Positions 1 to 32,000 of a DNA stretch of 32,000 nucleotides are shown piece after piece; the first letter of the stretch is position 1, and every line of letters starts with the position of its first letter. The position numbers and the translations under genes were made by a program. The stretch lies in the NCBI GenBank assembly GCA_000217635.1, contig CP001817.1, forward strand, positions 30,001 to 62,000, read 5' to 3'. Under the pieces are notes generated by a model. It did not search any database, was not told where the DNA came from, and saw nothing but the letters and a program-made list of their open reading frames with translations. This DNA is from Candidatus Saccharimonadota bacterium. GTDB lineage: Bacteria > Pseudomonadota > Gammaproteobacteria > Enterobacterales > Enterobacteriaceae.

Positions 1-148
1 TTTTTTTTACAGGAGTGCTATTCATTGTATCTAGTGAAATTACTGATGATACATTAAATTTTTTTTCTATTTCAGTGATTAATTGTGAAATATTTTGTAC
101 TGACATTTCAGATAAAGCGTTAAGAATTTGTTCATTAGTAAGTGACAT
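1..148 (-). CDS. rplL: 50S ribosomal protein L7/L12, 5' part only (gene continues past the left edge)
   Basis: Minus-strand ATG at 148..146. Hand translation gives MSLTNEQILNALSEMSVQNISQLITEIEKKFNVS..., which aligns with the E. coli L7/L12 N-terminus ([34 protein letters not shown]). It lies directly downstream of rplJ, as in the rplKAJL operon. Confidence 0.9.
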   Translation of the reverse strand, partial: MSLTNEQILNALSEMSVQNISQLITEIEKKFNVSSVISLDTMNSTPVKK

Positions 149-188
149 AATGTTATTCCTAATAATTATATAATGTATATTTTAATAA

Positions 189-689
189 TTAAGTTTGATC
201 TTTTTTATTTTTACAGATAGCATTTAGTGTTCTTAATAATTTTCCTATAGAAACTTCTTTTAGTATTATTATAAATTTTGTTAATATTTCTTCATACGTT
301 GGCAGTATAGCTAATTGTTCTATTTCTTGAAGTGATAATATTTTTTTTTCAAATATTGCTGTTATAATTTTAAATTTTGTATTGTTTTCAGTAAATTTTT
401 TAAATAATCGACTAGCGCTTCCGGGGTGTTTCATAGAAAAAGCGATTAATGTTGGTCCTTTTAAAATATTAATTAATTGTGAAAAATTGGTATTTTTTAA
501 GGATTTTTTTAATAATGTATTTCTTATTACGGACATCTCGATATTTAATTCGCGTGCTTGCCGTCTTAAATCATTCATTTCATTTACTGTAATTTTTGAA
601 ATATCAGCTGTAATAGCAGACAATGCGGATTTAGCAATATTATGATTTTTTTTTATAATTTCTTTTTTATTATTAAAATTTAATACCAT
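189..689 (-). CDS. rplJ: 50S ribosomal protein L10
   Basis: 166-aa ORF. VIRNTLLKK, GPTLIAFS and LPTYEE match E. coli L10 (VVRNTLLRR, GPTLIAYS, LPTYEE). The operon position fits. Confidence 0.95.
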   Translation of the reverse strand: MVLNFNNKKEIIKKNHNIAKSALSAITADISKITVNEMNDLRRQARELNIEMSVIRNTLLKKSLKNTNFSQLINILKGPTLIAFSMKHPGSASRLFKKFTENNTKFKIITAIFEKKILSLQEIEQLAILPTYEEILTKFIIILKEVSIGKLLRTLNAICKNKKDQT

Positions 690-885
690 ATTATTATTCC
701 GTTTTCTTCTTATATAAAATAGTTATAATCTGTTATAAATTTAAGATTTACAATTTTAAAAATTAAATTAAATATTTATTAATATAGTACGATGTATTTT
801 ATGTAAAATTATTAATAATATTTTTTATTAACTTTTCATTTTTGTATATACGGAAAATTGATACATGGAATATATATGACGTGTT

Positions 886-1575
886 TTATAGTGATAGATG
901 GTCGATTATTATTCCTGGACCCATAGTACTAGATAAACTTATTTTTTTACAATAAATTCCTTTTAATTGGTTTGGTTTTGATTTTTTAATTGCATTAAAT
1001 AATATTTTTAAATTTTGATATAATTGTGTCGTAGAAAAATTTATTTTACCAAAGCTGCTATGAATGATTCCATTTTTGTCATTTCTATAGTTAATTTTAC
1101 CAATTTTAGCTTCTTGAATTGATTTTTCTATATTTTCTGTCACAGTTCCGAATTTAGGGTTTGGCATAATACCACGAGGACCTAAAATTGGTCCTAATTT
1201 ACTAACAATATTCATTGTATCTGGAGAGGCAATCACAACATCAAATTTTGTTTTGTTTTTTTTAATAATATCAGCTAACTCTTCAGTTCCTACCGCATCT
1301 ACATTTAACATTTTAGCTATTTCTGCATTTTTTCCGGTTGCAAAAACAGCAATTTTTGATTTTTTTCCTGTTCCATAAGGTAATAATATAGAGCCACGGA
1401 TATTTTGTTCTGATTTTTTTGTATTTATATTAATATGAAATGCGGCATCAATACTTTCATTAAATTTAGCAAGTTGTAGATTTTTTAAAAGTTTTATTCC
1501 TTCTTTAACGGGATATATTTTATTAGTTTTTATATGTTGGCGGTTATTTTTTATTTTTTTGGATAAATTTTTCAT
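886..1575 (-). CDS. rplA: 50S ribosomal protein L1
   Basis: 229-aa ORF. FDVVIASPD, LGPRGIMPNPKFGTVT and YRNDKNGIIH match E. coli L1 nearly residue for residue. Confidence 0.96.
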   Translation of the reverse strand: MKNLSKKIKNNRQHIKTNKIYPVKEGIKLLKNLQLAKFNESIDAAFHININTKKSEQNIRGSILLPYGTGKKSKIAVFATGKNAEIAKMLNVDAVGTEELADIIKKNKTKFDVVIASPDTMNIVSKLGPILGPRGIMPNPKFGTVTENIEKSIQEAKIGKINYRNDKNGIIHSSFGKINFSTTQLYQNLKILFNAIKKSKPNQLKGIYCKKISLSSTMGPGIIIDHLSL

Positions 1576-1578
1576 ATA

Positions 1579-2010
1579 TCATTCCTTTATCACTTTGATA
1601 CCCATAGAATGAGCAGTTCCTTCAATAGATTTTGCTATTTGTTCGATATTTTTTCCTGTCATATCCTTTTTTTTTAAGTTAGCAATTTCATAGATTTTAT
1701 TTTTTGTTATGGTACCTATTATTTCATGTTTTGGTTTTTTCGATGCCTTTTTAATGTTCATCATTTTTTTTAATAAAACTGATGCTGGTGGAGTTTTTAA
1801 AATAAATGTAAATGTTTTATCTGCATAAACTGTAATAATTACTGGAGTTGGAATACCTTTTTCAAGATGTGCTGTTTTTGTATTAAAAATTTTACAGAAT
1901 TCCATAATGTTTACTCCTTTCTGTCCTAACGCGGGACCTACAGGAGGGCTGGGGTTAGCCATGCCAGACAATATTTGTAATTTTATATATGAATTTATTT
2001 TTTTGATCAT
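1579..2010 (-). CDS. rplK: 50S ribosomal protein L11
   Basis: 143-aa [27 protein letters not shown] matches the L11 N-terminal domain. It lies 3 nt upstream of the rplA start. Confidence 0.96.
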
Positions 2011-2111
2011 AAATTTTCCAAAAATAATTGGTTATTTAATAATATAATCTAATATTTAAGTGTGTTAAATATATATTTCATAATATGAATAGACTCTAGA
2101 ATTTTGTTTTT

Positions 2112-2654
2112 TTAATTGTTTTTTTCTACTTGTTCGAAACTTAACTCAACCGGAGTGGATCTTCCAAATATTGATACTGAAACTTTTAAGCGATTTTTTT
2201 CATAATCTACTGTTTCTACAATGCCATTAAAATCTGAAAATGGACCATCATTAACACGTATATTTTCTCCAGGTTCAAAAATAGTTTTTGGTCTAGGTTT
2301 ATTTCCGATTTTTTTTAATTTTATTAGAATTTTATTTATTTCTTGATCACTGATGGGGGTAGGTTTATCAGAAGTACCTCCAATAAATCCTAAAACTTTT
2401 GGAACATCTCGTATTAAATGCCAACTAAAATCATTCATTACCATATTTATTAATATATATCCTGGAAAAAATTTATACTCACTTTTAATTCGTTTGCCTT
2501 TTTTTACTTCTATTACTTCTTCAGAAGGAATCATAATTTTTCCAATGATATCTTCTAACTTTTTTGATTTTATATGTTCTTGTATTGATTGTGCGACACG
2601 ATTTTCAAAACCAGAAAAAGACTGTAATACGTACCATTTTTTTTTTAAACACAT
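2112..2654 (-). CDS. nusG: transcription termination/antitermination factor NusG
   Basis: 180-aa [28 protein letters not shown] aligns with E. coli [25 protein letters not shown], and a C-terminal KOW-like region is present. It follows secE as in E. coli. Confidence 0.95.
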
Positions 2655-2659
2655 ACTAT

Positions 2660-3058
2660 CTATCTTATAACCTCAACTGAATAATCCATGATATTAAATG
2701 CATTAAAAAAATTATCTAATATCCATAACATTAACGATAGTAGAGCGGTAATTATAATGACAATTAATGTTGTTTTTAAGGAATCTATTTTTTTAGGTAT
2801 AATAATATTTTTAAGTTCATTTTTAGATTCTTGAAGAAAAATAAGATATTTTTTTCCAATTTTTGTAAAAAAGAATATACTACTAATACATAAAACAGTT
2901 AATGCTCCATAAATTATACTCTTTATTTTTGTCGAGTTCATTTTATTTTCAAATGAATAGTTTGATAAAATCAAAATAAATATTAATATAATACTGCACC
3001 ACTTTATTTTTTCTATATGACGATATATATATTTTTTATATATTTTTTGGATATACAT
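2660..3058 (-). CDS. secE: preprotein translocase subunit SecE
   Basis: 132-aa ORF with three hydrophobic segments. [20 protein letters not shown] aligns with E. coli SecE TM3 ([20 protein letters not shown]). It lies upstream of nusG. Confidence 0.9.
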
Positions 3059-3266
3059 ATTTTTTTATCCTAAAGAAGAAAATAACTTTTGCGCATAATA
3101 TGTTATTTATTTAAAATAAAATAAAATAATATTAAATAAGGGTTTTTTAAAAAATATATGAATGATTTTAAAAATCTTGTATTTTTTTTACAGTAGTGAT
3201 GTATTTTGATATTTATAAGAAGTTTTTTAGATGTTGTAGGAGAACGTATAAAGTTTTATTTTTTAT

Positions 3267-3340
3267 TGCTGATACCTAGAATTGAACTAGGGACCTCATC
3301 CCTACCATGGATGTGCTCTACCAATCTGAGCTATATCAGC
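3267..3340 (-). tRNA. thrT: tRNA-Thr (anticodon GGU)
   Basis: The reverse complement GCTGATATAGCTCAGATTGGTAGAGCACATCCATGGTAGGGATGAGGTCCCTAGTTCAATTCTAGGTATCAGCA folds as a cloverleaf. Anticodon stem is CATCC/GGATG and loop is AT-GGT-AG. No CCA is encoded (the next bases are ATA). Confidence 0.93.
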
Positions 3341-3375
3341 ATATATAATAATTTTTTTAATTTACGCTGATTTTT

Positions 3376-3447
3376 AGCGGACAGTGGGGATCGAACCCAC
3401 ATTATCAGCTTGGAAGGCTGAAGTAATATCCATTATACGATGTCCGC
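3376..3447 (-). tRNA. glyT: tRNA-Gly (anticodon UCC)
   Basis: The reverse complement GCGGACATCGTATAATGGATATTACTTCAGCCTTCCAAGCTGATAATGTGGGTTCGATCCCCACTGTCCGCT is nearly identical in layout to E. coli glyT. Anticodon stem is TCAGC/GCTGA and loop is CT-TCC-AA. No CCA is encoded. Confidence 0.93.
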
Positions 3448-3476
3448 ATGATATAATATAGTATATTGGTTTTTTT

Positions 3477-3558
3477 TGGTGGGAGAAGGATTCGAACCTT
3501 CGAAGTCTATGACGTCAGATTTACAGTCTGCTCCCTTTAACCACTCGGGCATCCCACC
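3477..3558 (-). tRNA. tyrU: tRNA-Tyr (anticodon GUA), long variable arm
   Basis: The reverse complement GGTGGGATGCCCGAGTGGTTAAAGGGAGCAGACTGTAAATCTGACGTCATAGACTTCGAAGGTTCGAATCCTTCTCCCACCA has anticodon loop CT-GTA-AA and a class II variable arm. No CCA is encoded. Confidence 0.93.
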
Positions 3559-3560
3559 TT

Positions 3561-3633
<73 letters not shown>

Positions 3634-4441
3634 TTTTTTAAAAAATCCTATTTCTTTTTACTATAGAAATTATTATATTATTGAATAATATTTAATTATC
3701 ATATTTATTTTAATAAAAGTCAACTTTTTTTTATTTTTAGATAATATTAAAAATTTTTAATATATATATTTCAATATAAGATATTTATATTATAAATATA
3801 TATTTATATGATAGTTAATATATATAATATATAATCTTTTTTATAATATAAAATTTTATCTATCAGAATATTGATATATTATAAGTCAATAGTAATTTGA
3901 TTTGTTCTATAAATTTATATTATATATTTATATAATTTATATTATTAAAATATCTATTTTTATTATTTTTTTATATATTTAATAAACTTACTTAATATTT
4001 ATTTTTTTATATAAAAATTTATATTAAAATATGTCTAATTAATTATTTGATTAATTGAATTAAGAAATTTTATTTTAATCATTTTTTTAAGAATAATTAT
4101 CTTATAATTAACAATTAATATACCAATTATTATTTTTTTAATAAATATATTTTGAAAAGTTTTATATGAATATAATAGTATTCTTACAAAAAAATTTTAT
4201 GTATTAAATATATAATAAGGTATTTTTTTATAAATTAATATATTTTAAATTTTTTAATAATATTAGTTTGGTTAATAATTCTATTTTACTTTAATTATTT
4301 ATGATTTTTTGCTTTTTTAATATTTTATAATATAAGTTTTATATAATAAATAAAAATTACTTGTATAATTAATGAAATTATTCTTGATTTTTTATTTGTT
4401 AATAATAGTAATAGAATTTTTTTCCATTTAATGAGGTATTT

Positions 4442-5322
4442 ATGCATGATAAAATTTTTAATTTAATAGAATGTAAAAAAGATGTAATAAATTTAAAAAA
4501 TAAAATACAGATATCTTTTGAATTTTTTCCTCCGAAAAATACTGCAATTGATTTATTATTTATCAATTCTATAAGAAAATTAAAAAGTTTTAATCCGAAT
4601 TTTTTTTCTGTGACCCACAGTGTAAATACACTTAATAAAAACGATACTTTTATGATTGTACAAAAAATAAGAAAAATGTTTACAGAGATTACTGTGGCGC
4701 CTCATTTAACTAGTATCGGTTATACTACTACTGATTTAAGAAATATAGCAATAAAATACTGGGCTAAGGGAATAAAAAATATTGTTGCTTTACGGGGGGA
4801 TATACCTCTTAATTATAGAGGGGATAAGATCTATGCTGTAGATTTAATAAAACAATTAAAATACATTGCAGATTTTAATATTTTTGTTGCGGCTTATCCT
4901 GAAATTCATCCCGAAGCGGTTAGTTCAAAACATGATTTAATAAATTTAAAAAATAAAATGGATGTTGGAGCAGAACATGCAATTACACAATTTTTTTTTA
5001 GTATAGAAAAATTTTTACGATTTCGTGATAATTGTCATAAAAATCATATATATATTGATATAATTCCGGGTATTTTACCTATATTAGATATTCAACAATT
5101 AAAGAAGTTTTCAAATATGACTAATGTATATATTCCAAAATATATTTTGGATATTTTTAATAAAAATATTATGGATAAAAAAAATGTACATTAATAAGTA
5201 TTAATATAGCTGTGAATATTATTTTACGGTTATATCAAGAAGGCATAAGAAAATTTCATTTTTATACATTAAACCGTTCAGAACTAAGTATAGGTATATG
5301 TCAGCGTTTAGGTTTAATATAA
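4442..5322 (+). CDS. metF: 5,10-methylenetetrahydrofolate reductase, interrupted by a frameshift in an A8 tract (5177-5184); track ORF ends at 5194
   Basis: Residues 1-250 align along E. coli MetF (SFEFFPP, APHLT, IVALRGD, VAAYPExHPEA, AITQFFF, IIPGILP). After the A8 tract the -1 frame reads [45 protein letters not shown], matching the E. coli C-terminus ([42 protein letters not shown]). Confidence 0.9.
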
Positions 5323-6231
5323 TATTTTTATAAGATATTAATTTTTATTTAATATTAAATAAGTTTTAAAAAAGTATTATTTTAAGATTTAAAGATATAT
5401 TTATTATTAAATTTATTATATTAGTCAATTTTTTTTCTCTTTTTTATTAAATAAAATTTATTTATTAAATATTTATAAAAATAAGATTTTTAAAAAATTA
5501 AGTATTTTATTAAGTATTTTAAAAATAATTAATTTTCATTAATATGATAAACATTTAATATTAATTTTGATAATATTAGTTATGTTTATTAAAAAATTAA
5601 AATGTTTTTTTAAAAAAAATAGTAATTAGATAGTATTCCTATTTTTTTGAATATATTATTTAATTTTTATTTGATAAAACTTTATATTCTAAAAATATAT
5701 TCATTATTGAAGATAATAATTTATTATTTCAATGTATTTTTAATTAATAAAAAAATAGAATTATTTATTATGTTAATTTTGATAAATGATTTTATTTATA
5801 TCAGATGTTTTTTCAGAGGTATCAATATTATATAGATCTATTATATTATTTTTTTAATTTTTTTTAAAAGAAAATTTTTTACTTATAAATTGAATTATTT
5901 TTGATAATTTTTAAGTAAAATATAAGTCTATTTGAGATAATATAAATATATTCAATTTTTATCTAGTTTAAATAAATTAAGTATAGTAAAAATAATATAA
6001 ATTACATCATGAAAAATTTAGATTTTTGTTTTTTTAAGATAAGATTATAAATTTATAGAAAATAATATAATTATTATTTTTTATTATGAACATATAATTT
6101 TTTTATATTAAGGTAAACTATTAAATAATTCATTAAAAATTTTTATAAAATAATATTGATTGCTTTTATTATTTTATTTTTTTTCTAGAATTTAGATTCT
6201 TATTTTTTATAGATAATTTATAGGGTAAAAA

Positions 6232-7506
6232 ATGCATATACAGGATAACAAGAAAGGTACAATTGTTTTAGCGTATTCAGGTGGCTTAGATACATCAGCT
6301 ATTATTCCGTGGATTAAAGAAAATTATAATTTTAATGTAGTTGCATTTGTTGCAGATATAGGGCAATCAAAAAAGGATTTAAAAGGTATTAAAGAAAAAG
6401 CTATTATGTCTGGAGCTTTAGATTGTTATATTGCAGATTTAAAAAATGAATTTGTAGAACAATATGTATATCCAATGTTGTCAGTAGGCGCTTTGTATGA
6501 AGGTAATTATTTATTGGGCACTGCAATTGCTCGTCCATTGATTGCAAAAGCACAATTAAATTATGCTAAAAAAATTAATGCGGTAGGATTAAGTCATGGT
6601 GCTACTGGCAAAGGAAATGATCAAGTACGTTTTGAATTAGCATATACTGCTTTAGATCCTACTTTACAAATTATAGCTCCTTGGCGCGAGTGGATTTTTA
6701 GGTCTAGAGAAGATTTATTAAAAATATTTAAAAGAAAAAATATTAGTACCACAGCTAGTATTACCAAGATATATAGTAAAGATGAAAACATTTTTCATAT
6801 TTCTACAGAAGGAGGAATTTTAGAAGATCCGTGGAATACTGCTAGTAATGATTGCTGGAGTTGGACTACTAATCCTCATAATGCACCAAAACATCCTGAA
6901 GAAATCCATTTAAATATTAAAAGTGGACGTGTAATATCAATTAATGGAAAAAAATTGAATCCTTATAAATGTTTAAAAAAATTAAATAAATTAGGATCAA
7001 AACACGCAATCGGTCGTATTGATATTATAGAAAATCGTTTAGTAGGTATGAAATCGAGAGGTTGTTACGAGACTCCTGGAGGCACAATAATTTATCAAGC
7101 ACTTAGGGCATTAGAGCAATTAACATTAGATCGCGAAAGTATACATTGGAAAAATAAAATTGCATTAGAAATGTCAATGTTAATTTATGATGGTCGTTGG
7201 TTTACACCTTTAAGAGATTGCCTGCAAAAATCTTCAGATATTTTTTCACAATATGTTGAAGGAGAAGTTATTATTGAACTATATAAAGGTTCAGTAATTA
7301 TTTTAAAAAAACGTTCATTTAATTCTTTATATTCTTCTAAATTTGCTACCTTTGGAAATGATAAAGTATATAATCAAAAAGATGCTCAAGGTTTTATTCG
7401 ATTACTTTCATTATCTTCGCGTATTAGAGCATTAAAAAATAAAAATAATATTTTTTTGGAGTATATATATGTCGCTTTGGGGTGGAAGATTTACGAAAGA
7501 TTCTGA
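6232..7506 (+). CDS. argG: argininosuccinate synthase (short, type I form); 3' end overlaps argH by 38 nt
   Basis: 424-aa ORF. The N-terminal [12 protein letters not shown]-pyrophosphatase motif is present, along with [31 protein letters not shown] and DGRWFTP. Confidence 0.94.
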
Positions 7507-8866
7507 TAAAAAATTTAAAAATTTTAATAATTCATTGTCTGTTGATTATCGTTTAGTTGAAGAAGACATTATATCTTCCATTGCGTGGTCAAGAATATTA
7601 CTTGATATTGGTATTTTAACTGATATAGATCAGAAATTAATCGAAAAAACGTTATCTCAGATTTTAAAAGATAATATTGATGATACAAACAAAATATTGT
7701 CTTCTCAAGCAGAAGATATTCATAGTTGGTTAGAAACAACGTTGATTAATAAATTAGGTTCTTTAGGAAAAAAATTATATACTGGAAGAAGTAGAAATGA
7801 TCAAATTGCCACGACTTTAAAATTATGGTGTAAAAAGAAATTAAATCATATTTATATGTTAATTATCCAATTACAATCTGATTTTTTAGATCAAGCTACT
7901 ATTCATGTACACACGATTATGCCTGGTTATACGCATTTGCAGAGAGCACAGCCTATTACCTTTGCATTTTGGTGTCTTGCGTATATTGAAATGTTTGAAA
8001 GAGATAGAAAAAGAATCAAACAAGCTTTAAAAAATTCTGATTTTTCTCCTCTTGGGTCTGGTGCAATTTCTGGTACATCTTGGGTAATTAATAGAAAAAA
8101 ATTAGCGCAAATTATGGGTTTTGCAAATTGTACATCCAATGCTTTAGATAGCGTTTCAGATAGAGATTTTATTTTAGAAATTTTATCAGTTGCGTCTATT
8201 AGCATGATGCACTTATCAAGATTTTCTGAAGATTTAATTTTTTATAATTCAGGTGAAACGAATTTTATTGGTTTGTCTGATTCTATTACTTCAGGTTCAT
8301 CTTTAATGCCTCAAAAAAAAAATCCAGATATTTTAGAACTAATTCGAGGAAAATGTAGTGCAGTTTATGGTTCTTTATTTTCTATGTTTACTTTATTAAA
8401 GGGTTTACCTTTATCTTATAATAAAGATTTTCAGGAAGATAAAAAACATTTATTCTCTGCGTTAGATACTTGGGAAGATTGTTTAACAATGGCATCAGTT
8501 GTATTAAAAAATATTACTGTAAATATTGATATATGTAAACGTGCCGCAGAAAAAGGTTATAGTAATGCAACGGAAGTTGCGGACTATTTAGTGAATAAAG
8601 GAGTTTCGTTTCGAGATTCTCATGATATTGTTGGTCAAATTATTCTTGAAGCTATACGTTTAAATAAATCTTTAAAAAATTTAGATATCTCTGTATATCA
8701 AAAATATCATATTAATTTTTCTAATGATATTTATAAATGTTTAACATTAAAATCTTGTTTAGATAAAAGAAATTCATATGGCGGAGTGTCTTTTGAACAG
8801 ACAGAAAAATCTATTTGTTTTATTAAAAAAAGATTAAATAAAATAAAAAATATATTAAAAATTTAA
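7469..8866 (+). CDS. argH: argininosuccinate lyase
   Basis: 465-aa [32 protein letters not shown] aligns with E. coli [47 protein letters not shown] and [12 protein letters not shown] signature motifs are present. GGAG lies 7 nt upstream of the ATG. Confidence 0.96.
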
Positions 8867-8894
8867 TAATGTTTAAAATAAAAATTTTATTTTA

Positions 8895-8929
8895 AATCAC
8901 GCGATATGTATCGCGTGATTATTTTATTA
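8895..8929 (+). terminator. Rho-independent terminator candidate downstream of argH
   Basis: Perfect 12-bp inverted repeat AATCACGCGATA / TATCGCGTGATT (8895-8906 and 8909-8920) with a tiny loop, followed by ATTTTATT. It is a conspicuous GC-containing island in AT-only DNA, 29 nt after the argH stop. Confidence 0.6.
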
Positions 8930-9307
8930 ATAAAATTAATTATAAGTAATATAATTTAATTTTTATAATATATCAAATATTTAATTATTAGATATTATTA
9001 TAATATAATGTAATATTTAAATAATTAATCTATTTAATTATTTTTTTATTAATTAATTATAAAAATTTATTTTTTATAATAAGATATTATATAATTTAAT
9101 TTTTTATTAGTAAATATTTCTTAAATTATGTATTCTTTTTTATTTAAGAATTGTTTAAAGTTATTAACTTTTTATGCTTTTTTTTGATTTTAAAATATAT
9201 TAAGTTATTCTAGAAATATAAAAAAATATATGTTTTTTACTAAATTATTATAACTTTTAATATTCATTGAATATATTTAGAATATTTTTTAATAAAAAAT
9301 TTATATA

Positions 9308-11152
9308 TTATGAATCATCTAAAAAACTTTTTAATATTTCTGATCTACTTGGATGTCTTAGTTTTCGTAATGCTTTTGCTTCAATTTGACGTATCCGTTC
9401 TCTTGTTACATCAAATTGTTTACCGACTTCTTCTAAAGTATGATCGGTATTCATATCAATTCCAAAACGCATTCGTAATACTTTTGCTTCTCTTGCAGTA
9501 AGTCCCGCTAATACATCATGGGTAATTGTTCTTAAACTTTCTGAAGTAGCTGATTCTAATGGTAATTCTAAATTTGTATCTTCAATAAAGTCGCCAAGAT
9601 GTGAATCATCGTCATCTCCTATAGGGGTTTCCATAGAAATCGGCTCCTTTGCAATCTTTAAGACTTTTCGAATTTTATCTTCTGGAATTAGCATTTTTTC
9701 TGATAACTCTTCTGGAGTCGGTTCTCGTCCTATCTCTTGTAACATATATCGTGAAATTCGATTTAATTTATTGATTGTTTCTATCATATGAACAGGAATT
9801 CGAATTGTTCTTGCTTGATCCGCTATAGATCGTGTGATTGCTTGTCGAATCCACCAGGTTGCATAAGTTGAAAATTTATAACCACGACGATACTCAAATT
9901 TATCTACGGCTTTCATTAATCCAATATTACCTTCTTGAATTAAATCTAAAAATTGTAAACCTCTATTTGTATATTTTTTAGCAATAGATATTACTAATCT
10001 TAAATTAGCTTCAACCATTTCTTTTTTGGCTCTTTTTGCTTTAATTTCTCCGCTAGACATACGTTTATTTATATCTTTTGCTTGCTCTATAGTTAATCCA
10101 ATTTTTTTTTCAATTATTAAAAGTTCTCTTAAAATTTTGAAGATATCATTTTGAAATTCACATAATTTAATAGACCAAGGTGCATTCATATTAATTGCAG
10201 CATAAAACCATTTTTGACTGGTTTCTTGTCCTTTAAAAAATTGTATAAAATTTTTTTTAGGCATTTTACAAATATCAACGCATACTTCTAAAATTTTTTT
10301 TCTTTTTTTTTGGATTTTTGAAAGAATATTTCGTATATTATTAACTAAATAATCAAATTGTTTTGGTGCTAAACGAAATTGTTTAAAGATTTCTGATAAT
10401 TCTTTGATAGCGGTGATAGCATTTTTATGGGTTCTATTTTTTGTTTTTATTATATAATTAGTAATATAATATTGAGTTTGTAATTGTAAAAATTTTTCTT
10501 TAGCAATATTTGGGTCAATAAGATTTTCTTCGTCTTGATCATTAGAAACAGGGTTAATATTTAGAGTTTTTATTTCTTTTTTTATAGTAGAATTATTTAA
10601 TACATCTATTGTTGTAATAGGAAATAAGGTATTTTCTATATTAGGATCAACAAATCCAGAAATGATTTCAGATAATTTTATATCTCCAGATTCTACTTTA
10701 TGGTATTGTTCTAAAAGATATGCGATTGCTTGTGGATATTCAGAAAAGGAGCTTTGTACTTGATTTACCCCTTCTTCAATACGTTTTGCGATATCTATTT
10801 CTCCTTCGCGTGTTAATAATTCTACAGTTCCCATTTCACGCATATACATTCGTATTGGGTCAGTGGTTCTGCCTAATTCTGTTTCAACATGCGAAAGAAC
10901 CTGTGCGGCTACTTCTACGGCGTCTTCATCAGTATCTGTTGGGGTTTCATTTAATATTAAATTACCAGCATCGCGGGCTTCTTCTACTACTTGGATTCCA
11001 AAATCTTTTATCATTTGTATGATATTTTTAATTTGATCAGAATTTATAATATCATCTGGAAGATGATCATGGATTTCTGCATAAGTAAGATAGCCCTGTT
11101 CTTTTCCGTGAGAGACAAGTATTTTTAGTTGTGAATGCGGTTTTTTTTCCAT
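9308..11152 (-). CDS. rpoD: RNA polymerase sigma-70 factor RpoD
   Basis: 614-aa ORF, collinear with E. coli RpoD. Regions 2-4 are almost identical ([97 protein letters not shown]). Confidence 0.98.
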
Positions 11153-11310
11153 AATACGACATCTGCTTTTTAATATATAAATATTTATAAGAAATAAATA
11201 TGTATATTTTTATATGAATAAGATTAAAATATTATTATTTTAATTAATAAAAAAAATTTGTAAAAGATTTAATAATAATTTAAATATTGGTTATTATACT
11301 ACTAATATTA

Positions 11311-13053
11311 CTAAATTTTATGTTTTACAATTTTTTGATTAATTTTCCATAGCTTTTTTTTTTCTGTTATATTTAATCCTTCTTTGCGTTCTTTTGTAAG
11401 AAAATAAGTATATTTATATTCTAAATTTTGTATTTTTATTTTTTTTAACAATTCTAAAAATGTTGGATATATTTTATTTTTTCCAATCATATGATTCCAT
11501 ACAATTAAGTATTTAAATATTTTTTCTAATTTTGAATTTCGATAATATTCAATTAATTGATTAGTTGCAAGATTTGGATTTTTATGTAATATTTTTAGTA
11601 AATCTACAAAAATATTTATTCCGACTACATGAAATTTATTGATTTTTTTAATATTTTTAATTTCTTTTGCTAATTCTGGGTTTTGTAAAAGTAAGCTAAT
11701 TAATAATCGAATAGGTGTTTTTTTAATAAAGGTATTGAATGGTTTTTTTAATGTTTTTAATGTATTACATAATTTTTTAAATTGATAAATATCTAAGATA
11801 CCAGTTTTTTCTCCTAATAATTTTTGTAAATGTATTTTTATATTTTTTCCTGGAATTTTATTAATTAATGGCAGAATTAATCTACTTAATTGAATGCGAT
11901 CTTCAATTTTTCCTAATTGCATATTTTTAGAAATTTTATTAAATAAAAAATGAATATAATATTTCGGATTCTTGTATTCTTTTTTAAAATTTTCCTCTCC
12001 TTCTTTTAAAATTATACTGCTAGGATCTTCATTTTCAGGTAAAAATATAAATTTTACGGTACGATGATCTTTTAAAAAAGGTAAGATAAGATTCAAGGTA
12101 ATCCAGTTAGTTTTTTTTCCAGCATGATCGCCGTCGTAACAAAAAATAATATTATCACTAATTTGAAATAATTTTTTACAGTGCTCTGAATTAATTACAG
12201 TTCCTAATAAGGCTACAGCATAAATATTATATTGAGCTAAGGATAACACATCAAAATATCCTTCAACGACTATTATTTGTTTTGGTTTTAAGGTTTGTAC
12301 TGTTAACTCATAAATTCCATAAAGATTTTTATTTTTATAAAAAATTGGATTTTCCGAAGAATTTAAATATTTTGGTTGATTAATATTATTTAATTTACGA
12401 CCTCCAAATCCATTAATGTTTCCATATTTATCTCTAATTGGAAACATAATACGATTTCTAAATCTATCATAGAATTTTTTTTCTTTATTAATTATAATTA
12501 ACCCTGAATCTAATAAAATAGATGGTTCTAGTTTTTTTTTTTCAATATAGTTTTTAATTTGATTGTTTTGAAATGTTGCATAACCTAATAAAAATCGATA
12601 AATAATTTTTTTTGAAATCCCTCTTTTTAATAGATATTGATAGGCAATAGGATTGGAAGAAAAAAGGTTTTTTTGATAAATATTAGAAATTTCTGATAGT
12701 ATTGTATGTAATTTTTTTTTTATAAAAATAATATTTAACTTCTTTTGTTTTTTTTCTTTAAAAGGAATAATTATATTATGTAATGTGCTAAGCTCGGTAA
12801 TGCTGTCTAAAAAGTTTAATTTTTCGTATTCCATTAAAAAATCAATTGCATTACCATGCACTTTACACCCAAAACAATAAAAAAATTGTTTTTTTATTGA
12901 CAATAAAAGATGGTGTTTTTCATGATGAAACGGACATAATGCTTGGTAATTTTCTCCTATTTTTTTAAGCTTGAATCGTAAATTTATTAAGTCTATTATA
13001 TTAGTGCGTTCAAGTAATTCTTGGATAAAGTATTTTGGAATTTTTCCCATCAT
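11311..13053 (-). CDS. dnaG: DNA primase DnaG (intact ORF, but with an out-of-frame patch in the zinc-binding motif; see findings)
   Basis: 580-aa ORF. MMGKIPKYFIQELLERTNIIDLI aligns with E. coli MAGRIPRVFINDLLARTDIVDLI. CPFH...CFGC..HGNAIDFLM zinc ribbon and a TOPRIM region (VVEGYFDV, CYDGDHAGKK) are present. It lies between rpsU and rpoD as in E. coli. Confidence 0.95.
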   Translation of the reverse strand: MMGKIPKYFIQELLERTNIIDLINLRFKLKKIGENYQALCPFHHEKHHLLLSIKKQFFYCFGCKVHGNAIDFLMEYEKLNFLDSITELSTLHNIIIPFKEKKQKKLNIIFIKKKLHTILSEISNIYQKNLFSSNPIAYQYLLKRGISKKIIYRFLLGYATFQNNQIKNYIEKKKLEPSILLDSGLIIINKEKKFYDRFRNRIMFPIRDKYGNINGFGGRKLNNINQPKYLNSSENPIFYKNKNLYGIYELTVQTLKPKQIIVVEGYFDVLSLAQYNIYAVALLGTVINSEHCKKLFQISDNIIFCYDGDHAGKKTNWITLNLILPFLKDHRTVKFIFLPENEDPSSIILKEGEENFKKEYKNPKYYIHFLFNKISKNMQLGKIEDRIQLSRLILPLINKIPGKNIKIHLQKLLGEKTGILDIYQFKKLCNTLKTLKKPFNTFIKKTPIRLLISLLLQNPELAKEIKNIKKINKFHVVGINIFVDLLKILHKNPNLATNQLIEYYRNSKLEKIFKYLIVWNHMIGKNKIYPTFLELLKKIKIQNLEYKYTYFLTKERKEGLNITEKKKLWKINQKIVKHKI

Positions 13054-13087
13054 ATTATTTAAATTATATGGTATTAGTATGAAAATT

Positions 13088-13116
13088 TTGACCGTACTTT
13101 GGTATAGAACGGTCGA
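13088..13116 (-). other. GC-containing hairpin in the rpsU-dnaG spacer (possible attenuator/terminator analogue; function unproven)
   Basis: TTGACCGT (13088-13095) pairs with ACGGTCGA (13109-13116) across a 13-nt loop. On the sense (minus) RNA it is followed by AAAAUUUU rather than a clean U-run. E. coli has an internal terminator at this position in the operon. Confidence 0.25.
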
Positions 13117-13152
13117 TATGTTTTTGTTTTTTAGATTAAATTGTAAAAAAAA

Positions 13153-13368
13153 TTAATACATTCGGGTACGTTTAGAATGATCACGAGCTAATTTTTTTGC
13201 CAATCTTTTAATAGCAGAAGCTTTTGCACGTTTCCGTTCAGTAGTTGGTTTTTCATAAAATTCTCTTCTACGAATTTCTGCTAAAATTCCTGCTTTTTCA
13301 CATGATCTTTTAAATCTTCTTAATGCAACATCAAAAGGTTCGTTTTCTCGTACTTTTATTATAGGCAT
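13153..13368 (-). CDS. rpsU: 30S ribosomal protein S21
   Basis: 71-aa [55 protein letters not shown] is nearly identical to E. coli S21. Confidence 0.98.
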
Positions 13369-13561
13369 ATTAATTATTCTCGAATTTATTAATAAAATTT
13401 TTAATATTTATAGTCTATTTATTTTTATTATTGTTTTTGATTTTTTATATAAAATATTAAGAATATAGTTTTTTTAATATCATATAATATTTGTTTTAAA
13501 AAAAATAACATGTAAAGTAATAAAATTATTATTACAATATTATATTTTTACGGAAAATATT

Positions 13562-14603
13562 ATGAAAATTTTAGGTATAGAAACATCTTGTGATGATACA
13601 TCTGTTGCTATTTATGATGATCAATTAGGCGTTATTTTTCATAAAACTTGGGATCAGACTAAAATTCACTCTAGATTTGGAGGTATTATTCCAGAATTAG
13701 CAGCAAGATGTCATTTAAGTCAACTGAATTATCTAATTAAAGAAATATTTTTAAAATTATCTAATTATAACATAAAAAAATATAAAAATAATATTATTGA
13801 TGCTGTTGCATATACCGCGGGACCAGGATTAGCCAGTTCTTTATTAATTGGAGCATCTATTGGTTCTTGTCTTGCTTTTTCTTTAGGAATACCATCTATT
13901 TCAATTAATCATATAGAAGGGCATTTATTTTCAGCTATGATCGGACAACGGAATATTCCTTCCTTTCCTTTTATTGCATTATTAATATCAGGGGGTAATA
14001 CACAGTTGATTTATGTTTCTAATTTAGGTCATTATAAAATTTTAGGGAAAACTTTAGATAATTCTGTTGGTAATACATTTGATTATATCGCAAAATTATT
14101 AGGTTTAGGGTATCCGGGAGGTAAAAAATTATCTAGTTTAGCTCAATATGGTATCTTTGGAAAATATATTTTTCCGCGCCCAATGATTCAACATCATAAT
14201 TTAGATTTTAGCTTTTCAGGGTTAAAAACGTATACAAAGAAAATAATTCATGATAGTAAACAAACGTTTCAGGATAAAGCAGATATTTCTCGAGCTTTTG
14301 AAGACGCGATTATTGATACATTAATAATTAAATGTAAACGTGCTATCCAGCAAAAACACTTAAATTCTTTAGTTATATGTGGAGGTGTTAGTGCAAACTC
14401 TACATTAAGAAAAAAGTTTCGTTCTATAATAACAAAACAAGGTGGAAAAATTTTTTTTCTAAAAAAAATTTTGTACAGATAATGCGGCAATGATTGCGTA
14501 CGTTGGATATTTAAGATATAAGTTAGGTTTATATTCTTCTGATTTTTCAATTAAAGTATATCCTCGTTGGTTAATTAATCAGTTAGATAAATTAAATATA
14601 TAA
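13562..14603 (+). CDS. tsaD: tRNA N6-adenosine threonylcarbamoyltransferase TsaD (YgjD/Gcp), interrupted by a frameshift in an A8 tract (14461-14468); track ORF ends at 14482
   Basis: MKILGIETSCDDTSVAIYDD, AYTAGPGL, HIEGHL, LLISGGNTQL, LGYPGG, FSFSGLKT and GGVSAN are collinear with E. coli TsaD. After the A8 tract the +1 frame reads FCTDNAAMIAYVGYLRYKLG...YPRW..., matching E. coli [21 protein letters not shown]...RPRW. It is divergent from rpsU as in E. coli. Confidence 0.92.
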
Positions 14604-14769
14604 AATTTATAATTATTTAAATTAAATTAATATTTTTTTAAATAATAAATTTTATTATTAATTTTTTTAAATATTGTATATATTAAAAACAATAAACCAA
14701 AGTTTTTATAAAAAAGTGAATTTTTAATTGATAATAATATATATTAATCATTTCTTATTAGGTGAGCAA

Positions 14770-16023
14770 TTGAAAATATATTTAGTTGGAGGCGCAATTA
14801 GAGATAGTTTATTAGGTCTATCTGTTCAAGATCGAGACTGGATGGTGGTTGGTGCAACTCCCGAGCAAATGTTAAAAAAAAAAAATCAGCAGGTAGGAAG
14901 AGATTTTCCTGTTTTTATACATCCAATAACTTATGAGGAGTATGCATTAGCTCGTACAGAACGAAAGAATGGAGTTGGATATAATGGTTTTTCGGTAAAT
15001 TTTTCACCAAATGTAACATTATCAGAAGATTTAATTCGGCGTGATTTAACTATTAATGCTATGGCTCAAGATAAACATGGTAATTTAATTGATTTATTTT
15101 GCGGAAAAAAAGATTTAAATAATCGTATTTTACGTCATGTATCTTTAGCATTTCAAGAAGATCCTTTGAGAGTGTTAAGAGTAGCTCGTTTTGCTGCTGC
15201 TTTAGCGCATTTAGGTTTTCAAATAGCAAAGGAAACATTAAATTTAATGACATCAATGTGTAACAATAAGGATTTGTTACATTTATTTCCTGAAAGGATT
15301 TGGAAAGAAACAGAAAAAGGTTTACGTACGAATAATCCTCATGTTTATTTTCAGGTGTTACATGCCTGTAATGCATTAAATGATTTATTTCCTGAAATAA
15401 TTTTTTTATATCAAAATCTTTACTGTTCTGCTCTTAATTTTATAAGATCTTGCGCAATATATGTTGGATTTAAAGAAATGTTTAGAATTTCTAGATTTAC
15501 AAAAAATATTGATATTAGGTTTTCTTATTTTTCTCAATTTTTTAGTAGAATTTTTTGTACTCCTGATATTTTTACGGATGATTATTTTTTTTATAAAAAA
15601 CCAACTATATTAGTTAATAGTTTATGTACACGACTAAAAATTCCTTTAGAAATAAAAAAAATATCTATTTTTATGTGTGGATTTCATAATTTTTTACAAA
15701 CTATTAATATACAACCAACTCATTTAATTGTTAAGTTTTTTAATATTATTGATGTATGGCGAAATCCTGGAATTTTAAAAAAATTTATTTATTTAAAATT
15801 TTATTATTCTCATGTGAATTTAATATCTTCAAAAAAAATAACTTTAGGGGTATTAATAAATAAAATGTTTAATATTGTAAAAAAGATCTCTATTAAATCA
15901 ATAGATTTTAGAAATAAGTATAAAGGTATTGCTATACGTAATGAATTAAATCGTTTAAGAATAAAATATTTAGAGAGATGGAGATTATTACAAAAATTTA
16001 CTTATATTAAAAAAAATAATTAA
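14770..16023 (+). CDS. cca: tRNA nucleotidyltransferase (CCA-adding enzyme); C-terminal HD-domain motifs not recognisable
   Basis: From TTG 14770 (AGGTGA at 14760-14765) the protein reads (M)[33 protein letters not shown], against E. coli [60 protein letters not shown] and [13 protein letters not shown] are conserved. The track start at 14728 adds 14 non-homologous residues. Confidence 0.9.
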
Positions 16024-16695
16024 AGTAATATTTTATAATTAAAAATTTTTATGATTAATAATAAAATAAATATATAATTCTGTTATTAATAAATGACTTT
16101 AATCGAATAAATATTATTAGTGAAACAAAATTTATAATATATTAAAGTTTTTAAAAAAATATAATATTTAATTTTTACTTAATTTTTTTTAAAAATTAAT
16201 ATATTGCATATGTATTTAAATAATTATTGATAATTTTTACGTTAATAAATATATTTTTTGAAAAATATAATTTTATTGTGTTTTAATATAAAATTAATTG
16301 TTATATTTTTAATAAAATAAAAGTAGTATAATATACATGATATGTATGTTATTAAATATAATAAATATTTACGAGTATATAAGTGATGTCTAATGTAAAT
16401 AAATTTTTTGATATTTATCGATTGTAAATATAAATTATTGTTTTTATTCTTGTATTATTAAATAATAATTTATATAAAAAAACTTTTTTTTATTTTTTTT
16501 ATTTTGTTTAATTAAATTTATATCTTTTATAATATTAAAATTAAGATTATATCTTAATATGATTAAAAATTTTTTAATTGTGAATTATTTATTTTTGTTA
16601 CTAAAGTATAATATAGATAGAATTTTTTAAAAAAATAAATTTTGGAATAGAAATTTAATATTATTAGTCATTAATTCTATTTAATGATTTAATAA

Positions 16696-18756
<2,061 letters not shown>

Positions 18757-18760
18757 ATAT

Positions 18761-18833
18761 TGGGTTGTGCAGGATTTGAACCTGCGACCAATTGATTAAA
18801 AGTCAACTGCTCTACCGACTGAGCTAACAACCC
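18761..18833 (-). tRNA. lysV: tRNA-Lys (anticodon UUU)
   Basis: The reverse complement GGGTTGTTAGCTCAGTCGGTAGAGCAGTTGACTTTTAATCAATTGGTCGCAGGTTCAAATCCTGCACAACCCA has anticodon loop CT-TTT-AA. No CCA is encoded. Its 3' end is 4 nt from the convergent ligA stop. Confidence 0.93.
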
Positions 18834-18870
18834 ATTTTATATCATTTTATTAAAATATATAAAATATATT

Positions 18871-18943
18871 TGGGTGATGACGGTCTCGAACCGCCGACCT
18901 TCTCCGTGTAAAGGAGAAGCTCTACCAACTGAGCTAATCACCC
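18871..18943 (-). tRNA. valU: tRNA-Val (anticodon UAC)
   Basis: The reverse complement GGGTGATTAGCTCAGTTGGTAGAGCTTCTCCTTTACACGGAGAAGGTCGGCGGTTCGAGACCGTCATCACCCA has anticodon loop TT-TAC-AC. No CCA is encoded. The Val-Lys order divergent from gltX mirrors E. coli valU..lysV/gltX. Confidence 0.93.
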
Positions 18944-19078
18944 TACCTCTATTATAGAACAGATATTCTATGAGTCAATATAAATTTTACCAATATTTTC
19001 TTTAAAATTAAAAAAATAAATAATATTATAAAATTTCTATCAATATTAAAATAAAAAATATTTTTTATAGGTTAAAAC

Positions 19079-20500
19079 ATGAAAATTAAAACTAGATTTT
19101 CTCCTAGCCCAACAGGTGTATTTCATATTGGAGGAGCTCGAACTGCGTTATATTCCTGGTTATTTGCACGTAGATTTGGCGGTTCTTTTGTATTGAGAAT
19201 TGAAGATACAGATTCTGATAGATTAAAAGCTGATGCTATTAGTGATATTATTAATAATTTATCTAGATTAGGTTTAGCATGGGATGAAGGTCCATATTTT
19301 CAAAGTAAACGTTTAATGATATACCAAAATGTTATTTCATCAATGTTGAAAAATGGAACCGCTTACAAATGTTATTGTTCTATTGAACGATTAGAAAAAT
19401 TACGTAAAAATCAAATAAAAAAAAAAAGAAAACCAAAATATGATAAAAAGTGTAGAAAGTTACCATTATTTTATAAAAAATCAAATATTCCATATGTTGT
19501 ACGTTTTAAAAATCCAGAAACAGGAAGTGTTGAATTTATTGATCTGATTAGAGGAAAGATAAAATTTTTAAATTCAGAGTTAGATGATTTAGTAATTCAA
19601 CGATCTAATGGTATTCCAACATATAATTTTTGCGTGGTAGTAGATGATTATCACATGGAAATTACTCATGTTATTCGTGGTGAGGATCATATTAATAATA
19701 CCCCGCGACAAATCAATTTATTAAAAGCATTAAAAAAAGATATTCCTCAGTATGCTCATACACCTATGATATTAGATATTAATGGAAAGAAATTATCTAA
19801 AAGAAACAAGAATACTCAGGGAATTACAAAATATTTTCAGGAAGGATATATTCCTGAAGCATTATTGAATTATATTGTACGACTAGGTTGGTCTTGTAAA
19901 GATAAAGAAATTTTTACATTAGATGACATGAAAAATTTATTTACTTTTAAATCTGTTAGTAGATCGCCTAGTATTTTAAATAGCAACAAATTATTATGGT
20001 TAAATCGATATTATTTATCTCATTTACCAAATAGAACAGTGACTAATTATTTTTTATTATTTATTAAAAAAAAGAATATTTCTTTTTTTTCTGATATAAA
20101 TTTGAATAATATTATTAAAGATTTTATTGCGCGTCATAGTACTTTTCAAAATTTTTTAGAATCTTATACATATTTTTATAAAGAATTTGATATTTATCAA
20201 ATTGTAAACATAGAAACATTTTATAATTTAGAAAATATAAAAATATTAACCTTACTTAATCAAAAATTTTCAATAGTATTAGATTGGACTATTAAAGAGT
20301 TGTCTAATATAGTAAAATATATATCAATAGATTTACAAGTTGAATATAAAAAAATTGCTATGTTATTACGTATTAGTATTACTGGTATAAATCATACACC
20401 TGGTATTATATTGGTAGCATTTCATTTAGGTAAAAATCGTGTTTTATTACGTTTATCTAACATTTTAAAATATTTTAATCAATGTAAAAAGTTTATTTAA
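19079..20500 (+). CDS. gltX: glutamyl-tRNA synthetase
   Basis: 473-aa ORF. [31 protein letters not shown] aligns with E. coli [55 protein letters not shown] and KLSKR are present. Confidence 0.97.
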   Translation: [473 protein letters not shown]

Positions 20501-20569
20501 TAAATAATTTTTATTTTTTATATTTTAAACGATTATTAGATTAATAATTTTTATTAATATTTATTAATT

Positions 20570-20612
20570 TCATTATGCTAGATTAATGGTTATCCGGCAT
20601 AATGATTTTATT
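20570..20612 (+). terminator. hairpin plus T-run between convergent gltX and fliE (weak terminator candidate)
   Basis: TCATTATGC (20570-20578) pairs with GCATAATGA (20597-20605) and is followed by TTTTATT. The 18-nt loop is large, which weakens the call. Confidence 0.35.
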
Positions 20613-20622
20613 ATATATATAT

Positions 20623-20957
20623 TTATACTTGCATATTTATGATTTCTTGATATGAACTGATTAGTTTTTTTCTTATTTGGATGAATGTTTTAATCCATAA
20701 TCCTTCCTGATTTAATTCAATACATTCATTTTTATAACTTTGATAATTATTTTTATTTATTTTTTTTGATAGATTATTAAATTTTATTTTTTTTATATTT
20801 ATCAATGAATTTTTATTTTTTTTATTTTTTTTTTCAGAAGTTGATTAAATATTTTAAAAAATTTATTTTTTACCTTCGGTTTTATAAAATTATTATTTTT
20901 TATTTTTTTAGTATATATTGGTTGTAGTAGGTTGTTTTGTATATCTTTTACATTCAT
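20623..20957 (-). CDS. fliE: flagellar hook-basal body protein FliE, split into two frames at poly(A) tracts (A10/A8 on the coding strand, 20816-20834)
   Basis: The C-terminal 60-aa ORF ends IQIRKKLISSYQEIINMQV, against E. coli IQVRNKLVAAYQEVMSMQV. Upstream in another frame, GAGGTA + ATG at 20957 opens MNVKDIQNNLLQPIYTKKIKNNNFIKPKVKNKFFKIFNQLLKKKIKKIKIH*. The combined length of about 111 aa fits FliE (104 aa in E. coli). Confidence 0.8.
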
Positions 20958-21033
20958 AAGTATTACCTCATATATTTTATAATATAATATTAAATATTAT
21001 TGTTATTATTTTTTTTAAAAAAAACATTTTTTT

Positions 21034-21070
21034 ATATTATATATTTTTTATATTATATATTTTTTATATT
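21034..21070. repeat. perfect tandem duplication of a 16-nt AT-only unit in the divergent fliE/fliF intergenic region
   Basis: ATATTATATATTTTTT occurs at 21034-21049 and again at 21050-21065, then a partial ATATT. Confidence 0.5.
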
Positions 21071-21134
21071 TTTTGTAAATGACAGTCTAAAATAGTAAGG
21101 ATATAAATGAATATTTTTAAAATGGGAAAGTATA

Positions 21135-22844
21135 ATGGAAATGAAAAATAAAATTATTGCAAAAGAAGATATTAAATATTGGGATAATATTTTTTTGTTA
21201 TTTATTAAAAAATTTTCAATTTTTTATGATTAGTTTTTCTGTTTTTTTATCTTTTATAATTGTATTTTTTTTATGGTTTAATACAATTAATTATGTTGTG
21301 TTATATAATCATTTGTCTGATAAAGATGAATTTTGGGTAATATCACAATTGCAATCTATGAAAATTCCATATAAATTTAATAATATTACTGGAGCTCTTT
21401 TAGTTCCGGAAAATAAAATACATGAGTTACGTTTTCAATTATTAAATAATAATTTAAATAAAGAAAAAATTTATGGTTTTGATTTTTTAAATAATGATAA
21501 ATTTAATGTAGGTCAATTTAATGAAAATTTAAATTATCATCGAGGATTAGAAGGTGAATTATCAAAAACGTTAATGAATATTTTTCCTATTAAATATGCT
21601 CGCGTACATTTATCTTATCAAAAAGATACTAATTTTTTACAAAAAAAAGAGATACCATCAGTCTCTATTGTAATTACTTTGTACCCTAATACTTGTTTAA
21701 AAAAAAATCAAGTCAATTCCATTATTTCCCTAATTACAGGTAGTATAACTAATTTATCTTCGGATCATATTGTAATTGTTGATCAAAATGGAACTTTATT
21801 AAATCAATTATTTTTAAATAAAAAACGATTTTTTAATAATAATATACAAAAACACGCAGATTTTTTAAAAGATTATTATTGGAATCGTATTAACAAAGCT
21901 TTAAAGCCTCTTTTGGGTTCGAAAAATTTTTTTATTCAAATTACTCCGTATATTATGTCATATGTAAAAAAAAATAATATGATATATAAAAATAAAAAAA
22001 ATAAAAGTAAAGCTGTTAATCTATTAAATTTAGTTCCGGATTATTTAAATAATTTAGGAATTTCAAAAAAAAATAATTCTTTAAAAAATATTTCTTCGCA
22101 TAATATATCTAAAAATATTAATGATGTTAATCTGATAAAGGTAAATAAAAATATTAATTCTAAAGCTATTACTAAAAATTATATAATTAATAAAGAACAT
22201 TCAGGAAACTTCAATACATCAAAATTGATAGATCATAGTCAATTTAATAATAATAACGTATATATGAAAAAAAATCATATAATAACGCGTGATGTAAATT
22301 TTTATGAACGTATATTAAATAATAAATTTATTCATTTTTCAATTAAAATATTAGCGAATTACAAAAAAAATGATTTAGGGATTTTAGTTCCATTGACAGA
22401 AAAAGAAAAAGAAAATATTAAAACGATTATTAAGTCAGTAGTAAACTTTTCACATAAACATGGAGATATTTTAGAAATAATAAATATGTTATTTTTTCAA
22501 CCTCATAAATCTACTCATATGTATTCTTTATTTGATTATAAAAATTTTTTTATATCTTATAAATGGACTTTTGTTTTTTTATTTTTATTTCTTTTTTTCT
22601 TTTTTGTGTTAAGAAAAATTTTTTTAATATATATAAAAAGAAATAATATAATGAAAAAAGAACCATTAAAAAATAAAGATAATTTATCTACAGTTTTTGT
22701 TACACAAAAATTATGTTCTACAGAGGTAAAAGAAAAAAATATTTTATTAAATTCACAATATTTTTTTAAAAATAAAAAAAATTGGATATTGATCCTAAAA
22801 TTATCGCAAAAGTTCTTCGGTTATGGATGAAAAATAAAAAATGA
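21135..22844 (+). CDS. fliF: flagellar MS-ring protein FliF; 3' end frameshifted in an A8 tract (22774-22781), 5' start ambiguous (ATG 21135 + shift, TTG 21157, or ATG 21226)
   Basis: The body aligns with E. coli FliF (NHLSDKDEFWVISQLQSMKIPYKF vs SNLSDQDGGAIVAQLTQMNIPYRF; FNENLNYHRGLEGELSKT vs FSEQVNYQRALEGELART; ARVHL). The track ORF ends ...NWILILKLSQKFFGYG*, but the -1 frame after the A8 tract reads LDIDPKIIAKVLRLWMKNKK*, matching E. coli DNDPRVVALVIRQWMSNDHE. That frame ends in an ATGA overlap with fliG. Confidence 0.9.
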
Positions 22845-23813
22845 AATTAAATAATATTCAAAAAAGTGCGCTTTTTCTGATGTCTATCGATATTAATGAA
22901 GCTGTACAAACCTTAGAATATTTTTCTGAAAAAGAAATTTTTCAATTAACACAAGCTATGTTATCTCTCGATACTCGAGAATCTTATAATATTTCGAATA
23001 TAAAAAAAGAATTTTATTATTTTTTAAAGGAGAATAATATTTCTTATTTTAATATTCAGAAAAATATATCTGTATTAATACAAAAAAGGTTAGGTAAAAA
23101 AAAAGGATGCATATTTTTGCAAGATAGTTTATTAAAAATGTCTATTCAAAAAAAGATTGTTTTTTTAGAAAAATTAGATATTCATGATCTATTTTTTTTA
23201 ATTTTTAAGGAACATGAACAAATAATTACAGTTTTATTAATATATTTTTCTAAACTAATATCAGCTAAATTATTATTATTATTTAATTTTAAAAAACGAT
23301 CTATTTTTTTAATAGGCATAGAAAATTTTATAGCGTTAAGTAAAAAAGGTTTGTTAGAATTTAATAAAATTCTTAGAAATTTAATAGAAAAATATACAAA
23401 ATCTGTGATGATTAAAAAAAATACTAAACATATTGTAGGAATTTTACAGTCTTTTGATAAAAAAAATATAAAAGATATTTTAAATAACATTAATAGGGTA
23501 GATAAAAAATTAGTATATAAAATAAATAGTCTTTTGTTTGATTGGAGTGATTTAATTAATATTAGTGATTATGATATTAAATTTATTATTCAAAATATTG
23601 ATATAAAAATATTATATAAAGGATTAAAAGAAATAGATGATGTTATAATTAATAGATTTTATAAAAATTTTTCAGAGTTACAAAAAAAATATTTTTATAA
23701 AAAAAATATAAAAATAAAAATATTTCTAATGTTCAATTCTCTATATTTAAAAAAAATTATTTAATATTATTAAAAATTTTATAAAATTAGGAAAAATATT
23801 TATAAATCAATAA
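22841..23813 (+). CDS. fliG: flagellar rotor/switch protein FliG; C-terminal about 40 codons spread over three frames by two A8 tracts (23699-23706, 23749-23756); track ORF ends at 23764
   Basis: The N-terminus KSALFLMSIDINEAVQTLEYFSEKEIFQLTQAM aligns with E. coli [33 protein letters not shown]. After the first tract the -1 frame gives NISNVQFSIF (cf. RLSQVENEQKA). After the second tract a further -1 frame gives LFNIIKNFIKLGKIFINQ* (cf. ILLIVRRLAETGEMVIG). Confidence 0.85.
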
Positions 23814-23825
23814 TAGGTAATATGT

Positions 23826-24509
23826 ATGAATAACTCTATAAAAAAAAAAAATTGGAAACATTGGAGTCCCGATTCATTATCATCACATCATCCAAAACAT
23901 ATTTTACCTCAAAGATTAAGTATAATAAAAAATACTTCAATTAATATTGATAAACAAAAAAAATTAACGAAAAAAATGTTAAAAAAATACTTGAAAGGGT
24001 ATAAAATTGGATTTGATCAAGGTTATAAAAGTGGATGGTTTCAAGGTTTTAATTCCATTACTCAATCTCATTTTAATAATTATGAAAAATATTTAAAAAT
24101 TTATTTTTTAAATATATTAAAAGAATTTAACAAATCTATTGATGATTTAGACAGTAAAGTAGAGCTAAAAATATTAAAAATAATAGTGACAATATCTAAA
24201 ATTATTTTTTCTAAAACATTATTAATTAATACAACAATAATATTAGATAAAATAAAAAATATAATACAATGTATTAAAAATTCATTAAAAAATCCTAAAC
24301 TATTCATTCATCCATTAAAAAGAAAATTGATCGAAGAAAAATTTGGTACGTTATTAAAATTATACAATTGGAAATTAATAGATGATATGAAAATTAATAT
24401 AAATAGTTGTTATATTCTTACTGATGAAGGTGAAGTAGATGCTACAGTAGAACGGTGTTGGAATGAAATAGAAAGTATATTACTTTTACGGAATGATAAA
24501 AAAATATGA
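23826..24509 (+). CDS. fliH: flagellar export ATPase regulator FliH
   Basis: 227-aa ORF. WKHWSPDSL matches E. coli WKTWTPDDL. The GYxxGxxxG repeats and the C-terminal EGEVDATVERCWNEI (cf. EGDLDASVATRWQEL) are present. It carries an in-frame A12 tract at 23840-23851. Confidence 0.9.
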   Translation: MNNSIKKKNWKHWSPDSLSSHHPKHILPQRLSIIKNTSINIDKQKKLTKKMLKKYLKGYKIGFDQGYKSGWFQGFNSITQSHFNNYEKYLKIYFLNILKEFNKSIDDLDSKVELKILKIIVTISKIIFSKTLLINTTIILDKIKNIIQCIKNSLKNPKLFIHPLKRKLIEEKFGTLLKLYNWKLIDDMKININSCYILTDEGEVDATVERCWNEIESILLLRNDKKI

Positions 24510-25876
24510 TGTGTAAAAAAAATAAATGGGTTGATAAATTAAATAATATTGAAAAAAAAATTAATGTTGTGTCTAATTTTATTATTATTGGTTATATTAT
24601 AAGTGCAAATAATTTTTTAATTGAAGCAACAGGTATTAGATTACCTATTGGAAAATTTTGTTTTGTTGAAAATAATGATTTTAGCAAGATTCCTAAAATT
24701 ATTTGTAAAATTATTGGTTTTTCTAAAAAAAAAATTTTTTTAATGCCGCTTTATTCTATGAGAGGTATATTCCCGGGAGCTAAAGTATATACATATTCTT
24801 TATTAAATAGTGATACATTATTTTCTGATAAATTACCTTTTTCTTATCAATTGCTAGGTCGTGTACTTGATAGTTTTGGTTTTCCTTTAGATGGTTTTAA
24901 TAAAATTAATACAAATGATTATCGAACTATACATTCAAATCCAGTAAATCCTTTAAATCGGGCGCCTATTAAAGAAATTTTTGATACCGGTGTGTGTTCA
25001 ATTAATAGTTTATTAACAATGGGTAGAGGACAAAGAATTGGGATTTTTGCAAGAGCTGGTGTAGGTAAAAGTATGTTGTTAGGGATGATAGCACGACATT
25101 CTAAAGTAGATATTATTATCATTACATTAGTAGGAGAAAGAGGAAGAGAAGTCAATGAATTTATTAACAATATATTAGGTCCTGATAGTCTTAAAAAATC
25201 AGTTGTAATTGTTTCTTCAGCCGGGACTTCTCCTTTATTTAGAGTTCAAGCGGTACAATATGCTACGTCTATAGCGGAGTATTTTTGTGAAAAAAATAAT
25301 AATGTTTTATTAATTGTAGATTCATTAACTCGGTATGCAATGGCATATAGAGAAATTTCATTGTCTATTAATGAAATACCTATAGCTAAAGGATATCCGG
25401 CCTCTATTTTTTCTAATATTCCACAATTAATTGAAAGAACGGGTAATATCTCTAAAAATTTCGGTTCTATTACTGCTATTTATACTGTTCTTACAGAAGG
25501 TGATGAATTTAATGATCCGGTTTTAGATATAGCAAAATCAATATTAGATGGGCATATTTTTTTATCTAATGAATTAGCAGATTCGGGACATTATCCTGCA
25601 ATAGATATTCAAAAATCTATTAGTAGAGTAATGACATCAATTATTTGCTCTCAACATAAAAAAAGTTCTAGTTATATTAAAAAATTAATTTCATGTTATT
25701 TATCACATAAAGAATTAATCGATTTAGGAGCTTATAGTATAGGAACTAATCATTTTTTAGATATAGCAATAAAAATTTGGCCAATATTGAATAAATTTCT
25801 TCAACAGGATTTTTTGGAACATTGTTCATACCAATATTCTCTTGAAAAATTAGAAGATTTATTAAAAAATATCTAA
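24506..25876 (+). CDS. fliI: flagellum-specific type III export ATPase FliI
   Basis: 456-aa ORF with an ATGA overlap to fliH. Walker A is GIFARAGVGKSMLLGMIAR. Also present are LVGERGREV, LLIVDSLTRYAMAYREISL, TVLTEGDEFNDP and GHYPAIDI. Confidence 0.97.
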   Translation: MMCKKNKWVDKLNNIEKKINVVSNFIIIGYIISANNFLIEATGIRLPIGKFCFVENNDFSKIPKIICKIIGFSKKKIFLMPLYSMRGIFPGAKVYTYSLLNSDTLFSDKLPFSYQLLGRVLDSFGFPLDGFNKINTNDYRTIHSNPVNPLNRAPIKEIFDTGVCSINSLLTMGRGQRIGIFARAGVGKSMLLGMIARHSKVDIIIITLVGERGREVNEFINNILGPDSLKKSVVIVSSAGTSPLFRVQAVQYATSIAEYFCEKNNNVLLIVDSLTRYAMAYREISLSINEIPIAKGYPASIFSNIPQLIERTGNISKNFGSITAIYTVLTEGDEFNDPVLDIAKSILDGHIFLSNELADSGHYPAIDIQKSISRVMTSIICSQHKKSSSYIKKLISCYLSHKELIDLGAYSIGTNHFLDIAIKIWPILNKFLQQDFLEHCSYQYSLEKLEDLLKNI

Positions 25877-25903
25877 AAAAATTTATTAATTTTAGGAAAA
25901 GAT

Positions 25904-26361
25904 ATGAAAAGTAGTTATTTAAAAACATTACTATATTTAAAAAAAAATCTCAATTGTCGATTAGAAAAAATATGTATATAATAAAAGATTATGTAGATAA
26001 AAAAAAAATTTTTAATCAAATATTACAATTAAAAAAATATTATGATGAATATTATAATAATTTATATAAATCTCTTATTCATAAGGGAATTATTCAGTAT
26101 CAAGTGAAAGTATATAGAAAATTTCTATATATGTTACAAACGGTTATTTTAAAGCAACAACAATATATTGCATATTATAATAAACAATTAAGTATTACTC
26201 GAAACTTACATAAAAATATGTATATGTATTTTAAAAAATTGTGTATTTTAGAGTCACATATATATCAAAATATACGAAGAATTATGATATTAAAGGAACA
26301 ACGTATATCTGATATTTTAATTGAATCATTTTCATATATTAAAAAAATATTAAATAAGTAA
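25904..26361 (+). CDS. fliJ: flagellar export chaperone/stalk protein FliJ; 5' end in a different frame, joined through an A9 (25939-25947) or A6 (25965-25970) tract; track ORF starts at TTG 25954
   Basis: AGGAAAAG + ATG 25904 opens MKSSYLKTLLYLKKNLNCRLEKICI* (cf. E. coli ALATLKDLAEKEVEDAARLL). The track frame continues ...LQLKKYYDEYYNNL (cf. LKMLIDYQNEYRNNL). The joined length of about 152 aa fits FliJ (147 aa), and the position after fliI fits. Confidence 0.7.
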
Positions 26362-26540
26362 TGATTTATATATTTATAAAAATAAGAAAAAAAATTTATT
26401 ATATATTGCGTTTATTTTGTATTTTATATTTTATAATATATATTATATAACTCTCTGATTTTTAAAATCTATTTGAAAAACTTTAAAAAATATTATTTAT
26501 TTGCGAGGTAATATGTTAAAAAAAATTTTTTTTAAATGAT

Positions 26541-27494
26541 ATGAAATTAATTTATGATAATATTCAATTTTCATATCAAAAAAGTTCTATAAATTTAGAT
26601 AATAAAAATATTTCAGATTTTCAGAATAGTGAGTTATTAAAAAAATTTTTATTAAATAGAAAAATTTCATCTTTTAAAAATTTATATGATAATTTATCTT
26701 TAATGTTTAAAAATATATTTAAAAAAAATTTATCTATATTATTTGAATTTACTTATTTATATTTTGAGTATAATAATCAATATCATATAAAACAAATATT
26801 AGTAGAAGAAGAAAGTAATATTTTTCAGTTAAGTCATTCAAAAGAATATTGCATATTAATGGTGCCTCATAATTTTTTTTCTATTTGCACTTATGTTTTA
26901 TTTGGGGGGGGTAACTTAGTTATATATAAAAAACATATATATGATAGTAATAAAATTAATAATCATTTAATTATAAATACTGTATTTGAATCTTTATTTA
27001 TAACAATTAATAGTTTTTTAAAAAAATTTTTTTGTTGTTCTATTAAATATATTTTTAAAAATCAATGTACTACAAAAAATTTTTTTAAAAATAATACTTT
27101 AGATGATTATTTGTTTTTTTTATTTCAAGTGACTTATAAAAATATTAAAGATGTGATTAAAATTTGTATACCGAAAAGTATTTTGTATCATATATCTTTC
27201 AAACCGTATCATAATTATCTTATTTTTAAAAAAAATATTAAAAATATTTGGAATAAAAAAATAGAACATAATATAAAATCGTATATCATATCTTTAAAAG
27301 TAAATGTAATAAGTTATACGATATCATTATCTTATTTTTTAAATTTAAAGGTAGGTGATATATTTTACATTAAAATAATAAAAGATGTATTTGGTTTTAT
27401 TAATGGACAATTATTTTTATTAGGAAAATATGGTATATATCATGGTTATCGTTCATTATATTTTAAACAATTTATTAATAAAGAGGATAAATAT
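26541..27494 (+). CDS. fliM: flagellar C-ring protein FliM-like segment; no stop codon before fliN, so it reads through in frame (single 454-aa ORF 26541..27905)
   Basis: VPHNFFSICTYVLFGGGN aligns with E. coli FSPSLVFIAVDNLFGGDG. LSYFLNLKVGDIFYI...INGQLFLLGKYGIYHGYRSLYFKQFIN aligns with LSQILKLNPGDVLPI...VDGVPVLTSQYGTLNGQYALRIEHLIN. No CheY-binding LSQAEIDALL-type N-terminus is seen. Confidence 0.85.
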
Positions 27495-27905
27495 ATGGAA
27501 CAGAAAGGTTCTATCATGGTTTCAAAAGATAATGAATCTATTATAGAAAAAATAATAAATCAAGAACAAAAGAATAATAAAACATGTAAAAATAAATTAT
27601 TGAATCAAGAGAAATTATTAGATAATATCTCTAAATCTAAAAGTAATTTTTTAGATTTTATAAAAAAAATGAAACCTTTTATGGATATTCCTATTGCTAT
27701 TAAAATTGAATTAGGTACAAAAAAATTAAGTTTAAAAAAACTTTTAAAATTATCTGAAGGATCAATCATTCAATTAAATCAAACAGATACAGTTCCATTA
27801 AAAATATTTATTAATAATTATTTCCTAGCATTAGGGGAATTAGTAATGATTAACGAAGAATATGGGGTACGTATTATAAAGCTTATAGAAAACGTAGTAA
27901 TATAA
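27495..27905 (+). CDS. fliN: flagellar C-ring/export-gate protein FliN (own RBS and ATG, in frame with upstream fliM)
   Basis: AAGAGGA (27481-27487) lies 7 nt upstream of ATG 27495. MDIPIAIKIELGTKKLSLKKLLKLSEGSIIQLNQTDTVPLKIFINNYFLALGELVMINEEYGVRI aligns with E. coli MDIPVKLTVELGRTRMTIKELLRLSQGSVVALDGLAGEPLDILINGYLIAQGEVVVVADKYGVRI. Confidence 0.92.
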   Translation: MEQKGSIMVSKDNESIIEKIINQEQKNNKTCKNKLLNQEKLLDNISKSKSNFLDFIKKMKPFMDIPIAIKIELGTKKLSLKKLLKLSEGSIIQLNQTDTVPLKIFINNYFLALGELVMINEEYGVRIIKLIENVVI

Positions 27906-27981
27906 ATTATTTAAATATAAATAAGATTTAATTCACTATATTGATATCATTAAAAATAGAATTTTTAAAGAAAATAAAAAT

Positions 27982-28254
27982 ATGACTAATAATCAATTGA
28001 TATATCATTTTACACACGCGTTACTCTATGTTTTAGTGATTATTTTTGTAATTTTTTTTTTATATAAAACAATCAATAACTTTAAAAATATAGAACAAGA
28101 TGAAGCAATATATATTGTTGATAGAATTTATTTAAATTCTTCTCATTTTATTTGCGTAGTAAAAATCTATAATAAAAATTTTGTATTAGCTGTTACGCCA
28201 TATAAAATTACTATTTTACATATATCCTCAAAATTAAAAAAACACTCTGATTAA
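27982..28254 (+). CDS. fliO: probable flagellar export-gate assembly protein FliO
   Basis: 90-aa ORF between fliN and fliP with one N-terminal TM helix (LLYVLVIIFVIFFLY). IYIVDRIYLNSSHFICVVKIYNKNFVLAVTPYKITILHISSKL resembles E. coli FliO LKISASASLGARERVVVVDVEDARLVLGVTAGQINLLHKL. Confidence 0.6.
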   Translation: MTNNQLIYHFTHALLYVLVIIFVIFFLYKTINNFKNIEQDEAIYIVDRIYLNSSHFICVVKIYNKNFVLAVTPYKITILHISSKLKKHSD

Positions 28255-28334
28255 AGAGATAATCAAAGTTATTTTAAAAAAATATATTAAGTATCAATAA
28301 AACAAATTTTCAATAAATTTAGGTAAAATATTTA

Positions 28335-29075
28335 ATGTTTATTAAATTAACGAGTTTATTTTTTTTTATTGCACTATATCCTTCTATATCGTCTGCTACT
28401 GTTTCTTTTGAATCGATGTTTCATTTAATTAATCAAGGTACAAATTTTTGGACGTTTTCTATCGAAACATTTATTTTTTTTACGTTACTAAGTTTTATTT
28501 CGGCAGGTTTGTTAATGATGACTAGTTTTACTCGGATTATTATTGTATTTAGTTTATTAAGAAATGCATTAGGTACACCATATTCTCCTCCTAATCAAGT
28601 TCTTGTAGGACTTTCTTTATTTCTTACGTTTTTTATTATGTCACCTGTTCTTGATAAAATTTATCATACAGCCTATATTCCTTTTCAGAAAGAAAATATT
28701 AGTTTAGAAATTGCATTAAAACGTTCTATTATCCCTATACATAATTTTATGAAACGGCAAACTAAATCTTCCGATTTATTGCTATTTTTTGATTTAGCAA
28801 AAATTCCATATGTTAAAAAAAAATCACTAATTCCTATGAGAATTTTATTACCAGCTTATATGATTAGTGAGTTAAAAACCGCTTTTCAAATTGGTTTTAC
28901 AATTTTTATACCTTTTTTAATTATTGATTTAGTGGTTGCCAGCGTATTAATGGCTTTAGGTATGATGATGGTTTCACCTTCTACAATTTCTTTACCATTT
29001 AAGTTAATTTTATTTGTTTTAGCCGATGGTTGGCGTTTATTAATTATGTCATTATCTCAAAGTTTTTTAACTTAA
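28335..29075 (+). CDS. fliP: flagellar export-gate protein FliP
   Basis: 246-aa [50 protein letters not shown] and [46 protein letters not shown] are nearly identical to E. coli FliP. Confidence 0.97.
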
Positions 29076-29159
29076 ATGTTTAAGAATAAATAATTTAAAT
29101 TAATTATAGTATTTACGATAGTAAAATTATATATTTTTAATACATAGGATTATATTATA

Positions 29160-29435
29160 ATGAATCAAGAATTTATTATACAATTATTACATTCATCTGT
29201 TAAAGTGGGGTTATTATTGTCTGCGCCGTTTTTACTGGCTACATTAATTAGTGGATTGATTATTAGTATTTTTCAAGCAGTGACTCAAATTAATGAACAA
29301 ACATTATCTTTTATACCAAAAATAATTTCGGTTTTTATTTCAGGAATTATTTTTGGGCCCTGGATGTTAAAAGTTATGATTGATTATATGCAAAATATTT
29401 TTCGTGTAGTACCAAAAATTGTTTTATTAATATGA
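29160..29435 (+). CDS. fliQ: flagellar export-gate protein FliQ
   Basis: 91-aa ORF. ISGLIISIFQAVTQINEQTLSFIPKIISVF aligns with E. coli VTGLIISILQAATQINEMTLSFIPKIIAVF. Confidence 0.96.
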   Translation: MNQEFIIQLLHSSVKVGLLLSAPFLLATLISGLIISIFQAVTQINEQTLSFIPKIISVFISGIIFGPWMLKVMIDYMQNIFRVVPKIVLLI

Positions 29436-30205
29436 ATAATTTTATTGTTAGTATTTTTTTATCATGTATTAATAGTTATATTATATTAATTATGACGCGA
29501 ATTTTTGCATTTTTTTGTTTTTCTTCTATATTTAACAATAAAAATATTCCCGTGGTAATAAAAATTGTATTTACATATAGTATTGCTATTTTTTTATTTC
29601 CATTACTTTCTTGTAGAAATTCTATTAATTTTAATGTTGATTTTTTATTTTTATTAGTATATCAAATTTTTATAGGTCTAGTACTTGGTTTATCAATTCA
29701 GTGTGTATTTGTATGTGTATATTTAACCGGAGAAATAATTAGTTCTCAAATAGGATTATCGTTTTCTATTTTTTTTGATCTTAACGAATATACTCAATCA
29801 TTAGTAATCTCACGTTTTTTAAATATTTTTCTTTTTTGTTTTTTTTATGCTATAGATGGTCATCTTTGGATAATTAAAATTTTAATTAAAAGTTTTAGAA
29901 AATTTCCTTTAATGCAACCTAATATTAATAAAAATTTATTAATATCTTTGTTATATTTTTCTAATGTTATTTTTTTTAATGGACTTTTATTAAGTTTACC
30001 AATTTTATTTTTTTTATTAATAATTCAAATTATTTTAGCTGTATTAAATAGAATGATGCCTCAAGTATCATTATTTTCTATTTTTTTTCCTGCTATTTTA
30101 ATAGCAGGTATTTTTATTTTAAAAACTTTTGTTATATTTTTATTTCCGGTATTTTTTTCATTTTTTGATTATGTCTTAAAATATCTATTATTACTAATGT
30201 CATAA
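29432..30205 (+). CDS. fliR: flagellar export-gate protein FliR
   Basis: 257-aa polytopic ORF with an ATGA overlap to fliQ. TGEIISSQIGLSF, DGHLWII and LAVLNRMMPQVSLFSI match E. coli FliR (AGEIIGLQMGLSF, NGHLWLI, LGLLNRMAPQLSVFVI). Confidence 0.93.
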   Translation: MNNFIVSIFLSCINSYIILIMTRIFAFFCFSSIFNNKNIPVVIKIVFTYSIAIFLFPLLSCRNSINFNVDFLFLLVYQIFIGLVLGLSIQCVFVCVYLTGEIISSQIGLSFSIFFDLNEYTQSLVISRFLNIFLFCFFYAIDGHLWIIKILIKSFRKFPLMQPNINKNLLISLLYFSNVIFFNGLLLSLPILFFLLIIQIILAVLNRMMPQVSLFSIFFPAILIAGIFILKTFVIFLFPVFFSFFDYVLKYLLLLMS

Positions 30206-30301
30206 AAAAATATTTTTTATGAACATCTTATAAATAATTTATTTTATTTTTATTTAGATTTTTTTTAAAGTATTATTAAAGAGTATAATAAAAAAAAATT
30301 T

Positions 30302-30323
30302 GGGGATCTTTCTATAGATCTCC
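30302..30323. terminator. hairpin between convergent fliR and rpmG (candidate bidirectional terminator)
   Basis: GGGGATCT (30302-30309) pairs with AGATCTCC (30316-30323) with one non-Watson-Crick position and a 6-nt loop. It is flanked by A9 upstream, which reads as a T-run on the minus strand after the hairpin. It is one of the few GC-containing spots in the spacer. Confidence 0.45.
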
Positions 30324-30340
30324 AGAAATATCTATCTTTT

Positions 30341-30508
30341 TTACTTTATTTTTTTTTCGATATACATAATATGTTTTTTCAAAAATGGATCATATTTTTT
30401 TAATTTTAGTTTGTCTGGTTTGTTGCGTTTATTTTTAGTTGTAGTATAGTAATGACCACTATTTCCTGAAGATATTAATTTTATATTAATTCGATTATTT
30501 TTTGCCAT
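30341..30508 (-). CDS. rpmG: 50S ribosomal protein L33 (below the ORF-track size cutoff; found by hand)
   Basis: Minus-strand ATG at 30508. Translation gives [55 protein letters not shown] (55 aa), against E. coli [55 protein letters not shown]. Confidence 0.95.
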
Positions 30509-30746
30509 GATTTATCTCTTTTTTTGCATTTATATATTTTTTATATATTTTTTGAATTCCTAGTTTATTAATCATTCGTAATCCTTTTTTTGAAATTCTT
30601 ATTTTAATAAATTTCTTTTCTTGAGGAATCCAAAATCGATGATATTGTAAATTTATAAAAAATTTTCTCTTTGTAGTATTCATAGCATGAGATCTGTGAT
30701 TTCCACGTGTTGTTTTTCTTTTTGTAATTTGACATATTTTTGTCAT
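30495..30746 (-). CDS. rpmB: 50S ribosomal protein L28 (3' end overlaps the rpmG start by 14 nt)
   Basis: 83-aa [62 protein letters not shown] aligns with E. coli [59 protein letters not shown]. Confidence 0.96.
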
Positions 30747-30839
30747 ATTTACTTAATCCTTGGATAAATAAAGTAATAAATTTATTATCGATATATTATT
30801 AATTATTTATGTTCTAATATTGTTTTAAAAATATTTATT

Positions 30840-31373
30840 TTATTTTTTTTTGTTATTAATATATGCATTTAAAATTTCATTTTTCGCACTTTGAGAATTA
30901 TTCCATCCTTGGATTTTTACCCATTTTTTAGGTTCCAGATTTTTATAATTTTCAAAAAAATAGAGAATTTGTTTTTGTAAAGTAATAGATAAATCTTGAA
31001 TTTCACGAACGTCTTTATATTTTTCTGTTAAAGATTGATGTGGTACTGCAATTATTTTAATATCTTTACCTTTTTCATCTTCCATAGCTAACATGCCGAT
31101 TGGTTTACATCGTATGACCGATTGTGATTGAATAGGGTAAGGAGTTGGAATTAAGATATCTAATGGGTCTCCATCTGATGCTAAAGTATGATTAATAAAA
31201 CCATAATTACATGGATAAAACATTGGGGTAGCAATAAAACGATCTACAAATAGCATATTATAATCTTTATGCAATTCATATTTTACAGGACTAGAATAAG
31301 CTGGAATTTCAATTATTCCATATATATCGTCAGGTATTTTTTTTCCGATTGGAATATTATTAATTTGATTCAT
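30840..31373 (-). CDS. ppa: inorganic pyrophosphatase
   Basis: 177-aa ORF. VIEIPA, FVDRF, MFYPCNYGFINHTLASDGDPLDILIPTPYP and KIIAVPH are collinear with E. coli Ppa. Confidence 0.96.
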   Translation of the reverse strand: MNQINNIPIGKKIPDDIYGIIEIPAYSSPVKYELHKDYNMLFVDRFIATPMFYPCNYGFINHTLASDGDPLDILIPTPYPIQSQSVIRCKPIGMLAMEDEKGKDIKIIAVPHQSLTEKYKDVREIQDLSITLQKQILYFFENYKNLEPKKWVKIQGWNNSQSAKNEILNAYINNKKK

Positions 31374-31685
31374 ATTTTTATTCCTATAAAATAAATCTTT
31401 ATATAATGCATACGAAGTACTTATTATTTTATATCATTTGTTAAATAAATAAATATTCAATTAATTAATATAATTTTATAAAATTTTTTTATAATATTCT
31501 TATAATTAATCATAATTAATATATAGAAAATATAAAGTTGATGTTTTATATTAATTTAAAAACATATATAGTAATATAAATAAGAAGTTTTATTTTTGTA
31601 TTTTCTTTTAAAAAATTGATAAATTATATCATTTTTTTTATAAAAAATATTTTTTTATTGTATATATTTTGAAAGGATAACTGGA

Positions 31686-32000
31686 ATGTTATTGTTTGAC
31701 GAAGTAATAAATTTTAAAAAAAAATTATGTGAAATTTTAAAAAAATCTTTATTTTATTTAAAAAAAAGATGTATACATGGTAGTATTGAATTAAAAAAAT
31801 ATATGGTTGTTGTGTTTCAACAAGATACAAAATAATTGATAAAATTGAATTATATGATAATGTTAGTTGTATTATTACAATATATAATCATGGTAGAAAA
31901 GCTTCAGTTTTATGTAATAATATTATGTTTCCTAGTATTTGTAAAGCTATTGATCAAGCTATTGATATGTCTAAATTTACTGAATTAGATCTTTGCTCTT
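31686..32000 (+). CDS. pmbA: metalloprotease PmbA/TldE, 5' part (runs off the right edge); frameshifted in an A7 tract (31793-31799)
   Basis: AAGGA lies 8 nt upstream of ATG 31686. The first frame stops at 31833-31835. After the A7 tract the -1 frame reads IYGCCVSTRYKIIDKIELYDNVSCIITIYNHGRKASVLCNNIMFPSICKAIDQAIDMSKFTELDLCS, matching E. coli [66 protein letters not shown]. Confidence 0.8.

Follow-up and report, generated by a model that had tools for sequence, protein, structure and literature searches.

Single-base frame breaks at A/T runs in the published Buchnera aphidicola (Cinara tujafilina) genome look like homopolymer miscalls

The window, a stretch of 32,000 nucleotides of the record CP001817.1 / NC_015662.1, comes from Buchnera aphidicola (Cinara tujafilina), hereafter BCt. 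Several conserved genes in the window, flagellar genes among them, change reading frame as assembled. The shortened open reading frames are nevertheless annotated as genes in GenBank, including a MetF of 250 aa and a FliF read from a TTG start. The reading frame at 4442-5194 matches this MetF exactly, and the one at 21157-22830 is identical to AEH39635.1, encoded on the 444,925-bp contig. All BCt entries in the protein clusters are GenBank or RefSeq ones, and neither reads nor a second BCt assembly were found. Frame breaks were assessed by tblastn, with protein queries from E. coli and from the nearest relative, the Buchnera of C. confinis (LT667503.1), as well as by three-frame reading and DNA alignments. 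Three-way alignments over 26 genes were built from BCt, the C. confinis Buchnera and the Logan assembly SRR21069242. Both of these relatives are Illumina-derived and equally distant from BCt, with pairwise DNA identities among the three of 0.806, 0.800 and 0.794. The assembly ERZ27237414 served as an additional relative for the site-by-site comparison of frames, and two further Cinara Buchnera genomes (LR217722.1 and LT667500.1) were added to assess gene intactness.

The sequence-only reading had proposed frame breaks in metF, tsaD, fliE, the 3' end of fliF, fliG, fliJ and pmbA, and all of these were recovered by tblastn, three-frame reading and DNA alignments. In metF, an A8 run on the forward strand (5177-5184) is 1 nt shorter than in both relatives (AATAAAAAA / AAAAAGAAA) and moves the gene from frame 2 to frame 1, while the 47 codons 3' of the break remain 83% identical to the C. 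confinis protein. The 3' end of fliF is broken from frame 1 to frame 3 at an A8 run (22774-22781, forward) that is also 1 nt below the relatives (AAAAAGAAA / AAAAATAAA), and LDIDPKIIAKVLRLWMKNKK after the break is conserved. The pmbA (tldE) gene changes from frame 3 to frame 2 at about residue 38, in an A7 run (31793-31799, forward) 1 nt shorter than in the relatives (A8 in the relative L006). The fliE gene on the reverse strand has a coding A10-T-A8 tract (20816-20834) that is 1 nt below three relatives and shifts from frame -1 to -3; the best match is obtained when the A8 (20816-20823) is repaired. For fliJ, the shift from frame 2 to frame 1 could be placed in the first of two runs originally considered, an A9 (25939-25947, forward) that is an in-frame A10 in both relatives.

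Other sites required some revision of position or repair. The tsaD gene is broken from frame 2 to frame 3 at T8 + CT + A8 (14451-14468, forward), immediately upstream of the conserved CTDNAAMIAY segment. Repair by removing a single A had been proposed, but the BCt sequence lacks 2 nt here compared with the relatives, and the loss of 1 nt from each run (T9 to T8 and A9 to A8) would fit at least as well. The fliG gene does contain two shifts, and the second lies as proposed in an A8 run (23749-23756, forward; frame 1 to 3) 1 nt below the relatives. The first shift (frame 2 to 1) had been assigned to the A8 at 23699-23706, which equals an in-frame A8 of L006 in length, and is most likely located in the A5 at 23710-23714 on the forward strand. 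The 5' end of fliF is indeed broken (21190-21199, forward; frame 3 to 1), by one extra nucleotide in T7-G-TT compared with T9 or TTTTTCTTT in the relatives. Judged by the aligned bases, this is not a poly(A) event, and with the extra base beside a G it is not a simple run-length miscall. A break also suspected at the 5' end of fliM was not found. The fliO-like reading frame of BCt contains an in-frame TAA, which suggests some real decay in the flagellar cluster.

Gene termini are affected as well. In argG, for which a weaker frame break had been noted, one nucleotide is missing in the last codons (7441-7445, forward; A5 compared with A6 in both relatives). The stop codon is lost and the reading frame is extended by 20 aa, overlapping argH. 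The T run at 7451-7457 in the spacer is likewise 1 nt below the relatives (T8). Three terminal shifts had not been listed before. One is in secE (2705-2711, reverse), where the three-way alignment shows an insertion in a coding-strand T7 run (T6 in both relatives) that alters the last ~12 codons. A second is a probable deletion of one nucleotide in an A run of argH about five codons before the stop (8845-8850, forward), based on a three-way alignment that is less certain near the gene end. The third is a probable deletion adjoining an A7 run at the 3' end of fliJ (26341-26347, forward), in a low-confidence alignment, which moves the stop by 4 nt.

The reverse-strand gene dnaG carries compensated indels as had been recognized, though in three pairs instead of one. 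The first pair (12889-12920) combines a coding A5 (A6 in the relatives) at 12916-12920 with a coding A7 (A9 in the relatives) at 12889-12895. As assembled, the protein has CPFHHEKHHLLLSIKK where CPFHxEKTPSF is universal. The latter is kept from E. coli to four Cinara Buchnera and is destroyed by the as-assembled frame of BCt DnaG. EKTPSF is a universal primase motif. Between the two indels, TPSFIVN can still be read from the DNA in the original frame. The second pair (12712-12755) consists of a missing nucleotide in a coding A8 (12748-12755) and an additional one in a coding A10 (12712-12721; A9 in the relative L090). The original frame between them reads KTKEVKYYFYK, compared with KTKEAKKYFYI in a relative. 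The third pair (11945-11985) joins a coding A6 (A7 in the relatives) at 11980-11985 to a coding T6 (T5 in the relatives) at 11945-11950. Here, the original frame reads RIQESEILYSF and that of a relative RIKKSEILYAF, with EYKNPKYYIHF in the frame as assembled. By our own count in the alignments, original-frame residues between the pairs match the relatives at 22 of 29 positions, and identity across the gene is 75%.

Gene-internal, lineage-specific indels with a length that is not a multiple of three are heavily concentrated in BCt. Over the 26 genes, we counted 20 in BCt, none in the C. confinis Buchnera and one in SRR21069242. One of the 20 is in truth a change common to both relatives, leaving 19 for BCt, and 19 of 20 on the BCt branch corresponds to a binomial P = 3.7e-9 for equal branches. 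In-frame indels in the same genes were alike (6, 3 and 3, respectively), and the BCt branch is no longer than those of the relatives. This surplus of frameshifting indels is confined to the BCt assembly and absent from the assemblies of the Illumina-derived relatives. The BCt sites are all in frame in the C. confinis Buchnera, SRR21069242 and ERZ27237414, and every gene with a BCt event is intact in LR217722.1 and LT667500.1. Among four relatives compared, none has a break in common with BCt.

Such counts bear on whether the frameshifts could be genuine and unrescued, as the product of erosion by replication slippage at homopolymers. Erosion might be tolerated because only gene ends are truncated or because a shift is compensated nearby, and some events could have arisen very recently or be polymorphic across the many copies of the genome. 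Buchnera genes are reportedly inactivated mainly through homopolymer indels (Moran, McLaughlin and Sorek 2009, Science), and the BCt events share the A/T-run hotspot and the single-base size of such erosion. A bias towards gene ends and compensated pairs would follow from selection on real mutations. The stop in the fliO-like frame fits erosion too, as does the ongoing loss of flagellar genes in Lachninae Buchnera (PMC3246468). However, erosion should affect all lineages and relax downstream constraint, whereas the events are confined to one assembly with constraint unchanged 3' of the breaks. Equidistant relatives with similar run content show only 0 and 1 such events, and the BCt branch has no additional length to account for the difference. 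Intergenic 1-nt indels were not in excess in BCt (16 vs 11 and 19), in a test that is weak because the spacers align poorly, at only 57-86% identity (mostly 60-74%). Erosion would also cost the CTDN segment of TsaD and the EKTPSF of DnaG, both encoded by genes retained in all relatives examined. We consider unrescued erosion very unlikely.

The sequence context of the events is uniform. All 20 BCt events fall inside runs of A or T that are 5-10 nt long. Such runs, counted from 5 nt upwards, cover 13.5% of coding bases (P ~4e-18 for 20 of 20), which upholds the earlier claim that the breaks are tied to homopolymers beyond chance. Events were found in runs of length 5 (three), 6 (three), 7 (five), 8 (seven), 9 (one) and 10 (one). 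Expressed per run, the rate increases from 1.1% at length 5 to 2.1% at 6, 5.8% at 7 and 12.7% at 8. Past 8 nt the rise flattens or reverses, with 5.6% at 9 and 8.3% for runs of 10 or longer. Deletions (16) outnumber insertions (4). The coding-strand split between A and T runs is 16:4 with 14.3:5.7 expected, showing no coding-strand poly(A) bias among the 20 events relative to run content. As T runs are affected at the expected frequency, there is nothing specific to poly(A). The proposed concentration in the flagellar cluster disappears when all events are counted, with 7 of 19 events where the run content would predict ~45%.

Codon-position substitution rates, compared with C. confinis, give no sign of relaxed constraint in the segments that the assembly places out of frame. 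BCt-specific rates at codon positions 1, 2 and 3 are 0.086, 0.067 and 0.104, and C. confinis has rates of 0.101, 0.063 and 0.101 over the same alignment columns. The FliF, FliE and FliJ segments have rates equal to those of the intact relatives, and identity to C. confinis proteins is as high downstream of the breaks as upstream. The downstream frames are open and under purifying selection, in agreement with the sequence-only reading; assembly error predicts the same outcome.

Selection on downstream frames would also persist if the frameshifts were genuine and RNA polymerase added or dropped a base on the run, so that a minority of transcripts yields full-length proteins. Rescue of poly(A)-tract frameshifts by transcriptional slippage in Buchnera and Blochmannia was reportedly described by Tamas et al. 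in PNAS in 2008 and by Wernegreen et al. in MBE in 2010. BCt resembles those cases in having frameshifts in A runs of conserved Buchnera genes with conserved open downstream frames lacking any relaxed constraint. An additional A would mend most breaks, and the clade does contain a conserved poly(A) frameshift, at an A11 in fliJ of two relatives. Among transcription errors in Buchnera A/T runs, the addition of one A is the most frequent, at a rate that grows exponentially with run length (PMC5574713), and Buchnera annotators routinely take such frameshifted genes as functional (10.1101/2022.08.28.505559). Yet retention across related strains or species is not seen, since BCt sites are in frame in the relatives, and slippage does not account for the contrast of 19 events with 0 and 1 on branches of equal length. 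Many tracts measure just 5-8 nt. Taking ~9-10 A or more as the length for appreciable RNA polymerase slippage, only the A9 of fliJ and perhaps the A10 of fliE come near, and 6 of 20 events are in short runs (A5-A6 or T6), on which hardly any slippage would be expected. Events also occur in T runs, at the frequency expected. Each dnaG pair, with essential motifs located between paired shifts, would need two slips at once to regain the conserved frame. Efficient rescue should make the position within the gene irrelevant, yet 12 of 13 uncompensated breaks are at gene ends. Traverse and Ochman found no frame-restored transcript. Slippage rescue, one of two explanations originally offered, is unsupported as a general explanation, and we judge it very unlikely. 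A related possibility is that the run lengths in CP001817.1 are correct and that transcription or translation in the BCt lineage slips unusually easily, even on runs of just 5-8 nt. This lineage alone could then tolerate ~19 frameshifts in 26 kb of coding DNA, with dnaG and tsaD among the genes affected. This strikes us as highly improbable. If true, expression of a large share of the proteome, and of the flagellar export apparatus within it, would depend on decoding errors.

We suggest that the breaks are homopolymer miscalls (probability roughly 0.8), probably of a 454-era assembly thinned by manual curation. The genes are broken in the published sequence, and the breaks look like run-length errors and not like a new mode of expression. 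Systematic miscalling with mostly under-called runs was the second explanation originally offered, and it is favored by 19 events compared with 0 and 1 and by 16 deletions among 20 events. Further support comes from events in A and T runs alike, some only 5-6 nt long, from dnaG codons that stay conserved in the original frame between paired indels even where EKTPSF is scrambled, from unaltered constraint in the out-of-frame segments, and from relatives whose only frameshifts are in A11 and A15 tracts. The breaks would then be errors of the deposited CP001817.1, absent from the living genome. Pyrosequencing reads a homopolymer as a single light signal, hence A and T runs are miscounted, mostly under-counted. 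Published in 2011, the record was probably assembled from 454 reads, a platform for which the support is circumstantial. For bacteriome DNA of C. tujafilina, the same laboratory used 454 FLX and Titanium (PMC4122931), and another 2011 genome by the same first author relied on 454, with Sanger for joins only (PMC3213167). The BCt events resemble 454 miscalls in their confinement to A/T runs, a rate rising with run length, their occurrence on both strands, the predominance of deletions and an excess in one assembly that is absent from Illumina-derived relatives. They are also independent of coding strand and gene function.

The events differ from typical 454 miscalls in being non-random and in lacking an intergenic excess, the latter in poor alignments. 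Uncompensated events lie within 16% of a gene end in 12 of 13 cases (P<1e-5). Random errors alone predict neither this bias nor three compensating pairs in dnaG, and homopolymer miscalling consequently needs an assumed curation filter. Annotators probably repaired errors that visibly split a gene in the middle. Errors likely to escape would be those in the terminal ~15% at either end of a gene, which leave a shortened reading frame that still appears gene-like, those in a tiny and poorly conserved gene such as fliE, and paired changes in neighboring runs that leave the frame open, as in dnaG. Some dnaG pairs may even be frame-restoring edits placed in the wrong run. Natural selection on real mutations could mimic such a filter. 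The T7-G-TT at the 5' end of fliF, the weak intergenic comparison (16 vs 11 and 19) and the in-frame TAA of the fliO-like frame also count against miscalls. A mixture of mostly assembly errors with a few real lesions in decaying flagellar genes, for which the fliF 5' insertion, fliE and fliJ are candidates, could accommodate an extra base beside a G that makes no simple run-length change. The nonsense codon and the real fliJ and fliH frameshifts of relatives would fit as well. However, the events show no flagellar enrichment, and the FliF, FliE and FliJ segments evolve at the rates of intact relatives. Such a mixture appears the least probable of the explanations considered.

Frameshifts in the relatives are restricted to an A11 in fliJ, common to two species, and an A15 in fliH of one assembly. 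The second fliJ tract (25999-26008, forward) is an in-frame A10 in BCt, and A11 and frameshifted in both Illumina-derived relatives. On these alignments, the fliJ A11 would serve as the reference case of a genuine, conserved poly(A) frameshift of the Tamas type, present in the relatives and not in BCt. The A11 and A15 frameshifts are both candidates for the genuine kind.

Work on later genomes of Cinara Buchnera used CP001817.1 / NC_015662.1 as a comparator and as a reference for scaffolding (10.1101/086223). Should the errors be confirmed, protein databases have been seeded with shortened or scrambled entries, namely a MetF of 250 aa, a FliF with a wrong N-terminus and a DnaG without EKTPSF. 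Pseudogene counts, inferences of gene loss and selection analyses including BCt would be biased. The comparison also provides a cheap, read-free recipe to tell genuine poly(A) frameshifts apart from artefacts. It compares, on equal branches, indels that are specific to one lineage and of a length not divisible by three, tests original-frame codons between compensated pairs, and compares codon-position substitution rates 3' of breaks. The true genome would encode full-length MetF, TsaD, FliE, FliF, FliG, FliJ and PmbA as well as a DnaG with a normal EKTPSF. The biology of BCt would then be ordinary, and the interesting case would be fliJ of the relatives, broken at a common A11 tract in two Illumina-derived genomes.

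The frame breaks of Buchnera aphidicola (Cinara tujafilina), hereafter BCt, are best explained by homopolymer miscalls in an old assembly, a reading to which we give a probability of roughly 0.8 based on sequence comparisons. The window has a G+C content of 21-22% and carries rplJ-rplA-rplK-nusG-secE, four tRNAs, metF, argG, argH, rpoD, dnaG, rpsU, tsaD, cca, ligA, two tRNAs, gltX, fliE to fliR, rpmG, rpmB, ppa and the start of pmbA. Breaks were detected by tblastn with proteins of E. coli and of the Buchnera of C. confinis (LT667503.1, loci L005 and L089), and placed by three-frame reading and DNA alignments with three relatives. The E. coli references had diverged too far to be useful for fliG, fliE and fliJ, hence Cinara Buchnera relatives were used instead. 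In the tblastn searches, homology changes frame in metF, tsaD, fliE, fliF (both ends), fliG, fliJ and pmbA. The breaks that the sequence-only reading had proposed were located in metF (A8, a run of eight A, 5177-5184), tsaD (T8/A8, 14451-14468), fliE (A10/A8 on the coding strand, 20816-20834), the fliF 3' end (A8, 22774-22781), fliG as its second shift (A8, 23749-23756), fliJ (A9, 25939-25947) and pmbA (A7, 31793-31799). At all of these sites the BCt sequence is the shortest of those aligned.

Other placements changed on alignment. The first fliG shift had been assigned to the A8 at 23699-23706, which matches in length the in-frame A8 of the Buchnera in the Logan assembly of run SRR21069242 (L006), and the A5 at 23710-23714 is the more likely site. 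The tsaD break stands, but BCt is 2 nt short of its relatives there. A pair of 1-nt deletions (T9 to T8 and A9 to A8) would fit at least as well as the removal of a single A, since the restored FFSKKKF has the relatives' length and the conserved Ser. Among the weaker breaks suspected earlier, the one at the fliF 5' end is present and consists of a +1 at T7-G-TT, the argG break is a -1 in the final codons that removes the stop (7441-7445), and the one at the fliM 5' end disappears on alignment. New events were found in secE (+1, 2705-2711), argH (-1, 8845-8850) and probably the 3' part of fliJ (-1, 26341-26347). In the non-coding argG-argH spacer, a T run (7451-7457) is also one base short, with T7 in BCt versus T8 in both relatives.

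Frameshifting indels, those with a length not a multiple of three, are nearly confined to BCt. In a three-way alignment of 26 genes (about 20.8 kb), BCt and the Buchnera of C. confinis and SRR21069242 (loci L006 and L090) are equidistant (pairwise DNA identity 0.806, 0.800 and 0.794), with BCt on the shortest branch. BCt carries 20 frameshifting indels (16 deletions and 4 insertions) and 6 in-frame indels, compared to 0 and 3 in C. confinis and 1 and 3 in SRR21069242. The 20 include a second fliJ tract that is really a change shared by both relatives, leaving 19 for BCt; 19 of 20 events on one of three equal branches has a binomial P of 3.7e-9. All these genes are intact in two more Cinara Buchnera genomes (LR217722.1 and LT667500.1), and cca, ligA and gltX showed no frameshifting indels in a comparison with C. 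confinis and L007. A BCt-specific mutator is ruled out by the shortest substitution branch and the lack of an intergenic excess, with 16 single-nucleotide indels in BCt versus 11 and 19 in spacers that are only 57-86% (mostly 60-74%) identical.

All 20 events fall within A or T runs that are 5 nt or longer, which make up 13.5% of coding bases (P about 4e-18). The event rate per run rises from 1.1% at length 5 to 2.1% at 6, 5.8% at 7 and 12.7% at 8. Together with the preponderance of deletions and the excess in BCt alone, this favours the earlier suggestion of mostly under-called homopolymers. Coding-strand A runs hold 16 events and T runs 4, near the 14.3 and 5.7 predicted from run content, which argues against poly(A) specificity. 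The proposed concentration in flagellar genes is not borne out (7 of 19 events versus 45% expected), and a flagellum-specific dependence on slippage is thus ruled out.

The frames downstream of the breaks remain constrained. In columns that the assembly places out of frame, we compared substitutions specific to BCt with those specific to C. confinis. For codon positions 1, 2 and 3 the rates were, in order, 0.086, 0.067 and 0.104 in BCt, versus 0.101, 0.063 and 0.101 in C. confinis. Protein identity downstream versus upstream of the break was 83% versus 74% in metF, 65% versus 53% in fliE, 70% versus 75% in tsaD and 61% versus 66% in pmbA. Unchanged rates and downstream identity indicate normal selection on the frames along essentially the whole BCt branch. 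Old unrescued pseudogenes are ruled out; the sequence-only reading had already argued against old pseudogenes. The position of the breaks is not random either. Excluding pmbA, 12 of the 13 uncompensated events scored lie at most 16% from a gene end (35% expected; P<1e-5). Random unfiltered errors give no such bias, so some filter acted on the breaks. Selection against mid-gene frameshifts would provide one if the lesions were real and unrescued or recent, yet the two relatives should then carry similar terminal events and do not, making such lesions very unlikely. Genuine frameshifts rescued by slippage do not predict the bias, because efficient rescue makes position irrelevant.

Slippage rescue is further strained by dnaG, where three compensated pairs were found rather than the single pair noted previously. 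These combine A6 to A5 with A9 to A7 (12916-12920 and 12889-12895), a -1 with A9 to A10 (12748-12755 and 12712-12721), and A7 to A6 with T5 to T6 (11980-11985 and 11945-11950). DnaG reads CPFHHEKHHLLLSIKK as assembled; the motif CPFHxEKTPSF is present in DnaG of E. coli and four Cinara Buchnera. Between the pairs the assembled frame gives unrelated residues, and TPSFIVN, KTKEVKYYFYK and RIQESEILYSF remain encoded in the original frame, with 22 of 29 residues matching the relatives by manual alignment count (gene-wide identity 75%). Rescue would need two simultaneous slips per pair, including one on an A5 run, and we consider slippage very unlikely as the general explanation.

Sequencing errors in runs followed by human curation, the assumed filter, is the reading that accounts for all results. 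Curators would have repaired breaks that visibly split genes but could have missed those that lay near an end of a gene, fell in the very small fliE or were compensated inside an open ORF. The compensating partner in dnaG might itself be a frame-restoring edit in the wrong run. Truncated ORFs are carried as normal genes in GenBank, which fits errors followed by curation: FliF AEH39635.1 is identical to the ORF at 21157-22830 and the 250-aa MetF to that at 4442-5194.

The FliF and MetF identities place the window in the BCt genome CP001817.1, which is reportedly that of Lamelas et al. 2011. We infer a 454 platform; C. tujafilina bacteriome DNA was sequenced on 454 FLX and Titanium in the same laboratory (Manzano-Marín and Latorre 2014, PMC4122931, which also describes HiSeq 2000 reads of this DNA), and another 2011 genome by the same first author used 454 reads with Sanger for joins only (PMC3213167). 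Exact-protein look-ups of BCt FliI, FliF and Ppa returned no independent BCt contig, a metagenome scan with a pattern across the metF tract at any run length had no match, and a genome-collection scan with the TsaD N-terminus recovered unrelated bacteria only. A literature search, which did not cover the original BCt paper, found no statements on BCt sequencing errors.

Three observations count against run-length errors. The insertion at the fliF 5' end does not amount to a simple change in run length. BCt also lacks an excess of intergenic single-nucleotide indels, which, in poor alignments, is mild evidence against a high rate of unfiltered errors. Finally, upstream of fliP, a fliO-like ORF (27982-28326) that has 115 aa in C. 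confinis is interrupted in BCt by an in-frame TAA at 28252-28254 and by another stop close to its 3' end, with similarity returning near the C-terminal end (IKQIFNKFR versus IKKFFNKFR). From the alignment this lesion is of the substitution type, not a run-length change, and some real decay may be mixed in. A mixture of errors and real lesions as the overall account nevertheless seems very unlikely.

Several features of gene content accompany these results. The 900-nt metF-argG spacer (5320-6231) has no ORF of at least 100 aa, falls in the lowest-G+C stretch of the window (15.6% for 4001-6000) and is probably a remnant of lost arginine-pathway genes. The arginine pathway is reportedly truncated in Lachninae Buchnera (PMC4898801). 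Between cca and ligA, relatives carry a minus-strand ORF of 148-156 aa, probably crr, with a weak PTS_EIIA_1 match in one locus (L091). No trace of it was found by tblastn in the BCt spacer (16024-16707), where the gene appears to have decayed or been lost. In BCt and the C. confinis clade, LigA (16708-18756) has 682 aa and includes a BRCT domain; in C. splendens and LT667500.1 it has only 590 aa and no BRCT match. FliM-like and FliN (FliMN_C) regions share one 454-aa ORF (26541-27905) in BCt, C. confinis and SRR21069242 Buchnera; in C. splendens and LT667500.1 they form two separate ORFs, of about 210-234 and 127-130 aa.

Poly(A) frameshifts rescued by transcriptional slippage are an established phenomenon in Buchnera and Blochmannia, reportedly described by Tamas et al. 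2008. Such frameshifts involve long tracts and retention across relatives; the BCt breaks have neither, contrary to the slippage explanation in the sequence-only reading. Transcription insertions in Buchnera concentrate in A/T runs with an exponential rise with run length, and the restored frame is not seen transcriptome-wide (PMC5574713). Slippage rescue is already part of Buchnera annotation practice, as one report indicates (10.1101/2022.08.28.505559). In fliJ, C. confinis (L005:14857-14867) and SRR21069242 Buchnera (L006:7449-7459), both Illumina-derived, are broken at an A11 at the same site, where BCt has an in-frame A10 (25999-26008). Downstream, all three keep an open, conserved frame, and the A11 is a candidate Tamas-type frameshift that is genuinely conserved. 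The fliH of SRR21069242 Buchnera is split into 52 and 160 aa at an A15 tract (L006:5407-5421), which may reflect either a true frameshift or a wrong count of this very long run in the Illumina assembly. Beyond the warning that a reference genome is flawed, and the A11 in fliJ of the relatives, the significance of the BCt breaks is low.

Follow-up and report, generated by a model that had tools for sequence, protein, structure and literature searches.

Apparent single-base lesions at or near poly(A) runs spread a conserved FliG C-terminus over three reading frames in the deposited genome of Buchnera aphidicola BCt

In the 444,925 bp genome of Buchnera aphidicola BCt (from Cinara tujafilina), the last 36 codons of fliG are undamaged, yet they occupy two reading frames that differ from that of the rest of the gene. 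Are the bases that would join these frames missing from the genome itself, and if so is the gene still decoded in full, or are they missing only from its assembly? We addressed this in a stretch of 32,000 nucleotides, here called the window (G+C 21.6%), which holds a flagellar cluster running from fliE to fliR as well as rplJ-rplA-rplK-nusG-secE, tRNAs, metF, argG, argH, rpoD, dnaG, rpsU, tsaD, cca, ligA and gltX. Within the cluster, fliH, fliI, fliMN, fliP, fliQ and fliR are intact, and the gene order fliF-fliG-fliH-fliI is the one expected around FliG. The zero-frame ORF of fliG (307 aa) is 100% the same as the deposited protein (AEH39636.1 / WP_013877773.1), i.e. the frameshifted state is already in the public record, where it is annotated as an ordinary CDS.

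Adding one A to each of two A8 runs near the 3' end of the gene (Table 1) yields a 324-aa FliG with its stop at TAA 23811-23813, 12 nt upstream of the fliH ATG and with AGGT in between. These runs, the stops, the product length, the gap and the AGGT motif had all been proposed from a reading of the sequence (the original prediction), and every coordinate proved right. It had also pointed to a TAA codon closing each downstream frame just before its tract. Such codons are present at 23698-23700 and 23748-23750, each overlapping the start of an A8 run, but they need no explanation, because any T that precedes an A run automatically forms TAA in one frame. Likewise, the pair of A8 tracts 50 nt apart is real but of a kind that is common here, as the window contains 62 sense-strand A runs of at least 8 nt in 25 kb of coding sequence.

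Table 1. Features of the fliG 3' end and of the other lesioned genes in the window (positions are those of the window).
Feature	Position	Strand	Remarks
fliG zero-frame ORF, 307 aa	22841..23764	+	Ends ...FLMFNSLYLKKII*; stop 23762-23764; Pfam FliG_N and FliG_M, with FliG_C cut short (profile positions 2-71 of 108)
In-frame A8 run (Q-K-K)	23682..23689	+	A +1 slip here would meet TAA 23698-23700
A8 run no. 1	23699..23706	+	Encodes K287-K288, aligned with E. coli D288/D289; identical A8 in frame in L002
Interval holding the first missing base	23699..23726	+	From placement scan and DNA alignment; best sites A5 23710-23714 and T3 23723-23725
Core of the middle segment, second frame (..SNVQFSIF)	23727..23748	+	Covers the loop that follows the torque helix plus the beginning of the last helix; low conservation in every orthologue
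A8 run no. 2, site of the second missing base	23749..23756	+	9 nt in relatives: GAAAAAAAA in L002, AAGCGTAAA in L001
Third-frame tail LFNIIKNFIKLGKIFINQ and TAA	23757..23813	+	Last helix of FliG_C; best-conserved portion of the shifted region
AGGT Shine-Dalgarno-like motif (23815-18) and fliH ATG (23826)	23815..23828	+	TAGG motif kept in L001 and L002
fliF A8	22774..22781	+	Shifts FliG-binding tail DIDPKIIAKVLRLWMKNKK to another frame; 562 aa after +1 A
fliE A8	20816..20823	-	Split into 51 + 60 aa; +1 A (coding strand) gives 111 aa, the length in relatives
fliJ A9, 5' part	25939..25947	+	One base below the in-frame A10 of both relatives; +1 gives 152 aa
metF A8	5177..5184	+	293 aa after +1 A, including the conserved FHFYTLNRSELS tail
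tsaD A8	14461..14468	+	Needs -1 or +2; product of 346 or 347 aa contains the FCTDNAAMIAYVGY motif

We compared the repaired protein with five intact FliG orthologues of 325-326 aa from other Cinara Buchnera (P0002, P0003, P0005 and P0006 among them), and it aligned with all five from end to end. The third-frame tail, KKKLFNIIKNFIKLGKIFINQ, has 15/21 and 14/21 identities to the two closest orthologues (67-71%); for residues 1-288 the counts are 171/288 and 154/288, and for the whole protein the identities are 59% and 53%. Searched by tblastn, the tail matched P0003 at 70% over 20 aa (summed E 2e-13) and P0002 with an E of 4e-6. Independently of any Buchnera sequence, the Pfam FliG_C match grew on repair, its profile span going from 2-71 to 2-108 of 108 and its score from 34.0 to 42.9 bits; FliG_N, FliG_M and FliG_C occur in the expected order, and FliG_C is complete only with the repair. 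The openness of the two off-frame stretches would have arisen by chance with probabilities of 11.6% and 9.1% (about 1% for both), which is a weak signal alone. Judged by these alignments, the third-frame tail is the true C-terminus of FliG, and the original prediction that the gene is fliG and that its downstream frames carry the real end of the protein was borne out by the orthologue alignment, tblastn and Pfam. Its supporting match of ISNVQ to E. coli LSQVE was weak, and one residue off in the MAFFT alignment; IISNVK of P0005, in the same columns, gives better support for the same frame.

For the fold, we used an AlphaFold model of P0002, which is 59% identical to BCt FliG (pLDDT 82.6). Its top Foldseek matches were Salmonella FliG (E 7e-12), and its C-terminal part superposed on the C-terminal domain of Thermotoga maritima FliG (1qc7) at 1.6 A with a TM of 0.88. 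Through the model of this orthologue, BCt FliG is predicted to have the FliG fold, including the C-terminal helical bundle. Since the model places helices at 279-290 and 297-316, the first lesion would lie where the torque helix ends or in the next loop, and the second within the last helix.

Where the two bases are missing was examined at the loci of two sister Buchnera genomes (L001 and L002), which were used for DNA alignment. BCt is 2 bases short of both sister loci between TATTTTTAT and TTATTTAATATT, and at the BCt lesion sites both of them, together with three further orthologues, are in frame. The second deficit is tightly bounded, with a stop of the target frame at 23748-50, homology from 23751 onward and nine bases in the relatives, and these alignments pin the putative lesion to the A8 run at 23749-23756. 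The first is less confined, as the frame is restored by any single insertion from 23699 to about 23726. In a placement scan, in which one base was inserted at each position and the product was scored against the five orthologues, insertion in A5 23710-14 scored 287 (KKNIKNKNIS), in T3 23723-25 279 (KKNIKIKIFS) and in A8 23699-23706 257. L002 reads the same first A8 in frame, as CAT AAA AAA AAT GTA. Homology thus mildly favors a site downstream of the A8 run, perhaps 4-20 nt downstream. Of the original prediction that each A8 tract lacks an A, the second half can be kept; the first base may be missing from anywhere in 23699-23726, with better-scoring sites outside the run. We also considered one 2-nt loss confined to the second run, the middle segment then being read in the zero frame. 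This scored 206, against 257-287 for two shifts, and it would lose the SNV motif and a Ser common to 4/5 orthologues (Thr in the fifth). The alignments therefore support two separate lesions.

Because the nearest orthologues are 53-59% identical in protein and synonymous sites are saturated, dN/dS was set aside and replaced by three-taxon p-distances. No relaxation was seen on the BCt branch, where the p-distance is 0.12 for the last 21 residues versus 0.19 for residues 1-288. The 15 residues between the lesions have a BCt-branch distance of 0.43, and this is the least conserved stretch between two intact relatives as well. As far as such distances can tell, the unrelaxed last 21 residues argue against long-standing decay. 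The last helix bears no sign of long non-translation, so the lesions would be absent in vivo, very recent or bypassed.

Lesions of the same type occur elsewhere in the window. Across 27 genes we counted seven single-base lesions, each at or beside a sense-strand A8/A9 run, and 6/7 need one additional base. Five of the seven could be pinned to an A8/A9 run, and the remaining two (that of fliE and the first of fliG) are at or beside one. Each lesioned gene keeps a conserved, pristine downstream frame, and those affected include two conserved genes outside the flagellar set, for a biosynthetic enzyme (metF) and a tRNA-modification enzyme (tsaD). Two stretches (3634-4441 and 5195-6231) are fully eroded, with no ORFs left. 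Sequences are thus either singly lesioned or eroded, with no intermediates, which makes the lesions unlike steps on a path of decay. In the six genes from fliE to fliJ, 5/21 A8-A9 runs are frameshifted in BCt and 0/35 in the two sister genomes (Fisher p=0.005, with the platforms of the sister assemblies unconfirmed); counting the three firmly localized lesions only, the comparison is 3/21 vs 0/35 (p about 0.05). Frameshifts in the relatives occur at much longer runs, A11 and A15. One, in fliJ, is an A11 common to L001 and L002 where BCt has an in-frame A10; another, an A15 in fliH, is shared by two Logan assemblies from different runs. In BCt, the remaining 23 sense-strand poly(A) runs of at least 9 nt are all in frame, as are 19/19 coding-strand poly(T) runs of at least 8 nt (15 T8 and 4 of at least 9 nt). 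The contrasts between A8 and longer runs and between A and T runs were not significant (p=0.24 and 0.19), nor was the enrichment of lesions in flagellar over other genes (5/7 flagellar, p=0.23). The lesion is special neither to fliG nor to a rotor without a stator.

What we observed, namely the layout of the 3' end, the FliG homology of its shifted frames and a pattern that extends across the window, is best explained, in our tentative view, by poly(A) homopolymer under-calls in a probably 454-only assembly, a preference that stops a little short of an even call. The ancestral C-terminus of BCt FliG (the torque-helix end, the next loop and the last helix of FliG_C) would then be fully preserved, and the two bases would be missing from the assembly only, with A9 called as A8 in what we presume, as we presume the run lengths, to be a pyrosequencing-only genome. 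The fliG under-calls would be part of a window-wide single-base poly(A) pattern in otherwise pristine genes. In vivo, the gene would give a 324-aa protein that, as in all Cinara Buchnera, lacks the stator-facing charges but keeps the FliG fold, and its role would be structural, in a basal body used for export only and not for rotation.

We favor under-calls because seven lesions in 27 genes, metF and tsaD among them, all lie at or near A8/A9 runs and are +1 in 6/7 cases, because intermediate stages of decay are lacking while the last 21 residues are less diverged than residues 1-288, and because of the ratio of 5/21 to 0/35 in fliE-fliJ, with the relatives' frameshifts confined to A11 and A15. 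Rescue by E. coli RNA polymerase at A8 is near nil (PMC6260861), which should make a double correction very rare, yet the tail is conserved. Also counted in favor were the deposition of the shortened ORFs as ordinary CDSs and the laboratory's use of 454, both for C. tujafilina DNA (FLX/Titanium; PMC4122931) and for its 2011 sister genome, which was 454-only with Sanger for contig joins alone (PMC3213167). The lesions resemble 454 homopolymer under-calls in their position at 8-9 nt homopolymers, their usual deficit of one base, their spread over unrelated genes and their excess over the sisters. They differ in that the 10-12 nt runs of the window are all in frame, in that a short run is the best fit for the first fliG lesion and in that the platform is presumed. 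Pyrosequencing should miscall longer runs at least as often, which makes the intact longer A runs and the T runs a point against under-calls, albeit not a significant one. A platform error is unlikely at A5 or T3, which fit the first fliG lesion better than A8, and real poly(A) frameshifts do exist in flagellar genes of sister Buchnera. The original prediction had posed a choice between frequent slippage and an under-called A9, which we consider the correct framing; the choice rests on reads. Exact-protein searches with the BCt FliG ORF, FliH, FliI, FliQ and FliP found no second assembly of the strain, and a run-length-tolerant DNA pattern of the locus had 0 matches in metagenome contigs.

If the frameshifts are real, they could be phenotypically rescued, with RNA polymerase slipping back on A8 to add one A, or with the ribosome slipping -1 on A_AAA_AAU to the same outcome, so that a minority of product is 324-aa FliG. 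We consider rescue by either route a possible but rather unlikely explanation. There is precedent in other genes of Buchnera and Blochmannia (Tamas et al. 2008; Wernegreen et al. 2010), which share with BCt fliG a sense-strand poly(A) run, an AT-rich gene, a single-base lesion, an intact and conserved downstream frame and correction by +A. Corrected transcripts there amount to 12-50% at long poly(A) runs (Tamas 2008, per PMC5009743) or about 30% (PMC3017870). In Buchnera, insertions during transcription cluster in A/T runs and become exponentially more frequent as the run lengthens (PMC5574713), and Buchnera annotators routinely treat poly(A)-frameshifted genes as functional (bioRxiv 10.1101/2022.08.28.505559). 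All but one of the lesions need an additional base, the direction that slippage supplies, the tail is undecayed, and the fliJ A11 frameshift common to L001 and L002 looks maintained and rescued. BCt fliG departs from the precedents in having two lesions, in being known from the deposited sequence alone and in run length, since both of its runs are A8 whereas published cases have 9-10 nt or more and the relatives A11 and A15. Its lesions are also absent from sister species. A8 is the lower limit for slippage by bacterial RNA polymerase: rescue by the E. coli enzyme is undetectable below A8 and almost absent at A8 (PMC6260861). Traverse & Ochman found zero cases of a transcription error restoring a reading frame in Buchnera (PMC5574713). 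Two corrections per mRNA multiply (e.g. 5% x 5% = 0.25%), and if the first lesion is in A5 or T3, a slip on A8 would replace up to about 7 residues. A stronger version holds that BCt truly carries the A8 lesions and decodes about 1/4 of the window genes, tsaD and metF included, by constitutive addition of one A at runs as short as A8, with fliG corrected twice per mRNA; it strikes us as improbable.

Real but unrescued frameshifts, to which we give the same rather low standing as rescue, would leave a 307-aa FliG missing the last helix along with the terminal part of the torque helix, a truncation either tolerated for want of a stator or marking early loss of the cluster. The reported absence of motA, motB and fliC from all Buchnera (PMC8109811), the prior loss of torque-helix charges in the clade and the loss of many flagellar genes in the related BCc (PMC3246468) fit such a truncation. 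So do the divergence of the inter-lesion segment (0.43 vs 0.19 on the BCt branch), the better fit of the first lesion to a short run and the presence of 5/7 lesions in flagellar genes, with fliE, fliF and fliJ hit too, although that last bias is not significant (p=0.23). Against truncation, Cinara Buchnera conserve the last helix and BCt has it unchanged, which is unexpected if it has long been untranslated; metF and tsaD carry the same type of lesion; fliH, fliI, fliMN, fliP, fliQ and fliR are intact; and seven fresh lesions in 27 genes without secondary damage would require an improbable, very recent burst. Programmed -1 ribosomal frameshifting of the dnaX type at A-rich heptamers was also weighed, as the zero frame reads NNU AAA AAA AAU at metF, fliF and both fliG A8 runs and so presents an A_AAA_AAU heptamer. 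We regard it as very improbable, considering that no stimulatory RNA structure lies downstream of either run (z-scores +1.0, +0.55 and -0.2), that the lesions are not conserved and the relatives' genes are in frame, and that the heptamer phase is what remains of AAA AAA AAA minus one A.

Under every one of these readings, BCt fliG is of a known kind, either an endosymbiont poly(A) frameshift or a homopolymer sequencing error. The type III secretion genes of Shigella (mxiE, spa13, spa33 and mxiA) are similar in that they encode an export machine and have A/T runs that join or split frames at the RNA level; there, slippage alters product amounts or ratios, with truncated products for spa33 and mxiA (PMC5009743). 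BCt fliG differs in its two lineage-specific lesions and shows no evidence of regulation. Real lesions would make fliG a rare gene in need of two independent frame corrections, and BCt would carry an unusually high load of frameshifts at short poly(A) runs, a gauge of how far phenotypic rescue buffers genome decay. Constitutive decoding at A8, if true, would point to an RNA polymerase or ribosome that slips unusually readily in this lineage and to selection on a mixed pool of transcripts. The shortened products were deposited as normal CDSs (metF 250 aa, tsaD 306 aa, fliF 557 aa and fliG 307 aa). If the lesions are artefacts, the public BCt record and RefSeq proteins hold these shortened versions along with a split fliE, and gene-loss and metabolic reconstructions from this reference genome may be misled.

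Charged residues on the torque helix are the main rotor-stator contact (PMC7355467). In a gap-free alignment, the E. coli acidic pair D288/D289 is K/K in BCt, as the original prediction had it, and K or N in each of the five orthologues from Cinara Buchnera. R297 is S in BCt and 4/5 orthologues and T in P0006, and R281 is L in BCt at a position that is variable; BCt and its two closest relatives all retain K264. Of the MotA-contact charges (K264, R281, D288, D289 and R297), BCt retains only K264, and the acidic pair and R297 are absent in all five orthologues. BCt FliG thus resembles the C-terminal motor subdomain of E. coli and Salmonella FliG (alphaC3-6, with the torque helix alphaC5) in domain order and fold and differs from it in the MotA-facing charges, which are gone, and in that Buchnera has no stator genes (PMC8109811). 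The proposed reading of the lysines as a rotor without a stator holds, given the reported loss of motA, motB and fliC in all Buchnera lineages (PMC8109811), but it describes a property of the clade, apart from the frameshift. Across Cinara Buchnera, this loss of charge is a tidy, expected mark of a rotor without a stator. The two lysines are encoded by AAA AAA of the first A8 run, so the A+T pressure that removed the acidic pair helped to create the slippery run.

Single-base frameshifts at or near poly(A) runs also affect other genes of the window (features are listed in the table). In metF, annotated as a 250-aa protein (AEH39625.1), a single A added to the A8 run brings back the conserved tail, ...FHFYTLNRSELSIGICQRLGLI, and a full MetF of 293 aa. 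For fliE, which is split, one additional A at the A8 run of the coding strand (20816-20823) yields 111 aa, the length found in both relatives, i.e., the loci of two sister Cinara Buchnera (L001 and L002). Accession numbers in the original record pass from gltX straight to fliF, so a fliE CDS is apparently missing there. The out-of-frame end of fliF, its FliG_N-binding tail, reads DIDPKIIAKVLRLWMKNKK, and at the same place the relatives have AAAAAGAAA or AAAAATAAG. Among the lesions of the window, only that of tsaD (annotated as 306 aa, AEH39631.1) has an opposite or ambiguous sign: removing one A from its A8 run or adding two restores a product that contains the FCTDNAAMIAYVGY motif and is 346 or 347 aa long.

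Features of the window discussed in the text, with their positions
Feature	Position	Strand	Description
tsaD	13562-14602		A8 run at 14461-14468
metF	4442-5345		A8 run at 5177-5184
fliE	20623-20957	minus	split, ORFs of 51 aa and 60 aa
fliF 3' end	22774-22844		final 20 codons, out of frame downstream of A8 run
fliJ	25904-26361		A9 run at 25939-25947
fliM-fliN	26541-27905		single 454-aa ORF
ORF-free stretch	3634-4441		very A+T-rich
ORF-free stretch	5195-6231		very A+T-rich

In fliJ, codons 1-14 (MKSSYLKTLLYLKK) lie in a different frame from the remainder of the gene, and where Buchnera aphidicola of Cinara tujafilina (BCt) has the A9 run, both relatives have an in-frame A10. The relatives have a fliJ frameshift of their own, at an A11 run common to these two different Cinara Buchnera (~6140-6160 in both L001 and L002), whose BCt counterpart is an in-frame A10 (25999-26008). 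This shared A11 frameshift is a candidate for a conserved, slippage-maintained frameshift. In addition, an A15 run breaks fliH into pieces of 52 and 160 aa, both in L002 (4100-4230) and in a further Logan contig, L003 (1373-1500). The split is found in two Logan assemblies from separate runs (SRR21069242 and SRR21069211), and comparison of the two contigs over 2744 bases shows 7 differences.

The fliM-fliN ORF holds both FliM (residues 47-302) and FliN (377-450). In L001 and L002 the same long ORF, of 454 and 431 aa respectively, begins at the equivalent position, which looks like a fliM-fliN fusion in this clade.

The second ORF-free stretch is flanked by metF and argG, an interval occupied by argE, argC and argB in other Buchnera. 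This stretch is probably what is left of lost genes after complete erosion. Between the ORFs of argG and argH there is a 38-nt overlap (7469-7506), and argG exceeds its family profile by ~20 aa; the stop/start assignment at this overlap may deserve a check.

Follow-up and report, generated by a model that had tools for sequence, protein, structure and literature searches.

The stretch of DNA analysed here (referred to as the window) is 32,000 nt long, has a G+C content of about 17–24% and carries ligA, gltX and a cluster of flagellar basal-body and export genes. This cluster runs from fliF through fliG, fliH, fliI and fliJ to a single long open reading frame (ORF) in which fliM and fliN are joined, and continues with a fliO-like gene, fliP, fliQ and fliR; beyond fliR, the genes rpmG, rpmB and ppa are found on the minus strand (Table 1). 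With fliF to fliJ upstream and fliO, fliP, fliQ and fliR downstream, the long ORF sits where FliM would be expected. We found neither fliK nor fliL between fliJ and fliM. The genome belongs to an aphid endosymbiont of the Buchnera aphidicola type, from the Cinara-associated group. Buchnera is not known to have filament, stator or chemotaxis genes. The flagellar genes of the window (fliF, G, H, I, J, M/N, O, P, Q and R) likewise code only for the basal body and the export apparatus. With such an export-only gene set, the role of the fusion is therefore taken to be docking at the export gate, not switching.

Table 1. Features of the fliM-fliN locus and its neighbours, in window coordinates.
Feature	Position	Strand	Remarks
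fliF	21157–22830	+	first gene of the cluster; fliG, fliH and fliI follow
fliJ	25954–26361	+	upstream neighbour of the fusion; domain matches
GAGG (26505–26508) and 8-codon uORF (ATG 26513 to TGA 26539)	26505–26539	+
Fused fliM-fliN ORF	26541–27905	+	454 aa + stop, 53.9 kDa; domain matches and fused orthologues
FliM portion (aa ~33–313)	26637–27479	+	TIGR01397, 8umd_C, AF2 strands 249–311, Foldseek
Junction/linker (aa 314–376), former FliN N-terminal region	27480–27668	+	low pLDDT, dN/dS
SD-like AAGAGGA, ancestral fliN RBS inside the ORF (codons AAA GAG GAT)	27481–27487	+	anti-SD energy
Internal ATG (M319), ancestral fliN start	27495–27497	+	predicted product 136 aa, 15.6 kDa
Second in-frame ATG (M326), possible alternative FliN start	27516–27518	+	SD −3.8; 129 aa, 14.8 kDa
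FliN SpoA domain, SpoA2 (aa 377–450)	27669–27890	+	TIGR02480, PF01052, dN/dS, Foldseek
fliO-like gene (90 aa), downstream neighbour	27982–28254	+	fliP, fliQ and fliR follow

That fliM and fliN share one reading frame had been proposed from the letters of the window and a list of its ORFs (the sequence-only reading). Sequence and ORF list agree on this point: the junction reads ...GYRSLYFKQFINKEDKY-MEQKGSIMVSKDNE... and contains no in-frame stop, and the ORF list of the window has no separate fliN entry. At the base composition of the window, 0.11 stops are expected per codon, which puts the probability of 454 consecutive open codons at about 1e-23; the other two frames contain 55 and 65 stops over the same distance. 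The two genes are thus joined in one gene by a genuine in-frame fusion. Its predicted mass is in line with the earlier estimate of about 53 kDa, and the peptides EDKYMEQK and YMEQKGSIMVSK span the junction of the predicted protein.

The order of the domains in the product, proposed as FliM up to about aa 315 and FliN from aa 319, is borne out by NCBIfam, Pfam and PDB-profile matches. The FliM model TIGR01397 matches aa 47–302 (model positions 58–309 of 320, E 1.3e-19) with 70.5 bits, under its cutoff of 219.6, and the FliN model TIGR02480 matches aa 377–450 with 76.1 bits, slightly under its cutoff of 84.05. The Pfam family PF01052 (FliMN_C, SpoA) is found in two stretches of the ORF, the one on the FliN part (aa 380–449) scoring 84.3 bits (cutoff 23.8). 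In a PDB search with a profile of the fused family, Salmonella FliM (8umd_C) matched aa 33–313 (E 2.4e-31) and Salmonella FliN (8umd_D) aa 366–445. The FliM part consists of a CheC-like middle domain (aa ~47–215), which in FliM contacts FliG, and a first SpoA domain, SpoA1 (aa ~246–313). The CheY-P-binding motif LSQxEIDALL is absent from the N-terminus (MKLIYDNIQFSYQK...), where the FliM HMM match begins only at model position 58. Buchnera is not known to be capable of chemotaxis, and a FliM N-terminus without this motif fits.

An AlphaFold2 (AF2) model, which is of modest confidence (pLDDT 62, alignment of 10 sequences), contains the FliM middle domain, the SpoA1 strands (249–311) and SpoA2 (384–448), and predicts the linker to be disordered, with pLDDT below 50 over aa 313–368. 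By both sequence and fold, the top PDB match is a Salmonella FliM(SPOA)::FliN fusion (4YXB/4YXC; profile E 1.9e-50, TM-score 0.74–0.80), followed by the FliM and FliN chains of cryo-EM C-ring structures. The FliM SpoA domain aligns to the FliM half of 4YXB. Foldseek matched the FliM middle domains 4FHR, 2HP7 and 4GC8 with a probability of 1.0, and superimposed the FliN SpoA domain on Salmonella FliN chains with an rmsd of 1.2–1.5 Å.

A fusion of this kind could result from a homopolymer miscall in sequencing or assembly that cost fliM its stop codon or caused a frameshift. The genome is rich in A/T homopolymers and out-of-frame stops lie close by, among them a TAA at 27476–27478 (the earlier position, 27475–27477, was off by one). 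However, all homopolymers within 27262–27661 are shorter than 7 nt, and a protein search recovered the same fused ORF from four other lineages, at 431–455 aa and 47–59% identity. The comparison of junctions in related genomes, which the sequence-only reading had put forward as a check, gave an in-frame junction and the same synteny in each of these four diverged relatives, which had been assembled independently (NCBI, ENA and Logan); for one of them, an identical protein was obtained from three separate samples. One of the four orthologues is an annotated Buchnera aphidicola protein, WP_075431683.1 ('FliM/FliN family flagellar motor switch protein'); it is of identical length and shares 58% identity over 100% of the sequence. 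The gene order fliI-fliJ-[fusion]-fliO-fliP-fliQ-fliR-rpmG-rpmB-ppa is common to the window and its relatives. A sequencing or assembly artefact is thereby effectively refuted, and we regard it as scarcely credible. The sequence-only reading had also cautioned that an undetected indel might have erased the native stop. As a sequencing error this fails, because four relatives with assemblies of their own carry the fused ORF as well; as a description of the evolutionary history, it turned out to be right. These comparisons indicate that the fusion is anciently fixed in the lineage of the window. Two further searches gave little: a scan of genome contigs with peptide patterns from the ORF had an unrelated Syntrophomonas FliN-domain protein as its sole match, and a tblastn search of plasmids returned only FliN-domain matches, located in misfiled chromosomes.

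An exhaustive profile search brought up further full-length fused proteins, every one of them from Buchnera. They include QCI21971.1 (Lipaphis), QCI24186.1 (Muscaphis stroyani), WP_343126587.1 and two metagenomic sequences. Fused (433–473 aa) and unfused (306–328 aa) forms are interleaved across Buchnera, even among close Aphidinae strains. When the Lipaphis protein was used as the query, fused forms of 433–443 aa and unfused forms of 306–327 aa alternated among these strains, and the closest relative was the unfused FliM of the Brevicoryne symbiont (68% identity). Strain APS is reported to have a separate 37-kDa FliM and 15-kDa FliN (PMC8109811). In a rough FliP/Q/R tree, the window groups with L002/L004 and L006. 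The sister of this group is formed by the C. strobi and C. curvipes lineages, in which fliN stands alone and fliM has no SpoA domain, as read from the C. curvipes alignment and ORF translations (the tblastn match in the C. strobi sequence L008 was off-frame and was disregarded).

How the fusion may have come about can be read from the unfused layout. In E. coli K-12, fliM and fliN are indeed separate and overlap in different frames, as the sequence-only reading had stated: the overlap is 4 nt (ATGA), and the GAGGAA of fliN lies inside fliM, 9 nt upstream of the start. The AAGAGGA of the window is homologous to this element, with GAGGA at a distance of 7 nt from an ATG that is now in frame; the change in spacing from 9 to 7 nt agrees with an indel near the end of fliM, within its last codons, that merged the two frames. 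The ancestral arrangement, as in E. coli and unfused Buchnera, would thus have had the fliN Shine-Dalgarno (SD) sequence and ATG within the last codons of fliM, with overlapping stop and start, and a small indel there would have moved fliM into the fliN frame. A pair of close strains illustrates the step. In the Brevicoryne symbiont, fliM and fliN are separate and overlap by 8 nt; in the Lipaphis junction, one nucleotide beside an A-run has been deleted, at a distance of 17 nt on the 5' side of the fliN ATG, and both the SD sequence (TAAGGAA) and the ATG are unchanged. As judged from these two junctions, a single 1-nt deletion is enough to fuse fliM to fliN with the SD sequence and ATG of fliN left intact. 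The Aphidinae fusion proteins display at least two junction types, DKEN-TL-M and K-IRNAF-M. The former therefore points to a different indel, 3' of the SD sequence, which implies at least two independent fusion events in Aphidinae. The fusion itself is probably a nearly neutral and readily toggled change, not a designed innovation.

We then considered whether the fliN start inside the ORF is still a start. The sequence-only reading had placed a ribosome-binding site (RBS), AAGAGGA, 7 nt upstream of the internal ATG, and both elements are found exactly there, separated by TAAATAT. The anti-SD duplex energy at this ATG is −5.8 kcal/mol, compared with +1.7 at the annotated fliM start, which has no SD sequence. 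Of the 26 gene starts in the window, just 3 have an SD sequence of at least this strength, as do 7% of its 135 internal in-frame ATGs. The junction start ranked first or second among the in-frame ATGs of each fused gene for which DNA was compared. This includes the independent fusions: Lipaphis has AAGGAA (−6.2) before its internal start, L012 has CAGGAG (−6.9), and L015 reaches −5.7 with a long spacing. L016 starts FliN with a GTG preceded by AAGGAA. At the protein level, 13 of 14 fused Buchnera proteins have a Met at the FliN start, the remaining one being a GTG with AAGGAA.

Other in-frame ATGs were less convincing as starts. M436 has a strong SD-like sequence (−6.4), but this corresponds to the conserved LGE motif, which lies 19 codons before the stop, so that a start there is implausible; M377 and M381, both without an SD sequence, belong to the conserved residues of FliN. 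M326, by contrast, is preceded by AAAGGT (27504–27509) and is a possible alternative FliN start. A corresponding ATG is also present in L006, and the single ATG of L007 aligns to M326 at the protein level.

The codons around the start provide a second line of evidence. Four lineages of the window clade have GAG as the codon that forms the SD sequence, and the fifth has CAG. All five have thus kept a codon ending in G within the SD patch, and the ATG as well, while G-ending Glu and Gln codons make up only 7–23% of usage in these genomes, a comparison for which the codon was picked post hoc and in which the lineages are partly dependent through common ancestry. Three of these five lineages have a weak SD sequence (GAGAA or GAGAAG in L002, L003 and L007; −2.9 kcal/mol), but this value is ordinary for genuine starts here, the median being −3.5. 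Using the NG86 method, we obtained dN/dS values of 0.9–1.5 for the linker (aa 314–376), about 0.2 for the FliN SpoA domain, which is conserved better than any other part of the ORF, and 0.4–0.75 for the FliM parts within the window clade; these values are comparable only among themselves, as the extreme AT bias distorts dS. The linker thus appears to evolve roughly neutrally at the protein level in this clade. Because of this, amino-acid constraint can hardly be what keeps the ATG and the G-rich patch in place, even though selection on the residues themselves might, in principle, also retain the conserved Glu and Met. Apparently, the internal SD sequence and ATG are preserved under selection.

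The upstream end of the ORF deserves a closer look, since it bears on whether the FliM part still matters. A GAGG sequence is followed by a short upstream ORF (uORF), whose end is separated by 1 nt from the fliM ATG, itself without an SD sequence, and the same layout is found in L002 and L003. The uORF probably is a remnant of the old FliM N-terminus that now likely serves as a translational-coupling element. One could argue from this broken N-terminus and the missing SD sequence that fliM is decaying, that only the internally started FliN matters and that the 318 codons upstream are a dispensable remnant, the fusion being a by-product of erosion. This would agree with the loss of the FliM SpoA domain in the C. 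strobi and C. curvipes sister lineages, with the reported absence of fliM from a C. cedri strain (PMC3246468) and from Cerataphidini Buchnera, and with a FliM match under the NCBIfam cutoff. However, the 318 codons are open in five lineages with DNA of 17% GC (P ~1e-16 per lineage), the dN/dS of FliM is below 1, SpoA1 is 47–66% identical between the window and its relatives, and the fold is still recognizably that of FliM. We therefore consider decay of fliM improbable, the least likely of the biological explanations discussed here.

The reading we favor is an ancient in-frame fusion that yields both a fusion protein and free FliN, and on balance we hold it to be probable. The likeliest products would be the 53.9-kDa FliM-FliN fusion and a free FliN of 15.6 kDa. 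The fusion product would consist of FliM (middle domain and SpoA1), a flexible linker of about 60 residues and FliN (SpoA2), and its two SpoA domains could pair within a single chain as they do in the crystallized Salmonella FliM(SPOA)::FliN. The old fliN RBS and start inside the ORF would still be in use and provide the free FliN. One fusion protein and two free FliN would then make up a unit of one FliM SpoA and three FliN SpoA domains for the C-ring or sorting platform, the same logic as in injectisomes, where full-length SctQ is combined with two SctQ-C.

Alternatively, the internal SD sequence and ATG might be unused, so that FliN exists only as part of the 54-kDa polypeptide and a basal body used for export alone copes with a changed, 1:1 ratio of FliM to FliN. 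The relevant precedent is the Salmonella fusion mutant of Kihara et al. 1996, which the sequence-only reading had cited as assembling into a working switch complex. From the passages on this mutant in PMC4832279, some function was indeed retained, but the C-rings were few and fragmented, with the fusion as the only form, and the mutant was complemented by FliN and not by FliM; the statement thus holds only in part. Since the fusion-only mutant still made some C-rings according to these passages, free FliN may not be strictly necessary, and relaxed selection on Buchnera flagellar parts (as seen in the dN/dS of FliM) and the weak SD sequences of L002, L003 and L007 would also be compatible with a fusion-only product. 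However, a start codon and an SD sequence have been kept in all fused lineages, including the independent fusions, while the linker drifts neutrally, and the rare G-ending codon has been retained. Moreover, solved C-rings and SctQ complexes require extra free SpoA dimers. A fusion-only product hence seems unlikely to us, if somewhat less so than a decaying fliM. The two-product model is therefore favored by the retained start together with the literature on the fusion mutant and on SctQ.

Fused Buchnera proteins are already present in the databases, where NCBI annotates WP_075431683.1, QCI21971.1, QCI24186.1 and WP_343126587.1 as 'FliM/FliN family flagellar motor switch protein', and a 2023 preprint remarks in a figure legend that fliM and fliN of Buchnera "often occurred as fused genes" (bioRxiv 10.1101/2022.08.28.505559). 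Because the fusion is recurrent, annotated and mentioned in a preprint, the novelty is limited: it can arise by a one-nucleotide change, it had been noticed before, and it does not represent a new type of system. Neither the retained internal start nor the parallel to SctQ was discussed in the open-access papers and bioRxiv preprints that we searched. The fused genes are named variously as FliN, FliM, 'FliM/FliN family' or hypothetical, so that fliM or fliN can wrongly be scored as lost when gene contents are compared. Should both products be made, the Buchnera fusions would be natural, repeated experiments on how far the stoichiometry of FliM and FliN can be hard-wired, and the drift of a C-ring toward an injectisome-like sorting platform after the loss of motility could be observed in Buchnera.

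Among known systems, the closest are the annotated Buchnera fusions, with the same gene pair, synteny and kind of junction; the window ORF is one more member of this group. Another adjacent pair of export genes, fliO and fliP, is also repeatedly fused in Buchnera, but these two genes are separate in the window. FliY of Bacillus and Thermotoga likewise ends in a FliN-type SpoA domain. However, its N-terminal part is a CheC-like phosphatase domain and it has one SpoA domain, whereas the Buchnera ORF has FliM as its N-terminal part and contains two. We rejected FliY as the identity of the ORF on model scores and gene context: the models NF005995 (74.6 bits against a cutoff of 218) and NF006272 (45.7 against 219) match only aa ~333–451, the C-terminal third.

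The Salmonella FliM-FliN fusion is colinear with the Buchnera ORF, both having FliM SpoA, the N-terminal region of FliN and FliN SpoA in this order. The crystallized construct (4YXB, 4YXC) joins ...NEEQPK to NNPSDEN and thereby lacks the first residues and the start of FliN. Unlike the Salmonella construct, the Buchnera fusions are natural, have kept SD sequence and ATG, and have been fixed over a long evolutionary time. As far as the passages in PMC4832279 describe it, the Salmonella mutant contained the fusion only and needed added FliN, because the construct has no FliN start.

Finally, the Buchnera ORF invites comparison with SctQ (YscQ, Spa33, SpaO/SsaQ, HrcQ), a sorting-platform protein of injectisomes. 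Both are single ORFs with a FliM-like N-terminal part followed by SpoA1 and SpoA2. In SctQ, an internal start gives a free SpoA2 protein, and the building block consists of one full-length and two short proteins; in the Buchnera ORF, the conserved SD sequence and ATG are the candidate for such a start. Full-length SctQ with two internally initiated SctQ-C is regarded as equivalent to a FliM:FliN3 unit, and the fusion mutant of Kihara et al. as a direct mimic of SctQ (PMC4832279). Without its internal product, the YscQ variant M218A neither assembles nor secretes (PMC4295842), and HrcQ behaves similarly to YscQ (PMC8553256). The Buchnera ORF is no orthologue of SctQ: its match to TIGR02551 reaches 43.3 bits (cutoff 100.8) and covers the SpoA2 part only, and the neighboring genes are flagellar. 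Unlike SctQ, it descends from fliM and fliN, lies in a flagellar fliF-fliR cluster and has a linker of about 60 residues, the former FliN N-terminus, between its SpoA domains. The resemblance to SctQ would thus be one of working, not of descent. Whether Buchnera has repeatedly and independently recreated the SctQ design, with a fusion, a retained internal start and one fusion protein to two free FliN, we judge to be an evenly balanced question. If it has, selection would hold the internal start in place while single-nucleotide indels toggle the genes between fused and unfused states, and the step by which the FliM and FliN of flagella are thought to correspond to SctQ would be replayed in living Buchnera.

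We could observe a second recurrent fusion in the operon that carries fliM-fliN, namely that of fliO and fliP. In the window these are two unfused genes (fliO encodes 90 aa); in several Buchnera of the Aphidinae type, a single ORF contains both the FliO and the FliP Pfam domains. The fliH/fliI and fliQ/fliR junctions of the window are of a type that can be converted to a fusion by a one-base indel.

Positions of features in the window and at related loci
Feature	Locus	Position
fliG	window	22841-23764
fliH/fliI stop/start overlap, 4 nt	window	24506-24509
fliJ-fliM interval	window	26362-26540
GAGG (SD-like), then uORF	window	26505-26543
fliO and fliP, unfused	window	27982-29075
fliQ/fliR stop/start overlap, 4 nt	window	29432-29435
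Fused fliO-fliP ORF	L009 (Aphidinae-type Buchnera)	4519-5505
Fused fliO-fliP ORF	L016 (Aphidinae-type Buchnera)	4426-5553
Fused fliO-fliP ORF	L017 (Aphidinae-type Buchnera)	2858-3948
Eroded fliM and lone fliN	L008 (C. strobi Buchnera)	2241-3402
Eroded fliM and lone fliN	L011 (C. curvipes Buchnera)	2161-3387
fliH in two pieces and fragmented fliJ region	L006 (window clade)	1317-2014 and 3390-3843

The start of fliM is preceded by an upstream ORF of eight codons (MLKKIFFK*, from the ATG at 26513 to the TGA at 26539) that contains A8 and T8 runs. The fliM ATG lies 1 nt past its end and has no Shine-Dalgarno (SD) sequence of its own. Two relatives with fused fliM-fliN, L002 and L003, display the same arrangement with a different frame offset, while in a third (L007) the corresponding N-terminus is in frame. 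The uORF is probably the old FliM N-terminus that has been cut off and now either couples translation to fliM or forms a site prone to slippage. Between fliJ and fliM, about 180 nt are left in the window, and fliK and fliL are missing; a fliK-like gene (Flg_hook domain) is still found at this position in L016 and in the Buchnera of Lipaphis and Brevicoryne.

In the sister group of the window clade, fliM ends past the middle domain (209 aa in L008, 236 aa in L011). Since its SpoA domain is replaced by ~130 nt of non-coding DNA and fliN is a standalone gene with its own SD, FliM is eroding in these lineages and FliN is kept.

An E. coli-type FliM (P0047, 423 aa) harbors an exact internal duplication of ~90 residues, with the segment LVNPPLENSRNEDQNW...RIEHL present twice. 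This is probably an oddity of assembly or a tandem duplication, and has no relation to the Buchnera fliM-fliN fusion.

L006 carries an intact fliM-fliN fusion; its fliH is called as separate pieces of 52 and 160 aa, and its fliJ region as small fragments, which indicates ongoing erosion of neighboring flagellar genes beside the fusion. The window FliG is short (307 aa), and of the 108 positions in the Pfam FliG_C model, only 2-71 are covered by its C-terminal domain. Therefore, its torque-generating end may be truncated, which, if real, would suit a non-rotating basal body.
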